DNA from: an uncultured Bacilli bacterium
GTDB taxonomy: Bacteria; Bacillota_I; Bacilli_A; RF39; UBA660
Reading direction: 5' to 3'
DNA: 64,000 bases
NCBI GenBank assembly: GCA_958421325.1
Contig: CATZLO010000002.1
Location: forward strand, 529 to 64,528
A program made the translations under genes and the position numbers. Positions 1-64,000 of this stretch are shown here, one piece after another (within the stretch, counting starts at the first letter, position 1; each line of letters opens with the position of its first letter). The notes under the pieces were generated by a model. It was given only the letters and a program-made list of their open reading frames with translations, was not told the origin of the DNA and did not search any database.

Positions 1-1298
1 TATCAGAAGAAAAGTATCGTAGTATTATTAGTAAACTTAAGACTAAATATAGAGCTTTAAATAAAGAATATAATGATCATAAAAATCTTTATGAGGAGAT
101 GGCTGAAGCGATAGAGTTGCAACTTGAAAATATTGAGAAGAGATTTTTAGAGTTTGAAAAAGCAATGGATGATAATATGTATAGTGAAGTTGTACATATT
201 GTTAAGGCTTTAGATACAATGGTTGAACATATGGAAATAGTAGTATCAGAAGTTCCTGATTTAATGCTTATGTGTAAACAGTTGATTCCTAAAAGAATTA
301 AAGAGATAGAAGATATAGGTAAAGAGATGACTGAAAAGGGATATCCTATTGAGTATCTTAACCTTAGTTATAATTTGGAAGAGTCTCGTAAGAATGTTAG
401 TACTATTTTAGATAGGATAAGAGTTTTAAATCTTGAAGATTGTATGTTTGAGCTTAAGACTATTCTCGATTATTTAGATAGTATTTTTGTGGATTTTGAA
501 AAAGAGAGACTTTCTCGTAAAGTTTATGAAGAGGGGATAAAAGCTTTTGCTAAAAAACTTAGAAAAACAGAAAAAGTTGTTACTGATATATATGAACAAT
601 TAGATGATATTAAGAATATGTATGATCTTAATGAAGAGGATGTTAATATTATTAATGAAGTTAATAAAGATTTAACTTCTATTAAAGATGAATATAAAAA
701 TGTTGTTGATAGGGTAAATAATAAGGCAACACCATTTTCTTTAGTTACAAAGGAAGTTGATGAGCTTACTTTAAACCTTAAACGAACTGAATCTACTTTA
801 GATGTTGCTTTAAAGAGTCTCGGTAATATGTATGAAGATGAACAAAGGGCTAGGGAACAACTTTCTGAAATAGATAAGTTATTAAGTGAATGCAAAGAAA
901 GAATGAGGATGTTTAAACTACCTATTATTAGTGATAACTATTTTGTTGAACTTAATGAAGCGAATGAAGCGATAGAGGAGGTAGTTAAAGAATTATCTCG
1001 TAAACCTATAGTTATTAAAACATTAAATACTAGAGTTGATACAGCAAGAGATTTAGTTTTAAAGCTTTATAATACTACTCTTAATATGGTTAAAAAGGCC
1101 AAGTTGACAGAGAGTTTAATTGTCTATGGAAATAGATATAGATTTTTGCATGAGGATATTAATAGTGGCCTTAATAGAGCTAGTTCTCTTTTCTATAAAG
1201 GAAGTTATGATAGTGCTTTAAAGGTTTGTGTTGCTACTATTAGAAAAGTTGATGATAATATAGAAGGAAAGATAAAAAACTATGAAAGTAAGATTTAA
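1..1298 (+). CDS. ezrA: Septation ring formation regulator EzrA, C-terminal part (5' end outside window)
   Basis: ORF is open to the window edge in frame 3. Long coiled-coil-type sequence with a ..VYGNRYRF.. patch near the C-terminus, as I recall for EzrA. Confidence 0.55.
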   Translation, partial: SEEKYRSIISKLKTKYRALNKEYNDHKNLYEEMAEAIELQLENIEKRFLEFEKAMDDNMYSEVVHIVKALDTMVEHMEIVVSEVPDLMLMCKQLIPKRIKEIEDIGKEMTEKGYPIEYLNLSYNLEESRKNVSTILDRIRVLNLEDCMFELKTILDYLDSIFVDFEKERLSRKVYEEGIKAFAKKLRKTEKVVTDIYEQLDDIKNMYDLNEEDVNIINEVNKDLTSIKDEYKNVVDRVNNKATPFSLVTKEVDELTLNLKRTESTLDVALKSLGNMYEDEQRAREQLSEIDKLLSECKERMRMFKLPIISDNYFVELNEANEAIEEVVKELSRKPIVIKTLNTRVDTARDLVLKLYNTTLNMVKKAKLTESLIVYGNRYRFLHEDINSGLNRASSLFYKGSYDSALKVCVATIRKVDDNIEGKIKNYESKI

Positions 1299-1905
1299 TG
1301 AACAAGGAAAGGGTAGTTATGAGTTTTTAACAGTAGTAGTTACTTGTCTTATAGTTAGTTCTATCTTTTTGTTTATTATTATTAATAATAGTGAAAAAGA
1401 GAAGATTCAGGTGTTTAAATATAATGCTAAAATAATAGGTATAAATGCTGTTAATTATAATAATTTGACTAGTGAAGATTCAGTTTATTTATATGAATTA
1501 ATTGATAATAATTTAGTATCTAGAATTAAAAATAATTTTTCTGGAGATGAGTATTGTGATTCCTATGAATCTAAAGTTGTTTTTTCTAAAAAGTCTAAAA
1601 AAGTTACATTAAGATGTGGAGAATACTTAATATATAATCAAGATATAACTGATGAGGAGTATAAAATATATAAAGTTAGTGATTGGTCATTTGATAAAAT
1701 AAGTGGTAATAATGTAGATAAAATAAAAGTTTATAGTCTTTTTAAAAATGGAAGGAATATCCTTAATAATTATTATGAAAAAGATCTTTTTATTAAATTA
1801 GTTGAGGATAATTATGGTAGTAAATATAATAGTTTTGATGCTATAGAAGAAGATTATAAAATAGATGAGAAAACTGTTTATAGGAAAAGGACATTAGTTA
1901 GTTAA
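1282..1905 (+). CDS. Hypothetical N-terminally membrane-anchored protein
   Basis: ATG overlaps the ezrA stop. One N-terminal hydrophobic helix (FLTVVVTCLIVSSIFLFIII). No family motif recognised. Confidence 0.45.
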   Translation: MKVRFNEQGKGSYEFLTVVVTCLIVSSIFLFIIINNSEKEKIQVFKYNAKIIGINAVNYNNLTSEDSVYLYELIDNNLVSRIKNNFSGDEYCDSYESKVVFSKKSKKVTLRCGEYLIYNQDITDEEYKIYKVSDWSFDKISGNNVDKIKVYSLFKNGRNILNNYYEKDLFIKLVEDNYGSKYNSFDAIEEDYKIDEKTVYRKRTLVS

Positions 1906-1957
1906 ATTAATAAAAATGTGATCCAATTATATTGGAATAAGAAAGGTAGGTATTTGT

Positions 1958-2659
1958 ATGAATAAAAGTAATGAAAGAGATTTTTTTGATAGTCCTAATA
2001 TGATTACATACATTTTAATTGGATTATTGGTTGTGCTTATAATATTATCACAATCTTTTGCTATTCAAAGTCATATGGAGGCAGGAGATATATTTAGGTC
2101 TATTATTAATCATAATAGTGTTTATTTAGTTAGTTTAATTTATTTTGTTTTAATTAAAGTTAAGTTTGGTAAGAAGTATTTTGATTACTTAAATGTTACC
2201 ATGTTTGTATTTTATTTACTTACTACTTTTGCTAGCTTATTTACAATTTTTCAATCATTTGGATTTTATTCTATCCTAAATTTAGCTTTTAATGTGCTAA
2301 TTACACTATATTTTGGATATTCATTTTTCACTAGTACTGTTATTGGTAAAGATTTAGGATTATCTGATAGCCCTTTATCAGAGATTAATAATGGTCAGTA
2401 TTATTATATTTTGATTGGTATTATTGCAATTAGCTTGATTGTGTCTTTAGTGTCAGTTAATAGTTTTGAAGATGTAGTTGTTTACTTATTAGAAGCTATG
2501 TATCAATTTATGTTTGTTAGATATGTTTATTTATATAAAGAGTATATTGAAAGAAAGGAATTAGAAGCATCTAAAGAAAAAAAACAGGATGAAGAAAAAC
2601 CTAAAGAAAAAAGGCGTGGTAGACCTAAAAAAAATAGGGATGAGGAGACTTTGAAATGA
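1958..2659 (+). CDS. Polytopic membrane protein with C-terminal K/R-rich AT-hook-like tail
   Basis: Several hydrophobic segments. The C-terminus KEKRRGRPKKNRDEE contains an RGRP core. Confidence 0.5.
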   Translation: MNKSNERDFFDSPNMITYILIGLLVVLIILSQSFAIQSHMEAGDIFRSIINHNSVYLVSLIYFVLIKVKFGKKYFDYLNVTMFVFYLLTTFASLFTIFQSFGFYSILNLAFNVLITLYFGYSFFTSTVIGKDLGLSDSPLSEINNGQYYYILIGIIAISLIVSLVSVNSFEDVVVYLLEAMYQFMFVRYVYLYKEYIERKELEASKEKKQDEEKPKEKRRGRPKKNRDEETLK

Positions 2660-2997
2660 GAGATTTATTTGATGAAATTGATGAAGAAAGAAAAGATTTG
2701 CCTAGATTGAAAAAGATAAGTAATGAAGTTCAAAAAAAGAGAAATTATAATTTTTATCAGCAATTAGCAGTGTGTTTATTTATATTCTTATTTATTGTGG
2801 GTGTAATTGTTGGTAATTTATTTCCAGCTTGTAGTGAGACATCAGAGCTATTTGCTACTTGTACCAAAACTGAATATAATTTATCTTTAACATTAATATT
2901 TTGGCTTGCTAGCTTTGTATTTTGTGCTATGATCTATGGACTTGGTGAAGTGATTAGATTGCTTAATATAATTGCAGATAATATTAGTAAAAAGTAA
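2656..2997 (+). CDS. Small membrane protein
   Basis: ATGA overlap with the upstream gene. Two hydrophobic helices. Confidence 0.4.
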   Translation: MRDLFDEIDEERKDLPRLKKISNEVQKKRNYNFYQQLAVCLFIFLFIVGVIVGNLFPACSETSELFATCTKTEYNLSLTLIFWLASFVFCAMIYGLGEVIRLLNIIADNISKK

Positions 2998-3109
2998 ATT
3001 GGAATAGAACTTGAAAATAGTAAATTCTATTTTTTCTTTATAGATAATTTGGTTAATAATAAAAATTTTAAGTTTATAAATTATGACATTTGTTTTTGAA
3101 TTTATGAGT

Positions 3110-3138
3110 TTGACAAGTATTTATCTGTATGATATTAT
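3110..3138 (+). promoter_or_regulatory. Sigma-A-type promoter upstream of the ABC exporter
   Basis: TTGACA (3110-3115), 17-nt spacer, extended -10 TGaTATTAT (3130-3138). Confidence 0.4.
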
Positions 3139-3301
3139 TAGTTGGATTAAAAGGGTAAGTGATTGATATGTTACTTTTATTTGTGGTTTAAATCAAAATT
3201 ATTTATGACGTATTTTGTAGTTGTTTACGGGATATGGCATCCTTTTATATGATATTTTTACAAACTACTGTAAAGTCGTTTTTTGTTGGAGGTGTAGTGT
3301 T

Positions 3302-5032
3302 GTGGAAAAGTTAAAACATTTTAAAATATTTTGGGACTATATTAAAGATGATAAATTAAGACTTATTCTTTATATTATCTTAGTGGCATTATCTTATTTA
3401 CCAGCTTTAATATCTGTATATTTTTGGGGTGTTGCAGTTGAAGCCTTAACTGCTAAAGATATAAATTCATTTATATTTTATCTTGCCATATATGAAGGAA
3501 TTTACATTATCTTCTACACTTTTTTACAGATACCAAGAGACGCTTTATATACATATTTTGAGATTAAGTTTACAAAAAATGTAAGTAAAGACCTATATAA
3601 AAAGATAGATAAGTTACCTGCAATTGCCTTTGAAGAGATTGGTGTGGGAGAGTTTATTAACCGTTTATATACAGATCCTGATAGGGTAATGGAATTATTA
3701 TCTAAAATGGTTAGACTTATTTGTAAAGCAGTAGTTGTAATTATAGTTATTGTTATTGCAATTAGAATATCTTTTGTCTTGTTCTTGGAGATTATGTTAC
3801 TTGCAGTTATTATGGGATTTATTTCAATGAAGTTTTTTCCTAGGATTAAGAAAAGTCAAGAGAATATAAAAAAAGAAAGTGATGCTTATGTAAAAGTTGC
3901 AACTGAAAATATTACAGGAATTAGAGAGATTAAGTCACTAGGTATTACTAGGATAATAGAGAATAATATTTTTAAGGTTATAAATAAACTTTATAGTCAT
4001 ACATCTAAAGTTAGAAAGTATGAGAGATGGTATTATGGTTTCAATAACCTTGCTTATTTCTTAATTCAGTTTTTAATACTCTTTACAACTGGTAAGTGTT
4101 ATTTAGATGGAGTTATTAGTCTTTCAGTATTTTTGATGATGGAGTCTTATATATGGAGAATTGATGAAGTAGTTGAGAGTATTAGTGACTTTGGAGTTAG
4201 TTTTAATAAAGTAACTGTTTCTTTAAAAAGAATAGGGGAATTATTAAATAATAGTTTATATAAAGATGAAGTATATGGTTCTAAGGAGTTAGGGGATACT
4301 ACAGGAGTTATTAAATTTAATAATGTTAAGTTCAAGTATAAAGAAGATGAAGATTATACTTTAAATGGTCTTAATTTAGAGATTGTTCCTAATAAAAAAA
4401 TCGCTATTGTAGGACGTAGTGGTAATGGTAAGAGTACTATCTTTAATTTGCTACTTAGGTATTTTGATGCTAGTAAAGGTTCTATTACTGTAGATGGCAT
4501 TAATATTAAAGATTTAACTGAAGAGTCTTTAAGAAGTAATATCTCTATTATTAGACAAAGTCCTTTTCTATTTAATTTAACAATCCTTGATAATTTTAGA
4601 TTAGTTAAGGAAGATGTTAGTTTAGAGGAAGTGAGAAAGTACTGTAAAAGAGCTTATATAGATGATTATATTATGAGTCTTCCTAAAGGATATGATACTG
4701 TTATTGGTGAAGGTGGCATTAACTTATCAGGTGGACAAAAACAAAGACTTGCTATTGCTAGAACTCTTCTTTTAAATACAAAGATAGTCCTTTTTGATGA
4801 GGCGACTAGTGCTTTAGATAATGAGTCTCAAGAGTATATTAAGAGAACTATTGATGATCTAGTTAAAGACCATACAGTTATTATAGTTGCTCATAGATTA
4901 TCTACTATTGTTGATGCTGATACTATTCATGTAATAGAAAAAGGTAAATTAGGTGGTAGTGGTACTCATAAGGAGTTGTTAGAAAGTTGTAAACAATATC
5001 AACATTTATATACTGCAGAAAGTGAAATATAA
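3302..5032 (+). CDS. ABC transporter, fused permease/ATP-binding exporter (MsbA/LmrA type)
   Basis: N-terminal 6-TM region. Walker A GRSGNGKST, signature LSGGQKQR, Walker B LFDEATSALD. Start chosen at GTG 3302, 7 nt after GGAGGTG; the track ORF begins at 3221. Confidence 0.9.
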   Translation: MEKLKHFKIFWDYIKDDKLRLILYIILVALSYLPALISVYFWGVAVEALTAKDINSFIFYLAIYEGIYIIFYTFLQIPRDALYTYFEIKFTKNVSKDLYKKIDKLPAIAFEEIGVGEFINRLYTDPDRVMELLSKMVRLICKAVVVIIVIVIAIRISFVLFLEIMLLAVIMGFISMKFFPRIKKSQENIKKESDAYVKVATENITGIREIKSLGITRIIENNIFKVINKLYSHTSKVRKYERWYYGFNNLAYFLIQFLILFTTGKCYLDGVISLSVFLMMESYIWRIDEVVESISDFGVSFNKVTVSLKRIGELLNNSLYKDEVYGSKELGDTTGVIKFNNVKFKYKEDEDYTLNGLNLEIVPNKKIAIVGRSGNGKSTIFNLLLRYFDASKGSITVDGINIKDLTEESLRSNISIIRQSPFLFNLTILDNFRLVKEDVSLEEVRKYCKRAYIDDYIMSLPKGYDTVIGEGGINLSGGQKQRLAIARTLLLNTKIVLFDEATSALDNESQEYIKRTIDDLVKDHTVIIVAHRLSTIVDADTIHVIEKGKLGGSGTHKELLESCKQYQHLYTAESEI

Positions 5033-5139
5033 AATTATAATCTATATTTAACTTATTTAAATTAACGTGCTGCTTTTTATAAAAACTCATGATATAATTG
5101 TAATGGTTATATTTTTAAATTGTAAAGGTGGTGTTCTTG

Positions 5140-6132
5140 ATGAGAAAATATAAAGTAGCAAGTTTATTTGCTGGAATAGGTGGTATAGATTATGGATTTA
5201 AGAAAGCAGGAGCACAACCAATATGGGCTAATGAAATTGATAAATATTGTGCTGTAACTTTTAAGGCTAATCATAAAAAAACTAAATTAGTTGTTGATGA
5301 TATATGTAATGTTAAAGGTATAGATATTCCTAAAATTGATATTTTAACTGCCGGTTTTCCATGTCAACCATTTTCTATAGCTGGCTATAGAAAAGGTTTT
5401 GAAGATGATCGTGGTAATATGTTTTATCAAATTATGCGTTTAGTTGATGAAATGGAAAATAATAGTAATAAACCTAGGATTATTTTTTTAGAAAATGTTA
5501 AAAATTTAGAAACACATGATAATAAAAAAACATATAGGACAATAAAAGAAGAGTTGAGAGATAGAGGATATTTTGTTACAAAAAAAGTTTTAAATACATG
5601 TGAGTATGGGAATGTGCCACAAAATAGAGAAAGAATTTTTATTATAGGTTTTTTAAATCAGCAAGATAGAGAGAAGTTTAAGTGGGAAAACATTCCTCCT
5701 ATTAAATTAACTAATACAATTGACAAGGTTGTTGATTGGAATGTAGCTGTTGATAAAAAATATTTATATGAAGATGATAAAAAGTGCTATAACTTATTAA
5801 AGGAGAATGTAACTGAAAAAAAAGTTATATATCAATATCGTCGAGTATATGTTAGAGCTAATAAATCAGGCTTGTGTCCAACTTTAACTGCTAATATGGG
5901 TATGGGAGGGCATAATGTTCCTTTGATTTTGGATAATAGAAATAGAATTAGAAAGCTATTACCTAGGGAGTGTTTATTGTTGCAAGGGTTTCCTAAAAAT
6001 ATGATTATTCCTCCTGAATTATGTGATTCTAGAGTTTATAAGCAAGCTGGTAATGCTGTATCTGTTCCAGTTGTAAAACGTGTGGCACAAGAAATTATTA
6101 GAGCAATGAGGGAGGTTGATAGTTTAGAATGA
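5140..6132 (+). CDS. DNA (cytosine-5)-methyltransferase
   Basis: m5C MTase motifs FAGIGG (I), GFPCQPFS (IV), ENV (VI), QNRERIF (VIII), GNAVSVPV (X). ATG 5140 follows AAAGGTGGTG. Confidence 0.9.
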   Translation: MRKYKVASLFAGIGGIDYGFKKAGAQPIWANEIDKYCAVTFKANHKKTKLVVDDICNVKGIDIPKIDILTAGFPCQPFSIAGYRKGFEDDRGNMFYQIMRLVDEMENNSNKPRIIFLENVKNLETHDNKKTYRTIKEELRDRGYFVTKKVLNTCEYGNVPQNRERIFIIGFLNQQDREKFKWENIPPIKLTNTIDKVVDWNVAVDKKYLYEDDKKCYNLLKENVTEKKVIYQYRRVYVRANKSGLCPTLTANMGMGGHNVPLILDNRNRIRKLLPRECLLLQGFPKNMIIPPELCDSRVYKQAGNAVSVPVVKRVAQEIIRAMREVDSLE

Positions 6133-7232
6133 AAATTATTAATTATGATAAAAAAACTTTTAAAAAGTATATGGAAGATTTACAGGTTGTAGGTATGTTG
6201 TCATATCTTTTTTCAGATAGTTCTACACCGATGTTATATTATAGGGCTACAGAAAATTTGTTTTGTAATGCTTTTAATGCAGAAAATTTGGCACGTTCTG
6301 ATGTTCCTGCTGATGCAAAATATGGAAATATTGGTGTTGGGATTAAAACATTTTTAGAAGGTAATAAGAAAACTTTCCAAAAAATTGAAGAATTTAATAA
6401 TCAACATTCTTTATATGAAAGTTTAAATCCTGAAGATAAAATAATTAAAATTGCTGAATTAAGAAATAATAGGTTAAAATTTACTATGGATACATACGGT
6501 ATTAAAAAAATGATATTTCATTGTATTGTTAGAAACAGCGAAGGTTTTCATTTTTTTGAAGAGCCAATGGATTTTATAGATATAGATAATATAAAAATTA
6601 AGAGTATAAATAAAAATACTATTGATTTTACTGATAATCAACATAATTATAAATTTAATATTACTAAAAGTACTTTATATAAACAGTTTTTAACTGATAG
6701 TTATTTTGCTGATATTAATGTTGTTATTGTTGGAGATCCTTTATCTTTGATTCAAAGGCCTGATGTCGATTCTTTAGTTACAATTACTGAAAATGAAATT
6801 TTAACTTTGCCTTTATATTCTTATTCGCATGGAAAAAAGATCGTTCCAGAGAAGAGTGGATTAAATCAATGGAATGCAGGTGGTAGGAAGAGAAATCTAA
6901 ATGAAGTATATATTCCTTTTCCTGCTAGTATAAGAAAAGAACATTTAGACTTTTTTCCTCCTAGAGATCAATGTTTTGATGTTAGATTGCCCAGTGGTAA
7001 AATACTTTCTATGAAAGTTTGTCAAGATAATGACAAAGCAATTATGTCTAATCCTAATAAATCTTTAGGTGAATGGATATTAAGAGAGGTTTTACATCTT
7101 GAGGAACTTGAATTACTTACTTATAATAAATTATTGGAATTGGGTATAGATAGTGTTATCTTTGAAAAGCATGGTGATTATTATTCTCTTGATTTTAATT
7201 CTTTAGAATTATCTAAAGAAGATGAAGTATAG
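6129..7232 (+). CDS. Putative type II restriction endonuclease, partner of the m5C methyltransferase
   Basis: ATGA 4-bp overlap with the MTase gene and same strand. Size (367 aa) and position are typical. Specificity family not recognised. Confidence 0.5.
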   Translation: MKIINYDKKTFKKYMEDLQVVGMLSYLFSDSSTPMLYYRATENLFCNAFNAENLARSDVPADAKYGNIGVGIKTFLEGNKKTFQKIEEFNNQHSLYESLNPEDKIIKIAELRNNRLKFTMDTYGIKKMIFHCIVRNSEGFHFFEEPMDFIDIDNIKIKSINKNTIDFTDNQHNYKFNITKSTLYKQFLTDSYFADINVVIVGDPLSLIQRPDVDSLVTITENEILTLPLYSYSHGKKIVPEKSGLNQWNAGGRKRNLNEVYIPFPASIRKEHLDFFPPRDQCFDVRLPSGKILSMKVCQDNDKAIMSNPNKSLGEWILREVLHLEELELLTYNKLLELGIDSVIFEKHGDYYSLDFNSLELSKEDEV

Positions 7233-7263
7233 ATTTATAAAATTTAAATTTTATATGAATAAA

Positions 7264-7296
7264 GGATAGTGTTTTATGGTTAATACTATCTTTTTG
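7264..7296 (+). terminator. Weak stem-loop plus T-run after the restriction gene
   Basis: GATAGT (7265-7270) / ACTATC (7285-7290) followed by TTTTT. Confidence 0.35.
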
Positions 7297-7323
7297 ATTG
7301 ATTTTATTTGTAACAAGACATAA

Positions 7324-7842
7324 TTATTTTTTGATAATATTCTCTAAAAATAATCCCATTAGGACTCCTCCGTTTGTTTCTTTCTTTTTATCTGCTTGTT
7401 TTATAATATTATCTCCTAGTTCTTTTAATACTTCCTCTGATTCTTCAGTATCTTTTCTTAATAGAGCATCCCAGTACTCATTATCTCTTAAGGTGTAATA
7501 GATTGGGTCTTTACCATTTGCTTTGATAATATTTGGAATGTTATCAGTACTAGTTTGTGATAATTATCTTTACTATTATATTTAAGGACTTCTTTAGGGA
7601 AACTTTATCAAAGTTAACTAATGTACCATTAAGTTTTTGATTATGCATTTCAGTTGCGAAACTTTTTATAATATTAATAATAGTATCTGCTTCATCTCTT
7701 GTAATATTATATTTTCCACATTCTTCACTAGTAATATTTACAGCTTTTAAGTGAAATTCAAAGAAAATGTCGGCTAAGTCTTTTCCTTTATTTATTTTTT
7801 CTACAACAAAAGGGTAATATCTTAAATCGGTTCTATAATATT
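7324..7842 (-). pseudogene. Remnant of an unidentified gene, internally frameshifted and 5'-truncated by the ISL3 insertion
   Basis: The minus strand reads as coding in two frames (..YYRTDLRYYPFVVEKINKGKDLADIFFEFHLKAV.. then ..DNIPNIIKANGKDPIYYTLRDNEYWDALLRK..ENIIKK*). The upstream part runs into the IS end. Confidence 0.4.
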
Positions 7843-9308
7843 TAGTGGGGATAGATAAAATTCTCGCTATTTTTATAAAATAAAAGAGACATATATAAGT
7901 CCTAAGATAAAATATAAATATTAACAATAAAAATATCGAAAGGATTTGATTATATATCTCAAGAAAATTATATAAGAAATTTATTAAATATTAAAGATAA
8001 AAATATAAAATTTTATAAAAACTTTTGTGAGGCTGGTATTAGTAAAGGTAAAAAATGTAAGTTTATTAATGCTTATTTATCTTATATTCCTACTCATTGC
8101 GAAAAGTGTGGTGTTATATTTGACTCTAAAGACGACTATGAGAAGAAAAGATTTTCTAATAGGTCCCCCTATGTTTTAATACCTAAAATATGTAAATTTA
8201 CTGCCTACCTTAAACTTGATAAACAACGTATTAAATGTCATCATTGTAACCAGTCTTTTACTTGTAAAACTGATTTAGTCGATTTTGGTTGTTTTATTTC
8301 TAACCCTACTAAACTTTCTATCGCTTCTGATTTAATAAAAAAAGAAGTGAAAAAGATATCGCCATTGATAATGATGTTTCTCCTAATACTGTTGAAAGAG
8401 TTATTGACTCTTATTATGATTCTAAAAAACTTTATAAGCATTATTTACCCGATGTTTTATGCTTTGATGAATTCAAATCTGTTAAATCTGCTGATGGTGT
8501 CATGAGTTTTAACATGTGTGATGGTACTAATGGCAAAACTATTGATATTGTTGAAGATAGAAAACCTTTTAGTCTTCTTAAATATTTTTCTTATTATTAC
8601 TCATAAGGCAAGAAGTAAGGTTAGGTTTATTGTTATTGATATGTATTCTCCTTATATTTCTCTTATTCTTAAGATGTTCCCTAATGCTTCTATTATTATT
8701 AATAAATTTCATTTGACTCAATTAATTTCCAAAGCTTTTAATAAAACTAGAATTATGGCTATGAAAAGGAATAAGAAAGACTATAGAAAACTTAAACGCT
8801 ATTGGAAATTGTTATTAAAATCTAGAGATGAACTTAAAGCCTCTGTATGGAAGAAATATACATGCTTTAATGATTTAACTACTGAAATTGATATTGTTAA
8901 TTATCTTATTAATTCTGATGATGAATTAAAAGATTCTTATCAAGCTTATCAAGATTTACCTTATGCTTTTCAACACAGTGATATTAAAGTATTAGAAGCT
9001 TCTTTAAATAATAATTATGAGCATCTTTCTTCATATATGACAACATCTATTAATACTCTAAAACGATTCCTACCTTATATTAAAAATACCTTTAATAATA
9101 ACTATCATAATGGTTATATTGAAGGAAATAACAACTTTATTAAAGTAATTAAAAAATTGCCTTTGGCTCTAGATCTTTTTCTCGATTTAAGGCTAGAATT
9201 ATGATTTGTAAAGGTCTAATTTTACCAAAAAGAAAAGAAGCATAATTCTATGCTTCAATTGATTATTTTGTCATTTGGATTTTCTTAAATCCCCACTATT
9301 TGACAAAG
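7843..9308 (+). mobile_element. Decayed ISL3-family insertion sequence
   Basis: Terminal inverted core TAGTGGGGAT (7843-7852) / ATCCCCACTA (9289-9298). The interior encodes an ISL3-type transposase in several frames. Confidence 0.7.
7930..9204 (+). pseudogene. ISL3 family transposase, multiple frameshifts
   Basis: Recognisable blocks: zinc-finger CEKCG..CHHCN, LCFDEFKSVKSADG.MSFNMCD, VIDMYSPYISLI..FPNA.III.KFHL.QLIS.AFNKTRI, KLKRYWKLLLK, GYIEGNNNFIKVIKK. The reading frame breaks near 8340, 8520 and 9150. Confidence 0.75.
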
Positions 9309-9439
9309 AAACTTTATATATTAAATTCGCACCAAATGCGAACAATTGTTCTGGCACGGAAACTGAACGAGTTTCCAAATTTTTAACGCCAAAGACTTTC
9401 TTTACAAAATCTATAACTATTTTACCATTTTTAATTGAT

Positions 9440-11149
9440 TTAAACAATAGTAATTATATTCTTCTGTGAACTTTCTTCATAATAACTATTAAAATTTCCA
9501 ACATCTAATAACCATAAACCAAAAACTTTTGATTTTTCAATGCAACTCTTAGGGTTAACTTTAATAATTTTAAACAACCACGGATTAACAAAATAGTCTT
9601 CTTCTTCTAAATAATCAACAACATCAAAGTCATACTTTTCTTGCAGTAATTCAATGTACTCTAAGGCATCTTTTTCATGTTTCATTTCTGCTATGCTTGC
9701 TTTATATACACCACTACCAACTATTTTATCTAACATATTACTATCTTCAAAATCTAATAGTTGTTTAACTTTATTTGATTTTAACTTCAAATCAGTTATT
9801 TCAATTTCGGTTATTTTGTTCCTTTTATTTTTAAGTTCCTTAATAACTACTGTATCAATGTAATTGTTAATAAACTCACATTTTGCCTCGTATGATGCCA
9901 TTTTCCATAACTCATTTAATTCTATGCTATCTAATAATTCCATTTTATCTTTAATGATTTTCTCATCAATAGCAAATCTTAATCTATGGTCTAATTTACA
10001 ATTATTAAATTTTTCTGCTGTTCTATTATCGGTTATATAATAATTATTTTTAATGATTGTACTAAGTTCTAATAAATTGTTTAATTCAGTAATTAAAGCA
10101 TTTTCTATAAGTTCTTCTCTAAGATAAATACCACAGTCCTTACACTTATAATAAAGATAATCATTTTTCATTTTATTTTTACAACCATTACAAGCAAGTA
10201 TTCGACCACAATGAGGACATACTAATCTTTGAATAAATAAGTAATTTTTAGACCGATAATAATTTCTACCATTTCTTGCTATCATTTCTTGGCAGTCATT
10301 ATATAATTCTTTACTTATTATTGCTGGAACAACTCCTATTATCTCCATAGTATCTTTATTTTTTACACTTTTACGATACTCATATACTCCCATATAAGAT
10401 TTATTATTTAATATCGTAGAAATAGAACTATCATTCCATTTTCTATAAATTATTTTTTCTTCGTTTGTTTCTTTATTTCTTCTAATACTTGATATTACTT
10501 TTGGATACTTTTCTTTTAATATCTTAGATATTTGAAAGTAAGTTTTACCACTAGCACATAACTCAAATATTTCTTTTACTATTTCCGCCTCATCTTTATC
10601 AATTTCCCATTCTTTTAATTTATGTTTACCACTATCATCTAATTTATGTTTATAGCCAAGTGGTGGCTTTCCTCCAATATGACCTTTATTAACTGCACTT
10701 TCAACACCTACTAATGTTCTTTCTTGTATCAGTTCTCTTTCAAACTGAGCAAATATTCCTAATATACGAGCAAACATCATACCTGCGGCACCAGTAGTAT
10801 CTATATTTTCACATAAGAACTCAATGCCACAATTATATTTTTTTAATTCTTTAAAAAATTCTTCAAAATCAATAATGCTACGACTTATTCTATCCATTTT
10901 AAAAGCCATTATCAAATTAAACTTACCTTTCTTCATATCCTTTAACATTTGCTGATAGGCAGGTCTGTTTTCAGCAGACTTGCCACTTATACCAGCATCA
11001 GTATATACTTTATATACTACATAATCATTAGACACACACCTTGCTTTTAATCTTTTTTCTTGCTCCTCTAAACTATGCCCTTCACGGGCTTGGTCTGTTG
11101 TGCTAACCCTAGTATAGATAGCAACTATTTTTTTATTTCCATTGTTCAT
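9440..11149 (-). CDS. Large serine recombinase (integrase of the left integrative element)
   Basis: N-terminal resolvase catalytic domain (VAIYTRVSTTDQ, MDRISRS), recombinase domain, zinc ribbon CPHCG..CKDCG, long coiled-coil C-terminus. 569 aa. Confidence 0.9.
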   Translation of the reverse strand: MNNGNKKIVAIYTRVSTTDQAREGHSLEEQEKRLKARCVSNDYVVYKVYTDAGISGKSAENRPAYQQMLKDMKKGKFNLIMAFKMDRISRSIIDFEEFFKELKKYNCGIEFLCENIDTTGAAGMMFARILGIFAQFERELIQERTLVGVESAVNKGHIGGKPPLGYKHKLDDSGKHKLKEWEIDKDEAEIVKEIFELCASGKTYFQISKILKEKYPKVISSIRRNKETNEEKIIYRKWNDSSISTILNNKSYMGVYEYRKSVKNKDTMEIIGVVPAIISKELYNDCQEMIARNGRNYYRSKNYLFIQRLVCPHCGRILACNGCKNKMKNDYLYYKCKDCGIYLREELIENALITELNNLLELSTIIKNNYYITDNRTAEKFNNCKLDHRLRFAIDEKIIKDKMELLDSIELNELWKMASYEAKCEFINNYIDTVVIKELKNKRNKITEIEITDLKLKSNKVKQLLDFEDSNMLDKIVGSGVYKASIAEMKHEKDALEYIELLQEKYDFDVVDYLEEEDYFVNPWLFKIIKVNPKSCIEKSKVFGLWLLDVGNFNSYYEESSQKNIITIV

Positions 11150-11834
11150 TTTTCTTTGCCTCTCTTTCTACTATATCGCTATATGTGTCAAATAGTTTTC
11201 GAGGTTTAACCTCTATTTTTGCTTTTTCTTGTTCACTCATTTTTATTCTCCCAAAACCTACAATTTCTTTCATAATTACAAAAACATCTCTACAAGTCCC
11301 CAAACAATTCCCATTATCGTCAAAAATAGGATTTTCTTCAAACCGAGATGTATCTTCTCCTAATAAATTTACCCAATTATATGGTGTTGTCGATTTAGGG
11401 TTTTTAACTTCAAATATGTTGAATTTAGGATAACATTTTGCTTTTCCCTTTTTTTCTTTTTTAATATTGTCATTTCTCTCTCTTTTAATTAGTGGTTTAA
11501 TGACTGGGGCATAAATATAAGAACTTTCTAATTGTAATTCATAATTATATTTATATAGTTCACCAATCAACTTATATAAATCTTCATCATTTTTTGCTAA
11601 TGTTTCCAAATTATACGAAAGTACAATATTAAATACTTTTGTTTTAATATCTTCAATCATTTTATTAAATTGTGGTTTTTTAACATTATCAGTATCAATA
11701 TATTCCTTAACTATATCTAAACCAAAATGCTTACAATATTTTTTTAAACGTTTTATTTGTTCATCTAAGGGTATTTCAACTTTAGAAGGTTTGCTACAAT
11801 ATATAGCAACCTCGTTTTTTACTAATATATTCAT
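11133..11834 (-). CDS. Resolvase-fold-like protein lacking catalytic residues, translationally coupled to the large serine recombinase
   Basis: N-terminus aligns by eye to the resolvase domain (VAIYCSKPS.. vs vaiYxRvSt; LETLAKNDEDL vs lDRlsR). The Arg/Ser/Asp-Arg positions are substituted. 17-nt overlap with the downstream LSR gene. Confidence 0.45.
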   Translation of the reverse strand: MNILVKNEVAIYCSKPSKVEIPLDEQIKRLKKYCKHFGLDIVKEYIDTDNVKKPQFNKMIEDIKTKVFNIVLSYNLETLAKNDEDLYKLIGELYKYNYELQLESSYIYAPVIKPLIKRERNDNIKKEKKGKAKCYPKFNIFEVKNPKSTTPYNWVNLLGEDTSRFEENPIFDDNGNCLGTCRDVFVIMKEIVGFGRIKMSEQEKAKIEVKPRKLFDTYSDIVEREAKKNEQWK

Positions 11835-11946
11835 TATTAGTCCTCCTTACATAATTTAATTTACTAGGAGGTTTTCTAAAACTATTCCAATTTAATTATA
11901 CTTATCATATAATATAAATAGGGAATTAGAAAACCCTACAACTTAT

Positions 11947-11986
11947 TATGAGGTTAGTACCTCGCTAAAGTTACTTTAACCTCATA
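11947..11986. other. Perfect 10-bp stem / 20-nt loop hairpin without flanking T-run (candidate recombination or replication site)
   Basis: TATGAGGTTA (11947-11956) pairs with TAACCTCATA (11977-11986). Not followed by a U-run on either strand. Confidence 0.4.
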
Positions 11987-12223
11987 TATCTTCAAGCATT
12001 ACTTTATGTAGTGCTTTTTATGTGCTGTCATTTATCACATTACCACCTACCTTTATTGAATAATAATTATAGTAGAATTTTACAAATAAACCAATCTACT
12101 ACTTACTAAGGGCAAAAATTTTTCCCTTGCACTTACATTATACTTAATTTGGTAGTATAATAATATATATCAATCGAACGCAATTTGTTAAATATTAGTT
12201 CGGTATATACGGGTGATAATATG

Positions 12224-13243
12224 AAATTGACTTATAGCGAAATATATGGAAAAGACACAAAAGGTAATGGCTATTGTTTACCTACATTAGAACTTTACTA
12301 TACTTATGAGGAAAGAAAACTGATACCTAAATCAAAATACTTAATAGAAGAAAAAGAAGAGGATAGTAATTTATATACTGCATATATACCTTTCTTTAGT
12401 ACATTTTTTGATGGGCTAAAGGAGGAAACCATATCAAAGTTAAAAAGTATATTTGATTTTACAAAAAAATATAACCGTAAAGATTACATTAGCAAAGAAA
12501 TATGGAAACCATTTTTATTTACATCTAATATTGCAATAGGAAACATCCAAAAAACTTACAATACCCACCTAGAAAAAGTAGAAAAACCTAATTCAAGACG
12601 ACCTCTATATAAAAAATATAACCGTAAAAGTGCTAATCAATTAGAAGTGGAAAAATATTATAAGAGTAGAGTCAGTAAATATAATCAAGAAATTGGTACT
12701 ATTCAGCGTAGCATATATAACGAACTAACAAATCATTTTTTAAATAACGTAAAACCTTCATTAAAACAAAATTATATAATTCAAAAAACAAGAGATAAAG
12801 ATTTACCTATATTAAGTATAATGAAACAAGGAGTATATGGTGGAATAATGAATATAGAATTTACTTTTGATTTTAGAAACGAATTAGAACTACTTTATTC
12901 CTTTTTGGAGTGTATTTTCCAATCTGATTATAACTATAAGATTAAAAGGTGTAATAATAAAGAATGCTTGAATTTTTACATAACATTAGATACCAAAACT
13001 AAACATTGCCCTTATTGTTTATCAACTATTAAAAAACTTCAAAAGCAGAAATATGAGAATAAAGATTTAGTTAAAATTGAAAGAAGGGTCTATCAGTTAG
13101 TTAATGCTCCTAATAGAAGAAATGAAAAAAAAGAATACTTAGGTACTAAACGAAAAAAAAAGAGAAAATTAGTAAATGGTATTATTACCGAAAAAGAATA
13201 TATTGATTGGCTTTTATCCTATTATAGAACTAAATATAACTAA
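12224..13243 (+). CDS. Hypothetical protein with C-terminal CxxC..CxxC zinc-ribbon-like motif and K/R-rich tail
   Basis: ATG 12224 inside track ORF 12185. Contains CNNKEC..HCPYC. No family recognised. Confidence 0.45.
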   Translation, partial: KLTYSEIYGKDTKGNGYCLPTLELYYTYEERKLIPKSKYLIEEKEEDSNLYTAYIPFFSTFFDGLKEETISKLKSIFDFTKKYNRKDYISKEIWKPFLFTSNIAIGNIQKTYNTHLEKVEKPNSRRPLYKKYNRKSANQLEVEKYYKSRVSKYNQEIGTIQRSIYNELTNHFLNNVKPSLKQNYIIQKTRDKDLPILSIMKQGVYGGIMNIEFTFDFRNELELLYSFLECIFQSDYNYKIKRCNNKECLNFYITLDTKTKHCPYCLSTIKKLQKQKYENKDLVKIERRVYQLVNAPNRRNEKKEYLGTKRKKKRKLVNGIITEKEYIDWLLSYYRTKYN

Positions 13244-13833
13244 TATTTTTTTACCATGTTATAAAAAGTATTAGGCTTTAACCCTAATAACTCCATTGCT
13301 TCTTTACTTTTAATCTCTTTATTTTTCCAACGACTAACCACAACATCAAAATCTTGTGGTTTTTCTATTTTTGGTCTACCAAACTTAACCCCATTATTTT
13401 TAGCATTAGTAATACCTTCTTTTTGCCTTTGTTTTATAAAAGTTCTTTCTTGCTCAGCAACATAACTTAATATTTGTAATACTAAATCACTAATAAAAGT
13501 TCCAAGCAAATCTTTATTCTTCCTAGTATCTAATAAAGGCATATCAATAACGACTATATCTGCCTTAATATTTTTAGTAATATCTTTCCACTCATCAATT
13601 ATTTGGTTATAATTTCTACCAAGTCTATCAATAGACTTAATAACCAACAAATCATTTTCCCTTAATATATGTTTTAATGTAATGTAATTTTCTCTATTAA
13701 AATCTTTACCACTTTGTTTATCGATATAAATATCTCTTTCATCAATACCATATTCTTTAAATGCTACTAATTGTCTTTCTTCGTTTTGCTCTTTGCTACT
13801 AACTCTAGCGTAGCCAAATATTTTACTTTTCAT
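13240..13833 (-). CDS. Small serine recombinase (resolvase/invertase family)
   Basis: IFGYARVSSKEQ catalytic serine block, IDRLGRN, C-terminal HTH. 197 aa. Confidence 0.85.
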   Translation of the reverse strand: MKSKIFGYARVSSKEQNEERQLVAFKEYGIDERDIYIDKQSGKDFNRENYITLKHILRENDLLVIKSIDRLGRNYNQIIDEWKDITKNIKADIVVIDMPLLDTRKNKDLLGTFISDLVLQILSYVAEQERTFIKQRQKEGITNAKNNGVKFGRPKIEKPQDFDVVVSRWKNKEIKSKEAMELLGLKPNTFYNMVKKY

Positions 13834-13839
13834 ATAAAC

Positions 13840-14070
13840 CTACCTCGCCAAATAATCGTTTGCTTCTTTTAAAACATTATCAATTATAGAATCGTTAACT
13901 AACTCATTATAATTAACCTTAATACATTTTCTTTGAAGCTCATCTATAAAATGTACTAATGCAATAGTATAAGGAAAGTAATGCTCATTTTCTTCTATGC
14001 CAGTTACTAAGGCATCTACATAACCATCACATATCCAGTCAACCAATTTTATTAAAATTGACTTATTCAC
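13840..14070 (-). CDS. Hypothetical small protein
   Basis: GTG 14070 lies 7 nt after AAGGAGGTG. The track ORF starts at 14091 inside the SD. Confidence 0.35.
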   Translation of the reverse strand: MNKSILIKLVDWICDGYVDALVTGIEENEHYFPYTIALVHFIDELQRKCIKVNYNELVNDSIIDNVLKEANDYLAR

Positions 14071-14195
14071 TTTATGACACCTCCTTACCATAAAATATAT
14101 AATATATGACTTTCAAAAAAGATACGAGCCGTTTTCTTTAAAAAAGTAGAAAAACTTTCCAAATATTTAAAAAGAATAGAAAAGACTTTTAACAA

Positions 14196-14233
14196 TACAA
14201 AAAAGACTTAAATTCTATTAAAATCTAAGTCTT
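14196..14233 (-). terminator. Rho-independent terminator after the HEPN gene
   Basis: AAGACTTA (14203-14210) / TAAGTCTT (14226-14233). On the minus strand it is followed by TTTTTTG. Confidence 0.6.
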
Positions 14234-14257
14234 TATAAACCTACACATTTTTAAATA

Positions 14258-15532
14258 TTATTTTAGATGTGTTATTAAATAATTCTCATCTACATTTATT
14301 CCTGCTAATGAATAAACCTCTAAATAAGCAACTGCCTTTATGAAATTTTTAACATCATACAACCATTGAATATCAATTTTTTTATATCTAATGGGATTAA
14401 AAGTTGGAATAGGTAATTCTTCTATATAATAACCATTATGTGAATAATAGTTTCTTAATGATCTAATTTCTTCTTCAATAATATTATTTTGTTGATTTTC
14501 AAAATATGTATCCTTAATCTTAGGGTATTTTTTTAATAATCCTATTAAAAAGTTAGTATTTTTTCCTTTATTCAACTTCTTTCTCATTTCAGTATCAGTA
14601 TATTCTAATACTCTATAATACTCTAAAAATTGTATTTCGGTTGAGGTAACCTTTCTATCAAAATTTAAAAAAGGAAAAAAACTATTACTGTTTTCATTTG
14701 TTATATTTAAAAATAAGTTAAACAATTTATCAAAATTAGTAATATTATTTTCTCTTTTGTCTAAATAAAAATTAGGTTGTTTTTCTTCCTTATCATTATT
14801 TTTAATATTATGGAATTCATAACTATTTTTTTTAGTATCATATATAGTCAATTCTTTACTCCTACCACTTGTAAGTAAAAATAGATGAATTACACTATCA
14901 ATTCTATTACTAATTTTTAAAACCGTATCTAAATCAACACTTTTTTGAAAAGCAATCTCTAAATATGCAGCTGGTTTGATATTAAGATTATATATGCTTC
15001 CACTATGACTATAACTGTTAATAAGTTTAATAATTATTTTATTATCTTTGTAAAAAGTACGAGAAATAATTTTTTCTTTTTGTTTTTTTGCTTCTATATT
15101 CATTTCATTTTCTTTCCTTTTAATAGTCATAGAAGCACTAGGGAATATATATTTAATATTATCATTATAATACACTATCTTTTTTATTTTAGTCTTATCT
15201 GTAAAGTGAGTAATAGGTGATAAAGCTTTATTTCCTACAATATACATTTGAGATGATATTATTGAATGAGGAATAGCATTAAAACTACTACTATTTATAC
15301 TACATCTATATAATGTTAGGGGATGATATGTACTATTTATCCCATAAAATATTTTTGTTTCTATCAACTTACCAAATTCGCTGTTATAAAAACCAAAAGT
15401 ACTAAATTTATCTATATCTTTTACTTTCAGTTCCAATCTATCTTCTTTTTTATTAACAATAACTAATTTTTGTTCTTCTTCATTTATTTCTTTAAAAGGA
15501 ACTAAATCTAAATAACCAAATTCATTATTCAT
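14258..15532 (-). CDS. ApeA-like HEPN-domain protein (candidate single-gene defence nuclease)
   Basis: C-terminal Rx4H motif (SLRNYYSHNGYY) preceded by FLEYYRVLEY helix. About 300-aa N-terminal domain. Architecture as recalled for ApeA. ATG 15532 follows GGTGG. Confidence 0.45.
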   Translation of the reverse strand: MNNEFGYLDLVPFKEINEEEQKLVIVNKKEDRLELKVKDIDKFSTFGFYNSEFGKLIETKIFYGINSTYHPLTLYRCSINSSSFNAIPHSIISSQMYIVGNKALSPITHFTDKTKIKKIVYYNDNIKYIFPSASMTIKRKENEMNIEAKKQKEKIISRTFYKDNKIIIKLINSYSHSGSIYNLNIKPAAYLEIAFQKSVDLDTVLKISNRIDSVIHLFLLTSGRSKELTIYDTKKNSYEFHNIKNNDKEEKQPNFYLDKRENNITNFDKLFNLFLNITNENSNSFFPFLNFDRKVTSTEIQFLEYYRVLEYTDTEMRKKLNKGKNTNFLIGLLKKYPKIKDTYFENQQNNIIEEEIRSLRNYYSHNGYYIEELPIPTFNPIRYKKIDIQWLYDVKNFIKAVAYLEVYSLAGINVDENYLITHLK

Positions 15533-15595
15533 AAATACCACCAAAAAATATTATACAATATTTTTATTATGTATCATAGGAATTTACGGTTTATT

Positions 15596-15685
15596 CCTCG
15601 CAAATTTCAATAAAAAAAGATAACTCAATATAATTTATACTAAATTACCTAAACGACCTTAAACTTACTAATATGCTGTTTTTTT
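15596..15685. repeat. Cassette-junction repeat copy R1 (AT-rich hairpin, T-run, TTGAAA)
   Basis: About 80 percent identical by eye to 16709-16800. Shared blocks TTTCAATAAAAAA, TAATATAATTTATACTAAA, CCTTAAACTTACTA. Confidence 0.6.
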
Positions 15686-15725
15686 ACTAACTATTCAATT
15701 TTTAAAACATATATTTTAAAACACA

Positions 15726-16670
15726 TTATTTTATAGCATTATAATAGTCATTGCATAATTGCAATAAATAGTCTTTTTTTACTATACTATCTAACCATTT
15801 GCTAGGTAAATTACCATAATATATTCCACTTAAACCGCCAACCAATGCTCCAATAGTATCACTATCATTTCCTAAATTGATGGCTTCAATGACACATTTA
15901 TCATAACTATTATTATTTATAAAACACCATATCACTGCCTCTAATGTATCAACAACAAAGCCCATACTACTAATACTATCTACATCTAATTTACTAATAT
16001 CGTTATTTAATAATTGGTCATAATATTTTATATTTTCCAAACTAAAATACTTTCTATAATTATATTTTCTTACATTACTATAAGCATTTTCTTTTTCCTT
16101 GCCACTTAATAACTCTATAACTAACAACACATATATAAAACAACCTAATATACTTATTTCATGGCTATGCGTAAGTGATGATATATCTTTTACTAAATTA
16201 TATATTTCATCATCATTTAATTTTTTATAATAACAATAGTAAACAATAGGTAATATTCGCATTAAACTACCATTACCATTATAATTAAAACCTTTCATAC
16301 CACATTCAGTTATCTTTTCATATCTTTTATTATGATAATTTCCTAAAGCAAAAAATGTTGCTCTGCCAATGCCGAATGCTTTATCTATGGCAATAAAATC
16401 TTTATTTGAAACCCATAAAATAAAATTATCCATAATACTTTCATAATTTATCTTGCCTTTATTATCTATAATTGATTTCATTGTAGCAATAACCATACTA
16501 CTATCATCAGACCAAACACCTTTTACACCAACTCTATCACTACTAATCATATCAATAACTTTATTATTTTTAAATAACTCTCTTTTTTTAAATTCTAATG
16601 GAACACCTAAGGCATCACCAATAATAAAACCTAATATTCCATTTTTCAATTTATTAAAATCACACATCAT
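15726..16670 (-). CDS. ADP-ribosylglycohydrolase family protein (DraG/ARH-like)
   Basis: Motifs GFIIGDALGVPLEF, WSDDSSM, GNGSLMRILP, LGNDSDTIGALVGGLSGIYYG. Confidence 0.85.
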   Translation of the reverse strand: MMCDFNKLKNGILGFIIGDALGVPLEFKKRELFKNNKVIDMISSDRVGVKGVWSDDSSMVIATMKSIIDNKGKINYESIMDNFILWVSNKDFIAIDKAFGIGRATFFALGNYHNKRYEKITECGMKGFNYNGNGSLMRILPIVYYCYYKKLNDDEIYNLVKDISSLTHSHEISILGCFIYVLLVIELLSGKEKENAYSNVRKYNYRKYFSLENIKYYDQLLNNDISKLDVDSISSMGFVVDTLEAVIWCFINNNSYDKCVIEAINLGNDSDTIGALVGGLSGIYYGNLPSKWLDSIVKKDYLLQLCNDYYNAIK

Positions 16671-16708
16671 TACCACCTAATTATATTATATATTAAATAC
16701 TTACTTAT

Positions 16709-16800
16709 TTCGCCTTTATTTCAATAAAAAAGAGTAACCTAATATAATTTATACTAAACTATATTAAATTACCTTAAACTTACTATAAATGCTAATTTTT
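16709..16800. repeat. Cassette-junction repeat copy R2
   Basis: Homologous to 15596-15685. Contains imperfect hairpin GTAACCTAATATA..TATATTAAATTAC, then a T-run and TTGAAA on the minus strand. Confidence 0.6.
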
Positions 16801-17626
16801 ACTTTATATACTCAACACCATCAATAATCAATGAGATAACATTTTTATTACTATCATATTTTATTTGGAACTCACTTCTTAACTTAGCACCAAAACTATT
16901 TTCACTATCTACATAGGCTTGCACTGTAACAATTCCATTATCTTTGCCAAACTTCCAATTATTTATATTAGGGAACTTTGCTGTACTTGGGGCCTTTAAT
17001 AATGACTTAATTCTTTCTTGGGCATCAATATTATACTCATTTTTCTCATCCCAACTGATTAAATAATCATTAAAATTCAACAATACCTTGCCATCTCTAT
17101 AAAAATCTTTATCTGCCCATCTTATACATATAATTTTATTATCACTACTAACATATAAAATTATATTATTATTTTGACTAAAACTGGCTTTAACTCTATA
17201 ACCTTTAGACCCAGCACCCTCATATTCATCTAATGCTTCATCTGCCTCTATACTATCAATTTCATCAATGCCAATGCTTTTAAAAATATTCTCCATTGCT
17301 ATTGCTTCTTCATTATTAACATTTAAACTACTTTTAATTTCTTTTACCATTTTTGAACTATTATCTACTGGCTCAACTTTTCCACCTGTCGCTATCATTG
17401 CAATTGCTACTACTAAAAATATTAAACCAACTGCACCACCAAATATAATAGCAAATATTTTACCAACACTTTTTTCTTTTGGCTTATCAACTTTTGGCTC
17501 CTTAATATTGCTTTCTTTCTTTACATATTTTTCTTTTTTACCCTTATTCTTAATAGCCTTAACTATAAAATAAATAGGCAATACTATAACCGCAACCCCT
17601 AACAACAAATAAAATAAATCTTCCAT
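16799..17626 (-). CDS. Hypothetical two-TM membrane protein with extracytoplasmic C-terminal domain
   Basis: Two hydrophobic helices separated by a K-rich linker. No family recognised. Confidence 0.45.
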   Translation of the reverse strand: MEDLFYLLLGVAVIVLPIYFIVKAIKNKGKKEKYVKKESNIKEPKVDKPKEKSVGKIFAIIFGGAVGLIFLVVAIAMIATGGKVEPVDNSSKMVKEIKSSLNVNNEEAIAMENIFKSIGIDEIDSIEADEALDEYEGAGSKGYRVKASFSQNNNIILYVSSDNKIICIRWADKDFYRDGKVLLNFNDYLISWDEKNEYNIDAQERIKSLLKAPSTAKFPNINNWKFGKDNGIVTVQAYVDSENSFGAKLRSEFQIKYDSNKNVISLIIDGVEYIK

Positions 17627-17757
17627 ATCTACACCTCACTATACATAATTATATATTATTTTAGCAAAATATACAATATCAATTATATAAATATAACTAA
17701 TATTGCTATCACTGATTTTTAATAATTCTAAAATTATATATAAAGGAGGGTAATCGC

Positions 17758-18090
17758 GTGGAGAATAATTTAAAACAAATTCGTAATAATAAAAATCTGT
17801 TGCAAACAAAAGTTGCTATGGATTTAAACATTACCCAAGAAGCTATATCTTCTTATGAAACTGGTAGGGTTTTCCCAAGTTCTGATATGTTAATTAAACT
17901 TGCTAACTACTACAATACATCTATTGACTACTTATTATGTCGAACTAAATATGATATGCCTATTGATGATGTTAAACCAAATAATATTTCCGATACTGAC
18001 TTTATCTTACTTAACAAAATCAACAAATTATCTACTACTAATAAAGCTAAAGTAGAGGGCTATATAGATGGTTTAAATGATAGTAAATAA
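17758..18090 (+). CDS. XRE-family helix-turn-helix transcriptional regulator
   Basis: LKQIRNNKNLLQTKVAMDLNITQEAISSYETGRVFPSSDMLIKLANYYNTSIDYLL. GTG start after AAAGGAGGG. Confidence 0.8.
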   Translation: MENNLKQIRNNKNLLQTKVAMDLNITQEAISSYETGRVFPSSDMLIKLANYYNTSIDYLLCRTKYDMPIDDVKPNNISDTDFILLNKINKLSTTNKAKVEGYIDGLNDSK

Positions 18091-18351
18091 TTATGCCACA
18101 GCCACATCTTCTGGCTTTGGCTTTTTTACTCCAATAAATTCTATTATTTCTATGTCTTTATATTTTTTAAGTAACTCCACATACTCTTTAACACTATTAC
18201 AATAAACAAATTTAACTTCTTCCTTATAAATTAAATCTAACCTTATAGGACTATCTTCTTTTATCCATACATAAATTTTTAAAATACCATTATTACCAAT
18301 GACTTTTTTTATTTTATCTAATTTATTTTCAATACTACTTAAACTAACCAT
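18091..18351 (-). CDS. Hypothetical small protein
   Basis: ATG 18351 overlaps the upstream gene's end by 8 nt. No motif recognised. Confidence 0.35.
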   Translation of the reverse strand: MVSLSSIENKLDKIKKVIGNNGILKIYVWIKEDSPIRLDLIYKEEVKFVYCNSVKEYVELLKKYKDIEIIEFIGVKKPKPEDVAVA

Positions 18352-18736
18352 TACTAGCACCAACCTTTTCATTTAATAATTCTTCTATCTCTTTCATCTT
18401 ATCCATAATATTTCTTTGTTCATTAAACTTTAATATCATATCTAAAATGCTTTTAGAAGCATTTAATCTAACATTACTACTAACATTTTCATCATCTAAC
18501 ATACTATTTAAGACTGTTATTGCCTTATTTCCAAGTAAATTTATCTTATCAATACAATTATCTACTATAATACTTTTTCTCTCGTTTAAAACTACTTTAA
18601 ACTCGGTATTAGCAAGCCATCTATTTAAAGTGGCTTCGCTAACACCTACATTCTTAGCACTTTCCACTATGCTATTGCCTTTTAATAATTCATTTATTGC
18701 TAATTCTTGTCTTACATTTAACTTACCCATAATCAT
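18344..18736 (-). CDS. HTH DNA-binding protein (phBC6A51-type / terminase-small-subunit-like HTH)
   Basis: LNVRQELAINELLKGNSIVESAKNVGVSEATLNRWLANTEF resembles the N-terminal HTH of small terminase-like phage proteins. Confidence 0.4.
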   Translation of the reverse strand: MIMGKLNVRQELAINELLKGNSIVESAKNVGVSEATLNRWLANTEFKVVLNERKSIIVDNCIDKINLLGNKAITVLNSMLDDENVSSNVRLNASKSILDMILKFNEQRNIMDKMKEIEELLNEKVGASNG

Positions 18737-18867
18737 TGCTCCTTTTATTATTTTTAGTAAAAATACTATTATTTCCTATTAAAAACTATTATTTTTACTG
18801 TCTTTTCTTTAATATTATATGTTTTTTTAATTATCTAATAGTTCTTATTATAATAGGGTAATCTAAT

Positions 18868-19593
18868 CTACTTAAAACCTTTATATTTATTATTATAAAA
18901 GCATTTTCTACTTACTGGTTTTGCCAATAAATTCAATTTTCGAGCAATATCAAAATAAGTAACTGTAAAACCTTTACTTTCAATAAACTGGGTTAAAATA
19001 CTTTGCTTCTCTATATATTTTATTATATGTTCATAATCTTCCTTTCTATTTTTGGTTTTTCTTCTATTCACATTCAAATTAGTTAAACTACATCTAGGAA
19101 CTCGCTGATTTTTATTCTTTCTCTTTGCTAATATTCCACTCATAAGGACATCTAAATTCTTGTTATACCCTTTATAGTAATGTTTATAAAAATTAGGGGT
19201 ATCGTAAACACTTTTATCAAATTCTTCTTTTGCTAATTTTTTATTTAATACTTTCTGCAAATATTCCTCAATATCTCTAACCATAGTACCTAATGGGGCA
19301 CCACAAACCATAACGTGTAAATGCCAATTAACATATTTAATTCCTTTTGTTATATTCTTAGGCATAAATTCAGTTCTAGGTCTGCCGACACCATTTGTCT
19401 TATATTTATAATCAACACTATCGCCATCAACATTAGATAAACCCACAAAGATACTGTAATCATAATCACTGCTTTTATATTTATATTTAATAAACTTAAT
19501 TAAATTATAATAGACTGCCTTCGCTTCATCTTCACTAAACAAATAATATATTGGGGTACTTAATAATGTAACACCAAATCTTCTATTACTCAT
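18868..19593 (-). CDS. Putative HUH-type rolling-circle Rep/relaxase-like protein
   Basis: Candidate motif 1 FGVTLLST, motif 2 NWHLHVMV (HUH), motif 3 YEHIIKYIEKQ (Tyr). Family not confirmed. Confidence 0.4.
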   Translation of the reverse strand: MSNRRFGVTLLSTPIYYLFSEDEAKAVYYNLIKFIKYKYKSSDYDYSIFVGLSNVDGDSVDYKYKTNGVGRPRTEFMPKNITKGIKYVNWHLHVMVCGAPLGTMVRDIEEYLQKVLNKKLAKEEFDKSVYDTPNFYKHYYKGYNKNLDVLMSGILAKRKNKNQRVPRCSLTNLNVNRRKTKNRKEDYEHIIKYIEKQSILTQFIESKGFTVTYFDIARKLNLLAKPVSRKCFYNNKYKGFK

Positions 19594-19883
19594 TAGACTG
19601 CCTCTTTCATAGTATCTAATATTAAATTTAGTTTTTTCATATCTATCGGCATTTTTCTATTATATAAAAACATATTATCTTCATCAAAGTACAGTACCAA
19701 TATCTTTTTACCATTTAATTTTATTAAAAATCTATGTGGCTCAATAAAACTTACATTAGTTCTATCTACATTTAGTATTCTTCCTTGCGTAAATTCATAT
19801 TTAGCACTATGAAAATCACAAGCTATTTTAATTTTCCTCTCAAACTTTTCATTTCTTCTTAAATCTACATAATCTTTTATCAT
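19593..19883 (-). CDS. Hypothetical small protein
   Basis: ATG 19883 follows GGAGGTG. ATGA-type overlap with the Rep-like gene. Confidence 0.4.
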   Translation of the reverse strand: MIKDYVDLRRNEKFERKIKIACDFHSAKYEFTQGRILNVDRTNVSFIEPHRFLIKLNGKKILVLYFDEDNMFLYNRKMPIDMKKLNLILDTMKEAV

Positions 19884-19907
19884 TTTCACCTCCAATTTTA
19901 TGGCAAA

Positions 19908-19941
19908 CTAAAACACGGACAAACTCTACGTTTTCCGTGCT
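19908..19941 (-). terminator. Terminator downstream of tRNA-Trp
   Basis: CACGGA (19915-19920) / TCCGTG (19935-19940). On the minus strand it is followed by TTTTAGTTT. Confidence 0.55.
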
Positions 19942-19983
19942 TTTATATATGTTTACTCCATATTTTTGGAGATTATCCACATC

Positions 19984-20057
19984 TGGCAGGGACATCAGGA
20001 TTTGAACCCGAATAGATGGTTTTGGAGACCACTATGTTACCATTACATCATGTCCCT
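19984..20057 (-). tRNA. trnW: tRNA-Trp (anticodon CCA), 3' CCA encoded
   Basis: Minus strand reads AGGGACA..GGTCTCCAAAACC..GGTTCAAATCC..TGTCCCTGCCA. 7-bp acceptor stem, anticodon loop CTCCAAA, T-loop GGTTCAAATCC. Confidence 0.9.
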
Positions 20058-20254
20058 ATAAAGCTCTTTTTAAGAGCAAATTTATTATAACATATTTTTA
20101 TTGTTTTTTAACACTATTTATTGTGTTTTACAATTTTTGAATTTGATTTAAATTATTGAGTTTGCCACCAATAGTGACCACACCTTAAATATCTAAATCT
20201 TAAAAACTCAATATTTACAAGGGATAATTGGCATTCCTTCTCTAAACAACAAGA

Positions 20255-20340
20255 GTTTTGGAGACTCCTATGTTTCCTATATGGGTTCTTTTTAGAACAT
20301 ATTAATTATAGCATAGTTTATAATGATTTGACAATATATT
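20255..20340 (-). pseudogene. Degenerate copy of the tRNA-Trp promoter, leader hairpin and D/anticodon arm
   Basis: GTTTTGGAGACTCCTATGTTTCC (20255-20277) vs GTTTTGGAGACCACTATGTTACC in the intact gene. The upstream hairpin GTTCTttttAGAAC parallels GCTCTTtttaAGAGC. The acceptor/D 5' part and the whole 3' half are missing. Confidence 0.5.
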
Positions 20341-20346
20341 TTTAAT

Positions 20347-20587
20347 GAAGAGGTGGACATACATTAGGATCCGGGGCATAGAAACAATGATTTTTAAATC
20401 TTCCTGCTAGGGTTTGATCATACCATGTACTAATACAGTTGTTATTTCTTCCAGGGGCATAGAACCATAAAGCATTAGTAGCAGGGTAGTAATATTCTCC
20501 TTTTAAGTTTCTTTCTGCTAGTTCTCTTTCTTTGATAGTAGAGCCTGATGTAAATTGTGGGCTGTTGATACCAGCGAAACCTCCAGG
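20347..20587 (-). pseudogene. cwlJ: cwlJ (SleB/CwlJ Hydrolase_2 family cortex-lytic enzyme), C-terminal fragment
   Basis: Minus strand reads (PGGF)AGINSPQFTSGSTIKERELAERNLKGEYYYPATNALWFYAPGRNNNCISTWYDQTLAGRFKNHCFYAPDPNVCPPLH*. It continues the N-terminal fragment at 53589-53782. Confidence 0.8.
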
Positions 20588-20606
20588 TTTTTGTTAGTTA
20601 GTACTA
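20580..20606. other. attL of the prophage (core CCTCCAGG plus phage arm TTTTTG-TTAGTTAGTACTA)
   Basis: Core at 20580-20587 is identical to 53589-53596. The 13-bp arm 20594-20606 is the exact inverted copy of 53570-53582. Confidence 0.75.
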
Positions 20607-21956
20607 TATAAAATTAACAGTTATGTTTTTGTTTTTGTCTATTGTTATATTATCAATAATACTTCGCCAAAGTCTTTGTTTTTCTACATCTGTTAAAGTG
20701 TCATAAATGGTTAAGAAATCCATTTTTAGAAACTTTTGTAGATTATCTATATTAATATTTTGCTCTTCTTGGTTCGCTTGTTCTTCTTTCTTTAACTCTT
20801 CTTTTAAATAGTTGTAGTCATTATTATACTTATCTTTGTCTATTAAATCATTAAGATATAGATCCACAAGTTTATTCATTTTATTTTTTATTTCTGTTGC
20901 TTTATTTTTTCTTGTTATCTTTTTCTTTTTATTTGCATTTAAGATATTATTTTCTGCTATTTTTAAAATATTTTCTTTTAAATAGTCCTCAATATACATT
21001 TCTGTTAATGCTGTTGTATTGATACAATTCCTTTCTACGTAGTGTTGTTTACATCTGTATATTTTTGTATAACCTGTTTTGGCACCTCTTGTTCCTCCTG
21101 CCATTTTAAAACCGCATTCTTCACATATTATTAAACCACTAAATATATAATCTCTCTTTGTGTTAGAGTTATATATTTTTATGTTTCTTTTTAATTCTTT
21201 TTGCACTCTGTAAAATTTATCTTCATCAATAATAGCAGGGCAGAAGTCTTCTATTAGTTCTTTGTTTTTAGTCGTTGTAAATTTTCCTATATATTTAGTA
21301 TCAGTAAGATAGTTTCTAATACTTCCTATACTCTTATTTCCTATATTATTTTTAAACCATTGATGAGTTTTTACTAAGCTTGATGTTTTTAAGTAGTAGT
21401 CATATAATTCATTTAATTGCTCTGCTTCTTTTTCATTAATTATAAGATGCTTATTTTTATCTATATCATAACCAAATATTTTAGCTCCTGTACAAACTGT
21501 CTTTGCAACTTTATATTTGTAGTTATTTACTCTATTAATACGTTCAGAGTCCTTATTTCTTTCGTGTTCTGCAAGGTTTACTTTAAGGTTGAATATAAAT
21601 CTACCATCAGCAGTAGAAGTGTCTATATCGTCCTCATCTATAGCTTTAAATGAAGTGTTATGTTTATCTAATTCTACTAGTAGGTTATTAGCATCTCTTA
21701 CATTTCTTGAAAACCTATCTAATTTTGTAAAAATGATTAAATCTATATTATCAAGGTCTTTAAGCAGTCTTACAAATTCTTTTCTTTTTGATATTGTTCC
21801 TGCTGATACACCTTCATCTATGTAATAGTCATATATTTTATATTTATTTCTTTTACAATATTGTGTTAAACTGTTCTTTTGATCGTCAACTGATATTCCA
21901 AACCTCTTTTGTTCTTCAGTTGATACCCGACAATATATTGCTACATTTTTAATCAT
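20604..21956 (-). CDS. Large serine recombinase (prophage integrase)
   Basis: VAIYCRVSTEEQ, LDRFSRN, recombinase domain, zinc ribbon CEECG..CKQH..C, coiled-coil C-terminus. The stop codon lies inside the att arm. Confidence 0.9.
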   Translation of the reverse strand: MIKNVAIYCRVSTEEQKRFGISVDDQKNSLTQYCKRNKYKIYDYYIDEGVSAGTISKRKEFVRLLKDLDNIDLIIFTKLDRFSRNVRDANNLLVELDKHNTSFKAIDEDDIDTSTADGRFIFNLKVNLAEHERNKDSERINRVNNYKYKVAKTVCTGAKIFGYDIDKNKHLIINEKEAEQLNELYDYYLKTSSLVKTHQWFKNNIGNKSIGSIRNYLTDTKYIGKFTTTKNKELIEDFCPAIIDEDKFYRVQKELKRNIKIYNSNTKRDYIFSGLIICEECGFKMAGGTRGAKTGYTKIYRCKQHYVERNCINTTALTEMYIEDYLKENILKIAENNILNANKKKKITRKNKATEIKNKMNKLVDLYLNDLIDKDKYNNDYNYLKEELKKEEQANQEEQNINIDNLQKFLKMDFLTIYDTLTDVEKQRLWRSIIDNITIDKNKNITVNFI

Positions 21957-22096
21957 TATAGCACTTCCTTTCTTTAATTTTATTGATAAGAAAAGATTTT
22001 AATGCTATAATTAAATAGCAGAAATAAATTTCTTATCGTAGTGGGTATTGAAATATTTTCTGTTTTGATCTCGTATGCCAGTACGAGGTCTTTTTT

Positions 22097-22609
22097 TTAA
22101 TTTAAATTATCAATAGCATATTGTGCCTCTTCGGCAGTAAATTGCTCTCCATATTCCGAAACTAATTGATCATATATTGCATTTTTAGACATACTCATTG
22201 TTTCTTGATAATCTTTAGCTTTTGCAAGTGCATTGGTATTCCAGTCGGCTTGAACATTATCTATTGCATATTGGGCTGCATCTGCTTCAAATTGTCCTCC
22301 ATATTCAGAAGTTAGTTGATCATATATTCCTTGTTTAGACATGTGCATAACATTAGCATAGGTATCAGCTTGATTTAAAGCATTTCTATATTCAGTTGGT
22401 ATATTTTCTTCAACAGTTTGAGTATCTTCTTTTTCTTCTATTGTTTCTGTTACTTCATCAGTTTGTTGTTCTTCTTGCTTATTGTTATCGTTACTATCAT
22501 CTGAAAGATTACTATTGTTTCCACCAGCTAATCCTCCAATTATACAAATAACTAGTACTATAATAACTACAATTGCCCATTTAGGCATTTTCTTTTTCTC
22601 TATTTCCAT
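22097..22609 (-). CDS. Ltp-family surface protein (superinfection-exclusion type), two Ltp repeats
   Basis: N-terminal membrane anchor. Duplicated module NA(L/I)..A..Y...M.MSK..IYDQL.SEYG.QF...AQYAIDN, as in Lipoprotein_Ltp repeats. Confidence 0.6.
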   Translation of the reverse strand: MEIEKKKMPKWAIVVIIVLVICIIGGLAGGNNSNLSDDSNDNNKQEEQQTDEVTETIEEKEDTQTVEENIPTEYRNALNQADTYANVMHMSKQGIYDQLTSEYGGQFEADAAQYAIDNVQADWNTNALAKAKDYQETMSMSKNAIYDQLVSEYGEQFTAEEAQYAIDNLN

Positions 22610-22669
22610 GATTTACACCTCCTTTACTACAGTAAAATTTATATTAAAAGCACCTATACTAGCATATTT

Positions 22670-22984
22670 TTAAACGTGTTTAATATTATTTAAAAGAAAG
22701 TCTATATATTTATCTGCTTCATCTTCTGCATTTTCTATTGAAAAAGCATATAGTTCACTATTTCTATCAATATGATGAAGTTCTATATGAGCAAATTCGT
22801 GAAGGATAGTTTTTATTTTTTTTTCTTTTGAAATGTTCCAGTTTATTACTATTAAATAAATGTCTTTATATTTATTAACAAAACCATATATTTTTTTTGG
22901 CAATTTTTTATAAATAATTCTTGCATTATTAATAATTAAATACTCTTCTTGGGTTAATTCTCCTCTTAATAATTCTATTAACAC
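22670..22984 (-). CDS. ImmA/IrrE-family zinc metallopeptidase
   Basis: HEFAHIELHH (HExxH). Sits directly downstream of the XRE repressor in the same operon. GTG start. Confidence 0.7.
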   Translation of the reverse strand: MLIELLRGELTQEEYLIINNARIIYKKLPKKIYGFVNKYKDIYLIVINWNISKEKKIKTILHEFAHIELHHIDRNSELYAFSIENAEDEADKYIDFLLNNIKHV

Positions 22985-23030
22985 AATATCACTCCTTATT
23001 TTGTATGAATAGGATACTGCTATATTTTTA

Positions 23031-23375
23031 TTAATTATCTAATTCCTTATCAATATCTTTGTGAATTGCATTAATAACTCCAAGAACTGCTTTTTTGTCT
23101 TCGCTTGATAATTCTTTAATTTTTGAAAAAAGTATTCTATCTAATTCATTGTTTTGCTTATCGTTAGGTGGGAAGAAATCATTAATTGATACATTAAAAT
23201 AGTCAGCTAGTTGAAATAAAAAATCTTGCTTAAATTGTCTAAGATTATTTTCGTAACGTGCTATTTGTTGTTGAGTAACACCTAAATCTTCAGCTAGTTC
23301 TTGTTGTGTTAAATTCTTAGAAAGCCTAAGAGATTTTAATTTATCAGCACAATATTTATTTACACTGTTACCCAT
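23031..23375 (-). CDS. CI-like XRE-family prophage repressor
   Basis: LKSLRLSKNLTQQELAEDLGVTQQQIARYENN. ATG 23375 follows AAAGGAGAG; the track ORF is extended upstream to 23471. Divergent from the cro-like gene. Confidence 0.8.
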   Translation of the reverse strand: MGNSVNKYCADKLKSLRLSKNLTQQELAEDLGVTQQQIARYENNLRQFKQDFLFQLADYFNVSINDFFPPNDKQNNELDRILFSKIKELSSEDKKAVLGVINAIHKDIDKELDN

Positions 23376-23412
23376 ATAAACTCTCCTTTCTGTAAATATA
23401 TTAACACCAATT

Positions 23413-23485
23413 ACTCCATAATGGAAGAAAAAAGTAAAAAAAAATACAAAAAAGTATTGACTATACTCCAAAATAGAGTTAATAT
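23413..23485. promoter_or_regulatory. Genetic-switch region: operators O1/O2 and divergent promoters
   Basis: O1 ACTCCATAATGGAAG (23413-23427). O2 ACTCCAAAATAGAGT (23465-23479) fills the spacer between TTGACT (23457-23462) and TAATAT (23480-23485). Confidence 0.6.
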
Positions 23486-23520
23486 GAAAATGTCATAAGA
23501 CAGAATTGAGGTGAAATTAT

Positions 23521-23742
23521 ATGCAAAGTAAATTAATTATTTTAAGAAAAGAGCGAGATATTAAGCAACAAGAATTGGCAGATTTGCTTAATATTAATGT
23601 TAAAACTTATAATTTTAAAGAAGCTGGTAAAAGTCAGTTTACTATGAATGAAATGTTTAAAATATCTGATTTTTTTGGTAAATCAGTAGAAGAAATTTTT
23701 TTACCAACAGTACTCCAAAATGGAGTTGAAATTAAGGGGTAA
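23521..23742 (+). CDS. Cro-like XRE-family HTH regulator
   Basis: LRKERDIKQQELADLLNINVKTYNFKEAGKSQFTMNEM. Divergent from the repressor. Confidence 0.75.
   Translation: MQSKLIILRKERDIKQQELADLLNINVKTYNFKEAGKSQFTMNEMFKISDFFGKSVEEIFLPTVLQNGVEIKG
23712..23726. promoter_or_regulatory. Third operator copy O3 (best palindrome) inside the 3' end of the cro-like gene
   Basis: ACTCCAAAATGGAGT: 6-bp arms ACTCCA/TGGAGT around a 3-nt spacer. Confidence 0.5.
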
Positions 23743-23811
23743 AATTTTAATAAATACTCACTACGTACTTATAAATAATAAGTCGAATAAAATTTAATAG
23801 GAGGTATGAAT

Positions 23812-23922
23812 ATGAAATTACCTAGCGACTTAGAAGTAAGACTCTGGCAAGCCTTAGCAGAAATATTAACTGATAAAGTTGGTGTAGAAATTGTAGCTAA
23901 AATTGAAAATAGTAATGAATAG
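23812..23922 (+). CDS. Small ORF (36 aa), below the track threshold
   Basis: ATG follows AGGAGGT. Product MKLPSDLEVRLWQALAEILTDKVGVEIVAKIENSNE. Confidence 0.3.
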   Translation: MKLPSDLEVRLWQALAEILTDKVGVEIVAKIENSNE

Positions 23923-24038
23923 GGAAGGAGATTATGGCATTAGATAAAAAAAGAAAGATTAAAGCCAGCCAGCAATTAATCTTTTGTTAAATAAATTAAC
24001 AATTTTATTTTATCACAAAATGTCATAAATGTAAAAAT

Positions 24039-24233
24039 ATGAGAAAAGTAAGATTAAGAAAACGGGTTAGATTAACTTTATTAATATTATTTGGAATTAT
24101 TATTGCAATTATTATTGCCAACTTAATATGTGATAGTTCTAGTTCTTTTGATAATTATGCTGCTATGTGTGATCGAGAAAAAGGATCATTGTGTACTTAT
24201 TATGAGGTTAGAAATTACATGATAAATAAGTAA
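24039..24233 (+). CDS. Small membrane protein
   Basis: Basic N-terminus plus one TM helix. Confidence 0.35.
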   Translation: MRKVRLRKRVRLTLLILFGIIIAIIIANLICDSSSSFDNYAAMCDREKGSLCTYYEVRNYMINK

Positions 24234-24249
24234 TTCAGGAGGGCTAGTT

Positions 24250-24915
24250 ATGATACAAGATAGTTTTGTTTTTTATGATAGTTTTAGAAATGCAGTAAAA
24301 AAGAAGAACGATGATAAGAGATTAGCATTTTATGAGGCAATAATTGATTATGCTTTAACTGGTATTGTGCCTAATTTAGATGAGGAATTAGAGTCATTGT
24401 TTATAATGGCAAAACCACAATTAGATGCTAATACTAAAAGAAAAAAAGATGGTAGAAAGGGTGGTAGGCCATCTAAAAAAGATGATAACAACCTATCGAA
24501 TAACTATGAAAAAAGTATAGTTTTGGAAGAAGAAAACTATAAAAAAACCAGTGGTTTTGAAGAAGAAAACCATAGGTTAGAAAGTAAAAAACCTAATGTA
24601 AATGTAAATGATAATGTAAATGTTAATGCTAATGTTAATGTATTAGAATTTGCAGAAAAAGAATTTGGCAGAACATTATCATCTACTGAAATTGGATTTA
24701 TTAATTCGTGGACGTATAATCCTGAAATTATAAAACTTGCTATTCAAGAGACAGTCCTGAATCAAGTTTATAATGTGAAATATACTGATAAGATTCTTTA
24801 TGAGTGGGATAAAGCTAATCTAAGAGATACTAATTCTATAAAAAAACATTTAAAAAAAAGAAGAGAGAATCAGTCTATAGATAATGAAGAATGTCATTAT
24901 CGGAGGTTAGAGTGA
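24250..24915 (+). CDS. DnaD-domain replication protein (replisome organiser)
   Basis: C-terminal EFGRTLSSTEIGFINSW...IKLAIQETV...YTDKILYEWDKANL is DnaD/DnaB_2-like. Central (NV)n linker. Confidence 0.6.
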   Translation: MIQDSFVFYDSFRNAVKKKNDDKRLAFYEAIIDYALTGIVPNLDEELESLFIMAKPQLDANTKRKKDGRKGGRPSKKDDNNLSNNYEKSIVLEEENYKKTSGFEEENHRLESKKPNVNVNDNVNVNANVNVLEFAEKEFGRTLSSTEIGFINSWTYNPEIIKLAIQETVLNQVYNVKYTDKILYEWDKANLRDTNSIKKHLKKRRENQSIDNEECHYRRLE

Positions 24916-26177
24916 TGTATGATTTAGAAGAAGAAATTATTGGATGCTTATTAGTTCATCCAGAGAATATTAGTAGGTTAGTAATATCAGACGAATGTTT
25001 CAAAAACAATGAGAACAGATTTATCGTTAAGCTTATAAAACAACAATATCAAGATATTAGAAATATTGATTTAATTGCTTTAGGAGAGAAATACAAGCAT
25101 TTGTTTAATCAAAAGTTTAATCAAGAAATAATCATAAAAAAGATGGTTAATATCATGACTAATACATTTGGTCATAATTTTGATTATTATCAAGAATTAT
25201 TATTTGAAAGGTATGTAAACGATTTAATTTTAAGTGTAATTGATAAATTTAAAAATAATCAAATATCACAAGATGAATTATTAACTTCTATTCATAAATA
25301 TGAAGCTTTAAGCATTAAGACAAATGCTAATAAATTAACTGGAGAGGAGGTTTTTAAAATAATAAATTCAAAAAATAAAGGGATTAATTTTAGATTTGAA
25401 AAATTGTCTAAGTATGCAAATATACAAGAGCATGATCTAGTTGTAGTAGCTGCTAGACCTGGTATAGGTAAGACTGGCTTTGTTCTAAATTTAATGGAAG
25501 ATTTATCAGACAGATATAATTGCATTTTATTCAACATGGAAATGAGTGATAAGCAAGTGTATCAAAGACTTGTTGGCATAAATACAAAGATACCAATTAT
25601 ATATCACGACAATCCTGCTACTGATTATCAAAAAGAACAGTTGGTTAAAAGTAGTAAAGCTATTGCAAGCAAAAACATCAAAGTAATCAGTAGAAGTCAA
25701 ACTATTTCTAGCATTAGAAAGAGAATAATTGAAGAGAGTAAACAAGGGCATACACTAGCATTTATTGACTATGTAGGTCTAATTGGAAGTAATGATAAGA
25801 CTAAGTCTCTATACGAGAAAACAACTGCTATTGTTAAAGAACTAAGACAAATTTCTTTAGATTACGACTGTACTATATTTCTAGTTGCTCAAATTAATAG
25901 AAATTCTGAAAATGCAAAAGATAAGAGACCTAAGATTAGTGATTTAAAAGAAACTGGAGAATTAGAACAATCTGCTACTACAGTGCTTATGCTCCATAAT
26001 GAAAATTATTACAAAGGAATTGAAATGAAAATTGAAGAAATAGAGGTAATAATTGGCAAAAATAGAAATGGTCAAACAGGAATTCTTACTCTTGAATACA
26101 ATCAACAAACACAAAGATTTGACGTTAAAGGAACTAATAAAATTTATAATGAACCAAATAAGTGGAGAAAGGAATAA
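24915..26177 (+). CDS. DnaB-type replicative DNA helicase
   Basis: Walker A AARPGIGKTGF, LFNMEMS, IDYVGLI, VAQINR. ATG 24915 overlaps the upstream TGA. Confidence 0.85.
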   Translation: MYDLEEEIIGCLLVHPENISRLVISDECFKNNENRFIVKLIKQQYQDIRNIDLIALGEKYKHLFNQKFNQEIIIKKMVNIMTNTFGHNFDYYQELLFERYVNDLILSVIDKFKNNQISQDELLTSIHKYEALSIKTNANKLTGEEVFKIINSKNKGINFRFEKLSKYANIQEHDLVVVAARPGIGKTGFVLNLMEDLSDRYNCILFNMEMSDKQVYQRLVGINTKIPIIYHDNPATDYQKEQLVKSSKAIASKNIKVISRSQTISSIRKRIIEESKQGHTLAFIDYVGLIGSNDKTKSLYEKTTAIVKELRQISLDYDCTIFLVAQINRNSENAKDKRPKISDLKETGELEQSATTVLMLHNENYYKGIEMKIEEIEVIIGKNRNGQTGILTLEYNQQTQRFDVKGTNKIYNEPNKWRKE

Positions 26178-26180
26178 AAA

Positions 26181-26456
26181 GTGGAAAAAGGACTGAAAGA
26201 ATTAGAAAAAAGGGTTAGTAGGTTAGAAAATGTAACAGGTAATACTTATGATTTTTATTGTAGCAACCGATACTTAATGTTACCTGTAGAATTATTAAAA
26301 CTAGGAGTATTTAATTACGATGATAATCACTTATTAGAAAATATAGAATTACATAAGGAAATAAACAAGCTTAAGCAAAAAAACAAACAACTTGAGGAAC
26401 TAGTAACTAATTTGTTGTTTAAATTAGAAAATAAGGAGGTAATAGATGTGATATGA
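26181..26456 (+). CDS. Hypothetical protein
   Basis: GTG start, coding-like, in operon. Confidence 0.35.
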   Translation: MEKGLKELEKRVSRLENVTGNTYDFYCSNRYLMLPVELLKLGVFNYDDNHLLENIELHKEINKLKQKNKQLEELVTNLLFKLENKEVIDVI

Positions 26457-26965
26457 AAGTTTTGACAAAAAGGAGATATGAAGAGTTGCAAAACGAACTT
26501 TCAAATAATGAACTAGAAATTTGTGATTTAAATAAAAGGTTAGATTTAAAAAAATCTAAAATAGATGAACTTGAACAAGATAAAAAATATATGAAAGAGC
26601 AAATCGATTCTTTTGCTAAAATACGGCAAGAATTACGAGAAAAAATAAAAGAATATAAACAAACATTAAGAAAAGCTAATGGTTCTGTTGGAGGGTTAAC
26701 TAAAGAGAACGAAAAGCTAAAAAACAAAATAAAAGCTTTAGAAAGCGAGGTTGAATTATTAACTGAAACTAAAAATAAATTAGTTAAAAATTGTAAAAAC
26801 TCAATTGATGAAAACACTAAATTAAAAAAAGCTTTAGAAAAGATTAATCAAGAGAAAAGTAAATTACAAACATCAGTAATTCAACTTAATGAAAAAAATA
26901 AAGTATTATCCAGCAAAAAGAAAGTTAAAGACTATTTAAGAAGAGAAGAAAGGAAAGAGAAATAA
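26453..26965 (+). CDS. Coiled-coil protein
   Basis: K/E-rich heptad sequence. ATGA overlap upstream. Confidence 0.4.
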   Translation: MKVLTKRRYEELQNELSNNELEICDLNKRLDLKKSKIDELEQDKKYMKEQIDSFAKIRQELREKIKEYKQTLRKANGSVGGLTKENEKLKNKIKALESEVELLTETKNKLVKNCKNSIDENTKLKKALEKINQEKSKLQTSVIQLNEKNKVLSSKKKVKDYLRREERKEK

Positions 26966-27213
26966 TGAAAGTAACAAATGTAAATTTAAAGAAAGTAGAA
27001 GATAAAGGATCAGTTAAAGCATATGCAACTATTATCTTAGATGATAGTTTAGCAATCCATAATATTAGATTAATCGAAGGGAAAGAGAGATTATTTATTG
27101 CTTTTCCAAACTACAAAGATAAGAATGAAGCATATCACGATTATGTTCATCCAATTGTTTCTAATTTAAGAGAGGCTATTGAAAAAGTTATTTTAGATAA
27201 ATATAATAACTAG
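26965..27213 (+). CDS. SpoVG-family protein
   Basis: MKVTNVNLKKVEDKGSVKAYATIILDDSLAIHNIRLIEGKERLFIAFPN matches the SpoVG fold consensus as recalled. Confidence 0.7.
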   Translation: MKVTNVNLKKVEDKGSVKAYATIILDDSLAIHNIRLIEGKERLFIAFPNYKDKNEAYHDYVHPIVSNLREAIEKVILDKYNN

Positions 27214-27348
27214 ACATTATAAAAAGTAAGTATAATAACACTCCTTGATTATCTTTCATTGCCTCCCTTCTTGTATTAATGGTGGTTTACAATGCGAGTT
27301 TGTCTTACTGGGTTTGGCATTGTTCTATTTTTAGAAAGGGGAAAATAA

Positions 27349-28175
27349 TGAATTTGGAAGAAAAATTAGAAGACTTTGAATTATCTTTAAAAGAAACAGA
27401 AAAAGCAGATGCAACTATAAAGAAGTATAGAACTAATGTTAATGCTTTTATAAAATATGTCGAAGATAAAAAACTCACTAAAAGAACAGTTATAGAGTTT
27501 AAAGAGCAATTAGATAGTGTAGATAAATATTTACCTAATACTACAAATAATTATCTAATTGTTCTAAACAAGTTTTTCAAATTTATTGATCGTGAAGATT
27601 TATGTGTGAAGATAATAAAACAGCAAAATAAGTTCTCTGTAGATTATTCTTTAAGTAAATCTGATTATCATAGATTATTAAGAACAACTAAGAAGTACGA
27701 AGAAGATGATAATTATATTATCTTAAGAATATTAGCCGAAACAGGTATACGTATTTCTGAGTTGTCTTTTTTTAAAGTAGAAAGTCTATCTAAAACTATA
27801 AAGGTTAGAAATAAAGGCAAAGATAGGGAAATACCTATCAAATTAGATTTATTACGAGTAATAAGAAAGTATTGCCGAGATAAAAAAATAAAAGAGGGAT
27901 TAGTTATATTTAATCCTAAAACTAATAAAGCCTATGCTGATTCTACTATTTGGAGAAGATTAAAGAAAATAGCTGGTCGAGCAAGAGTGAATAAAAATTC
28001 AGTACATCCGCATGCTTTTAGACATTACTTTGCAAAATGCTATTTAGAAACTTATCCAAATGATATAGCAGGATTAGCTGATATATTAGGTCATAATTCT
28101 TTAGAAACTACAAGAATTTATACAAAATTAACAAATAAAGAAAAAGAGTTGAAGATTAGAAATATTAAGTTTTAG
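27349..28175 (+). CDS. Tyrosine recombinase (XerC/D-like, short)
   Basis: ETGIRISEL, HPHAFRHYFA, LGHNSLETTRIYT (R..HxxR..Y). ATG 27349 follows AAAGGGGAAAA. Confidence 0.8.
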
Positions 28176-28192
28176 AGAGGAGAAAGTTAAAT

Positions 28193-28522
28193 ATGAAATA
28201 TATAGTAAAGGTAGGAGATATGTTTGTTGAAAATACAATAATGAGTCCAGGTTGGGATGATGGTTCTAGATTAAAAAATATAACATTATCAACCGATAAA
28301 ATTATGAATATGAGTTTGAAAGAAAAGAATGTTATAATGAATAGTTTATCTCTTTATGGAATAAAAGCCACTGCAAAAGAAATCAATGATAGTTATATCT
28401 TACAATATGATTTAGAATTTTTAATTAAAAGAGAAAATAAGTTGCAAAGAATAGAGCAATTATTTAAAAGTGAGGTAGTTGATCTAGAAGAATTAACAAA
28501 ATTAGTGAAAGGGGATAAATAG
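28193..28522 (+). CDS. Hypothetical protein
   Basis: RBS GAGAGGAG. In operon. Confidence 0.4.
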   Translation: MKYIVKVGDMFVENTIMSPGWDDGSRLKNITLSTDKIMNMSLKEKNVIMNSLSLYGIKATAKEINDSYILQYDLEFLIKRENKLQRIEQLFKSEVVDLEELTKLVKGDK

Positions 28523-28523
28523 A

Positions 28524-28715
28524 ATGAAATATTTTTTAAGTGTTATGAAGTATATTTCTTTATCAATCACATTGGTTATTACTTGCTTTATAATTTATTT
28601 TATATTTTTTAGTAGTTTATTAGATTTAGTTTTATTTATTATAATGGAAATAATTTCAATAGTTCAGACTTATACGATAGATAAAATGGCAAAGGAAACG
28701 TGGAGTAATGAATAA
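28524..28715 (+). CDS. Small two-TM membrane protein
   Basis: Hydrophobic 63-aa product. Confidence 0.35.
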   Translation: MKYFLSVMKYISLSITLVITCFIIYFIFFSSLLDLVLFIIMEIISIVQTYTIDKMAKETWSNE

Positions 28716-28726
28716 AGAGGTTCGTA

Positions 28727-28933
28727 ATGAAATTTAGCGATTATATAAAAAATCCTACTATTAATAATTTGATTAAATTAAAGAAAGAGCAACTTTTAAT
28801 ATTAGAAACTGATTTAAAAGACACAGGAGATGATGGTTTTGGCAGAAAGCAAAGAAGAATCGATAATATGAAAGAGGATTTGAGAAGGCTTGAAAATGAC
28901 GCTAAAGAACATATTACAACAAGAAATAAATAA
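28727..28933 (+). CDS. Hypothetical protein
   Basis: Charged 68-aa product. In operon. Confidence 0.35.
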   Translation: MKFSDYIKNPTINNLIKLKKEQLLILETDLKDTGDDGFGRKQRRIDNMKEDLRRLENDAKEHITTRNK

Positions 28934-30290
28934 TAATTACGAGATAGTTTCTAATTTATTAAATACTAGTGAGTGGGCTGCTAAAGAGGTAATTTGTGGT
29001 AATTTAGCTATAGAATTAGATAAATTACAAAAGTTATTAGACTACTTAAATATTGATTTTAAAATAAGTGAATCTCAAGATAACTCAACTTATGAAATAT
29101 CAACAGAAATAAATACTAAAATTTTTAAAAATTATGCTGGTTATTGGTTAGAGAAGAAAAAATATGAAATTAGAGAAAGTACTTTTGCTAATTATACTAA
29201 TTTATTTGTAAATAATATTATTCCGTGTTTAGGCAATATCCCTTGTGATCAGTTTAATAATAAATTATTACAAATGTTTGCTTATTGGTGCCATGATAAA
29301 GGTGGAAAAGATGGGAAAGGTTTATCAGAACATTATATTAAAGATTCATTATTATTAGTAAAGGCTGTAATTAGAGATGGTCAAGAAGAAGGAGTTTTTC
29401 CAGAATTTTCTTTTAGACAAATTAAAATTCCTAAGACTGAACAAATTACAAGTGCAAAGCAAATATATACGGAGAATGAATATAAGAAAATAATTGATTA
29501 TATATTAAAAAATATTAATTCACGTAGTTTAGGAATTCTATTAGGAATTTTTACTGGTATGCGAATTGGCGAAATATGTGCTTTACAATTTAAAGATGTT
29601 GATTTAGATGAAAACATTATTCATATAAATAAAACAGTGCAGAGAATTTATAATCCATTAGATGAATTAGAACCTAGTAAAATAATAATTACCCCAGGAA
29701 AAACAAAAAATTCCATTAGGGATGTACCAATTTCAAAAGATATTTCTAACATTATAAAAGCATTAAAGAAGGACGATAAATTTTATATCCTGAGTAATAA
29801 TAGTAAACCAATTGAACCTAGAACATATAGAAAATTTTATAATAAATTTATGAAAGAAGCAGGAGTAGAACCGATTAAATTTCATTCATTAAGACACACT
29901 TTTGCAAGTATGAATATCGAAAATGGGATTGATGTAAAAACTATAAGTGATATTCTAGGACATTCTGATATATCAATAACTCTACAGACATATACTCACA
30001 CTACGCAGAAAGCTAAAGAAAAAGCAATAGAAAAATTTAATAATATGTTTAAAACAGAAGAAGAAAAACTAAAATTTACTGCTAATTACAAAGGAAATGT
30101 TTGTTGTATTAATAAAAGAACTAGAAAAATAGATTTTTTGGGTACAATTGCAGAAATTGCGGATTATTTGGCTACAAAAAGTACTTATGTATGTAATGTA
30201 ATTAATGGTATAGAAGATGATAATGTTTATGAAATTGTACCAAAAATAGAAGGAATAACTCATAAAAATGGCTTTTACATGGGTGGCTAA
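28896..30290 (+). CDS. Tyrosine integrase (SAM-like N-domain plus catalytic domain plus C-terminal HTH-like extension)
   Basis: GMRIGEICAL, HSLRHTFAS, LGHSDISITLQTYTH. Extra C-terminal about 70 aa (..TIAEIADYLATKSTYVCNVINGIE..). Confidence 0.8.
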   Translation: MTLKNILQQEINNNYEIVSNLLNTSEWAAKEVICGNLAIELDKLQKLLDYLNIDFKISESQDNSTYEISTEINTKIFKNYAGYWLEKKKYEIRESTFANYTNLFVNNIIPCLGNIPCDQFNNKLLQMFAYWCHDKGGKDGKGLSEHYIKDSLLLVKAVIRDGQEEGVFPEFSFRQIKIPKTEQITSAKQIYTENEYKKIIDYILKNINSRSLGILLGIFTGMRIGEICALQFKDVDLDENIIHINKTVQRIYNPLDELEPSKIIITPGKTKNSIRDVPISKDISNIIKALKKDDKFYILSNNSKPIEPRTYRKFYNKFMKEAGVEPIKFHSLRHTFASMNIENGIDVKTISDILGHSDISITLQTYTHTTQKAKEKAIEKFNNMFKTEEEKLKFTANYKGNVCCINKRTRKIDFLGTIAEIADYLATKSTYVCNVINGIEDDNVYEIVPKIEGITHKNGFYMGG

Positions 30291-30530
30291 ATGAAAAAAC
30301 TAATATCTTATAAAAAAAATTCAAATAATATAGATAATTCATTAATTCAATTAAGAAAAAAATTAGAATTTATAGGTTTAGATTCTAATGAAATAAATGA
30401 GATTTTAGAAAAGTATAAAAGTACATATGATTATGCTTTTTATGAATTAAGAATAGCTTCTTATAGCTTTGTAACGACTATGAAAAAATCATTAAAAAAA
30501 TGTCAAAAGTATTTTAAGAAGAAAATGTAG
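30291..30530 (+). CDS. Hypothetical protein
   Basis: Start abuts the integrase stop. Confidence 0.35.
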   Translation: MKKLISYKKNSNNIDNSLIQLRKKLEFIGLDSNEINEILEKYKSTYDYAFYELRIASYSFVTTMKKSLKKCQKYFKKKM

Positions 30531-30619
30531 ATTTAATACTTATATAATAAAGGAAAAATGGCAATTTGATTTATGCAAGATAATATCAGGTTCTATTGCA
30601 TCATATAAAGGAGGAGAAT

Positions 30620-30814
30620 ATGTGGTTACTGATATTGTTAATTATAGATATATTACTTGTGTATTCCATTATGGTAACAATTAATTTAATTAAGTTAAAA
30701 AATCAAAATATAGTTGACCGTGAAAGATTTGAAAACACTTTAAATACATTAATTAATCTTGATCCTAAAATAAAAAAATATATGGAGGCTAGAAATGAAA
30801 GCAATTATAGATAA
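30620..30814 (+). CDS. Small membrane protein
   Basis: ATG 30620 follows AAAGGAGGAG. N-terminal TM helix. Confidence 0.4.
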   Translation: MWLLILLIIDILLVYSIMVTINLIKLKNQNIVDRERFENTLNTLINLDPKIKKYMEARNESNYR

Positions 30815-31103
30815 TAAAATTTATGATACAGATAAATGTGAATTATTATTTACATATCATCGTAGAATTTTGAAAAAAGGTATCTTTTATGAATATGGTG
30901 TTTGGTATGAAGCAAAAGTTTTAAAAACTACTAAAGGAACGTACTTAAGATATACAAATAAACCTGTAGAAAAAGGTTATGAAGATATTAATGAACTAAA
31001 TGAACTAGTTATTATAACCGAAGAAGAAGTTAAAAAAGTGTTAATAGAATTAAATGAAATTGATTTATATCAAAAAGAATTTGGAAAATTGGAGGAAGGA
31101 TAA
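30795..31103 (+). CDS. Hypothetical protein
   Basis: RBS GGAGG upstream. In operon. Confidence 0.4.
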   Translation: MKAIIDNKIYDTDKCELLFTYHRRILKKGIFYEYGVWYEAKVLKTTKGTYLRYTNKPVEKGYEDINELNELVIITEEEVKKVLIELNEIDLYQKEFGKLEEG

Positions 31104-31104
31104 A

Positions 31105-31290
31105 ATGGCAAAGTGGCAAGTAGCATTATTAAGTTCACTATGTACTTTGGTAGCGGTAATAATGGTTATATTTATTTATACTTTTATAGAGTGTGGGGTT
31201 ATAGATGTTATTGAAGAAGAAATAATAGATGATTATTGCAGTAATATATCAATTACAGAAGCTAGGGACTTGGAGGTTTGTAATGACTAG
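31105..31290 (+). CDS. Small membrane protein
   Basis: ATG 31105 follows GGAGGAAGG. One TM helix. Confidence 0.4.
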   Translation: MAKWQVALLSSLCTLVAVIMVIFIYTFIECGVIDVIEEEIIDDYCSNISITEARDLEVCND

Positions 31291-31519
31291 AGAAGATTAT
31301 TCAAAATATTACATTAATGGTTCAGACCATTACTTAATACCGAAAGATATATTTAATGAGTTATTTAATGAAATGGAGAACTGGAAGAAAGAAGCTCATC
31401 AATACAAAGAAGTAATTGATAAAGCAGTAGAAAAAATAGAAAGTTGGTATTTTGCTTTAGATTATGCTGAACGTAATAGATTAAAAATAATTATAGACAT
31501 ATTAAAAGAGGTGATTTAA
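31283..31519 (+). CDS. Hypothetical protein
   Basis: ATG 31283 follows GGAGG. C-terminus is paralogous to the next ORF (KE.IDKAVE...ILKEV). Confidence 0.4.
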   Translation: MTREDYSKYYINGSDHYLIPKDIFNELFNEMENWKKEAHQYKEVIDKAVEKIESWYFALDYAERNRLKIIIDILKEVI

Positions 31520-31803
31520 TGGACTATAAAGAAAGATTAAAACAATATCTTGAAGAAGATGTTATATATAGTGAATATAAAAGTGGCAAATGTGATATGA
31601 GCGATTTTGATAAATACTGTATAGAGCATTGCAAAGACATAGAGTGCCTATTAAAAAAAGTTCAAGAATATAAAGAAATAATTGATAAAGCAGTAGAACT
31701 ATTAGGTAATTATAAACATTATTCAACTCCTGATGAAAAACAGAATAGTGATAATGAAGCTTTAGTTGACAAAGCTTTTAATATTTTGAAAGAGGTGGAG
31801 TAA
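31519..31803 (+). CDS. Hypothetical protein (paralog of 31283-31519 C-terminus)
   Basis: Shared QEYKEIIDKAVE..FNILKEVE block. Confidence 0.4.
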   Translation: MDYKERLKQYLEEDVIYSEYKSGKCDMSDFDKYCIEHCKDIECLLKKVQEYKEIIDKAVELLGNYKHYSTPDEKQNSDNEALVDKAFNILKEVE

Positions 31804-32133
31804 ATGTTAGACGATAATGAATTACTATTTGATGAACTTTACGAAAAGACTAAAGATTGTGGCAGAGTTCAATTCATTAACTTGCTAATGGAAAAAGAAA
31901 GAGAAAATAGAGAGTTAAAGATGCAACTTGAAAAAAAATATGAAAAAGTTGGTACTTTGACTGGAGAATTATTATATGAAGAAAATACAAAATTAATTAA
32001 TCAACAAAAAGAGTTTATAAATTACTTAGAAAGTGAAAGTAAGGAATTAATAAGGGATGCCGGCTATCATCAAAGAATATGCCTAGAAATATTAGAAAAA
32101 TATAAAGAAATAATAGGAGTTAGAAATGAATAA
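31804..32133 (+). CDS. Hypothetical coiled-coil protein
   Basis: In operon, charged. Confidence 0.4.
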   Translation: MLDDNELLFDELYEKTKDCGRVQFINLLMEKERENRELKMQLEKKYEKVGTLTGELLYEENTKLINQQKEFINYLESESKELIRDAGYHQRICLEILEKYKEIIGVRNE

Positions 32134-32347
32134 AAAAGTAGCGGTTATTATTTTATTGCTATCACTAATATTAATAACTGGTTGTAGCAATAAAAAATGT
32201 GTTAAAAGCCATAAAGAAAAAAGTACTTGTGTATATTATACCTATGTTTATTCAGGAAAAGTATTAGTACCTATCCCACATTATTATGTGTGTGAAATAA
32301 CAGTTTGTGATAAATATGAAAGTGAGGTATCAGATGTTAAAGATTAA
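32126..32347 (+). CDS. Small lipoprotein
   Basis: Signal peptide with lipobox LITGC. Confidence 0.5.
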   Translation: MNKKVAVIILLLSLILITGCSNKKCVKSHKEKSTCVYYTYVYSGKVLVPIPHYYVCEITVCDKYESEVSDVKD

Positions 32348-32598
32348 AGAAATGTAGATTTAAAAGAGTTAGAAAAGTTTGGATTCAAATATAATCCTAA
32401 TTGTTATGAGAATTGGAGAAAAACTTTTGAAAATTCTATGAGTGGAGATGTAAAGATAAGGATAACAAATGAAAGAACTGTTTATCCAGTTATAGATTTG
32501 GATTTTTACAATTTAGGTCATTCATCTGAATTTAAATTGCACGATACTTTATATGACTTAATCAAAGCAGATTTAGTAGAGAAAGTAGAGGATAAGTA
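32334..32598 (+). pseudogene. Small phage ORF interrupted by a frameshift 6 codons after its start
   Basis: ATG 32334 (SD GTGAGGT) reads MLKIKEM*. The 83-codon ORF 32348-32598 (..NVDLKELEKFGFKYN..) has no start codon of its own and lies in the -1 frame. Confidence 0.45.
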
Positions 32599-32832
32599 AT
32601 GAAAGAAAAAGAATTACAAGAAAAAATTGATAAAGCATTAGATATAGCATTACAGTATGGGCAAACAGATGGAGAACATCATAAAGCTTGGGTAATAGAC
32701 CAAATAGTTAGAGTTCTTGCTGGAGATAACTATAAAAAAATTATAAATGAGTATGTATTTGATGGCAAAGATCCAGTAGAAGCAGTATTAGAGGAAGAGT
32801 TTTATGTTTGGGATATTGGTATTGCACCATAG
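32599..32832 (+). CDS. Hypothetical protein
   Basis: ATG overlaps the upstream stop (TAATG). Confidence 0.4.
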   Translation: MKEKELQEKIDKALDIALQYGQTDGEHHKAWVIDQIVRVLAGDNYKKIINEYVFDGKDPVEAVLEEEFYVWDIGIAP

Positions 32833-32843
32833 GAGGATAAGTA

Positions 32844-33080
32844 ATGAATGAAGAAGAATTAAAGTTGTTAGATAAAATAGAAGAACTACCTAGAGAATTA
32901 GATATTGAGATAAGAGGATTAATTCTTTCCGAAGTTTGTTTAAGAGAAGAAAACAAGCATTTAAAAGAAAAAATAAATAAAGCATTACATAGAATACAAT
33001 TACTTCAAATGGACGGAGAAGTATCAATAAGAGATTTAGGAAAAATAGCAAATATTTTAATAGATAAAGAGGTGGAATAA
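32844..33080 (+). CDS. Hypothetical protein
   Basis: RBS AGGAGG upstream. Confidence 0.4.
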   Translation: MNEEELKLLDKIEELPRELDIEIRGLILSEVCLREENKHLKEKINKALHRIQLLQMDGEVSIRDLGKIANILIDKEVE

Positions 33081-33353
33081 ATGATAGTACCTACTTATGA
33101 AACAAGTTCAAAGGAAAAGGAATTAATTATTTCAAAATTGCAACAAGAAAATCAAGAATTAAAGAAACAATATTGTGAAAGAACTGACTGTTCTGGAAGA
33201 ATAGGTAATAGCAAGAAATTGGAAAGGTTAGAAATGGAAAATAGAAATTTAAGGAGAGCGATAAAGAAACTTCTTAATAATGAAGATATAGGGACAGGTT
33301 TAATGAATACATTGTATGGTTATGGATTATTTAATGAACAAGATAATAATTAA
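33081..33353 (+). CDS. Hypothetical protein
   Basis: RBS GAGGTGG upstream. Confidence 0.4.
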   Translation: MIVPTYETSSKEKELIISKLQQENQELKKQYCERTDCSGRIGNSKKLERLEMENRNLRRAIKKLLNNEDIGTGLMNTLYGYGLFNEQDNN

Positions 33354-33374
33354 ATATAAAGATATGGAGGGTGT

Positions 33375-33923
33375 ATGGATAGTAAAATAAATAATAAAGA
33401 AATAGTTGGTATTGTTATTGATGAATTAGAAAAAAGGTCTATTATAAAAAAGAATTATTCAACTTATAAAAATACTGAAAGAATATTATATGATTACCCT
33501 AAACTTAAGGATACTATTGTTGAAAGAAAAGAACAGATAAAAGAACTTAAAGATTATGGCATACCTAATAAATCTAAATCTATAACATCTATTTCAACTA
33601 ATAGTTTTAGGCAAGATGCTGATGATATAATTGAACAGTCTATTAAAAATCTAAACAAGGATATCTATAAAACAGAAGTTATTATAAAGTTTATAGATAG
33701 AATATTAAATAAGTTTAAAGATGATCCTTATATATCAGTAATTAAGTTATACTATTTTGAGAATAAGACTCATGAACAAATTGCTGAATTATATGATCAA
33801 AAGAAGAAAACATCTAGACCAACAGCACCTACAACAATAGCGAATAATAAATATAGATTAGTAAAAGAACTTCAGAAATACATATTTCCAAACGATTATT
33901 TATATAACCTATTAGGGTATTGA
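33375..33923 (+). CDS. ArpU/RinA-like late-gene activator (sigma-70 region-4-like)
   Basis: Last gene before the packaging module. C-terminal ..LYYFENKTHEQIAELY..TIANNKYRLVKEL resembles sigma region 4 / ArpU. Confidence 0.45.
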   Translation: MDSKINNKEIVGIVIDELEKRSIIKKNYSTYKNTERILYDYPKLKDTIVERKEQIKELKDYGIPNKSKSITSISTNSFRQDADDIIEQSIKNLNKDIYKTEVIIKFIDRILNKFKDDPYISVIKLYYFENKTHEQIAELYDQKKKTSRPTAPTTIANNKYRLVKELQKYIFPNDYLYNLLGY

Positions 33924-34057
33924 CAAAATGAAAAACGTTTGAAAATGGCCGCTATTTTAATGTGAAAAAGAGTATATTATAATTTGTATAGTGAATTTAT
34001 TTTAAATATTCACTGAGGGAGATTATGTCTCTCTTTTTTTGTTGTAGGAAGGAAAAG

Positions 34058-34423
34058 ATGAAGAAAAGAAGAAAGAGAAGAAAATATTATGACTGGCCAA
34101 AGGAGATAGCGAAGGGTAATACTGATGCTTTCTATAACTCAACAGATTATGATATTTGGAGAGAAAAGGTATTAGAAAGAGATCATTATGAGTGTCAATT
34201 CTTTGCTGGTAAATGGGATGATGGCATCCATAAACCTAATGTTATAAAACCTGTTCGTGCCACAACTGCTCATCATAAGAAAGCTATAAAAGAAAGACCA
34301 GATTTATGTTTAGATGTAGATAATGGTGTAGCATTATCTTTTATTGCTCATGAGATAATAGAAGATAGGGCAAGGTTTCGTTTTAAAAAGAAAAAGAAAC
34401 TTTTAACAGAAGAAAAGTGGTAA
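34058..34423 (+). CDS. HNH endonuclease (packaging-associated)
   Basis: RDHYECQF...AHHKKAIKERPDL..DNGVALS..H pattern. Immediately upstream of the terminase genes. Confidence 0.8.
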   Translation: MKKRRKRRKYYDWPKEIAKGNTDAFYNSTDYDIWREKVLERDHYECQFFAGKWDDGIHKPNVIKPVRATTAHHKKAIKERPDLCLDVDNGVALSFIAHEIIEDRARFRFKKKKKLLTEEKW

Positions 34424-34439
34424 AAAAATAAAATATTCT

Positions 34440-34580
34440 TTTCTTTTCTAGAAAAAAACTCCCCCCATCAAAAACTAGGTATATAATTTGCTTAAGGCTA
34501 GCGGGTGTGTGGTTAATGACTAAATAAGTCTTCACGCGTACGCGTGCGTGGAAGGGGCGTAGATAGGTGGTGATTATTGT
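34440..34580. other. Candidate cos region (GC-rich island with 14-bp perfect palindrome)
   Basis: CACGCGTACGCGTG at 34533-34546, a C6 run at 34461-34466, TTTTCTAGAAAA. Lies between the HNH and terS genes. Confidence 0.5.
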
Positions 34581-34970
34581 GTGGCTTCTAAGGTAAAAAA
34601 ATATTCTAAAACAATAAAGAAAGTAACAGAAAAAGATATATCATTAATTGCAGAAGATATTAACGAACAGTTAGCATCTTTATCAAAATTTGGTAAATTT
34701 TATGATGATTTGGTTAATGATTATCTTTCTTTACTAACAATTAGGGATGCTTTAAAGGAAGATATTCAAGAAAAAGGTGTAAGATATACTTTTACAAATG
34801 GCAATGGTAAAGAGCAAGAAAAAGCTAATGAATCAGTAAGTAGTCTTATCAAAGTAGAGCAGATTATGCTAAAAATACTCAATGATTTAGGTATTAATCA
34901 GCCATTTATAAAGCCACCAATAGAGAAAAGCAATCAAGAGACTGGTTCTGATGAAGATGATTTATTGTAA
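34581..34970 (+). CDS. Terminase small subunit (P27-family-like)
   Basis: Position and size. GTG start after TAGGTGGTG. The ..LKILNDLGINQ.. C-terminus is typical of the P27 family. Confidence 0.65.
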   Translation: MASKVKKYSKTIKKVTEKDISLIAEDINEQLASLSKFGKFYDDLVNDYLSLLTIRDALKEDIQEKGVRYTFTNGNGKEQEKANESVSSLIKVEQIMLKILNDLGINQPFIKPPIEKSNQETGSDEDDLL

Positions 34971-36621
34971 GGAAATTAATGATTATTTAGAGTATTACAA
35001 TAAATGCTCAAATGTCTTTAACAATGAAAGAAAATTATTAATTGAAAATATTGTTAAACCTACTTTAGCAAGAGATGATATATTTTTTGATAAAGAAACT
35101 TATTATAAGTGTATTAGATTTGTTGAAAGATGGTACTATCCTCTATTTCCATATCAAAAGTTTGTGTATGCTTTTGTGTTTATGTATAAAAATGATGTAC
35201 CTGTCTTCAGAACATTTATTATTTTGGAAGGCAGAGGAAATGGTAAAGATGGCTTTATTGTTCCATTACTACATTTTTTAACTACTCAATATTATGGTGT
35301 AGAAAATTATAATATTGATATTGTGGCAACTTCTGAAGATCAAGCTAATGATACTTATGATGTTGCTTATAATGTTTTAGATAATAATAAAGATTTAATG
35401 AGAAAATATTTTTATTGGAACAAAGAATATTTTGTTAATAGAATTACAAAAGCTAGATTTAGGTTTAACACTTCAAATGCAGCTACTAAAGATGGTAAAA
35501 AGAGTGGTGCTATTCTTTTTAATGAGTATCATGCTTATCTAACTGATAAGAATATTAAAGTTTATCAGGGTGGCTTAGGAAAAGTAAAACATGGTCGAAT
35601 TTTTATTATTACCTCAAATGGTGATGTGAGAGGCGGACCATTAGACGAATTGTTAGAGATATGCCAGCAAGTATTAAAAACAGGTGAAAATGAGTTAAGA
35701 TATTTTCCTTTTTTATGTAAAATGGATAATTTAGAAGAAGTTGATAATCCAAATCTTTGGGAAAAAGCTAATCCTTCACTACCATTTCTTCCAGAACTTC
35801 AAGATGCAATTATGATAGATTGGGTAGAGCAAAAAAGTAGGCCATCAAAAAGAAGTGAATTTTTAAGTAAAAGAATGAATCTACCAGCAGAAAGAGATGA
35901 TTTAATCATAACTTCTTGGAGTAACATATTAAAGGCATCTTATAAGGATGTTGAAAATAAAATTCCAAGAGATTATATTCCAAAGAAAAATCAGTCAGCT
36001 ATAATTGGAATTGATTTTGCATCTCTTAGAGATTTTGCATCTGTTGGCATTTTAACAAAAAATGGAGAAGAATTATGTTGGAGACAAAAAACTGTTATTT
36101 GTTCTTCCAATAAATTTTATAAAGATATAAAATTCCCTTTTCATAATGTTGGGCAAGAAGGTTTCGAAGATTTTATTATAGTTGATACACCATCAATAGA
36201 TGAAAGCATCATTGTTAATTGGGCATTAGAATATTTTAATAATTATGACATTAAGAAAATTATTTTAGATAATTATAGGTATCAGCTTATTAAGAAAACT
36301 TTTGAGAGTTCCGGAATATCAGTGGAAACTAAAGATAATAAAAATGGCTTAATCAGAATGATTAGATATCCTGCATCTATTGCTTCAATTGTTGCTCCTA
36401 AACTTGAAGTGTTATTTGAAAATAACAATTTAAATATAGGTGATAGTGCAATTATGCGTTGGTCCATCAATAATACTTGTTTGAAAACAAAAAAAGATGG
36501 CAATATGTATTTTGAAAAGGTAGAACCTAAATTAAGAAAAAATGATCCATTTATGGCTATGATATGTGCTTTAAGTGGTGAAGAATTATTAGACGAAACA
36601 ATAGAGTACGTTTATGTTTAA
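34951..36621 (+). CDS. Terminase large subunit
   Basis: 556 aa. ATPase block ILEGRGNGKDG, nuclease half. Overlaps terS. Confidence 0.85.
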   Translation: MKMIYCKEINDYLEYYNKCSNVFNNERKLLIENIVKPTLARDDIFFDKETYYKCIRFVERWYYPLFPYQKFVYAFVFMYKNDVPVFRTFIILEGRGNGKDGFIVPLLHFLTTQYYGVENYNIDIVATSEDQANDTYDVAYNVLDNNKDLMRKYFYWNKEYFVNRITKARFRFNTSNAATKDGKKSGAILFNEYHAYLTDKNIKVYQGGLGKVKHGRIFIITSNGDVRGGPLDELLEICQQVLKTGENELRYFPFLCKMDNLEEVDNPNLWEKANPSLPFLPELQDAIMIDWVEQKSRPSKRSEFLSKRMNLPAERDDLIITSWSNILKASYKDVENKIPRDYIPKKNQSAIIGIDFASLRDFASVGILTKNGEELCWRQKTVICSSNKFYKDIKFPFHNVGQEGFEDFIIVDTPSIDESIIVNWALEYFNNYDIKKIILDNYRYQLIKKTFESSGISVETKDNKNGLIRMIRYPASIASIVAPKLEVLFENNNLNIGDSAIMRWSINNTCLKTKKDGNMYFEKVEPKLRKNDPFMAMICALSGEELLDETIEYVYV

Positions 36622-36630
36622 TACAAGGAG

Positions 36631-37839
36631 GTGAAAGACTTGGGATTAATAGAACGACTTTTTGGTAAAACTGATAATAAAAAGATGGAAGAATTTATTA
36701 GTGCAATATTTTTTGCTAAAAAGAAACAATTAGAAATTAAAAGGCATGCTATAGAGCATGCTATAGATATAATTGCTAAAACGATTTCTAAATCAGAAAT
36801 ACAAATTTATAGATTAAATCCTGAAAATGGTAAAGTTCAAAAAAATGGAAGTGATTTAGAATATTATAAATTAAATATAAGACCTAATGAAAATGAGACA
36901 GCAACCTCATTTTTTTATAAAGTAATTAAAAAATATTTGGAGGAAGAAGAAGCTTTAATTGTTTGTTTAAATGAAAAATTATATTTGGCTGATAGTTTTA
37001 TAGCAAACAAAAATATATTGCTTCCTAAAACATATACTAATGTTCAGATTAGTGATGATCAAGGAAATGCCATTATATTGGATAAAGCTTTTATTGAGGA
37101 AGATGTTATTCACTTAAGTTTAAAATCATCCAATATAAAAGAAACATTAGATAATTATTATAAAGAATTAGGAAGTTTATTAGGAATTGCTAGTTCTCAT
37201 TATAAATTAAATAATCTTCATAAGTTTCGATTAAAAATTCCTGGAGGACAACCCAAGTTAAAAGATCCTACTACTGATGATGAGATAAGTTATGAAGAAT
37301 ATAAAAATAGAATAACCAGAGGTCTGTTTGATGAAGAAGATGCAATTGTGTTGTTATCTGAGACTTTCGGACTTGAAAAAATTGATTTTGGTCAAGGAAC
37401 AACATCAGATGAATGGTCCAAATTAGAAAAAAAATGGTCAGATAAAGTTGCAATGAGTTATAACATTCCACTTGATATTTTTTATGGTAATAAAACTGAT
37501 AAATCTACATCTACAAATGATTTTATTACATTTGGAATATTACCTCATTTACAAATTATAGAAGATAATCTTAATGCAAAAATTATAGGTGTAGATAATT
37601 ATCTAAAGGGTGAGAGAATAAAAATAAATAGATTCAATATGAAACATTTAGATATTTTGGAAAGTGCTACTAGTATGGATAAATTATTCTCTAATGGTTA
37701 TAGTCATAATGAGATTAATGAATTTATTGGTTTACCAAAAATAGATGAAGAATGGGCTGATAAACATTATATTACTAAAAATTATCAAAATGCTGAAATA
37801 GCTTTGGAAGGAGGTGATGGGAATGAGGGAGAAGAATAA
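36631..37839 (+). CDS. Portal protein (HK97 family)
   Basis: Position after terL, about 400 aa. The start may be TTG 36640, 6 nt after AAGGAGGTG. Confidence 0.8.
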   Translation: MKDLGLIERLFGKTDNKKMEEFISAIFFAKKKQLEIKRHAIEHAIDIIAKTISKSEIQIYRLNPENGKVQKNGSDLEYYKLNIRPNENETATSFFYKVIKKYLEEEEALIVCLNEKLYLADSFIANKNILLPKTYTNVQISDDQGNAIILDKAFIEEDVIHLSLKSSNIKETLDNYYKELGSLLGIASSHYKLNNLHKFRLKIPGGQPKLKDPTTDDEISYEEYKNRITRGLFDEEDAIVLLSETFGLEKIDFGQGTTSDEWSKLEKKWSDKVAMSYNIPLDIFYGNKTDKSTSTNDFITFGILPHLQIIEDNLNAKIIGVDNYLKGERIKINRFNMKHLDILESATSMDKLFSNGYSHNEINEFIGLPKIDEEWADKHYITKNYQNAEIALEGGDGNEGEE

Positions 37840-38548
37840 ATATTTTCAGTTTGTGAAATTAGATGATACAGTAACAGAATTATACATTTATGGAGATATT
37901 AGAAAGCCTGATTTAATTGAAAAATGGCTCGATATTGATGATGAGTCAAGAGTAGATGCTTATAGCTTTAAAGATGCTTTAAAGGCAGTTGATACACCTA
38001 ATCTTTTAGTTAGAATTAATTCAATGGGAGGTAGTGTATCAGAAGGATTAGCAATTTATAGTCTATTATCTGATTTCCCAGGAAATATTATTACTCAAGT
38101 TGATGGATTTGCTTGTAGTGCTGCAAGTGTTATTTTTATGGCAGGAAAAGAAAGAATTATGCAGAAAAGTGGGTTAATTATGATTCATAATGCTTGGATG
38201 GAAGCAACTGGTGATTCAAATGAATTGAGAAAAGCTGCTGATGATTTAGAAATTATTACTAAACCAAGTGTAAATATTTATGTATCTAAAACAGGTTTAT
38301 CAGAAGAAGAGATAAAAGCAATGATGGATAAAGAAACTTGGATGGATTATAAACTTGCATTTGAAAAAGGCTTTGCTACATCAATTCAAAGTGAGAATGA
38401 TGCAGAACAGTCAATTAAAGATATTAATTCTTATATAAGAAATCTAGTTAATGAAAATTTTAAGTTGAAAAAAGAAGTTGAAAACTTAACAATAACTAAT
38501 ACAAATAAAGAAAATAAAGACTCTTGGAAGTCTTTTTTAAATTTATAA
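37814..38548 (+). CDS. ClpP-like head maturation protease
   Basis: INSMGGSVSEG, GFACSAASVIFMAG, IMIHNAW (Ser/His blocks). Confidence 0.85.
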   Translation: MMGMREKNKYFQFVKLDDTVTELYIYGDIRKPDLIEKWLDIDDESRVDAYSFKDALKAVDTPNLLVRINSMGGSVSEGLAIYSLLSDFPGNIITQVDGFACSAASVIFMAGKERIMQKSGLIMIHNAWMEATGDSNELRKAADDLEIITKPSVNIYVSKTGLSEEEIKAMMDKETWMDYKLAFEKGFATSIQSENDAEQSIKDINSYIRNLVNENFKLKKEVENLTITNTNKENKDSWKSFLNL

Positions 38549-38568
38549 AAAGAAAGAAGGTAAAAAAT

Positions 38569-39729
38569 ATGGTATTAAATGATAAGAAATTTAATGAATT
38601 AAAACAAAAAGCAATAACTATGCTAAATGAAAGTGAAGATAAAGCTACAGCAATAGCTGATGTAGTTGATATGTTTGCTAGTGAAAAAAATAAAGATTTA
38701 ATTGAAGAGATTCAAGCTCAAGCTATAAAAGCTAATTCTGATAGTGATTATGCAAGTAAATTAGGTTTACGTGTTTTAAGCAAAGAAGAAGAAAACTTTT
38801 ATGAAAAATTTAAAGATATTAAACAAGCTATTACTGGTGCACAAATTGATTTAATTCCAACATCAATTGTTGATCTAACTTTAGAAAATGTAAAAGCAAC
38901 AGAACCAGTATTAAAATTAATTACATTTACACCTGCTGGAGTTAAAAGATGGATTACAGCAGAAAGAACTGGTGCTTATTCTTGGTCTGGACTAACAGAA
39001 AAATTAAAAGGTGAATTAAGCGCCAATGTAAAAGGTTTAGTAACTGATTTAGGTAAATTAGAGGCTTATTTAATAATTCCAAAGGCTATTAGAGAATTAA
39101 GTTATCAATTTATTGATAAATACTTTATGGCTATTTTATCAGAAGCTTTAAGAGATGGTATAGCATATGGTTATTTACAAGGAACAGGTAAAGAACAACC
39201 AATTGGAATTTATAAACAAATTGATAAAACTAATGAGGATGGGACTCATCAAGATAAGACTGTTAATAATAGTTTAACTAAATTTACACCTAAAGGTATG
39301 GCTCCTGCTAAAGTATATTTAAGTAACAAAGGTAAAAGAGTAGTTGATAAAATATATGTAGTTTGTAATCCAGAAGACGAAGCAAATTATGTAGCTCCTG
39401 CTATTTATGATGCAGAAGGAAATTTAGTTTCTGCTTTTAAAAATCTAGAAGTTATAACATGTACAGAAAATCCTAAAGGTAAAGCTGCTTTAACTCTTGA
39501 AGGCAAGTATACAATGGGAATAACTGAGGTTAAAATGAATGAGTATAAAGAAACTCTAGCCACTGATGATGCAGATCTAATTGTTGGAAAAGTTTATGCT
39601 AATGGTAGAGCAACAGCAGATAATGTTGCTTATATTTTTGATGTAACCAAACTAGAAGAATATATACCAACTATTAAAACTTTAGCAACAGTAGCATCTT
39701 TACCAGAAGGAACAGATGTAGGAGCTTAA
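38569..39729 (+). CDS. Major capsid protein (HK97-like)
   Basis: Position after the protease, about 386 aa. ATG 38569 inside track ORF 38524. Confidence 0.75.
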   Translation: MVLNDKKFNELKQKAITMLNESEDKATAIADVVDMFASEKNKDLIEEIQAQAIKANSDSDYASKLGLRVLSKEEENFYEKFKDIKQAITGAQIDLIPTSIVDLTLENVKATEPVLKLITFTPAGVKRWITAERTGAYSWSGLTEKLKGELSANVKGLVTDLGKLEAYLIIPKAIRELSYQFIDKYFMAILSEALRDGIAYGYLQGTGKEQPIGIYKQIDKTNEDGTHQDKTVNNSLTKFTPKGMAPAKVYLSNKGKRVVDKIYVVCNPEDEANYVAPAIYDAEGNLVSAFKNLEVITCTENPKGKAALTLEGKYTMGITEVKMNEYKETLATDDADLIVGKVYANGRATADNVAYIFDVTKLEEYIPTIKTLATVASLPEGTDVGA

Positions 39730-39764
39730 TGCTCCTCGTCTTTATTTAAGGAGGAATAAATAAT

Positions 39765-40133
39765 ATGCATGTAGCAATAGATAAATTTAGGGATTTGAAA
39801 GATAATCATCTATACGTTAAAGGAGATCTTTACCCATATAAAAAGAAAAAGATTGATCAAGAAAGACTAGAGGAATTAATTGGATCTGATAATAAGTTAA
39901 ACAAACCACTAATTAAAGAGGTTAATATAACTGAGTTAACAGATTCACAACTAATTGAATATGCAGTAATTGAAGGAATTGATTTGAAAAGTTATATATT
40001 AGACGTAATAAATACAACTGGACTTGAAAAGCTAAAGAAGAAAGCAAAAAAATTAAAAATAGACTTTAATGATGATACTACATTAGAAGAATTAACAAGT
40101 TTGATAGTTGAAAAAGAAAGTTCTGAAGAATAA
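39765..40133 (+). CDS. Hypothetical head-associated protein
   Basis: Position only. Confidence 0.35.
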   Translation: MHVAIDKFRDLKDNHLYVKGDLYPYKKKKIDQERLEELIGSDNKLNKPLIKEVNITELTDSQLIEYAVIEGIDLKSYILDVINTTGLEKLKKKAKKLKIDFNDDTTLEELTSLIVEKESSEE

Positions 40134-40426
40134 TGATTTTTGATGAGAAATCTGTAGCAGATATTGTTAAAGAAGTTAGAATAGAACAGTCAATTTCACC
40201 TAAAATACCAGATGATAATTTTACAAATTATGTTAAGGAGGGTATGTATAACATAAATGATTCTGTTGGTTGTATGATTAATTATGATGAAGATTTAGAG
40301 GCTAGAGTTTTGTTAAAAAATTATGTTTTATACGCAAATCATAAAAGACTAGCAGAATTCAAAGAATTATACATAGCAGATTATGTCAAACTTCAAATTA
40401 AATATAACATCGATACCAGTATATAA
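40133..40426 (+). CDS. Head-tail connector (gp6-like)
   Basis: Size and position. Confidence 0.45.
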   Translation: MIFDEKSVADIVKEVRIEQSISPKIPDDNFTNYVKEGMYNINDSVGCMINYDEDLEARVLLKNYVLYANHKRLAEFKELYIADYVKLQIKYNIDTSI

Positions 40427-40769
40427 TGATGGTGCTTTTAAATTATTTAAAATAGTGCAAGATGATAAAGCATTTCCTTTTGAAAGAATTAAGCAACTTT
40501 ATTCTGATAATTTTTTCTATGAAGAATTGTCATTAACAGATGATATAGCATTTGAAAATGATAAAAGGGATAGAAAGATAAAATATAAGATTAGGATTGC
40601 TCAAGATAAGGACATAACATCAGAAAACGTTTTAAAAATAGATAATGAATATTATCAAGTTTTTAATATATATCATTTTAAAAATAAAGATGGATATTTA
40701 CAAAGTGATATTACATTACAAGAATATCCATCGCCTAAAATTATGGAGGATAATGATGACAAAAAGTGA
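40383..40769 (+). CDS. Head closure / head-tail adaptor protein
   Basis: Size, position, and a ..IDNEYYQVFNIY.. block typical of adaptors. Confidence 0.4.
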   Translation: MSNFKLNITSIPVYNDGAFKLFKIVQDDKAFPFERIKQLYSDNFFYEELSLTDDIAFENDKRDRKIKYKIRIAQDKDITSENVLKIDNEYYQVFNIYHFKNKDGYLQSDITLQEYPSPKIMEDNDDKK

Positions 40770-41097
40770 TTTAGAAAAAATATTTAAGAAACTTGAAATT
40801 ACTTATAATGAAGGTATTCAATATATGGAAAAAAATGATTTATATCCCAGAATAGTTTATTTTGAATATTTGTGGGAAGATATATTAGCATCTGGAAAAA
40901 AATATGATGGTATTGTTCATTATCAAGTATCTTTTAGATCATTAGAACCTCGTGATTTTAAATTAATAGAGTTGAAAAAACTTTTAAATGATTCTGATAT
41001 ACATCCTAGAATTTCTATAGAATATATAAAAGATAAAAGGGAGTGGCATTCATATTTTGCAGTAGAGGTAATAGAGGATGTCTGTTCAGGCTTATGA
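40756..41097 (+). CDS. Hypothetical tail-completion protein
   Basis: ATG follows ATGGAGGA. Position only. Confidence 0.35.
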   Translation: MTKSDLEKIFKKLEITYNEGIQYMEKNDLYPRIVYFEYLWEDILASGKKYDGIVHYQVSFRSLEPRDFKLIELKKLLNDSDIHPRISIEYIKDKREWHSYFAVEVIEDVCSGL

Positions 41098-41434
41098 TGG
41101 GTTTGCTTCTTTAATTGATGAATTAGATTTCTTAATTAAAAATGTTGAAAAACCAACTGAAATATTAGAAGTTGGCGCTAAAGAACTTGTTAAAGATTTG
41201 TTGAAACTAACTAAACCTTATTCAAAAATAACGGGTAGTGGTTATACTCATTTAGTTAATAGCTTTTGCTATGAAGTAAAAGACAACGAAGTAGAAGTAG
41301 GGTGGGGCAAATATTATGGGAGAATGGTTGAAGAAGGAACAAAGTTAACTTCTCCACACCCTCATTTAGTTCCCACTTTTGAAAAAAATAATGATAAATA
41401 TTATGAAAAAATGATAGAAAGAATTTATAGATAG
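41078..41434 (+). CDS. HK97 gp10-family tail component
   Basis: ..VGWGKYYGRMVEEGT.. block and position. Confidence 0.55.
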   Translation: MSVQAYDGFASLIDELDFLIKNVEKPTEILEVGAKELVKDLLKLTKPYSKITGSGYTHLVNSFCYEVKDNEVEVGWGKYYGRMVEEGTKLTSPHPHLVPTFEKNNDKYYEKMIERIYR

Positions 41435-41445
41435 GAGGAATATAA

Positions 41446-42075
41446 ATGCCAATAAAATCAAAAAGACCAATGATGAAAGAAACAGTGGGTGCACAATATT
41501 ATGCATTTAATGTTCTTGATGAAGATGGTAACGTAGACTTAGAAAATTATGAGGAAACAATAAAGACAGATGTTGTTAAGCAAATAGGAACTACTGAAAA
41601 TGGAGAAAATACTACTGTTCGTGCTTCTGGTAAAGACTATGCTAGTTTTAATAATATATCTAGTACTGATTTAGCAGTAGAAGTAGTTGCATTTCCACAA
41701 GAAGATTTAGCACGTATGAGAGGAGAAACTATTGATGAAGGTGGGCTCAATTCTTCTGGAGGTGTTAAAGAAAGACCATATTTTGCATATGGTAAAGTTG
41801 TCAAATTAGTTGGGGGAGGAGTAAGATATGACTGGTATCCTAAATGCCAATTAATTGAAAATACAGATGACATTGCAACTAGTGAAGAAAGTTTTTCTGA
41901 ACAAAATGATACAGTTACAATTAGAGCTTATGAATTTAATGATAAAGGTGATAATAAAAATTATGTTGATAGTACAATGACAAACTTTCCTGAAGGTCTT
42001 ACAGAAGAAAAGTTCTTTGAAAAACCTATTGTTACTAAAGAAGATTTGGCTAGTGCTATTACACCAGCAGCTTAA
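41446..42075 (+). CDS. Major tail protein
   Basis: Position upstream of the chaperone and tape measure genes. 209 aa. Confidence 0.65.
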   Translation: MPIKSKRPMMKETVGAQYYAFNVLDEDGNVDLENYEETIKTDVVKQIGTTENGENTTVRASGKDYASFNNISSTDLAVEVVAFPQEDLARMRGETIDEGGLNSSGGVKERPYFAYGKVVKLVGGGVRYDWYPKCQLIENTDDIATSEESFSEQNDTVTIRAYEFNDKGDNKNYVDSTMTNFPEGLTEEKFFEKPIVTKEDLASAITPAA

Positions 42076-42124
42076 GAGAGTTAATTTATATTAGTTCTCT
42101 GTTTTTTTATTTAGGAGGTGACTT

Positions 42125-42457
42125 ATGGCAATTATTATTTTAAAAAATGGCAAAAAAGTTGAGTTAGAGTGGAGTTTTCTTGTTATGCAATATTTAGAAG
42201 ACTACGAAGGTGGTTTAAAGAAATTAAAACTAGATATGCAACAAAAAAAGAATTTACTAAAAATAGAAAGTTTATTTATTTATGCTGCTGTAAGATCTAA
42301 TTATGATGAACCACTTGGTTATCAAGAGGCCATTAGATTAGTAAAAATGGAAGATATTAACACTATTAATAAATTTTTTGAAGATAATTTAAAAACACAA
42401 ACTGATTTTAAAAAAAAAGGCCAGAAATATATACCACGAAAGAAATCGAAAAAATAG
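42125..42457 (+). CDS. Tail assembly chaperone (G)
   Basis: Position. Contains the slippery A9 run near its 3' end. Confidence 0.6.
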   Translation: MAIIILKNGKKVELEWSFLVMQYLEDYEGGLKKLKLDMQQKKNLLKIESLFIYAAVRSNYDEPLGYQEAIRLVKMEDINTINKFFEDNLKTQTDFKKKGQKYIPRKKSKK

Positions 42458-42591
42458 ATTGGCCTACTATTAAATATACTGCAATTACAATTGGATTAAG
42501 TATAGATGAATTAATGCATTTAAATCCGATTGATTTTTATAAAATGGTTGATATGTACACAAAAATGCAAAGGAAGAAATATGGCAAATGA
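42125..42591 (+). CDS. Tail assembly chaperone GT fusion via -1 programmed frameshift
   Basis: A9 run at 42410-42418. The -1 frame is open from 42412 to TGA 42589-42591 and reads KKRPEIYTTKEIEKIDWPTIKYTAITIGLSIDELMHLNPIDFYKMVDMYTKMQRKKYGK. Confidence 0.55.
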
Positions 42592-45124
42592 TTTAAAAAA
42601 AGTAGGCCTTATATTTAATGCTGATGGTAGTGCTGATTTTATAAAATCATTAAATAGTGTAAATGCTTCTTTGAAAGAAAATTATCAAGATTTTAAAGCA
42701 GTTCAAGCTCAATATGATGAAAATACTACTTCTAGTCAAAAATTACTTGATAAATTAGATTATTTAAATTCTGCATATGATCTTCAAAAAAATAAAGTTA
42801 AAGTTTTAAAGGAAGAGTTAGAGGAACTAGAAAATTCTGAAAATAGAAATGAGGTAGCAATAACTAAAAAAAGAACATCTTTAAAAGCAGCAGAAACACA
42901 GTTAACAAGATATGGTTTTCAAATAAAGGATGTTAGTAAACAAATAGAGCTGGGAACAGCAAATTTAAAAGATTATTCAAAACAACTTCAAGAAAATGGG
43001 CAAAAATTAACAGATGCCGGTAAGAAAGCATCTATTCTTTCTGCAGGAATAATCGGTGTTGATACTGCTATTGTAAGTACCGCTATGTCGTTAGAATCTG
43101 CTACAAATAGATATATAACTGCTACTGGAACTAGTGTAACAGAAACAGAACGGTTCGGAACAATATTAAAAAATATACATGATAATAATTATGGTAGTGA
43201 TTATGCTGATATAGCAGATAAAATGGCATTAGTGAAACAACAATTAGGCGATATTAATGATGCTGATTTGCAAAATATAACAGAAAAAGCATATTTTTTA
43301 GAAGATGCTTTTGGTATGGATTTTAATGAAACTATTAGAGGTGTTACTGGCCTAATAAATAATATGGGATTAACTGCTGATGAAGCATTTAATTATATTG
43401 TTGTAGGGGCGCAAAACGGTCTTAATAAATCTGATGAATTAACGGATAATATAGCTGAATATTCTCAGTTATGGGGCCAAGCAGGCTTTTCGGCTAAAGA
43501 AATGTTTACTATATTACAAAATGGATTAGATAGTGGTGCTTATAATTTAGATAAAGTAAATGATTTTGTTAAAGAATTTACTATATCCTTATCCGATGGA
43601 AGAATAGAAGAAAATTTAAGTTCTTTTTCATCTAGTACTAGAAATTTATTCACTGAATTTAAAAATGGAAATGCAACTGCCAAGGATGTATTTTATTCTG
43701 TTATTTCTGATTTAGAACAAATGGAAAATAAACAGGAGGCTTTAACTTTAGCTTCTAATGTATGGTCTGCCTTAGGTGAAGATAATGCTATGGCTATTAT
43801 TACATCTTTAAATGATGTTAGTAGTACTTATGAGGATGTTGCTAATAAAGCTAATTCTGCACAAGATACTATGTATAGTGGTTCAGAAGCTAAAGTTGAA
43901 AGTATGAAGAATAAAATACAGACATCTTTTTCATCAATGGGTGAAACAATGTTAGCAAATATACTTCCAGTTTTAGATAGTATGGCTAATGGTTTAGATA
44001 ATTTAATTAATTGGTTTGATAACTTAGATACTGGAACAAAAAATGTAATTATTACAATAGGATTATTAGTTGCTGCTATTGGTCCGCTATTAATAGTATT
44101 TGGTACATTAGCAAGTAGTATGAGTAAAATTATAAATTTATTTACTAATGAAAATGTTGTCTTAGCATTAAATGCTGTAAAAAAAGTTAAAGTAACGATT
44201 GCTACTAATGCGCTAAAAGTGGCGCAAATAGGATTAAATGGAGTTCTTACTATTGGAAAAATGGCAATAAATGGTGTATCCACAGCATTATCTTTTTTGG
44301 CTGCTAATCCAATTGTTTTAGTAATAACAGCAATAACAGCATTAGTTGCACTTTTTATTTATTTGTGGAATACAAACGAAAATTTTAAAAATTCAATTAT
44401 AAATGGTTGGAATTTTATTTTAGGTGTATTTGCTTCTGTTGATGAGTTTCTAACAGGAATTTTTCAAGCTGACTGGACTAATTCTTTTGGAATAGCTGGA
44501 AATGTAGTTAATGCTTTTATTGTAAATATATCAAATTTTTATAATTCTATTAAACAAATATTACAAGGTATTATAGACTTTGTTACAGGAGTTTTTACTG
44601 GCAATTGGTCTTTGGCTTGGGAAGGTGTTAGAAACATATTTGCAGGTGTGTTTAATAGTTTATTATCTATTGCTAAAGTTCCTTTGAATGGTATTATTGG
44701 ACTTTTGAACATTGTAATAGATGGATTAAATTTCTTAATAAGGGGATTAAATAAAATCAGTTTTGAAGTTCCTGACTGGGTTCCTGAGTATGGTGGAAAA
44801 AAAATAGGAATAAATATAAAACAAATAGGTAAAATTCCTTATATGGCAAATGGTGGTACCTTATTAAACGGAGCTGCAATCGTTGCTGAGGCAGGCCCAG
44901 AATTACTTTTGCAACAAGGAAATAAAACTAAAGTTGTTCCACTTAATAATAGAACTAAAAATACTAATGTAGATGGCAATAGTATTAATAATAATGACAA
45001 ACCAGTAGAATTTAAACCTACTATTAACATTAATAGTTATTCTAAGTATATTGGTCCAGCAGATGCTGCAAGAGAAGCTAGAAACGAGATGAGACAGTTA
45101 ATATGGAAATTGAAAAGAGGTTAA
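42581..45124 (+). CDS. Tape measure protein
   Basis: About 848 aa, coiled-coil N-terminus, hydrophobic central segments. ATG 42581 inside track ORF 42530. Confidence 0.85.
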   Translation: MANDLKKVGLIFNADGSADFIKSLNSVNASLKENYQDFKAVQAQYDENTTSSQKLLDKLDYLNSAYDLQKNKVKVLKEELEELENSENRNEVAITKKRTSLKAAETQLTRYGFQIKDVSKQIELGTANLKDYSKQLQENGQKLTDAGKKASILSAGIIGVDTAIVSTAMSLESATNRYITATGTSVTETERFGTILKNIHDNNYGSDYADIADKMALVKQQLGDINDADLQNITEKAYFLEDAFGMDFNETIRGVTGLINNMGLTADEAFNYIVVGAQNGLNKSDELTDNIAEYSQLWGQAGFSAKEMFTILQNGLDSGAYNLDKVNDFVKEFTISLSDGRIEENLSSFSSSTRNLFTEFKNGNATAKDVFYSVISDLEQMENKQEALTLASNVWSALGEDNAMAIITSLNDVSSTYEDVANKANSAQDTMYSGSEAKVESMKNKIQTSFSSMGETMLANILPVLDSMANGLDNLINWFDNLDTGTKNVIITIGLLVAAIGPLLIVFGTLASSMSKIINLFTNENVVLALNAVKKVKVTIATNALKVAQIGLNGVLTIGKMAINGVSTALSFLAANPIVLVITAITALVALFIYLWNTNENFKNSIINGWNFILGVFASVDEFLTGIFQADWTNSFGIAGNVVNAFIVNISNFYNSIKQILQGIIDFVTGVFTGNWSLAWEGVRNIFAGVFNSLLSIAKVPLNGIIGLLNIVIDGLNFLIRGLNKISFEVPDWVPEYGGKKIGINIKQIGKIPYMANGGTLLNGAAIVAEAGPELLLQQGNKTKVVPLNNRTKNTNVDGNSINNNDKPVEFKPTININSYSKYIGPADAAREARNEMRQLIWKLKRG

Positions 45125-45127
45125 GAT

Positions 45128-45976
45128 ATGGAAAAATTAGTATATGAAAATTCTTATGGTAATAAAATTGAATTAACAAATAAATTTCCTTATTTTTTAG
45201 AAGATTACACAGGAATTCACGAAAAGTCTTCTGAATTATATGGTATTAGCTCTGCTTTTGGAATTGGAGAACTCTATGTAGGAAGAAGTATAAATAAAAG
45301 GAATATTATGATTTATGGCTATTTTAAAAATAATTTTATTGAAAGAAGACAATTCCTATATAATGCTTTTCCAGATAATGATGAGGGAACACTTTTTTAT
45401 TATGAAGATGATTTTTCTTCAAAAATAAAATGCAGAGTTGAAAAAGTAGAAATTACTAAAACTGGTCCAATTAGATATTTTACAATTTCTTTAATTGCCT
45501 TTGAACCTTTCTTTACTGATATAGAAGAAACTATTATCCCTCTTGCTTCTTGGGAAGGAGGAATAGAATTCCCTTTAGAGATACCTGAAGAGGGAATAGA
45601 GTTTGAAACTAAAAATAATAATGTGGTAGCGGAAATTGATAATCCTACAAAAATTGAAAATGGCTTAACCATTATATTTACTTGTAGTGGTGCAGTGGGT
45701 AAACCTTCAATTAAAAACATAGTTAATCAAGAAATATTAACTTTAGATTATGATCTTGAGATAGGCGATGTAGTTACAATTACTACAGGCATAAATAATA
45801 AAAATATCATTCTAGCTAGAGATGGAGTTGAAACGAATATAAATAATTATTTATTATTTGGTACAAAGTTTTTACAATTAAAACCAGGACAAAATAATTT
45901 TAAAATTTTAGCAGAAGAAGGAATAGAAAATTTAACGACTGAAATTAGATATTCCTTATCTTATGAGGCAATTTAA
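45128..45976 (+). CDS. Distal tail protein (Dit)
   Basis: Position after the tape measure gene. 282 aa. Confidence 0.65.
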   Translation: MEKLVYENSYGNKIELTNKFPYFLEDYTGIHEKSSELYGISSAFGIGELYVGRSINKRNIMIYGYFKNNFIERRQFLYNAFPDNDEGTLFYYEDDFSSKIKCRVEKVEITKTGPIRYFTISLIAFEPFFTDIEETIIPLASWEGGIEFPLEIPEEGIEFETKNNNVVAEIDNPTKIENGLTIIFTCSGAVGKPSIKNIVNQEILTLDYDLEIGDVVTITTGINNKNIILARDGVETNINNYLLFGTKFLQLKPGQNNFKILAEEGIENLTTEIRYSLSYEAI

Positions 45977-47970
45977 TGAAATGGGTTGAAGTAGATACCA
46001 AGGTTAAGGGGTATGGTAGAGATATTATTTATGCTAATGAAATGTTTTGGCTTGCTCACTACAATCCTAATGGAATTGCATATAGTAATGATTTAAAAAA
46101 ATGGATTGATATTAAACTAGACGATTCAAAATTTGAATTATCCAATCTTGCATATGGTAATGGGATATTTATAGCGAACGGTTCTTCTGGAACTGAAAAT
46201 AAAACTTATATTGCAATATCTGAGGATGGGATAAACTGGAATTATAAACAATTAGATATTCAAACAACAAGTAAACTTTCTTTAAATATAAATTCTTGTA
46301 AGTTTATAAATAATAGATTTATTTTTATTGCTGGTTTTAGTAGTTATAATACATTAACTAACATAAGGACCAATACAATTTTAATTTATGAAACTTTAGA
46401 TGGGCAAAACATCAATATTCATAAATATATTCATCAAACAATAGGTGATTTAAAATATGGAATAATGGATATAGATTATAATAATAATCTGTATGTATTA
46501 GTAGGCGAAAATGGTTTTATTATAACTTCACCTGATTTAAAATCTTGGACTGTTAGAAATAGTACTGTAAATTGTAAGTTGGTAGGTATAACATATGGAA
46601 GAAACATTTTTGTAATAACAGGTGCTAATGGTACTATTTTAACATCAGAAGATGGTATTAATTGGCATAAACAAAAGTCTGATACATCGGCATATTTAAT
46701 ACGTTCTAGATATGGTAATGGGACTTTTGTTGCAGTAGGATATAATGGTACAATATTAACTTCTATAAATGGTACAGACTGGATAGAAGAGCAAGATAAT
46801 TTTGTTAAAACAATTATGTTTGGCCTTGTTTTTGCTAACAATTACTATGTAGTTTCGGCTGGAAGATACTCATCTACTGATACTATTCCTATAACTTATT
46901 CACAAATTTCAAGAGAATTAACTTATTCTAATGATGAAGCTCTATATATTTTTGATAAAAAGTTAAACTTTTTAGGTGTAATTGATCAATTTATTTCGCT
47001 GAGGTGGAGACGTAAATATTACGAAGCAGGAGAGTTTGAATTAATTGTTGCTCCATATCAAAATAATATTAATTTGTTGTCTAAAAAAGATAATATAATT
47101 ATAAGACAGGATTATAATGAAGCTGCTTTAATTGATACTGTTGAATTTAATGATGATGGCAACAATGTTCAATTAAAAGTATCTGGTAATTTTCTGTCTT
47201 ATTTAACTAAGAGAAGAATTATTCGTAAAATTATAAATTTCAAAGGAAACATAATAGAAGGGCAGAAACAGCTTTTAAGAGAAATGACTGCTTTAACAGA
47301 TGATTTTGAAATAGAACCTACTTCAATAGATAGTAATTATGTTGAATTTCAATGCAGTTACAAAAATGTTTATGAGTATTTATGCAAGTTGTCAAAACTT
47401 TCAAGTGTGGGTTTTAGGATAGTTCCTAATATAGAAAATAAAGTTTATAGATTTGAAAATTTTGTTGGTTTAAATCGTTCTAGTCAACAGAGCCTTAATG
47501 AACGATATGTATTTTCTACAACACATAACAATTTAGAAAAATCTAATTATATAGATACTTTGATAGATAAATGTAATTATGTATTAGTAGGTGGTGTTGG
47601 AGAAGGTACTAGTAGAACTTTAGTAGAGGTTAAAAATGGTGATCATGAAGGTTTTGATTTATTTGAAACTTTTCTTGATGCTAAAAATGAAAGTAATAAT
47701 AATCTTTCATCTTCTGAATATAAAAATGTGCTAGAAACTAAGGGAAAAGAAAAGTTGAATGATGAAACAAAAAATATAGAGTTTACTGCTATATCTAATG
47801 ATTATCGAACTAAATGGGATCTAGGAGATATAGTTGATGTAGAAATTGTTGACTGGAATATAAAAGAAACATTGAGAATTACTGAGGTTGAAGAAACTAT
47901 AGAAAATGGTAAAAGAACCGTATATCCTACGTTCGGACAACCTCTGGCTGAAAAAATAGAATTAGATTAA
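45976..47970 (+). CDS. Tail-associated protein: N-terminal Asp-box/beta-propeller-like repeats fused to a Sipho_Gp37-like domain
   Basis: Repeated S/T-x-D/N-G-x-x-W units (SEDGINWNY, SPDLKSWTV, SEDGINWHK, SINGTDWIE). C-terminal half has ..LYIFDKKLNFLGVIDQFISLRWRRKYYEAGEFELIVAP.. Confidence 0.6.
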   Translation: MKWVEVDTKVKGYGRDIIYANEMFWLAHYNPNGIAYSNDLKKWIDIKLDDSKFELSNLAYGNGIFIANGSSGTENKTYIAISEDGINWNYKQLDIQTTSKLSLNINSCKFINNRFIFIAGFSSYNTLTNIRTNTILIYETLDGQNINIHKYIHQTIGDLKYGIMDIDYNNNLYVLVGENGFIITSPDLKSWTVRNSTVNCKLVGITYGRNIFVITGANGTILTSEDGINWHKQKSDTSAYLIRSRYGNGTFVAVGYNGTILTSINGTDWIEEQDNFVKTIMFGLVFANNYYVVSAGRYSSTDTIPITYSQISRELTYSNDEALYIFDKKLNFLGVIDQFISLRWRRKYYEAGEFELIVAPYQNNINLLSKKDNIIIRQDYNEAALIDTVEFNDDGNNVQLKVSGNFLSYLTKRRIIRKIINFKGNIIEGQKQLLREMTALTDDFEIEPTSIDSNYVEFQCSYKNVYEYLCKLSKLSSVGFRIVPNIENKVYRFENFVGLNRSSQQSLNERYVFSTTHNNLEKSNYIDTLIDKCNYVLVGGVGEGTSRTLVEVKNGDHEGFDLFETFLDAKNESNNNLSSSEYKNVLETKGKEKLNDETKNIEFTAISNDYRTKWDLGDIVDVEIVDWNIKETLRITEVEETIENGKRTVYPTFGQPLAEKIELD

Positions 47971-47984
47971 GGTGGTGAAATAAA

Positions 47985-48659
47985 ATGGAAGAATCAGGAT
48001 TTTTTGCTTCTATAAAAGGAGATAGAAAATATAAGAGTGACTTAATAGCCACTTTTTTTTCTAAATTATTTACTAATGGTGTTTTTAATAATGAATTGCA
48101 AGTACAAGCTAATAACGATATGACAGTAACTTTAAAGTCTGGAATAGCTTTTATTAATGGCTACTTTTATAATAACACAATTGATAAAGTAATTAATATT
48201 AGTTTGTCGGATACAGAACAATCTAGAATTGATAGTGTTGTATTAAGGCTTTCTAAGGAAAATAGACAGATAATAGTGGATGTTCTAGAAGGTGCATATG
48301 CTGATAATCCAGTAGTTCCAGAACTTACGAGAAATTCAAACATATATGAGTTGAGATTATGCAATATTCTAGTTAACAAACAAGCTGATAGCATAACACC
48401 AGCAATGATAGAAGATTGTAGATTTAATTCAACTGATTGTGGTCAAGTAATATCAGCAGTACAACAATTAGATACTACAGAAATATTTGCTCAATATCAA
48501 GCAGTTTTTGAGGATTTATTTGAACAGATGAAAGGAATATTGAGCGGAGATGTAGTGGGAGAACTACTTGTTGAAATAAATAATATAAAGAATAAAATGG
48601 TTAGTCTTGGCACTTGTACTGATGAAGAATTAGAAGCAGCAATTGCCGAAAGTGATTAA
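47985..48659 (+). CDS. Hypothetical baseplate/tail-fibre-associated protein
   Basis: Position only. Confidence 0.4.
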   Translation: MEESGFFASIKGDRKYKSDLIATFFSKLFTNGVFNNELQVQANNDMTVTLKSGIAFINGYFYNNTIDKVINISLSDTEQSRIDSVVLRLSKENRQIIVDVLEGAYADNPVVPELTRNSNIYELRLCNILVNKQADSITPAMIEDCRFNSTDCGQVISAVQQLDTTEIFAQYQAVFEDLFEQMKGILSGDVVGELLVEINNIKNKMVSLGTCTDEELEAAIAESD

Positions 48660-48710
48660 TTTAAATAAGAAAGGAATGTGATAAATATGACAATAAAACA
48701 AATATTCGTA

Positions 48711-48718
48711 GGGGGGGG
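48711..48718. repeat. G8 homopolymer tract
   Basis: gggggggg within the tiny ORF 48687-48797, upstream of the tail-tip gene triplet. Confidence 0.9.
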
Positions 48719-48789
48719 CTTTATTGGCTTAACTCCTCTTATGAAAGGAGAGGTACTAATGAATAATTATCTCTCAAAAGAGGTGGACT

Positions 48790-49215
48790 ATGAGTAATAG
48801 TGCGCTTAAAGATAAAGAAGGAACTATCCTTAATCCTAAAATACCGAGGTATGAAAAACTGATTGCTGTCGAACTCTATAACAATCCAGATGGGGTTGCT
48901 AAAGATATTGATTTAAATGATTCACTTGCTAATTATAAATATATAGAAATTTATTATACTAATCCAACTTTTGATATATTTGACAGTTCTAGAATTGATG
49001 AGCCTAACGGAAAGAAGACATCTTTAACTGTCGCTATGAGATATTCTGAAGGTGGTAACTACTACACTTATTTTAAAGATGTTTCTTTTAGTGGTAATAA
49101 AATAATTAATTTATTTGGTGGCTATTATGCAGTTAAACCTGATGGTAGTATTGAATATTTCAATAATAATAACTATATATCGATTACAAAGGTGCTAGGA
49201 TATAAGAAAACATAA
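48790..49215 (+). CDS. Tail-tip/receptor-binding candidate 1 (141 aa)
   Basis: Shares the N-terminal LKDK(E/D)..ILNPKIPRYE.L with the next gene. Position in the fibre region. Confidence 0.45.
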   Translation: MSNSALKDKEGTILNPKIPRYEKLIAVELYNNPDGVAKDIDLNDSLANYKYIEIYYTNPTFDIFDSSRIDEPNGKKTSLTVAMRYSEGGNYYTYFKDVSFSGNKIINLFGGYYAVKPDGSIEYFNNNNYISITKVLGYKKT

Positions 49216-49252
49216 TACTCGTGGTTGATCGTTAAGTTAAAAAACAAAATAT

Positions 49253-49675
49253 ATGAATGAAGTATTAAAAGATAAAGATGATGAAATATTAAATCCAAAA
49301 ATACCAAGATATGAAGAATTAAAATATAATCTTAAAACAAATGGCAGTCCAGTAAAAACAGGACGAAAGGTTGATGGAAAAGATGAGTATATAAAAAGAA
49401 TAGGTATAGCTCAATTACCAAATGCAAGTGCCCTAGAAGTAAATACTGGTTTAAATATTAATGAAATAGTTGTAACAAGTATTGAATGTTTGGCTTATAG
49501 AAGTAGTGATAAAACATATATTCCTGTTCCTTTTATAAGTATGGCAAATAGTAATATTGGTCTGAATACAAAAGTCAATAGTAATATATTATATCTTTTA
49601 ATTGAAACTACAATTGATAGGTCAAATTTTAGTGGTTGGGCTGAAATAAAGTTTATATATAATTCTAATAGTTGA
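49253..49675 (+). CDS. Tail-tip/receptor-binding candidate 2 (140 aa)
   Basis: N-terminus is paralogous to candidate 1. Body is paralogous to candidate 3 (G..DGK..Y.K.I....LPN). Confidence 0.45.
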   Translation: MNEVLKDKDDEILNPKIPRYEELKYNLKTNGSPVKTGRKVDGKDEYIKRIGIAQLPNASALEVNTGLNINEIVVTSIECLAYRSSDKTYIPVPFISMANSNIGLNTKVNSNILYLLIETTIDRSNFSGWAEIKFIYNSNS

Positions 49676-49702
49676 GAGGGAATAAAATGGTTAGCCAATT
49701 GT

Positions 49703-50118
49703 ATGGCACAACACAATATATTAAAAAAAGGAAATAATATCCTAGTAGTTGATAATCCTAACAAAGAATATGAAAAATTAAAATTATATTCCAAAGAGGA
49801 AATAATTATTGGCAAATGGTTTGATGGAAAAAAATTATATAGGAAAATAGTAGATTTTGGCTCTTTTCCAAGCAATGGTCAAAGACAGTAAATCATAATA
49901 TATTAAATTTGAGCGAAATATGTTGGTTTAATTATAGTTGGTATGATACAGCTGATAATATATATTTTAATGGTCCTAGAATTGATAGTTCAGGTATTAT
50001 ATGTAAACTTGCAATTAATTATACATCATTGATTATTGAAGTTTTAGGCAATGTGGCTTGGGCAGATAGAACAACAGGAGGTAAATGTATTATTTATTAT
50101 ACTAAAACAGCTGATTAA
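49703..50118 (+). pseudogene. Tail-tip/receptor-binding candidate 3, split by a -1 frame change near 49878
   Basis: Frame 1 ends ..DFGSFPSNGQRQ* (49889-49891). The -1 frame, open from 49843, continues SKTVNHNILNLSEICWFNYSWYD.. to 50118. No slippery run at the switch point. Confidence 0.5.
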
Positions 50119-50128
50119 AGGAGGAACA

Positions 50129-50737
50129 ATGAATGAAATAATAGAAACAGCTAAAGAATTAGGCTTATTTATTGCAGAGATAATAATAGCCTTATTTGCA
50201 TGTAAAAAGTATCTAAATCAATACTTTAAAAAGACCAATGTAGGCAAAATGCTACCAAAACAGAATAAGTTAGATCTAGAAATCTTAAATAAATTAGAGT
50301 ATGTAAAAGAAATTTTAAATGCTGATAGGATTCATGTGTACGAGTTTCATAATGGAGAACATTATTCAGATAATAGACCTGCTTATAAATTTTCTTGCAC
50401 CTATGAAGTCTATAAAGCTGGTAATAAACCCATTCAGCAACAATGTAAAGGTATTGCTACAAATTGTATGCCACAATTTATTGATAGAATTACAGAAGAA
50501 GGTAAATTTGTATGTAAAGATATAGAAGAATTAAAAGAAACTATGCCAAGTACTTATAACTTTAAGAGGAGCATAGAAATTAATTCTTTTTATGATATAG
50601 CAATTCACAACAAAGAAGGTAATATTATAGGCTTTGTTGCTATTCATTGGTTTAATAAAAACAATATGGAAGTAGATAAAGATGTAATTAATCAACTAGT
50701 TTGGTATGTAGAAGAACATCTTATCAATTCCAAATAA
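50129..50737 (+). CDS. Hypothetical protein with N-terminal TM helix
   Basis: ATG 50129 follows AAGGAGGAAC. No family recognised. Confidence 0.4.
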   Translation: MNEIIETAKELGLFIAEIIIALFACKKYLNQYFKKTNVGKMLPKQNKLDLEILNKLEYVKEILNADRIHVYEFHNGEHYSDNRPAYKFSCTYEVYKAGNKPIQQQCKGIATNCMPQFIDRITEEGKFVCKDIEELKETMPSTYNFKRSIEINSFYDIAIHNKEGNIIGFVAIHWFNKNNMEVDKDVINQLVWYVEEHLINSK

Positions 50738-50756
50738 GAGAGGAGGATAGATAAAT

Positions 50757-51005
50757 ATGGAAATAACTTACGTGATCATAATAGCAATAGTTGCTTACAT
50801 TTGTGGTGCTATTACTAAAATGTTTATTGAGAATGTACCTAATAAATATATACCTATTCAAAATGTAGCAGTGGGAATTGTGAGTGCATTAATTTGTTAT
50901 TTTACAGGTATTGAGCCAAACCTATTACAAGCATTGGTATTATGTATTGTAGCAACTATGGGTGCTGGTGGAATAGCAGATTTAATTAATATTAAAAATA
51001 AGTAG
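50757..51005 (+). CDS. Holin
   Basis: 82 aa, three hydrophobic segments. Lies just upstream of the lysis enzyme. Confidence 0.6.
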   Translation: MEITYVIIIAIVAYICGAITKMFIENVPNKYIPIQNVAVGIVSALICYFTGIEPNLLQALVLCIVATMGAGGIADLINIKNK

Positions 51006-51020
51006 AGGAGGTAAAAATAA

Positions 51021-51293
51021 ATGAAAAATGATGAAATGTTAGATCTATGTAAAGAAGTTGTTGTTAATTACTTTAATGATAATGTTGATAAAACAGATGG
51101 ATTAAAAATTAATAAAGATAATGTTTTCATTGTGTGGTTTTCTAAGACATTACAAAACTTTAAAGCATTAGTAAGTACTACTGTAAGTGACGGAATGTAC
51201 TATGAACTTACTTATAACGGTGATAAGCAAGAGCTTTATTTAGATGCTTATAAAAAATGGGAAAATAAATGTATTAAAGTAGAGGAGGAATAA
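51021..51293 (+). CDS. Hypothetical protein
   Basis: RBS GAGGAGG upstream. Confidence 0.4.
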   Translation: MKNDEMLDLCKEVVVNYFNDNVDKTDGLKINKDNVFIVWFSKTLQNFKALVSTTVSDGMYYELTYNGDKQELYLDAYKKWENKCIKVEEE

Positions 51294-51296
51294 TAT

Positions 51297-51398
51297 ATGG
51301 CAACATTTAAAGAAGGTACAAGCCTTCCAAAAGAAGAAGCTAATTTAGAAGAAGTAAAAAATGGAATAGCTGAAGATGGAAAAGGAAGTGATGAATAA
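51297..51398 (+). CDS. Small acidic ORF (33 aa), below the track threshold
   Basis: ATG follows GAGGAGGAA. Its stop overlaps the endolysin ATG (TAATG). Confidence 0.3.
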   Translation: MATFKEGTSLPKEEANLEEVKNGIAEDGKGSDE

Positions 51399-52294
51399 TG
51401 GAAATAATCGAAATGCTAGCACCACTTGGCTATAATTGTAGATCTGGAATTTCTAGGCCTGGTTTTAAAGGTATTTCAATTCATAATACTTCTAATTGGA
51501 ATAAAGGAGCAAATGCAATAGCTCACGCAAATTTATTAAGAGGTTCTTGGAAAAACAATTATACTTCTTGGAATTATGTAGTAGATCAAGATCGAGCAGT
51601 TAGATGCGTTCCTGAAAATGAAGTTGCATGGTGTCAAGGGGACGGCAGAGGAGATGGAAATATGAAAACTATTTCTATTGAAATTTGTGATAATTCTGAT
51701 GGCGATATTAAAAAAGCAACTGATAATGCAGTAGAGCTTTGTGCTGAAATTTTAAAAAGATATGGTGTAAAAAATGCAAGTAGTTATTTATTTCAACACA
51801 ATCATTGGACTGGTAAAGACTGCCCTTACGATATAAGAAGAGGAAATCCTTATGACTGGAACACTTTTGTTTCTAAAGTACAAGAAAAATTAAATGGAAG
51901 TTCATCTAGTATTAGTAATAGTGCAGATCAAGTGTTAACAGTAGGATCTAAAGTAAGATTCAACGGAGTATTCAAAGTAAATGAATTAATACTTCCTAAC
52001 AACAAATATCCTAATGGAGCTATTGGATGTTATGTGACTTGCTATGGTTCTCCTTGTGGGGTTGATGATTATATTCCGAGTGGACCTATTGCTAAATGTG
52101 ATGCTAATGGAAATAATGCTAACTATAATGCAATTCTAAAAAATGGAGATTATTGGAAATGTGATAAAGAGTTCACAGTAATAGGAATAGAATTACCTAC
52201 TAAATATCTAAAGAATGGAGTAGCAATACTAGAAGCAGACGGTGTAAGATTTAGATGTGATTGCGGTCCTTTATATGAAGTATCTAATAATTAA
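51398..52294 (+). CDS. Endolysin: N-acetylmuramoyl-L-alanine amidase (Amidase_2/PGRP) with C-terminal binding domain
   Basis: GISIHNT..AHANLL..SWNYVVDQDRAV.CVPE..AWCQGDG..ISIEICDN. Confidence 0.85.
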   Translation: MEIIEMLAPLGYNCRSGISRPGFKGISIHNTSNWNKGANAIAHANLLRGSWKNNYTSWNYVVDQDRAVRCVPENEVAWCQGDGRGDGNMKTISIEICDNSDGDIKKATDNAVELCAEILKRYGVKNASSYLFQHNHWTGKDCPYDIRRGNPYDWNTFVSKVQEKLNGSSSSISNSADQVLTVGSKVRFNGVFKVNELILPNNKYPNGAIGCYVTCYGSPCGVDDYIPSGPIAKCDANGNNANYNAILKNGDYWKCDKEFTVIGIELPTKYLKNGVAILEADGVRFRCDCGPLYEVSNN

Positions 52295-52329
52295 AAGGTA
52301 GAGTCTTAATTGGCTCTACCTGTTTTTTT
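52293..52329. terminator. Bidirectional terminator between the endolysin and the convergent moron operon
   Basis: GGTAGAG (52297-52303) / CTCTACC (52314-52320), flanked by AAAA and TTTTTTT. Confidence 0.7.
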
Positions 52330-52341
52330 ATGTTAAACTTT

Positions 52342-52794
52342 TTATTTATAATTACTGATTAGTTCTTCGTAATCTTTATAAGTAATATATCCATCTGCTA
52401 CTTGCTCATCTTTATCATCAAATACTGATATGTAAGCATAAGTATGGTCATCTAATACTGTAGTATTAAAGCTACCATCTTCTAACTCATAATATTTTTC
52501 TAATAATGTATCTTGAGTAGAGTAGTGACCTGCAGAGAAGTCTTCTCTAAAATTTTCTTTCTCTTCTACTTCATTTCTTTTTAAAAAGTTAATTACATCA
52601 AATTTATTCATCATAATCTTTATTCCTTTCTTAAATTCATAAATACTTTGTTTTAGAAAGTCTGTTTTTGTTATATTTTCTCTTTCTAAAAGTTTATCTA
52701 AGCTTTCTTTTTCTTCAATTTTTAACTTTGCTTTAAATTGACTATAATGTTCTTTTTCATAATTATTGTCATATTCTCTTTTATTAAAAGCCAT
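52342..52794 (-). CDS. Hypothetical protein (basic N-terminal helix region, acidic C-terminal half)
   Basis: Second gene of the minus-strand operon at the prophage right end. Confidence 0.4.
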   Translation of the reverse strand: MAFNKREYDNNYEKEHYSQFKAKLKIEEKESLDKLLERENITKTDFLKQSIYEFKKGIKIMMNKFDVINFLKRNEVEEKENFREDFSAGHYSTQDTLLEKYYELEDGSFNTTVLDDHTYAYISVFDDKDEQVADGYITYKDYEELISNYK

Positions 52795-52796
52795 AT

Positions 52797-53075
52797 TTAC
52801 ACCTCACTTTTAAAGAAATTCTCTTTTTCTTCATAATCTAAGTCTCTAAATTCTTTAACACTTATACTCTTTAAAGTATTCCAGTTATAATTATCTTCAT
52901 CTTCTGTAGTTACTTTAGATAGAGTATACACATGCTCTTTATTAACCTTATACATATAACTACTTTCATCTTCTAAAGTCTTCCTTAAATCTTCTAATGC
53001 TTCTTCATAACTATTATATTCATTACCTCCGTTGAAACTTCCTTCTTCTTCTACTACATAAAATTCTCTTTCCAT
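52797..53075 (-). CDS. Small strongly acidic protein
   Basis: ATG 53075 follows GAGGAAGG (the track ORF starts at 53105). E/D-rich 92-aa product. Confidence 0.4.
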   Translation of the reverse strand: MEREFYVVEEEGSFNGGNEYNSYEEALEDLRKTLEDESSYMYKVNKEHVYTLSKVTTEDEDNYNWNTLKSISVKEFRDLDYEEKENFFKSEV

Positions 53076-53108
53076 TTTTCCTTCCTCACTTTCTAAATTT
53101 CTCATAAT

Positions 53109-53230
53109 TTGACAAGTGATAATTTTCTATGTTATATTATTAGCGAAGAGGAGCATTAGCTCCATCTTCTCGAATGTTTAGTGACTTTATGTTTTCGGTT
53201 TATCTGAAAATGTAAGGTCACTTTTATTTT
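53109..53230 (+). ncRNA. Candidate antisense sRNA (promoter to intrinsic terminator)
   Basis: TTGACA (53109-53114), 18 nt, TATATT (53133-53138). 17-bp stem 53180-53196 / 53206-53222 (3 G-U pairs), then TTTATTTT. No plus-strand ORF. Confidence 0.45.
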
Positions 53231-53254
53231 CCATAATACTATAGAAAATTTCAC
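53156..53254 (-). CDS. Small basic ORF (32 aa) at the head of the moron operon
   Basis: AAAGGAGGA, 6 nt, GTG. Product MKFSIVLWKIKVTLHFQINRKHKVTKHSRRWS. Almost fully overlapped by the antisense candidate. Confidence 0.3.
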   Translation of the reverse strand: MKFSIVLWKIKVTLHFQINRKHKVTKHSRRWS

Positions 53255-53278
53255 TTTTCTTCCTCCTTTCATGATAAT

Positions 53279-53308
53279 AGTATACAACAACTAGGTACCT
53301 AGTGTCAA
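53279..53308 (-). promoter_or_regulatory. Promoter of the moron operon with a 12-bp palindrome in the spacer
   Basis: Minus strand: TTGACA (53308-53303), 18-nt spacer containing CTAGGTACCTAG (53291-53302), TATACT (53284-53279). Confidence 0.5.
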
Positions 53309-53569
53309 TAAGTTTTTAGAAAAATGTTGATTTTTTTTAAAATTTATTTTATACTCTAATTACTTTATAATATTTGATTCAGACAAATTGATTAAAGTGA
53401 TACAGTGCTACAATTGTTCTTTTTAATTCTATGTCTTCTTAAATGGTTGTAGCGAGTTGTGTTTTTCCAATATTATATTAATTGACAGAGTCATATGAAT
53501 ATAGCTCACCCCTAAAAAAATAACTAGGTCTATAACCTAGTTTTCTTTATATAATGGTATGCCTTTTTG

Positions 53570-53596
53570 TAGTACTAACTAATAAAAGCCTCCAGG
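53570..53596. other. attR of the prophage (phage arm TAGTACTAACTAA-TAAAAG plus core CCTCCAGG)
   Basis: Exact inverted copy of the attL arm. Identical 8-bp core. Confidence 0.75.
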
Positions 53597-53782
53597 ATTT
53601 TGATAAACCATTTTAGTAATAGTATTTATATTTCTAAAAGTATAGCAGTTAGCAAGTACTCTATTTACGCCAACATTACCTACCATAAGCATACCGTATT
53701 CTCCTTCGCCTACTGCTTCGGCTCGCATTAGTCTTGCTAATAAATCTAATTCTTTACTTGTATATTGAACTACTTGAGACAT
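53589..53782 (-). pseudogene. cwlJ: cwlJ, N-terminal fragment
   Basis: MSQVVQYTSKELDLLARLMRAEAVGEGEYGMLMVGNVGVNRVLANCYTFRNINTITKMVYQNPGGF, then phage-derived Y*. The LARLxRAEA.GEG..GM..VGNV..NR block is typical of CwlJ/SleB. Confidence 0.8.
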
Positions 53783-53864
53783 ATAATCACCTAATATAAT
53801 TTATGATTTTTATAGTAAATTGTTCTACTAAGTATTAGTAAACTGTGGTAAAATTAATGTAGAG

Positions 53865-54917
53865 GTGAATTTCGTGAAAAAGAAAAAGGGAAAAAGAATT
53901 GTTTTTATTATATTTATTATTCTTTTGCTAACTTTAGTAGGTGGTGCTTATTATTATTTTATTTATCTTGGTAATGATATTCCTTTAGTTGAAAAAAAGG
54001 AGGAGTTGAGTGTTTATGATGTTAATAGTAATAAACGTCCTATTGCTGTTATGATTGATAACAATGTAGAGAATGATGAGCAAGTAGGGTTACAAGATGC
54101 TTATTTAACTTATGAGATAATAGTAGAAGGTGGGCTAACTCGTATAATGGCTATTTATAAAGATGTTGATACTGGTGTTATTGGACCAGTTAGAAGTAGT
54201 AGACATTACTTTTTAGATTATGCTCTTGAAAATGATGCTATTTATGCTCATTATGGATGGAGTATGTATGCTCAAAATGACATAAAAGCTTTAGGTGTTA
54301 ATAATATTAATGGACTTTATGATGATGCTTTTTATAGAGATAGTAGTATAGTAGCGCCTCATAATGTTTTCACTAGTATTGATAATTTATATTTAGTGGC
54401 AGAAGAACTTGGTTATGATACTACATCTGATAGTTACGAAAACTTAAATTATGTTACTAAAAAAGTAGATTTAGAGAAAACTGATAAATTACAAAATTGT
54501 GATGGTGATAATTGTAGTTTAGAAGGAACTGCTTTAACTAATATTGAGATACCTTATTCTAATAGTGAGGTTAGAAGTTATACTTATGATAGTGAGAAAG
54601 GTTATTATTTACGTTATATGAATGGTATTGCCCATACTGATAGGGATGGTGGCGAACAATATCATTATAAAAATATAATTATTATGAAAGTAGATAATAG
54701 TACTCTTGATGATTATGGTAGGCAAGATTTAGATACAGTAGGTAGTGGGGAAGGCTATTATATTACTAATGGTTATATGATGCCTATTACTTGGGAGAAA
54801 GATTCTAGAAGTGGTAAGACATATTATTCTTATAGTAATGGTGATGAGATAGAAGTTAGTGATGGTAATACTTTTATACAAGTAATGCCTAGTGATAGAG
54901 ATATAGTTGTTAATTAA
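53865..54917 (+). CDS. DUF3048-domain protein (YerB-like), paralog A
   Basis: N-terminal TM/signal. RPIAVMIDN..GLQDAYLTYEIIVEGGLTRIMAIYKD..GPVRSSRHYFLDYA. The start may be GTG 53874. Confidence 0.7.
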   Translation: MNFVKKKKGKRIVFIIFIILLLTLVGGAYYYFIYLGNDIPLVEKKEELSVYDVNSNKRPIAVMIDNNVENDEQVGLQDAYLTYEIIVEGGLTRIMAIYKDVDTGVIGPVRSSRHYFLDYALENDAIYAHYGWSMYAQNDIKALGVNNINGLYDDAFYRDSSIVAPHNVFTSIDNLYLVAEELGYDTTSDSYENLNYVTKKVDLEKTDKLQNCDGDNCSLEGTALTNIEIPYSNSEVRSYTYDSEKGYYLRYMNGIAHTDRDGGEQYHYKNIIIMKVDNSTLDDYGRQDLDTVGSGEGYYITNGYMMPITWEKDSRSGKTYYSYSNGDEIEVSDGNTFIQVMPSDRDIVVN

Positions 54918-54933
54918 TAGGGGGGGTTGGTTT

Positions 54934-55155
54934 ATGGGAATGGCAGATAAAATGAAAGAAAAGGCTTTGCCTGCTACTAGTGTGGTAAGGTCAAGTAAAG
55001 TTTTAAAAAGTATTGATAAAGCAGATGAGTTTGAATTGAAGAATGCTAATGAACTTGTTACTTTACAGAATAGAAGGGAAGATATTGCTAGTACAGAGAC
55101 TTTTAAAGGGTATAAATCTATGGAAAGTTCTTATGTAAAAAAACTAGTTAGGTAA
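54934..55155 (+). CDS. Hypothetical small protein
   Basis: ATG 54934 follows a G7 run acting as SD. Originally followed by a terminator that is now split by IS3. Confidence 0.4.
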   Translation: MGMADKMKEKALPATSVVRSSKVLKSIDKADEFELKNANELVTLQNRREDIASTETFKGYKSMESSYVKKLVR

Positions 55156-55172
55156 TAATAAAAGACTATCTA

Positions 55173-56625
55173 TGAACTGAACCCCAAAAGTTGGACAGTT
55201 TATAAATAGCTTCTAATAAGAGGATTGTAGCCTGTAATTTACAGGAGACAGTCCTTTTAATTTCACTTTAATTCTATCATGATTATAATAATAAATATAG
55301 TCATTTATCGCAATTATTAAATCATCAATAGTTTTGTAGTTATTTTCTTGGTCATAAAACATTTTTGTTTTTAAGAGTCCAAAAAAGTTTTCCATTAATC
55401 CATTATACATACTATTACCTTTTCTGGACATGCTTTGTTTAATACCTTTATTTTTTAATTGTTTTTGATAAGACTGATGTTGATATTGCCATCCTTGATC
55501 TGAATGAAATATTAAATCTTCTAAATCTTTATCATCTGTTTTACAAAATGCTTTATTAAGCATATCATTTATTTGTTCTAAATTAGGAGACTTAGAAATA
55601 TTATGAGAAATTACTTCCTGATTAAATCCATCAATTATTGGAGATAAATAAATTTTTTCTCCACGTAAGTTAAATTCAGTTACATCGGTATACCATTTTT
55701 CATTTGGTTTATCTGCTTCAAAATCTCTTTCAATAAGATTATCAGCAATTTTTCCAACTGTTCCCTTATAAGAAGAATATTTTCTTTTATTCCTTTTTAA
55801 TGGCTTTAATCCTAATTTAACCATTATTCTATAAACCTTCTTATGGTTTACATCATATCCTTGATTTCTTAATTCTAAAGTAATTCTACGATAGCCATAT
55901 CTTTCTTTATGTTGCAAGAATATTTCTTTTATCTTATCTATAATTTCTTTATTTTTATCATCTTTATCTGTTTTAGATAAAGTATAATAATATACTGATT
56001 TAGCTAAACCAGAAATACTAAGAAGAATCTTTAAGGGATATATTAGCCGAAGTTCACTAACAACACTTACTTTTTCTTCTGTTGTCGATTCTTCCTTGCC
56101 TGAACAACGGCTCTCAATTTTTTTGAGTATTCTAGCTCAGCTTTCAAATATAAATTTTCTTTTTTTAATCTTTCAACTTCTTCTTCAATAGTTTCAGATT
56201 TTTTAGCTTCTTTTGGCTTCTTCATAATAGTTGGACTCCTTCCACGTTTTCGTTCAACTATATTATAACCGTTTTCTTTATATTTTTTAATCCAATTATG
56301 CAACATTCCATCACTTAATAAGCCGATGTCTATAGCAACAGCTTGAATTGGTTCATTATCTATTAAAACTCTATTTATTGCTTCTTCTTTAAATTGTCTT
56401 GGATATTCTTTATTTTTGGTTGTTCTAAGAATATCAAACCCATGTTTATCTATTAGCCATACTAAATATTGAATATTGTGTTTAGTCATCCCATATTTGG
56501 ATTGTAAAATTTTTAAAGTTTCTCTTTCTTTTCTTTTGTTATATATTTCTATTTTCTCTTCATAATTAAATTTTGACATATAAAAACCTCGTTTCTATTT
56601 TGTCCAAGAAACGGGGTTCATATCA
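55173..56625 (-). mobile_element. IS3-family insertion sequence, apparently intact, with 3-bp target duplication CTA
   Basis: Ends TGAACTGAACCCC..TTGGACA / TGTCCAA..GGGGTTCATATCA (TG..CA). CTA at 55170-55172 and 56626-56628. 1453 bp. Confidence 0.85.
55213..56579 (-). CDS. IS3 transposase OrfA/OrfAB (-1 frameshift near the orfA stop)
   Basis: orfA 56067-56579 (HTH, leucine zipper). The orfB frame is open from about 56085 and carries the DDE region (..WYTDVTEF.., ..HSDQGWQY.., ..ENFFGLLK..). AAGAAAAAG at the orfA end. Confidence 0.85.
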
Positions 56626-56791
56626 CTATGGATTATTATAGATAGTCACTTTTTTCGTTCCCGTTTTGGTTGGGAACACCACTTTTTAATTATGCTTATA
56701 ATGTATTATATTTTTCGATACTTTGTAAATAGTATATTTTTTTGTCAAGTATTGGAAACTTTAAGGTAAAAGTTTAATTATTCTTTATTAT

Positions 56792-57898
56792 ATGGTAAAA
56801 TTTAGGTGGGTGGTAGTCGTGAGAAAGCTAAAGTCTTTAGGAGAAGTTAGAATTAAGCCTAAAAGTAATAAAAAGAAAATAATTATAATTAGTGTTATTA
56901 GTGGAGCATTACTTTTAATATTAATAGGTCTTTTCTATTTTTTGTTGTCTATCAATGATAGTAATTCTAAGAAAAAAGATAAGGTAAAAATAGATGATGC
57001 TAGTACTATAGAGAAGAAGAGTTTAACTGTTTATGATGTTAATAGTAATAAACGTCCTATTGCTATTATGATAGATAATAATGTTGGTAATAATGCTCAT
57101 GTAGGATTACAAGATGCTTATTTAACTTATGAAATAATAGTTGAAGGTGGTTTGACTCGAATAATGGCTATTTTTAAAGATGTTAATACTAGTGTAATTG
57201 GACCTGTTAGAAGTAGTAGGCATTATTTTTTAGATTATGCTCTTGAGAGTGATGCAATTTATGCTCATTATGGTTGGAGTACTTTTGCCCAAAATGATAT
57301 TAGAACTTTAGGGGTTAATAATATAAATGGACTTTATGATGATGGCTATTATCGTAACTACAATATTGCAGCACCTCATAATGTTTTTACTAATATAGAA
57401 AATTTATATAATGTTGCTGCTAGTAAAGGCTATAGTACGGCTAGTAATAATTATAACCTTTTAAATTATACTACTGATGATATTGCTTTTAATGATACAA
57501 GTGATTTATTAACTGCCAACAATATCAGTATGACATATTCTAATAGTCAAGTTAGAAGTTATACTTATGATGCTACTAATAGGTATTATTTACGTTATAT
57601 GAATAACAGTCCTCATACTGATAGAGATAGTGGGGAAGGGTATCATTATAAGAATATAATTATTATGAAAGTTAATAACTATACTTTAGATAGTTATGGT
57701 AGACAAGATTTAGATACTGTAGGTAATGGGGAAGGTTATTATATTACTAATGGATATGCTATACCTATTACTTGGAGTAAAGCTTCTAGAAGTGATAAAA
57801 CTAATTATTATTATAAGCGTGGAAATGAGTTAGTGGTTGCTGATGGTAATACAATGATACAGGTAGTACCACTTAATAGTAATATTACATTTAGTTAG
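56792..57898 (+). CDS. DUF3048-domain protein (YerB-like), paralog B
   Basis: Central 250 aa are near-identical in pattern to paralog A. The start may be GTG about 56819. Confidence 0.7.
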   Translation: MVKFRWVVVVRKLKSLGEVRIKPKSNKKKIIIISVISGALLLILIGLFYFLLSINDSNSKKKDKVKIDDASTIEKKSLTVYDVNSNKRPIAIMIDNNVGNNAHVGLQDAYLTYEIIVEGGLTRIMAIFKDVNTSVIGPVRSSRHYFLDYALESDAIYAHYGWSTFAQNDIRTLGVNNINGLYDDGYYRNYNIAAPHNVFTNIENLYNVAASKGYSTASNNYNLLNYTTDDIAFNDTSDLLTANNISMTYSNSQVRSYTYDATNRYYLRYMNNSPHTDRDSGEGYHYKNIIIMKVNNYTLDSYGRQDLDTVGNGEGYYITNGYAIPITWSKASRSDKTNYYYKRGNELVVADGNTMIQVVPLNSNITFS

Positions 57899-57906
57899 GG
57901 GGACTT

Positions 57907-60426
57907 ATGAAGAGTTTAAGTAAACATAAAAATGATATTATAAATATTTTAACTTTAATTATAATTAGTTTAGTTATTGTATTAGTACTTGTTAACTTTA
58001 CTAATTTTTTTGGCTCTAAGAAAGATTGGATAAGTCAACACGTTATGTTTCCTGATTATTTAAGGAAGCTATTTTATGATACAGGTGATATTTTTCCTAA
58101 TTTTGCTTTTAACCTTGGAGGGGGCCAAAATATCTATAATATTTCTTATTATGGACTTTTTAATCCTATTATTTTAATTTCTTATTTATTACCTTTTGTA
58201 TCTATGATTACTTATATAGAGCTTAGTATGATTGTTTGTCTAATAGTAAGTATTATTTTAATGTATTATTTTTTAAGAAGAAGATTTGATTTGAAAGTAA
58301 GTTTTGTTAGTACTTTGTTATTTTTAACGGCAGGATGTTTTATCTTTCATCTACACAGACATATTATGTTTGTAGATTATATGCCTTTTTTACTTATGGC
58401 TTTAATAGGTGTTGATAAATATTTTGATAAGAAAAAAATAACTTTATTAGTTATAGCTATCTTCTTAATGATTTTAACTAGTTATTATTTTAGCGTTGTA
58501 GGATTAGTTTGTGTTTTACTTTATGGTATTTTTAGATATATAGAAGATAAAAGATGTGATAAAATTGCAGTAAAAGATTTCTTTAGGGAAGGCTTTAAGT
58601 TTATCTTTATAATGTTAATACCAGTGTTTTTGAGTTGTTTCCTTTTACTGCCAACAGCTTATTCATTACTTGATGGTAGAACTGCTACTAATAAAAGTAT
58701 TTCATTACTTGGATTGTTTATTCCCAATTTTGATATTTCTAATACTTTGTATTCATCTTATTCTTTAGGGCTTAGTGCTATTTTTATAATAGCTTTAATA
58801 TATGGAATCATTACTAAAGAACGTGCAGTCAAAGTAATTAGTATAATCTTTAGTGTTTTGTTGGTTTTTCCTATTTTTGATTATGTATTTAATGGAGGTA
58901 TGTATTTAAATGGTAAAGCTTTTATACCAATAATACCTCTTGCAATTCTTTTAATTAGTTATTTTCTTAAGAATGTTTTTAATAATAAGAATAAATTAAA
59001 GATAAGTATTATTATTTCTTTAATAGTTGTAGTTATTAATCTTCTTGTTTTCGTTTATAAAGAACAGAACTTATGTTTATTGTTTGTTGTTGATATGGTT
59101 CTTTTGATTATATTTTTATTAATTGGTTATAAGTTAGAGAAGAAGATAATCCTTCATATCTATCTTGGAGTTATGTCTTTAGTTTTAGTTATTCCAACTA
59201 ACTTTTCAGATACCTTTGTAACTAAAGAGTTTTATGATACTTTAGATTATAGAGAAACTAATAATATAGTAAAACAAGTATTAGATAAGGATAATAGTTT
59301 TTATAGGATGAGTGATCAAAGTGATAAGTTAAATAAGGCAAATTATATTTATAATATAGATTATTATACGGGTAGTATTTATTCTTCGTTATCTAACTCT
59401 TATTATAAGGATTTTTATAATAATTTAATTAATAATGAATTTATTTATAGAAGTTATGGTATGCTTACAGGTAATAATAATATTTTTTATAACTTTTATA
59501 TGGGTAATAAGTATTTACTTAATAGTAGTAATGGAATGATTGGGTATGATGAGATAAGTGATGGTATTTATAGGAATGAAGATGTCTTACCCATTGGATA
59601 TAGTACTAGTAAGATAATGAGTTTAGATGAATATAATAGACTTAATTATTTCGAGAAGTTAGATGCTTATTTAAACTATGCTATTGTTGATGGTGATTAT
59701 AGTGGTAGTTATGTTAAAAAGATAAAAGACTACGTTCCAGATTACAGTATTTTAGAAAATAAAAATTTAAAGATAGAAGAAAATAATGGTGAATATTTTA
59801 TTAAAGCTTTTAAAGATAATAAGTTAGTTATTAAGTTAAATAATATTAGTGATAGTGATATTTTGCTTTTAAGATTTAAGATGCTTTATGATAATAAATG
59901 TAGTGAAGATGATTCTTATATTACTATTAATGGAGTTAGTAATAAACTTACTTGTAGAAGTTGGAAGTATCATAATAATAATTATGATTTTGAATATTCT
60001 TTGAGTGGTAATGATAATTTAGAGATTACTTTTAGTGAAGGTAAATTTAAGTTATCTAATCCTTCTTTTGCTATCTATAATTATAATGATTTAACATCTA
60101 TTAATGATGAAATATCTCCTTTTGTTATTGATAGAGATAAGACTAAAGGTGATGTTATAGAAGGTAGTATTAATGTAAAAGATGATGGTTACTTTAAGCT
60201 GTCTATTCCTTATGATAAAGGTTTTGAAATATATGTAGATGGTAAAAATACTCCTTATGAAGTTGTTAACAAGAGCTTTATTGGCTTTAAGATAAATGAA
60301 GGTAGTCATGATATTAGAATTGTTTATGTCTCTCCTTTATTTAAAGAAGGATTAGTTATATCGGGCGTTGGTTTAGTGTTGTTTGTAGTAATTGTTATTT
60401 ATAATAGGGAAAGAAAGCAGAGTTGA
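57907..60426 (+). CDS. yfhO: YfhO-family polytopic membrane glycosyltransferase-like protein
   Basis: 839 aa, more than 12 TM segments plus a large C-terminal domain and a final TM. Typical YfhO layout. Confidence 0.7.
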   Translation: MKSLSKHKNDIINILTLIIISLVIVLVLVNFTNFFGSKKDWISQHVMFPDYLRKLFYDTGDIFPNFAFNLGGGQNIYNISYYGLFNPIILISYLLPFVSMITYIELSMIVCLIVSIILMYYFLRRRFDLKVSFVSTLLFLTAGCFIFHLHRHIMFVDYMPFLLMALIGVDKYFDKKKITLLVIAIFLMILTSYYFSVVGLVCVLLYGIFRYIEDKRCDKIAVKDFFREGFKFIFIMLIPVFLSCFLLLPTAYSLLDGRTATNKSISLLGLFIPNFDISNTLYSSYSLGLSAIFIIALIYGIITKERAVKVISIIFSVLLVFPIFDYVFNGGMYLNGKAFIPIIPLAILLISYFLKNVFNNKNKLKISIIISLIVVVINLLVFVYKEQNLCLLFVVDMVLLIIFLLIGYKLEKKIILHIYLGVMSLVLVIPTNFSDTFVTKEFYDTLDYRETNNIVKQVLDKDNSFYRMSDQSDKLNKANYIYNIDYYTGSIYSSLSNSYYKDFYNNLINNEFIYRSYGMLTGNNNIFYNFYMGNKYLLNSSNGMIGYDEISDGIYRNEDVLPIGYSTSKIMSLDEYNRLNYFEKLDAYLNYAIVDGDYSGSYVKKIKDYVPDYSILENKNLKIEENNGEYFIKAFKDNKLVIKLNNISDSDILLLRFKMLYDNKCSEDDSYITINGVSNKLTCRSWKYHNNNYDFEYSLSGNDNLEITFSEGKFKLSNPSFAIYNYNDLTSINDEISPFVIDRDKTKGDVIEGSINVKDDGYFKLSIPYDKGFEIYVDGKNTPYEVVNKSFIGFKINEGSHDIRIVYVSPLFKEGLVISGVGLVLFVVIVIYNRERKQS

Positions 60427-60477
60427 TTTTGGGTTAATAATATGATATTCTAATAGCAAGAGGAGAAATATACGCGT

Positions 60478-60714
60478 ATGGATAACAAAATAAAAACAAG
60501 TAATGATTATAGTATTTGTAATTTAACAGATTATGGAAGAGGGCTTGAACCTAAATTTGATGCAAGGACTAATTATGGTAAGGGAATTAATTATAAGGCT
60601 AAGGATGGTAAGGAATATGCAACTATGGAACAAGTTGAAGCAGTAAATAAAGCTTTTTATGATGCCTTGATGAATTCTTTACAAGAAGAGGAACAACATA
60701 AGCATCGTAGATAA
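60478..60714 (+). CDS. Hypothetical small protein
   Basis: RBS AGAGGAG upstream. No motif recognised. Confidence 0.4.
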   Translation: MDNKIKTSNDYSICNLTDYGRGLEPKFDARTNYGKGINYKAKDGKEYATMEQVEAVNKAFYDALMNSLQEEEQHKHRR

Positions 60715-60886
60715 TTATATATTGAATTCTAACATTATTTTTTAGTATATAATGATATATTAATTATGTGAGAAAAAATGTTTAATCATTTTTACAAGGG
60801 TACTATCTATTGATGGGGTCCTATTTTTTTGTTTAAATATTTACTTAACATTAAGTGTTTGATAAAATGTTAATGGAGATGATTTT

Positions 60887-61891
60887 ATGGAATTTATTGA
60901 TAAAATAAAAGTAAGAGTTAAAGATGATTTTAAGAAAATAGTTTTACCTGAATCTAATGATGTTAGAGTATTAGAGGCTGCTTCTACTATAAAAAAAGAA
61001 GCTTTCGCTGATATTATTTTAGTAGGTAAGGAAAGTGAAATAGAAAGTCTTGCTAAAGATAATAATATTGATATTAATGGTGTTACTATTATTAATCCAG
61101 ATACTTTTAGTGACAGAGAAAAGTTAATTAATGATTACTATGAATTAAGAAAACATAAAGGTATAAGTTTAGAAGGTGCTAAAAATACTATTTTAAATGA
61201 TTATGTTTATTTTGCTAATATGTTAGTTAAAGATGGCTATGCTGATGGGGTTGTGTCTGGAGCATGTCACAGTAGTGCTGATACATTAAGACCAGCTTTA
61301 CAGATAATTAAGACTAGTAAAGATACAAAAGTTGCTTCTGCTTTCTTTTTAATGGTTGTTCCTAATTGTGAATATGGTTCTAATGGAGTGTTTGTTTATT
61401 CTGATTGTGGAATGAATAGGAATCCTAGTAGTGAAGAGTTAGTAGAGATTGGAAAAGAGAGTGCTAATACTTTTAAATTCTTAGTAGAAGAAGAACCTAA
61501 TGTAGCTTTTTTATCCCATTCTACTTTTGGTTCTTCTAAATGTAGTGATGTTGATAAAGTAGTAAAGGCAGTTGAGATGGCTAAGAAAGAATATCCTGAT
61601 ATTAATTTAGATGGGGAGTTACAATTTGATGCTGCTGTTGTTCCAGAGGTTGCTAAGAGTAAAGCTCCTAATAGTAGTGTAGCAGGTAAGGCAAATGTCT
61701 TGATTTTTCCAGATTTAGATGCAGGAAATATTGGTTATAAGATTACAGAACGTCTTGCTAAAGCGAAAGCATATGGTCCTATTACCCAAGGCCTTGCTAA
61801 ACCTGTTAATGATTTATCACGTGGTTGTAATGCTAATGATATAGTAGGTGTTGTTGCTATAACTGCTTTACAAGCGATGAATAGTAAGTAG
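60887..61891 (+). CDS. pta: Phosphate acetyltransferase
   Basis: ..IVLPE..D.RVLEAA.., GADGVVSGA.HSSADTLRPALQIIKT, DLDAGNIGYKI, PVNDLSRGC. Confidence 0.9.
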   Translation: MEFIDKIKVRVKDDFKKIVLPESNDVRVLEAASTIKKEAFADIILVGKESEIESLAKDNNIDINGVTIINPDTFSDREKLINDYYELRKHKGISLEGAKNTILNDYVYFANMLVKDGYADGVVSGACHSSADTLRPALQIIKTSKDTKVASAFFLMVVPNCEYGSNGVFVYSDCGMNRNPSSEELVEIGKESANTFKFLVEEEPNVAFLSHSTFGSSKCSDVDKVVKAVEMAKKEYPDINLDGELQFDAAVVPEVAKSKAPNSSVAGKANVLIFPDLDAGNIGYKITERLAKAKAYGPITQGLAKPVNDLSRGCNANDIVGVVAITALQAMNSK

Positions 61892-61898
61892 GTGGGTT

Positions 61899-62651
61899 AT
61901 GAAGATAGTATCTTTTAATGTAGCAGGTTTTAGAGCTTGTTTAAAGAAAGGTTTTGAAGACTTTTTTGAAGAAAGTAATGTAGATGTTTATTGTTTGCAG
62001 GAAGTAAAAGCTGTTGAAAGTGAGATACCCTTTAGACCGGAAGGGTATAACTTTTATTTAAATACAGCTGATAAGAAAGGTTATTCCGGAGTAGCGGTTT
62101 ATTCTAGAGTTAAACCTCTTGATGTTGCTTATGGCATAGATGTTGATATTCATGACCATGAGGGTAGAGTTATAACACTTGAATATGATGACTTTTTCTT
62201 AGTTTGTGTGTATGTTCCTAATGTAAAGCGAGACTTGTCAAGACTTGATTATCGTATGATTTGGGAAAAAGACTTTCTTAAATATTTACAGAGTCTTGAT
62301 AAGAAAAAGCCTGTTATTGTTTGTGGAGATTTTAATGTTGCTCATAAGGAAATAGATCTTGCTAACCCTAAAGGTAATGTTGGTAATGCTGGTTTTACTA
62401 TTGAAGAACGTGATGCTTTTACAAGACTTTTAGGTGGGGGTTTTACTGATGTTTACCGTTATCTATATAAAGATAGAACTGATGCTTATACTTGGTGGAG
62501 TTATATGGGTAGAGCAAGAGAGAAGAATATAGGCTGGAGAATTGACTATTTTCTAGTGTCAAATAGATTTATAGATAGTGTAAAGGATATGAAAATTGAC
62601 AATGAAGTGTTTGGAAGTGATCACTGTCCTATAGAATTAGAAGTTATGTAA
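61899..62651 (+). CDS. xth: Exodeoxyribonuclease III (AP endonuclease)
   Basis: SFNV.G, CLQEVK, GDFNVAH, WWSY, IDYFLVS, SDHCPI. Confidence 0.9.
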   Translation: MKIVSFNVAGFRACLKKGFEDFFEESNVDVYCLQEVKAVESEIPFRPEGYNFYLNTADKKGYSGVAVYSRVKPLDVAYGIDVDIHDHEGRVITLEYDDFFLVCVYVPNVKRDLSRLDYRMIWEKDFLKYLQSLDKKKPVIVCGDFNVAHKEIDLANPKGNVGNAGFTIEERDAFTRLLGGGFTDVYRYLYKDRTDAYTWWSYMGRAREKNIGWRIDYFLVSNRFIDSVKDMKIDNEVFGSDHCPIELEVM

Positions 62652-62782
62652 AAAGTTGATATTTTGATAATTTAGAAAAAAGAAAAGATAGGAATGCTAG
62701 TATACTTAAGAAAAGCTATCATGAATTTGTAGATAGTTTTTCTTTTGGTGTGATATAATATATTTGTATTTGCAAGAAAGTA

Positions 62783-63502
62783 GTGATGCTAATGGATCAA
62801 GAGAAAATTGGTAAATTTATAAAGAAGCTTAGGAAAGATAATAATTTAACTCAAGATGAACTTGCTAAAAAGTTAGGGGTTACTTATCAAGCAGTTAGTA
62901 AATGGGAAAATGGTAAGAGTATTCCTGATATTGCAATATTAAAAACTATTAGTGAGATATTTAACGTTAATATAGATGAGTTGTTAGAGGGAACTGTTAA
63001 AGATAAGAAAAAATTAAATAAGAAAATATTTATTCCGATAACAGTTTTAGGTATTTGTCTTATAGGAATATTGGTATTTTTTGTCGTACATAAAGAAACT
63101 TATGAGTTTAAAGTGTTAGAGACTGATTCTAATGATTTTGATGTTAGTGGAGTGCTTGCTTTTTCTCCTGATAAGTCATCTATTTACATATCTAGTATTA
63201 ACTATAATAATAGTGATGATGATACGAAATATAAGAGCTTAAGTTGCAATCTTTATGATGTTAATGGAGATGCTAAGACTAGGATTAGTAGTTGTAAAAG
63301 TGATAATAGTGATGTAGAGACTCTTAAGTATTTACTTAGTAATATAGATTTTACAGTAGATGATTATGCTAGTAGTTGTAAGTTATTTAAAGATAACCAG
63401 TTAGTATTAGAGATTAATGCTACTAGTCTTGATGATAAGACTGTTACTTATGAAGTTCCTTTAGGTTTTGATGATAATTGCTTAGACTCAACTGATAGTT
63501 GA
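62783..63502 (+). CDS. XRE-family HTH protein with a TM segment and extracytoplasmic C-terminal domain
   Basis: IKKLRKDNNLTQDELAKKLGVTYQAVSKWENGKSIPD, then a TM helix. The start may be ATG 62792. Confidence 0.7.
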   Translation: MMLMDQEKIGKFIKKLRKDNNLTQDELAKKLGVTYQAVSKWENGKSIPDIAILKTISEIFNVNIDELLEGTVKDKKKLNKKIFIPITVLGICLIGILVFFVVHKETYEFKVLETDSNDFDVSGVLAFSPDKSSIYISSINYNNSDDDTKYKSLSCNLYDVNGDAKTRISSCKSDNSDVETLKYLLSNIDFTVDDYASSCKLFKDNQLVLEINATSLDDKTVTYEVPLGFDDNCLDSTDS

Positions 63503-63573
63503 GTTTTTTCAACTGGTGTTTTATTTACTTACTATTTTTCTTTAAAGTAAAATGAAACTGTGGAGGAGATTTT

Positions 63574-64000
63574 ATGAAAAAGAAAATTGTTATTATAGCT
63601 ATTATAATTATTTTAGTTTTAGGAATTTTGTTAGTCTTAAATGATTTAAGTGCTAATAATAAAGAAGTAGAGCTTGCTAGTAGTTTAATAGAGAAGGAAA
63701 GTAAATTAGAAAACGATTTTCCTACGAAACTTAAGGATATTGATAATGCTGATGTAATAGTTAATCCTTACAAGATTTCACCATTAACGGCACTTATTAT
63801 TTTTAAGACTGAGGAGGAAGTTAGTCCTAAGGTTACTATAGAAGGTGATGATGAACTTACAACTTATGAATATACTTTTAAGGAGGAAAAAGAACATTAT
63901 TTACCTATTTATGGACTTTATCCTGATAGAGATAATACTGTGGTTGTAGAATATGGTGATGTAAGAAAAGAGTTTACTATTACTACGGAAGCTTTACCAG
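63574..64000 (+). CDS. Arylsulfotransferase (ASST)-family protein, N-terminal part (3' end outside window)
   Basis: Signal/TM helix, then ..VIVNPYKISPLTALIIFKT..HYLPIYGLYPDRDNTVVV.. resembling the Arylsulfotran_N domain. Open to the window edge. Confidence 0.5.
   Translation, partial: MKKKIVIIAIIIILVLGILLVLNDLSANNKEVELASSLIEKESKLENDFPTKLKDIDNADVIVNPYKISPLTALIIFKTEEEVSPKVTIEGDDELTTYEYTFKEEKEHYLPIYGLYPDRDNTVVVEYGDVRKEFTITTEALP

Follow-up and report, generated by a model that had tools for sequence, protein, structure and literature searches.

In the 64,000-nucleotide stretch of DNA that we analyzed (hereafter "the window"), an intact, functional-looking temperate siphovirus of the TP901-1 style is almost certainly integrated, by means of a large serine recombinase (LSR), in the host's cwlJ-type gene for a spore cortex hydrolase, midway through the Hydrolase_2 domain. 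Taking SPbeta, phi3T, and skin as models, we place at about 0.5 the probability that this prophage is excised in the terminally differentiating mother cell.

The interrupted gene and the prophage

The two halves of cwlJ lie on the minus strand (53782-53597 and 20587-20342) on either side of a 33-kb insert (20588-53588). A sequence-only reading of the window had proposed a prophage inside cwlJ with an LSR at the junction, and this description stands: the phage modules are intact, the CwlJ homologue is genuine, and precise removal restores the gene. Joining the halves via the 8-bp core CCTGGAGG gave, as proposed, a single CwlJ-colinear ORF, 143 aa long. The product matches the full Pfam Hydrolase_2 model (4e-15). 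Over 136 aa it shares 46% identity (E 7e-47) with "cell wall hydrolase CwlJ [Bacillus subtilis]"; both proteins consist of a single domain of ~142 aa and are colinear.

The N-terminal fragment (53579..53782, minus) is a 67-aa ORF, MSQVVQYTSKELDLLARLMRAEAVGEGEYGMLMVGNVGVNRVLANCYTFRNINTITKMVYQNPGGFY, that comprises native residues 1-66 (with the RAEAxGEG motif), a tyrosine, and a stop codon; it had correctly been described as ending in phage DNA. Because the phage GGC-TTT re-encodes G-F, this tyrosine is the only non-native residue gained. The C-terminal fragment (20342..20587, minus) contains residues 63-143 and a stop, reading PGGFAGINSPQFTSGS...RFKNHCFYAPDPNVCPPLH. The stop codon is at 20344-20342, so that 20347, the end proposed earlier, is where the final sense codon begins. 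Judging from a dN/dS of 0.03-0.10, cwlJ is under strong purifying selection. In all lysogens examined, the split halves are intact ORFs without decay.

The LSR (450 aa; 20604..21956, minus) matches Pfam Resolvase (4e-33), Recombinase (9e-11), and Zn_ribbon_recom (7e-9), has the catalytic-serine motif YCRVSTEEQ, and finds the TP901-1 and A118 integrases in the PDB. The lysogeny switch beside it (22097..23742; Pfam and PHROGs) consists of genes for an Ltp lipoprotein (22097-22609, minus), an ImmA/IrrE-type M78 protease (22670-22984, minus), a cI-type HTH repressor (23031-23471, minus), and a divergent Cro-like HTH protein (23521-23742, plus). PHROGs placed a DnaD-like loader and a DnaB helicase in the early/replication region (24250..30290, plus), together with a SpoVG homologue (26965-27213, plus) and two tyrosine-recombinase-like genes (27279-28175 and 28890-30290, plus); the corresponding Pfam domains, SpoVG and Phage_integrase, were matched on an identical phage in another contig (L081).

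PHROGs also identified genes for an HNH endonuclease, the small and large terminase subunits, the portal, a ClpP-type head protease, and the major head protein (34025..39729, plus), and a tail module (42530..48659, plus) made up of the tape measure (42530-45124), Dit (45128-45976), the minor tail protein/Tal (45976-47970), and a structural protein (47985-48659). The lysis cassette (50757..52294, plus; Pfam and annotation of neighbours) contains small holin-like ORFs and an Amidase_2 endolysin (51398-52294, plus; Pfam 9e-19). Two ORFs in moron position (102 and 150 aa; 52342..53105, minus) have their own sigma-70-like promoter-like site at 53308-53279 and had no matches in Pfam, PHROG, or PADLOC.

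Attachment sites

The arrangement arose when attP recombined with an attB whose midpoint falls on the Pro-Gly-Gly codons in the cwlJ NPGGF motif. At attR, the core CCTGGAGG (53589..53596, minus) spans codons P63-G64-G65 and is adjoined by the inverted repeat TTAGTTAGTACT of the phage arm (53571..53588, minus). At attL (20580..20605, minus), the core (20580-20587) is accompanied by the phage arm AGTACTAACTAACAAAAA, whose inverted repeat is overlapped by the TAG stop codon of the LSR gene; the gene does end inside attL, as had been noted. In the reconstructed attP, the 12-bp inverted repeats are perfect, and free attP forms show the architecture GTACTAA-N10-CCTGGAGG-N10-TTAGTAC. The crossover dinucleotide is probably GG, at the symmetry centre CCTG/GAGG.

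After integration at NPGGF, the cwlJ promoter of the lysogen is followed by no more than the 67-aa stub, and the C-terminal half, beside the integrase, has no promoter. Precise LSR-mediated excision would yield exactly the intact 143-aa gene of non-lysogenic conspecific strains.

Empty sites and recurrent targeting

Do related strains carry an uninterrupted cwlJ, as the sequence-only reading suggested should be checked? Indeed, the exact predicted attB (68 nt) occurs in 10 conspecific contigs whose flanks share 99.3-99.9% nucleotide identity with the window, and the window's two flanks directly adjoin in 24 related species. At least 60 public contigs carry an uninterrupted gene for exactly the rejoined protein. 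The exact 67-aa N-terminal ORF was found on 5-9 other contigs, where it is followed every time by this phage's right end. The prophage is polymorphic in the species, being absent from most conspecific contigs; unlike the developmental element skin, it is therefore not fixed.

The same target recurs among related phages. LSRs that are 100, 90, 68, and 60% identical have each integrated their phage at cwlJ residues 63-66 (the P-G-G codons), in hosts whose CwlJ identity falls to 62%; one of these lineages is integrated in the inverted orientation. Free attP forms represent three lineages and an IMG/VR phage with an LSR just 40% identical. By these comparisons, the P-G-G site of cwlJ is the conserved attB of an entire clade of phage LSRs. 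Taken together, the empty conspecific sites, the clade-wide recurrence, and the free attP forms strengthen the structural interpretation.

Promoters and excision factors

A putative mother-cell (sigma-E/K-like) promoter precedes cwlJ (53797..53823, minus): AC-N16-CATAAATTA, located 4 nt upstream of the RBS AGGTGAT. It is the sole promoter-positioned match to AC-N16/17-CATAnnnTA in the window. Of 48 dereplicated regions upstream of cwlJ, 41 have CATAnnnT 22-26 nt ahead of the ATG (~8% expected), and the motif, CATAnnnT(A), fits the sigma-E/K -10 consensus. About 10 of ~283 other RBS-bearing ORFs have it as well, among them a CwlD-like gene (TIGR02883, 189 bits) and Amidase_3+LysM genes.

It had been suggested that the phage be searched for sigma-E/K promoters driving a recombination directionality factor (RDF); neither a sporulation-type promoter nor an RDF came to light. 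The strict sigma-K consensus has no match anywhere in the prophage, including upstream of the LSR gene, the CATAnnnT-RBS architecture of cwlJ and cwlD is absent from all phage ORFs, and PHROGs recognized no RDF/excisionase among the phage genes. The 64-aa ORF that occupies the position of the TP901-1 Xis shows no similarity to that protein and looks like a membrane peptide. Just inside attR, a bidirectional hairpin resembling an intrinsic terminator (53522..53542), conserved in a free attP form (L086), would block read-through from the cwlJ promoter, which speaks against this host promoter driving phage genes.

Developmental excision or ordinary lysogeny?

We envision two situations in which the prophage would leave the chromosome. 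Induction through the ImmA/cI-type switch would be one. The mother cell would be the other: there, the LSR and a putative RDF would restore the gene, and CwlJ would be made and deposited in the spore, while the forespore genome would retain the prophage. Mother-cell excision is supported by the sigma-E/K-like -10 motif at cwlJ, the purifying selection on the gene, and the intact halves in lysogens; it is weakened by the failure to find a sporulation-type promoter or an RDF in the prophage and by the prophage's polymorphism.

A somewhat less probable, though serious, alternative is that the phage practices ordinary lysogeny with insertional inactivation. The PGG codons would then simply offer a stable, widely conserved attB, and excision would occur on induction only. 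Spores of lysogens would lack CwlJ, a cost met by a second, perhaps SleB-type, cortex-lytic enzyme or borne as slower or altered germination. In favor of this account, CwlJ and SleB of B. subtilis are partially redundant. Paralogy within COG3773 has been noted (10.1101/2022.02.25.481979). It also draws on the null searches for a promoter and RDF, on the prophage's polymorphism, on free attP contigs that indicate normal lytic activity, and on a switch layout equal to that of TP901-1, whose Xis sits in a repressor-controlled early operon. However, the low dN/dS of cwlJ fits poorly with its persistent knock-out by a phage clade whose LSRs have diverged to 40-60% identity, and the split halves are undecayed in every lysogen. 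Moreover, wherever a prophage-like element in a mother-cell sporulation gene has been tested, it proved to excise as the cell sporulates (PMC4191935, PMC5595907, PMC10747680).

Does the host sporulate?

The host belongs to an Onthousia-like uncultured lineage of gut Bacilli with a reduced genome. If this lineage formed no endospores, the Hydrolase_2 protein would be a vegetative or other non-sporulation peptidoglycan hydrolase, CATAnnnTA would mark another regulon, and the analogy to sporulation would be irrelevant: a plain prophage would sit in a conserved gene. We consider this unlikely. In its favor, some RFN20 families have been predicted not to sporulate (PMC10868615), a relative has a small genome (OZ006970.1, ~1.5 Mb), and the window plus 8 kb of extra flank (~72 kb of the species) contained no core spo genes. 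Yet those non-sporulating families are also predicted to lack peptidoglycan, and walled RFN20 and RF39 families are predicted to sporulate (PMC10868615); the phage's Amidase_2 endolysin and the host genes for YfhO and EzrA point to a walled host. The colinearity and identity with B. subtilis CwlJ, the conserved -10-like motif, and a relative in which SpoIID-domain and CwlD-like genes cluster with the CwlJ-like gene also argue against it.

Finally, a chimeric contig fusing phage and host DNA, conceivable given the metagenomic-type data and the odd GC-rich flank of a related contig (L095), is effectively refuted by identical attL junctions in 4 other independent samples and identical attR junctions in 7 independent samples and by perfect att-site logic (the 8-bp core, the inverted-repeat attP, and the exact attB and attP found elsewhere).

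Comparison with known systems

The literature searched contained no report of cwlJ as a target of such elements. Given that LSR relatives target the same three codons, the cwlJ prophage looks like a further example of the skin/SPbeta-like arrangement, in which a prophage resides inside a sporulation gene. SPbeta occupies spsM in B. subtilis (SprA integrase, SprB RDF), and its relatives phi3T and Goe14 occupy kamA and spoVK. Like SPbeta, the present element is a complete, apparently inducible temperate phage that an LSR has inserted into the coding sequence of a sporulation gene of the mother-cell type, with the LSR gene at the element's end beside an att site and the ORF restored by precise excision. 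It differs in its target, a germination cortex hydrolase; in size and layout (33 kb and TP901-1-like vs. 134 kb); in its LSR, which is no near relative of SprA (among isolated phages, phiCD27 and phiFL match best, at 36%); in having no recognizable SprB-like RDF or sigma-E/K promoter; and in its uncultured, reduced-genome host.

Skin in sigK (SpoIVCA, Skr; B. subtilis and C. difficile) and its kin, vfbin (spoVFB), vrin (spoVR), gin (gerE), and yin (yabG), are likewise serine-recombinase elements that interrupt sporulation genes with short core repeats at the junctions. Those are mostly defective, lineage-fixed remnants, whereas the cwlJ phage is apparently intact and, given its free attP forms and the empty sites in most conspecifics, apparently active and polymorphic.

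With Lactococcus phage TP901-1, it shares the lysogeny order (int, orf2, metalloprotease, cI, then a divergent early operon with mor) and the LSR domain architecture (integrases 29% identical over 428 aa). TP901-1 (Orf7 Xis), in contrast, has a non-sporulating host and an unrelated attB, and its Xis does not resemble the 64-aa ORF at that position here.

The Listeria phages A118 and phi10403S in comK, which exhibit active lysogeny, offer another parallel: there, too, a regulatory or developmental gene of the host is split by a prophage with an LSR, and precise excision can restore it. In the PDB, LSR residues 156-448 are matched best by the C-terminal domains of the A118 integrase. The comK switch, which works in vegetative cells within phagosomes, is reversible, whereas the one proposed here would be a one-way step taken only by the mother cell.

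Structure of the divided cwlJ gene

The prophage spans 33,001 bp (20588-53588) plus one copy of an 8-bp core, and it divides a gene read on the minus strand. The N-terminal half is a 67-residue ORF (MSQVVQYTSKELDLLARLMRAEAVGEGEYGML...MVYQNPGGFY*; minus strand, 53782-53579), and the C-terminal half runs on the same strand from 20587 (PGGFAGINSPQFTSGS...RFKNHCFYAPDPNVCPPLH*) to a stop codon at 20344-20342. The core, CCTGGAGG, is present at both junctions (53596-53589 and 20587-20580). A reading made from the sequence alone had proposed that the halves join through this core into one ORF colinear with CwlJ. Indeed, the joined ORF encodes 143 residues, 136 of which align with verified B. subtilis CwlJ at 46% identity (E 7e-47; exact-match look-up of the comparison sequence returned "cell wall hydrolase CwlJ [Bacillus subtilis]"). 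The insertion point falls between codons 65 and 66 of this homologue. The joined protein covers Pfam Hydrolase_2 (PF07486) from end to end (4e-15; model positions 1-100 of 100). It is of the CwlJ subtype, with a single domain and no N-terminal peptidoglycan-binding domain, and its score against the SleB equivalog TIGR02869 is only 37 bits, the cut-off being 236. A phmmer search of PDB sequences returned no match at E<=0.01, and there is no second cwlJ copy within the window.

In B. subtilis, cwlJ is a sigma-E-dependent gene of the mother cell and has a role in endospore germination. Across species related to the present host, the gene's dN/dS is 0.03-0.10; it thus matters to the organism.

Related strains with an uninterrupted cwlJ, for which the sequence-only reading suggested a search, do exist. 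Ten conspecific contigs from other samples carry the 68-nt predicted attB (the empty host site, AATCCTGGAGGTTTCGC) exactly and lack the phage, and both flanks of the window are matched in them at 99.3-99.9% nucleotide identity. One of these, L104, also carries the IS3 insertion and the second island of the window, described below. In 24 related species, both flanks meet at this very position. In a public protein collection, an intact gene for the exact 143-residue protein occurs on 60 contigs and the exact 67-residue stub on 5-9. Four other samples share the attL of the window (one prophage-host junction), and seven share its attR (the other). Public runs with lysogens are ERZ28615161, ERR15871999, ERR13267186, SRR24653414, ERZ27244874, ERR13960928, ERR11569659 and ERR15872450. 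An assembly artefact is excluded as the source of the insertion. Neither half has lost its reading frame in any lysogen examined, and the motif upstream of the N-terminal half is retained.

The serine recombinase and its attachment sites

The large serine recombinase (LSR; 20604-21956, minus strand, 450 residues) has an N-terminal catalytic domain (Pfam Resolvase, 4e-33, residues 5-142; motif VAIYCRVSTEEQ) with the catalytic-serine motif YCRVSTEEQ, followed by Recombinase (9e-11) and Zn_ribbon_recom (7e-9) domains. Residues 156-448 align with the C-terminal domains of the A118 integrase, and a coiled-coil insertion in the zinc ribbon is predicted from the sequence. The earlier observation that the gene ends inside attL holds: the TAG stop codon and that site's inverted-repeat arm overlap.

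LSRs recombine attP with attB alone, and attL with attR when a recombination directionality factor (RDF) is supplied. The reconstructed phage site, attP (...AGTACTAACTAA-CAAAAACCTGGAGGCTTTTA-TTAGTTAGTACT...), has perfect 12-bp inverted repeats; the sequence spanning its junction is AAACCTGGAGGCTTTTA, with the architecture GTACTAA-N10-CCTGGAGG-N10-TTAGTAC. Identity between attB and attP is confined to about 8-12 bp. The crossover dinucleotide is probably GG, because the centre of symmetry is CCTG|GAGG. As judged from these reconstructed sites, the LSR mediates integration at the PGG codons, with disruption of the Hydrolase_2 domain, and this integration would be exactly reversible at the sequence level. 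For this LSR family, the attL/attR, attB and attP states have all been found in nature.

Upstream of the LSR gene lies an intergenic region of 140 nt (21957-22096) that is near-identical even between phages with LSRs at only 79-90% identity (contigs L085, L089 and L090), and it contains the palindrome TGCTATTTAATTATAGCA. On the opposite strand lies a strong sigma-70-like promoter (21983-22011; 11/12, extended TG), followed by a terminator (22067-22090). The region could encode a small antisense or divergent RNA or hold an operator that controls int. It has no Rfam match; over the whole window, Rfam recovered only tRNA-Trp.

A clade of phages at the same codons

LSR homologues were sampled together with their contigs. 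P0131 (90% identical to the window LSR) was found in three distinct host settings adjoining residues 63-143 of cwlJ, and it also occurs at a free attP junction beside lysis genes. P0148 (79%) was found in the attP form. P0156 (68%) is integrated beside the C-half of a cwlJ whose identity to the window gene is only 62%, and also occurs as attP; P0176 (60%) sits beside the N-half (residues 4-65) in inverted orientation. The attP architecture of the window phage is common to all attP sites of the clade. Used as a DNA pattern for scanning, it picked out an IMG/VR phage of 37 kb and a pair of JGI contigs, with LSRs at only 40-52% identity; a protein scan of IMG/VR with the LSR returned no relative. 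By these comparisons, the P-G-G codons of cwlJ are the attB of the whole LSR clade. The cwlJ insertion is no isolated case: a diversified clade of serine-integrase phages is dedicated to this site.

At L095:4363-4461, the P0176 LSR is followed by CCTCCCGG and unrelated GC-rich DNA, and the same LSR sits in cwlJ in L093 and L094. The L095 setting could stem from integration off target, from a different host or from a chimeric end of the contig.

Gene content of the prophage

The prophage is, by its gene content, an intact temperate siphovirus with no obvious disruption of a module: lysogeny, replication, packaging, head, tail and lysis functions are all present, and the same phage occurs in other samples at 99.8-100% identity. 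After the LSR, which forms the integration module, comes a lysogeny switch comprising minus-strand genes for an Ltp lipoprotein, an ImmA/IrrE-type M78 protease and a cI-type HTH repressor, then a divergent Cro-like gene. Replication is represented by a DnaD-like loader and a DnaB helicase; packaging and head by HNH, TerS, TerL, portal, ClpP-type protease and major head protein genes; the tail by tape measure, Dit and Tal; and lysis by holin-like ORFs and an Amidase_2 endolysin. The best matches of the LSR among isolated phages (phiCD27, phiFL) are only 36% identical, and the phage is therefore of an uncultured type.

The early region also encodes a SpoVG homologue (26965-27213) and, besides the LSR, two tyrosine-recombinase-like proteins (27279-28175 and 28890-30290). 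Dimer resolution and a nested element are possibilities for such extra genes in an LSR phage. At the right end, before attR, two minus-strand ORFs of no known function occupy a moron position (52342-53105; 102 and 150 residues). Neither matches anything in Pfam, PHROG or PADLOC, and they possess their own promoter-like site. The cargo at this position differs in sister phages, which carry, e.g., DUF3800 and SocA_Panacea-like proteins.

Neighbouring mobile elements

A second integrative element of ~10.6 kb (9361-19981), flanked by a TCTGGCA repeat, lies at the 3' (CCA) end of tRNA-Trp (19984-20057, minus strand). It encodes a 569-residue LSR (9440-11149), a truncated resolvase-domain ORF (11133-11834), a small resolvase (13240-13833), an ApeA-like protein (14258-15544), an ADP-ribosylglycohydrolase (15726-16676) and an HTH protein; PADLOC matched none of the moron and island genes. 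Most conspecific contigs (L081-L084, L103, L105-L107) lack the element; L104 carries it. Between the tRNA gene and an ABC transporter gene, the interval 5128-9360, much shorter in related species, holds a type II restriction-modification pair (C5 cytosine methylase, 5128-6132; NgoFVII-like endonuclease, 6129-7232) and an ISL3 transposase fragment (8518-9204). In L122, a conspecific contig from sample ERZ27244874 (which also yielded the lysogen contig L096), the ISL3 copy downstream of the restriction-modification genes is followed by ftsH and tilS and not by tRNA-Trp and cwlJ, which points to a rearrangement mediated by the IS or to a join made there in assembly.

On the other side of the prophage, two DUF3048 (YerB-like) paralogues flank an IS3-family insertion (55182-56625; rve transposase, 55213-55917; HTH_Tnp_1, 56067-56579). 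Related species lack this insertion, and it is polymorphic among conspecific contigs.

The host and a candidate sporulation-type promoter motif

Relatives of the host are MAGs of uncultured gut "Bacilli" or "Tenericutes", Candidatus Onthousia among them; the complete genome of one, OZ006970.1, is 1.52 Mb, and the G+C content of the window is 26.8%. The host is walled, since it encodes YfhO and EzrA and its phage an amidase endolysin.

The -10 consensus sequences of B. subtilis are CATAcanT for sigma-E and CATAnnnTA for sigma-K. Of 48 dereplicated cwlJ upstream regions, which otherwise cannot be aligned, 41 have a CATAnnnT(A) motif that matches this B. subtilis consensus, placed 22-26 nt ahead of the ATG (about 8% expected by chance); in the window it reads AC-N16-CATAAATTA. 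The motif stands merely 4 nt from the ribosome-binding site (RBS), and the leader is consequently very short, an oddity. The fetched loci contain about 283 further ORFs with an RBS, and only about 10 of these share this architecture. They include a CwlD-like amidase (TIGR02883, 189 bits over its full length, just missing the cut-off of 221), three Amidase_3+LysM proteins, a LysM protein and a Ca-ATPase. In related genomes, CATAnnnTA-N4-AGGTGAT precedes genes for a CwlD-like amidase, several Amidase_3+LysM proteins and a LysM-only protein (L033:8082-8765, L028:9468-11099, L034:2171-3211, L058:2645-3103, L060:4427-5554 and L070:1789-2415). We consider it a candidate mark of a regulon under a mother-cell sigma factor in these uncultured Bacilli.

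The RFN20 families CAG-631 and CAG-449 and the order RF39, from orders related to Mycoplasmatales, have been predicted to sporulate with a reduced gene set (PMC10868615, 2024). It is likely that the present host sporulates.

Does the prophage excise during sporulation?

We put the probability of developmental excision at about 0.5. Under this reading, the prophage would be excised in the mother cell, and cwlJ would thereby be restored. As a matter of evolutionary logic, the reading is favoured by the residence of a long-lived phage clade in a gene under strong purifying selection. The integrity of the halves in all lysogens also counts for it. By analogy, so does precedent: all tested elements in mother-cell sporulation genes excise during sporulation (PMC4191935, PMC5595907, PMC10747680).

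The sequence-only reading had suggested a search, upstream of int and the small ORFs, for sigma-E/K promoters that would drive an RDF. The prophage contains no match to AC-N16/17-CATAnnnTA, and a search for the CATAnnnT-RBS-ATG architecture matched cwlJ alone and no phage ORF. The negative is weak, because the sprB promoter likewise has an imperfect -35 (PMC4191935). Nor did PHROGs identify an excisionase or RDF among 30 small or function-unassigned ORFs; a conserved 36-residue ORF (23813-23923) is a candidate RDF by position only. The ORF at 24039-24233 (64 residues), which occupies the position of Xis in the Lactococcus phage TP901-1, was set aside: it has no similarity, lacks an RBS and encodes a hydrophobic helix. 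The two right-end ORFs were rejected as an RDF under the host cwlJ promoter because a terminator intervenes, they possess a promoter of their own and sister phages do not conserve them.

The prophage may instead be a knock-out of cwlJ that the host tolerates. Counted against mother-cell excision are the terminator just inside attR, which insulates the phage from the cwlJ promoter, and the polymorphism of the prophage within the species. The TP901-1-like layout suggests, by analogy, that excision is coupled to induction, and the host may possess a second cortex hydrolase. The purifying selection and the intact halves weigh on the other side, and we regard a tolerated knock-out as possible, at odds somewhat worse than even. 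That the host lineage does not sporulate at all is improbable: 8 kb of added flank beyond the window held no sporulation gene, but SpoIID-domain, CwlD-like and CwlJ-like genes are clustered in one relative.

Implications and comparison with known elements

If excision is not developmental, the phage would be a natural knock-out of a germination enzyme and could affect spore-mediated transmission in the gut. A broader proposal, which we advance tentatively and would not bet on, is that a gut phage clade (LSRs down to ~40% identity, attP architecture conserved) has co-evolved with the P-G-G codons of cwlJ as a germination-competence switch in "ex-Tenericutes" Bacilli. In one version, mother-cell excision would license the deposition of CwlJ. 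In a stranger one, lysogens would deliberately make CwlJ-less spores, and the phage would set dormancy, germination and host-to-host transmission. Either version, if true, would be the first prophage switch on a germination enzyme and indirect evidence of real sporulation, with a sigma-E/K-type regulon marked by CATAnnnTA-RBS. The sigma-E/K-like motif at cwlJ, cwlD-like and amidase-LysM genes offers a handle on that regulon. The defined attP/attB pairs, with all four att states seen, make these LSRs candidates for integrase toolkits.

Elements that interrupt sigK, spsM, spoVFB, spoVR, gerE and yabG are the textbook cases of irreversible "active lysogeny". Cases with cwlJ as the prophage target were not found in the literature searched, subscription journals lying outside its scope. 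The switch of the present phage has the same order as that of TP901-1 (int, orf2, metalloprotease, cI, divergent early operon), and the two integrases are 29% identical. With the sporulation-gene-intervening class it shares a position within the coding sequence, of a gene whose sporulation role in this host is presumptive, as well as its own recombinase at attL and a restorable ORF; the searches argue, weakly, against sigma-E/K control of the recombinase or RDF. SPbeta (in spsM), phi3T (kamA) and Goe14 (spoVK) are likewise intact LSR phages in sporulation genes, and the cwlJ prophage also resembles the intervening elements skin, vfbin, vrin, gin and yin. New to the phenomenon is a host among uncultured gut Bacilli with reduced genomes, whose sporulation has so far been predicted from gene content only; cwlJ, the gene of a germination enzyme, would join the list of interrupted sporulation genes.

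Follow-up and report, generated by a model that had tools for sequence, protein, structure and literature searches.

Organization of the locus

We analysed a 64-kb window, meaning the whole stretch of DNA at its full length, which comes from an uncultured low-GC gut Bacilli bacterium and has a GC content of 27%. The window contains a 33-kb prophage (about 20580-53596) that interrupts a gene for a SleB/CwlJ-like cell-wall hydrolase at an 8-bp core, CCTGGAGG. The cassette discussed here is located 290 bp inside the right end of the prophage. Because the host is not Bacillus subtilis, the skin and SPbeta prophages, to which the locus had been likened, serve as analogies only. The features that we refer to are the following (P(-) and P(+) are the minus- and plus-strand promoters, RHH is ribbon-helix-helix).

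20604-21956, minus strand: serine recombinase gene
50757-51005: holin gene
51398-52294: Amidase_2 endolysin gene
52342-52794, minus strand: gene for a 150-aa protein whose predicted N-terminal RHH domain (about residues 1-60) is followed by a variable C-terminal extension; putative autorepressor
52797-53075, minus strand: gene for a 92-aa acidic protein with its own SD, start ATG 53075; optional cargo
53101-53141, minus strand: 3' strand of a long-range helix, coinciding with the spacer and -35 of P(+) and ending at a relic ATG
53109-53138, plus strand: P(+), TTGACA (53109-53114), 18-nt spacer, TATATT (53133-53138); 11/12; TGn extended -10 with TG at -15/-14
53145-53230, plus strand: predicted sRNA of about 86 nt, with ends inferred from the sequence
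53145-53169, plus strand: 25-nt 5' hairpin of the sRNA, followed by a 10-nt linker
53180-53222, plus strand: terminator stem-loop of the sRNA, 19 pairs (53180-53198 / 53204-53222), loop of 5, four G·U
53223-53230, plus strand: U-run of the sRNA, TTTTATTTT, directly after the terminator stem
53156-53254, minus strand: 32-codon ORF, GTG 53254, TAA 53158-53156, encoding MKFSIVLWKIKVTLHFQINRKHKVTKHSRRWS
53232-53275, minus strand: 5' strand of the long-range helix, comprising the mRNA 5' end, the GTG and the first 7 codons, with the SD in an internal loop
53269-53261, minus strand: SD, AAAGGAGGA followed by N6, or equally AAAGGAGG (53262-53269) followed by 7 nt, to the GTG
53291-53302: perfect palindrome CTAGGTACCTAG in the P(-) spacer; putative RHH operator
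53308-53279, minus strand: P(-), TTGACA (53308-53303), 18-nt spacer, TATACT (53284-53279); 11/12; conserved in relatives

An earlier note on this DNA had listed both promoters with these positions, the perfect palindrome inside the P(-) spacer, and the SD, GTG start, 32-codon ORF and peptide sequence, and we recovered all of these motifs where it had placed them. The plus-strand stem is also the same, except that the 17 pairs with three G·U counted previously omit the last two of the 19 pairs. By themselves the two consensus promoters prove nothing, since the window has no excess of promoter-like sites scoring at least 11/12 (8 observed versus 6.5 ± 2.4 expected).

Relatives of the cassette

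Relatives were collected by homologue look-ups of both downstream proteins, by DNA-pattern scans and by a scan of IMG/VR with an alignment of the RHH domain. They comprise about 20 distinct versions of the cassette, many of them from closely related loci, so that this and the other variant counts overstate the number of independent events. All are located in prophages or phage contigs of uncultured low-GC gut Bacilli; where a host is named, it is an uncultured gut Bacilli or 'Tenericutes' MAG or Candidatus Onthousia. A blastn search of 50,697 phage records with the region as query gave no match, and IMG/VR scans with the 92-aa or the 150-aa protein alone gave no relatives; only the alignment of the RHH N-terminus reached further. 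One of four matches in a DNA-pattern scan of metagenomes was true, and it was the same remnant as L024, described below. A scan of genomes yielded six true matches out of 20, the remainder being chance matches in high-GC DNA, and a generic promoter-SD pattern returned unrelated loci from IMG/VR.

The relatives share a common layout. On the sense side, TTGACA and TATAAT or TATACT are separated by a spacer that holds a palindrome, and a strong SD and a short ORF follow. The ORF has 30-35 codons (37 and 41 in two odd versions), its TAA stop lies in a hairpin loop, and the antisense promoter comes next. The antisense RNAs are 85-97 nt long, and the next gene begins 41-76 nt past the leader stop, with a distance of 48-56 nt in 10 of 14 modules. 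The cassette is optional: it is missing from five loci (L048, L070, L071, L075 and L076) that otherwise share the promoter, operator and RHH gene. In a decayed copy (L024/L045), the sRNA gene is intact with its promoter and fold, whereas decay has destroyed the start codon, the SD and the sense promoter.

The antisense RNA gene

The plus-strand RNA folds with an energy of -38.5 kcal/mol (z = -8.4 relative to shuffled sequences). The 5' hairpin motif is present in a single copy in the window, with none expected by chance, and is the best-conserved segment of the cassette, being invariant in the 12 closest variants. In a search of the region against Rfam at gathering and permissive thresholds, no family reached its gathering score (best E about 1-5). 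P(+) is retained in all variants despite turnover of the sequence. It consists of TTGACA or TTTACA, a spacer of 17-18 nt, mostly with the TG, and a -10 hexamer that reads TATATT, TAAAAT, TAAATT, TATAAT or TAATAT, and it is positioned 6-7 nt upstream of the 5' hairpin in every variant. There is no operator at P(+), which is therefore probably constitutive.

A covariance model built from 12 close sRNA variants matched 15 loci (E 6e-20 to 5e-3), and recovered three distant variants among them (E 4e-4 to 5e-3). In the 15-sequence alignment 95.6% of the cells are paired, compared with 35-54% when the partners are slid to other registers, and compensatory changes occur in 11 of the 23 pairs; none of 500 shuffles attains these values. 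The figures are somewhat inflated, because the alignment was fitted to the covariance model. RNAalifold, applied to an independent MAFFT alignment, identified three compensatory pairs.

The wobble pairs reveal the strand on which the fold has been selected. There are 31 G·U pairs on the sRNA strand versus 4 A·C, which correspond to G·U on the mRNA strand, and this asymmetry indicates selection on the plus strand. The sRNA strand also has the more stable fold in 13 of the 15 sequences. A minus-strand-only element is excluded by the same asymmetry, which counts against the possibility, raised earlier as an objection, that the hairpin only stabilises the minus-strand mRNA. The design of 5' hairpin, terminator and U-run recurs with unrelated sequence in the B-type, acidic and transmembrane (TM) versions of the cassette. 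From the conservation of promoter, 5' hairpin, terminator and U-run, and from the strand-selected fold, we infer that the plus-strand antisense sRNA gene proposed earlier is bona fide in the evolutionary sense.

The leader ORF and its peptide

The predicted sRNA overlaps 75 of the 99 bases of the ORF, in line with the earlier expectation that it would be complementary to most of it. Complementarity is complete for codons 9-32 and the next 11 nt. A hairpin that mirrors the 5' hairpin of the sRNA has the stop codon of the ORF in its loop.

Comparison of the variants argues for translation of the small ORF, because the SD is kept, start codons interchange, the ORF frame stays open, an indel preserves it, and pN/pS takes its lowest value there. 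A strong SD is located 6-9 nt upstream of the start in all 14 module variants examined, and the start codon itself is GTG, ATG or TTG. All 12 close variants have the frame open, including one with an in-frame deletion of 6 nt, while the other two sense frames contain one to six stops. Pooled pN/pS is 0.33 in the ORF frame, whereas the other sense frames give 0.76 and 1.15 and the antisense frames 0.5-1.2. Several of the compensatory changes in the stem are synonymous third positions in both arms.

The window peptide has a net charge of +9 and a GRAVY value of -0.56. Its best 19-residue Kyte-Doolittle mean is 0.67, and a Kyte-Doolittle scan detected no TM segment, which bears out the earlier description of a basic peptide that is not a clear TM toxin. 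The peptide looks like an amphipathic β-strand. A homology search with a 44-aa version found no shared words. Most of the conserved residues coincide with constraints on the RNA, KIK corresponding to the U-run, K[VI]T to the stem and RRWS-stop to the 5' hairpin; where codons fall in RNA loops or linkers, the amino acids vary freely. The same RNA scaffold holds four unrelated kinds of peptide, namely basic 32-mers, basic 33-34-mers, an acidic 37-mer and a TM 41-mer. The last of these, whose C-terminus contains a TM segment (best 19-residue mean 2.46), occupies the same slot at L050 and L051 and has an antisense promoter and terminator of its own.

The predicted ribbon-helix-helix gene and the 92-aa gene

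The N-terminal 60 or so residues of the RHH protein align across all loci, and the relatives are RHH-only proteins of 61-70 aa. The 62-aa orthologue at L028 gives weak HMM matches, all below curated cut-offs, to RepA2/CopB (PRK13702, 1e-4), RepB-RCR_reg (1.4e-3) and RHH_1 (0.04). For the 150-aa window protein there was no significant HMM match, and nothing was found in PADLOC, PHROGs or NCBIfam; its AF2 model is poor (pLDDT 43).

The palindrome occurs only once in the 64-kb window when up to two mismatches are allowed, and no RHH operator besides this promoter copy was found there. Its core co-varies with the predicted β-strand of the RHH domain in four classes, which cover more than 20 loci, with L022 and L023 as exceptions.

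β-strand FKAKL: palindrome core GGTACC
β-strand FKVDL: palindrome core CGTAC(G)
β-strand FN[VT]DL: palindrome core CCTAGG
β-strand FKTEL: palindrome core AGTACT

Judging indirectly from this co-variation, the RHH protein is probably a repressor of its own promoter that binds the palindrome. A role as an RDF or excisionase was set aside, as the same RHH family adjoins both serine and tyrosine recombinases.

Directly behind the cassette, an SD is missing from the RHH gene in at least six lineages (L022/32/34, L069, L072/77/79/82, L073, L074 and L078). At L028 and L050 it has an SD despite the cassette, and in the loci without a cassette an SD is present in four or five of five. In the window, both downstream genes have their own SDs. 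Here the gene next to the cassette encodes the 92-aa protein, one of two genes referred to earlier as morons. This gene is absent from most modules, where the leader ORF is followed by the RHH gene alone, and it comes after the RHH gene in L022 and L032, where the order is swapped; it is a later insertion. All homologues of the protein are 92 aa long, which identifies ATG 53075 as the true start. The SD-less RHH ATG of the relatives occupies the position of ATG 53105-53103 in the window, and the latter is a relic of the RHH start codon. The AF2 model of the 92-aa protein has a pLDDT of 84, but gave no PDB or BFVD match at E ≤ 0.001 (best BFVD E = 0.016; all TM-scores ≤0.53), and the protein was assigned to no Pfam, PHROG, PADLOC or NCBIfam family.

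A long-range helix in the leader

The 5' end of the mRNA and the first 4-8 codons of the ORF pair with a segment just upstream of the next gene. In the window this helix is part of the MFE fold, with an RNAduplex energy of -21.4 kcal/mol (z = -4.3), and the pairing is kept in relatives with different sequences and registers. The 3' segment is located about 110 nt downstream and doubles as P(+). Across the base of the helix, the SD and the ATG are 7 nt apart in the window and 1-4 nt apart in L022 and L034, with a range of 1-18 nt among the variants; the RHH ATG is unpaired in most MFE folds.

A model for the cassette

Judged by its conservation among relatives, the cassette is a real, previously undescribed cis-antisense control unit. 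The earlier note had taken it for an antisense-regulated small peptide, resembling the type I toxin-antitoxin pairs, or else for an attenuator of the moron operon. The first part stands as far as comparison supports the sRNA gene and translation of the ORF; assignment to type I and the strict attenuator are not supported, the latter because the sense strand of the leader has no terminator-like structure.

We favour, with a probability of roughly 0.45, the hypothesis that the cassette is the countertranscript-controlled, translated leader ORF of an RHH-autorepressed prophage operon. Upon entry into a naive cell, P(-) would fire, the leader ORF would be translated co-transcriptionally, and the downstream genes would be expressed, which in the window are the 92-aa and RHH genes and in most relatives only the SD-less RHH gene. 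The RHH protein would then bind the palindrome and shut P(-). Residual leader RNA would be met by the constitutive sRNA, which could pair with it over about 86 bp and silence the operon post-transcriptionally, by blocking the passage of ribosomes through the leader ORF, by RNase III cleavage, or both. Convergent transcription may in addition cause mutual interference between P(+) and P(-). In this scheme the ORF would act mainly in cis, its own translation opening the leader and licensing the gene behind it, and the peptide would not be a membrane toxin. The sRNA ends about 22 nt past the start codon and cannot occlude the SD or the start, and consequently it must act through an elongation block or RNase III.

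We prefer this hypothesis because a constant RNA layout accommodates four unrelated kinds of peptide, one of them acidic, and because the geometry from stop to ATG is kept and loss of the SD has affected the RHH gene where it lies behind the cassette. Several observations count against it. From the leader stop to the next ATG there are about 50 nt, a long distance for classical translational coupling, and the unpaired RHH ATG and the RHH SDs of L028 and L050 do not favour coupling either. In the window the SDs of the downstream genes make coupling unneeded, yet the cassette is conserved. With a pN/pS of 0.33, the peptide sequence itself seems to be under some constraint. That the sRNA cannot directly occlude the SD and start is a further point on this side, as is the fact that the only RHH operator in 64 kb is at the gene's own promoter. 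No Rep domain was found in the downstream genes, and the controlled gene is not a replication initiator.

The main alternative, somewhat less likely but a strong one, is a type I toxin-antitoxin pair carried within the leader of the RHH operon. Its toxin would be the 32-aa peptide, perhaps a cationic one that does not act on membranes, and the 86-nt RNA would be the antitoxin, acting via RNase III decay of the toxin mRNA. The long-range helix would hold the full-length mRNA inert, and the pair would stabilise the prophage or abort infection. The arrangement is that of type I pairs in Firmicutes, with convergent promoters, an overlap at the 3' part of the ORF, a free SD and a start that is buried intramolecularly. 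The predicted cis-encoded antisense RNA overlaps the ORF for 75 nt, an arrangement conserved in the approximately 20 variants, and the ORF frame is under purifying selection. A selfish insert is expected to be optional, as the cassette is in five loci, and the decayed copy fits the pattern of an orphan antitoxin, although it is a single example. In L050 and L051 the slot is occupied by a TM peptide that comes with a separate antisense promoter and terminator. Some known toxins are encoded on polycistronic mRNAs, for instance yonT/SR6 (PMC5848175), and type I pairs exist in prophages of Clostridioides difficile (PMC7699646). However, the window peptide and types A to C have no hydrophobic helix of the kind typical of type I toxins (PMC6563280); the window peptide, with a charge of +9 and a best 19-residue mean of 0.67, lacks the hydrophobicity that defines such membrane toxins. 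One variant of the peptide is acidic, and most of the conserved residues (KIK, KVT and RRWS-stop) are explained by constraints on the sRNA. A selfish insert also leaves the SD-less RHH gene behind the cassette unexplained.

The long-range helix offers a different explanation, rather unlikely in view of the 1-18 nt spread of the SD-to-ATG spacing, a translational toggle in which a single SD is shared between the start of the leader ORF and the SD-less RHH ATG. The folded helix would hide the start of the leader ORF and bring the only SD beside the RHH ATG. Binding of the sRNA, or translation of the leader, would pull the helix apart, and the SD would then serve the leader ORF. The sRNA would thus switch ribosomes between peptide and repressor, and might also act in trans, as an immunity determinant, on related incoming phages.

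Action in trans could even be the main function of the sRNA, a suggestion that we consider doubtful. The sRNA would be an immunity or incompatibility determinant of the resident prophage, silencing the leader of related phages that enter the cell, and the ORF would be nothing but its target. Silencing in trans has precedents in the c4 RNA of P1 and P7 and in plasmid Inc RNAs. The sRNA gene, its promoter and its fold are intact in the remnant with a dead ORF and RHH gene, but this is one locus. The invariant 5' hairpin of the 12 closest variants, next to a variable linker and loop that could set specificity, and the probably constitutive P(+) without an operator are consistent with such a role. 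The suggestion presumes that silencing of the operon would harm an incoming phage, and it is compatible with both the leader-ORF and the type I hypotheses instead of exclusive of them.

It is very improbable that the plus-strand hairpin is only a terminator or insulator that keeps late transcription of the lysis genes from running through, or an element that stabilises the minus-strand mRNA, with promoters and ORF present by chance: the promoter matches near expectation and the GC content of 27% would permit it, but the P(+) hexamers, spacing and TG are kept through turnover in some 20 variants, the SD and start position are kept while the start codon changes, the coding signal is frame-specific and the G·U asymmetry excludes a minus-strand-only element.

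If the leader-ORF hypothesis holds, the cassette combines a repressor operator, a translated leader ORF, a countertranscript and convergent promoters in a compact and portable module. Modules of this type are textbook examples of plasmid replication control. Here such a module would be conserved in temperate phages of uncultured gut Bacilli (of the Candidatus Onthousia or 'Tenericutes' UMGS type), and we know of no previous work on regulation in these phages. The predicted sRNA is expected to be abundant and should be visible in gut metatranscriptomes. The four β-strand variants with their four operator cores look like a recognition code for RHH proteins. The presence of unrelated peptides in one RNA scaffold makes it possible to tell whether the peptide acts as a toxin or its translation serves as a signal; should the peptide turn out to be toxic, type I toxins would extend to short cationic peptides that do not act on membranes.

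Comparison with known control systems

The cassette resembles the copB/copA/tap-repA region of plasmid R1 (IncFII) in its stem-loop cis-antisense RNA (about 90 nt), which is transcribed within the leader from a constitutive promoter, probably so in the cassette as well. It is also similar in its short translated leader ORF (in R1 the downstream gene depends on tap) and, if the putative repressor is confirmed, in a small auxiliary repressor at the sense promoter (PMC5717011). The weak match of the L028 RHH protein to the RepA2/CopB model is a further point of likeness. Where R1 has a replication initiator behind the leader, the cassette has the putative repressor gene itself, alone or together with cargo, and the element is a prophage. 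Also, the leader stop is about 50 nt from the next start, whereas the two overlap in R1, and the antisense RNA covers the body of the ORF and not the region beside its RBS. Licensing of a downstream gene by translation of a leader ORF is also the principle of Inc/repY in ColIb-P9.

The copG-repB/RNAII system of pMV158 provides a Gram-positive example of dual control, with an RHH repressor (CopG) on a palindromic operator at the sense promoter, a small antisense RNA with an intrinsic terminator, and convergent promoters (PMC5717011). Unlike the cassette, pMV158 has no leader ORF, and RNAII targets the translation start of repB. Dual control in Gram-positive bacteria is also exerted by CopR and RNAIII of the inc18 plasmid pIP501, a system that works by transcription attenuation. 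The leader of the cassette differs in having no sense-strand terminator.

The type I pairs of Firmicute prophages (txpA/RatA, bsrG/SR4, yonT/SR6 and CD0977.1/RCd11 of C. difficile) are likewise prophage-borne, the 3' part of the ORF is overlapped by a convergent sRNA of about 100 nt, and structure in the mRNA masks initiation (PMC5848175, PMC7699646, PMC6563280). In the case of yonT the mRNA is polycistronic as well (PMC5848175). The cassette differs from these pairs in that its peptide is non-hydrophobic with a charge of +9, the ORF lies in the leader of a repressor-controlled RHH operon, and the peptides found in the same scaffold are mutually unrelated.

In the immI region of phage P22 (Pant-arc-ant and sar RNA), the RHH autorepressor Arc acts on a strong promoter, and the antisense RNA sar is transcribed convergently from within the operon. 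Expression comes as a transient burst after infection, sar pairs with the RBS of ant, and there is no leader ORF. Nothing in the cassette resembles Ant, and of the two systems only the cassette has a leader ORF; what they would share is a temperate phage in which an RHH autorepressor, putative in the cassette, is combined with a small convergent antisense RNA.

Operator cores and the β-strand of the RHH protein

Comparison of the palindrome in the sense promoter of the window (53291-53302) with its counterparts in loci L028, L032, L034, L048, L050, L069-L079 and L082 suggests an apparent recognition code, in that the type of β-strand in the ribbon-helix-helix (RHH) protein tracks the core of the putative operator. 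The RHH proteins of L022 and L023 are of the FNTDL type, yet the upstream region differs.

β-strand types and operator cores
FKAKL: GGTACC
FKVDL: CGTAC(G)
FN[VT]DL: CCTAGG
FKTEL: AGTACT

Insertion of the 92-aa gene

The ATG at 53103-53105, from which the first downstream gene can be read as 102 aa and which is in frame in all loci of the window type, aligns with the RHH start that lacks an SD in other loci (ATGGAAAAATTTAAT). It marks the insertion point of the 92-aa gene, which carries its own SD. The recombination junction of L008, a related locus, lies at the same spot.

Variant and decayed cassettes

Two related loci, L050 (2805-2930) and L051 (370-495), have a promoter, operator and SD identical to those of L028, with the slot occupied by an unrelated 41-aa ORF (MLKNFYEYFGLDELIKFEKFKKLAIFIAVEYLVFAIIMLAW) that carries a C-terminal TM segment. 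An antisense promoter of its own (TTTACT, 17 nt, TAAAAT, with TG) accompanies this ORF, as do a long stem and, after it, a U-run.

Candidatus Onthousia faecigallinarum contains a decayed copy of the cassette, adjoining a tRNA gene (L024, about 440-570; L045, about 2300-2450). This copy has lost its sense promoter and SD by deletion, its GTG start codon has become GTA, a frameshift disrupts the ORF and a premature stop cuts the RHH gene short. Both the sRNA gene and its promoter remain intact, with a score of 89 bits against the covariance model of the sRNA variants.

Possible toxin-antitoxin genes and genes for membrane proteins

In relatives, the lysis genes are separated from the cassette by a gene with a SocA_Panacea domain and a partner gene encoding 148-253 aa. 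They look like a Panacea-type toxin-antitoxin pair, which is absent from the window.

SocA_Panacea gene and partner
L001: 3796-4840
L007: 1755-2886
L011: 3522-4903
L048: 3643-4687

Directly upstream of the holin in the window lies a gene for a 228-aa membrane protein (50051-50737), a member of phrog_14038; its match to SpoIISA_toxin is weak (E = 0.007) and below the cut-off.

Four unrelated phage contigs from IMG/VR (L055, L056, L065 and L057; GC 45-54%) share the order TTGACA...TATACT, AATATCAGAAAGGAGG, a 38-44-aa ORF and a GC-rich hairpin. In each ORF a basic N-terminus is combined with a TM segment; the products are small membrane peptides driven by consensus promoters.

Integration site and surroundings of the prophage

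The 33-kb prophage interrupts a gene for a SleB/CwlJ-like cell-wall hydrolase (Pfam Hydrolase_2).

Features of the integration site
20604-21956 (-): serine recombinase of the prophage
20580-20587 and 53589-53596: 8-bp core CCTGGAGG, common to both junctions
53579-53782 (-): N-terminal 67 codons of the hydrolase, right junction
about 20345-20580 (-): C-terminal part of the hydrolase, left junction

The hydrolase frame continues from the right-junction part into the left-junction part through the 8-bp core, and inverted repeats (TAGTACTAACTAA...) form the phage-side arms of the junctions.

A hairpin with an A-run on one side and a T-run on the other (AACTAGGTCTATAACCTAGTT, 53522-53542) is situated between the cassette promoter and attR; it scores as a terminator in either direction. 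On the left flank of the prophage, about 520 bp from the junction, is a tRNA-Trp(CCA) gene (19984-20057, minus strand); on the right flank, 1.6 kb from the prophage, is an IS3-family transposase with rve domains (55213-55917, minus strand).

In splitting the SleB/CwlJ-like hydrolase gene, the prophage is similar to the 'intervening elements' known from sporulation genes.
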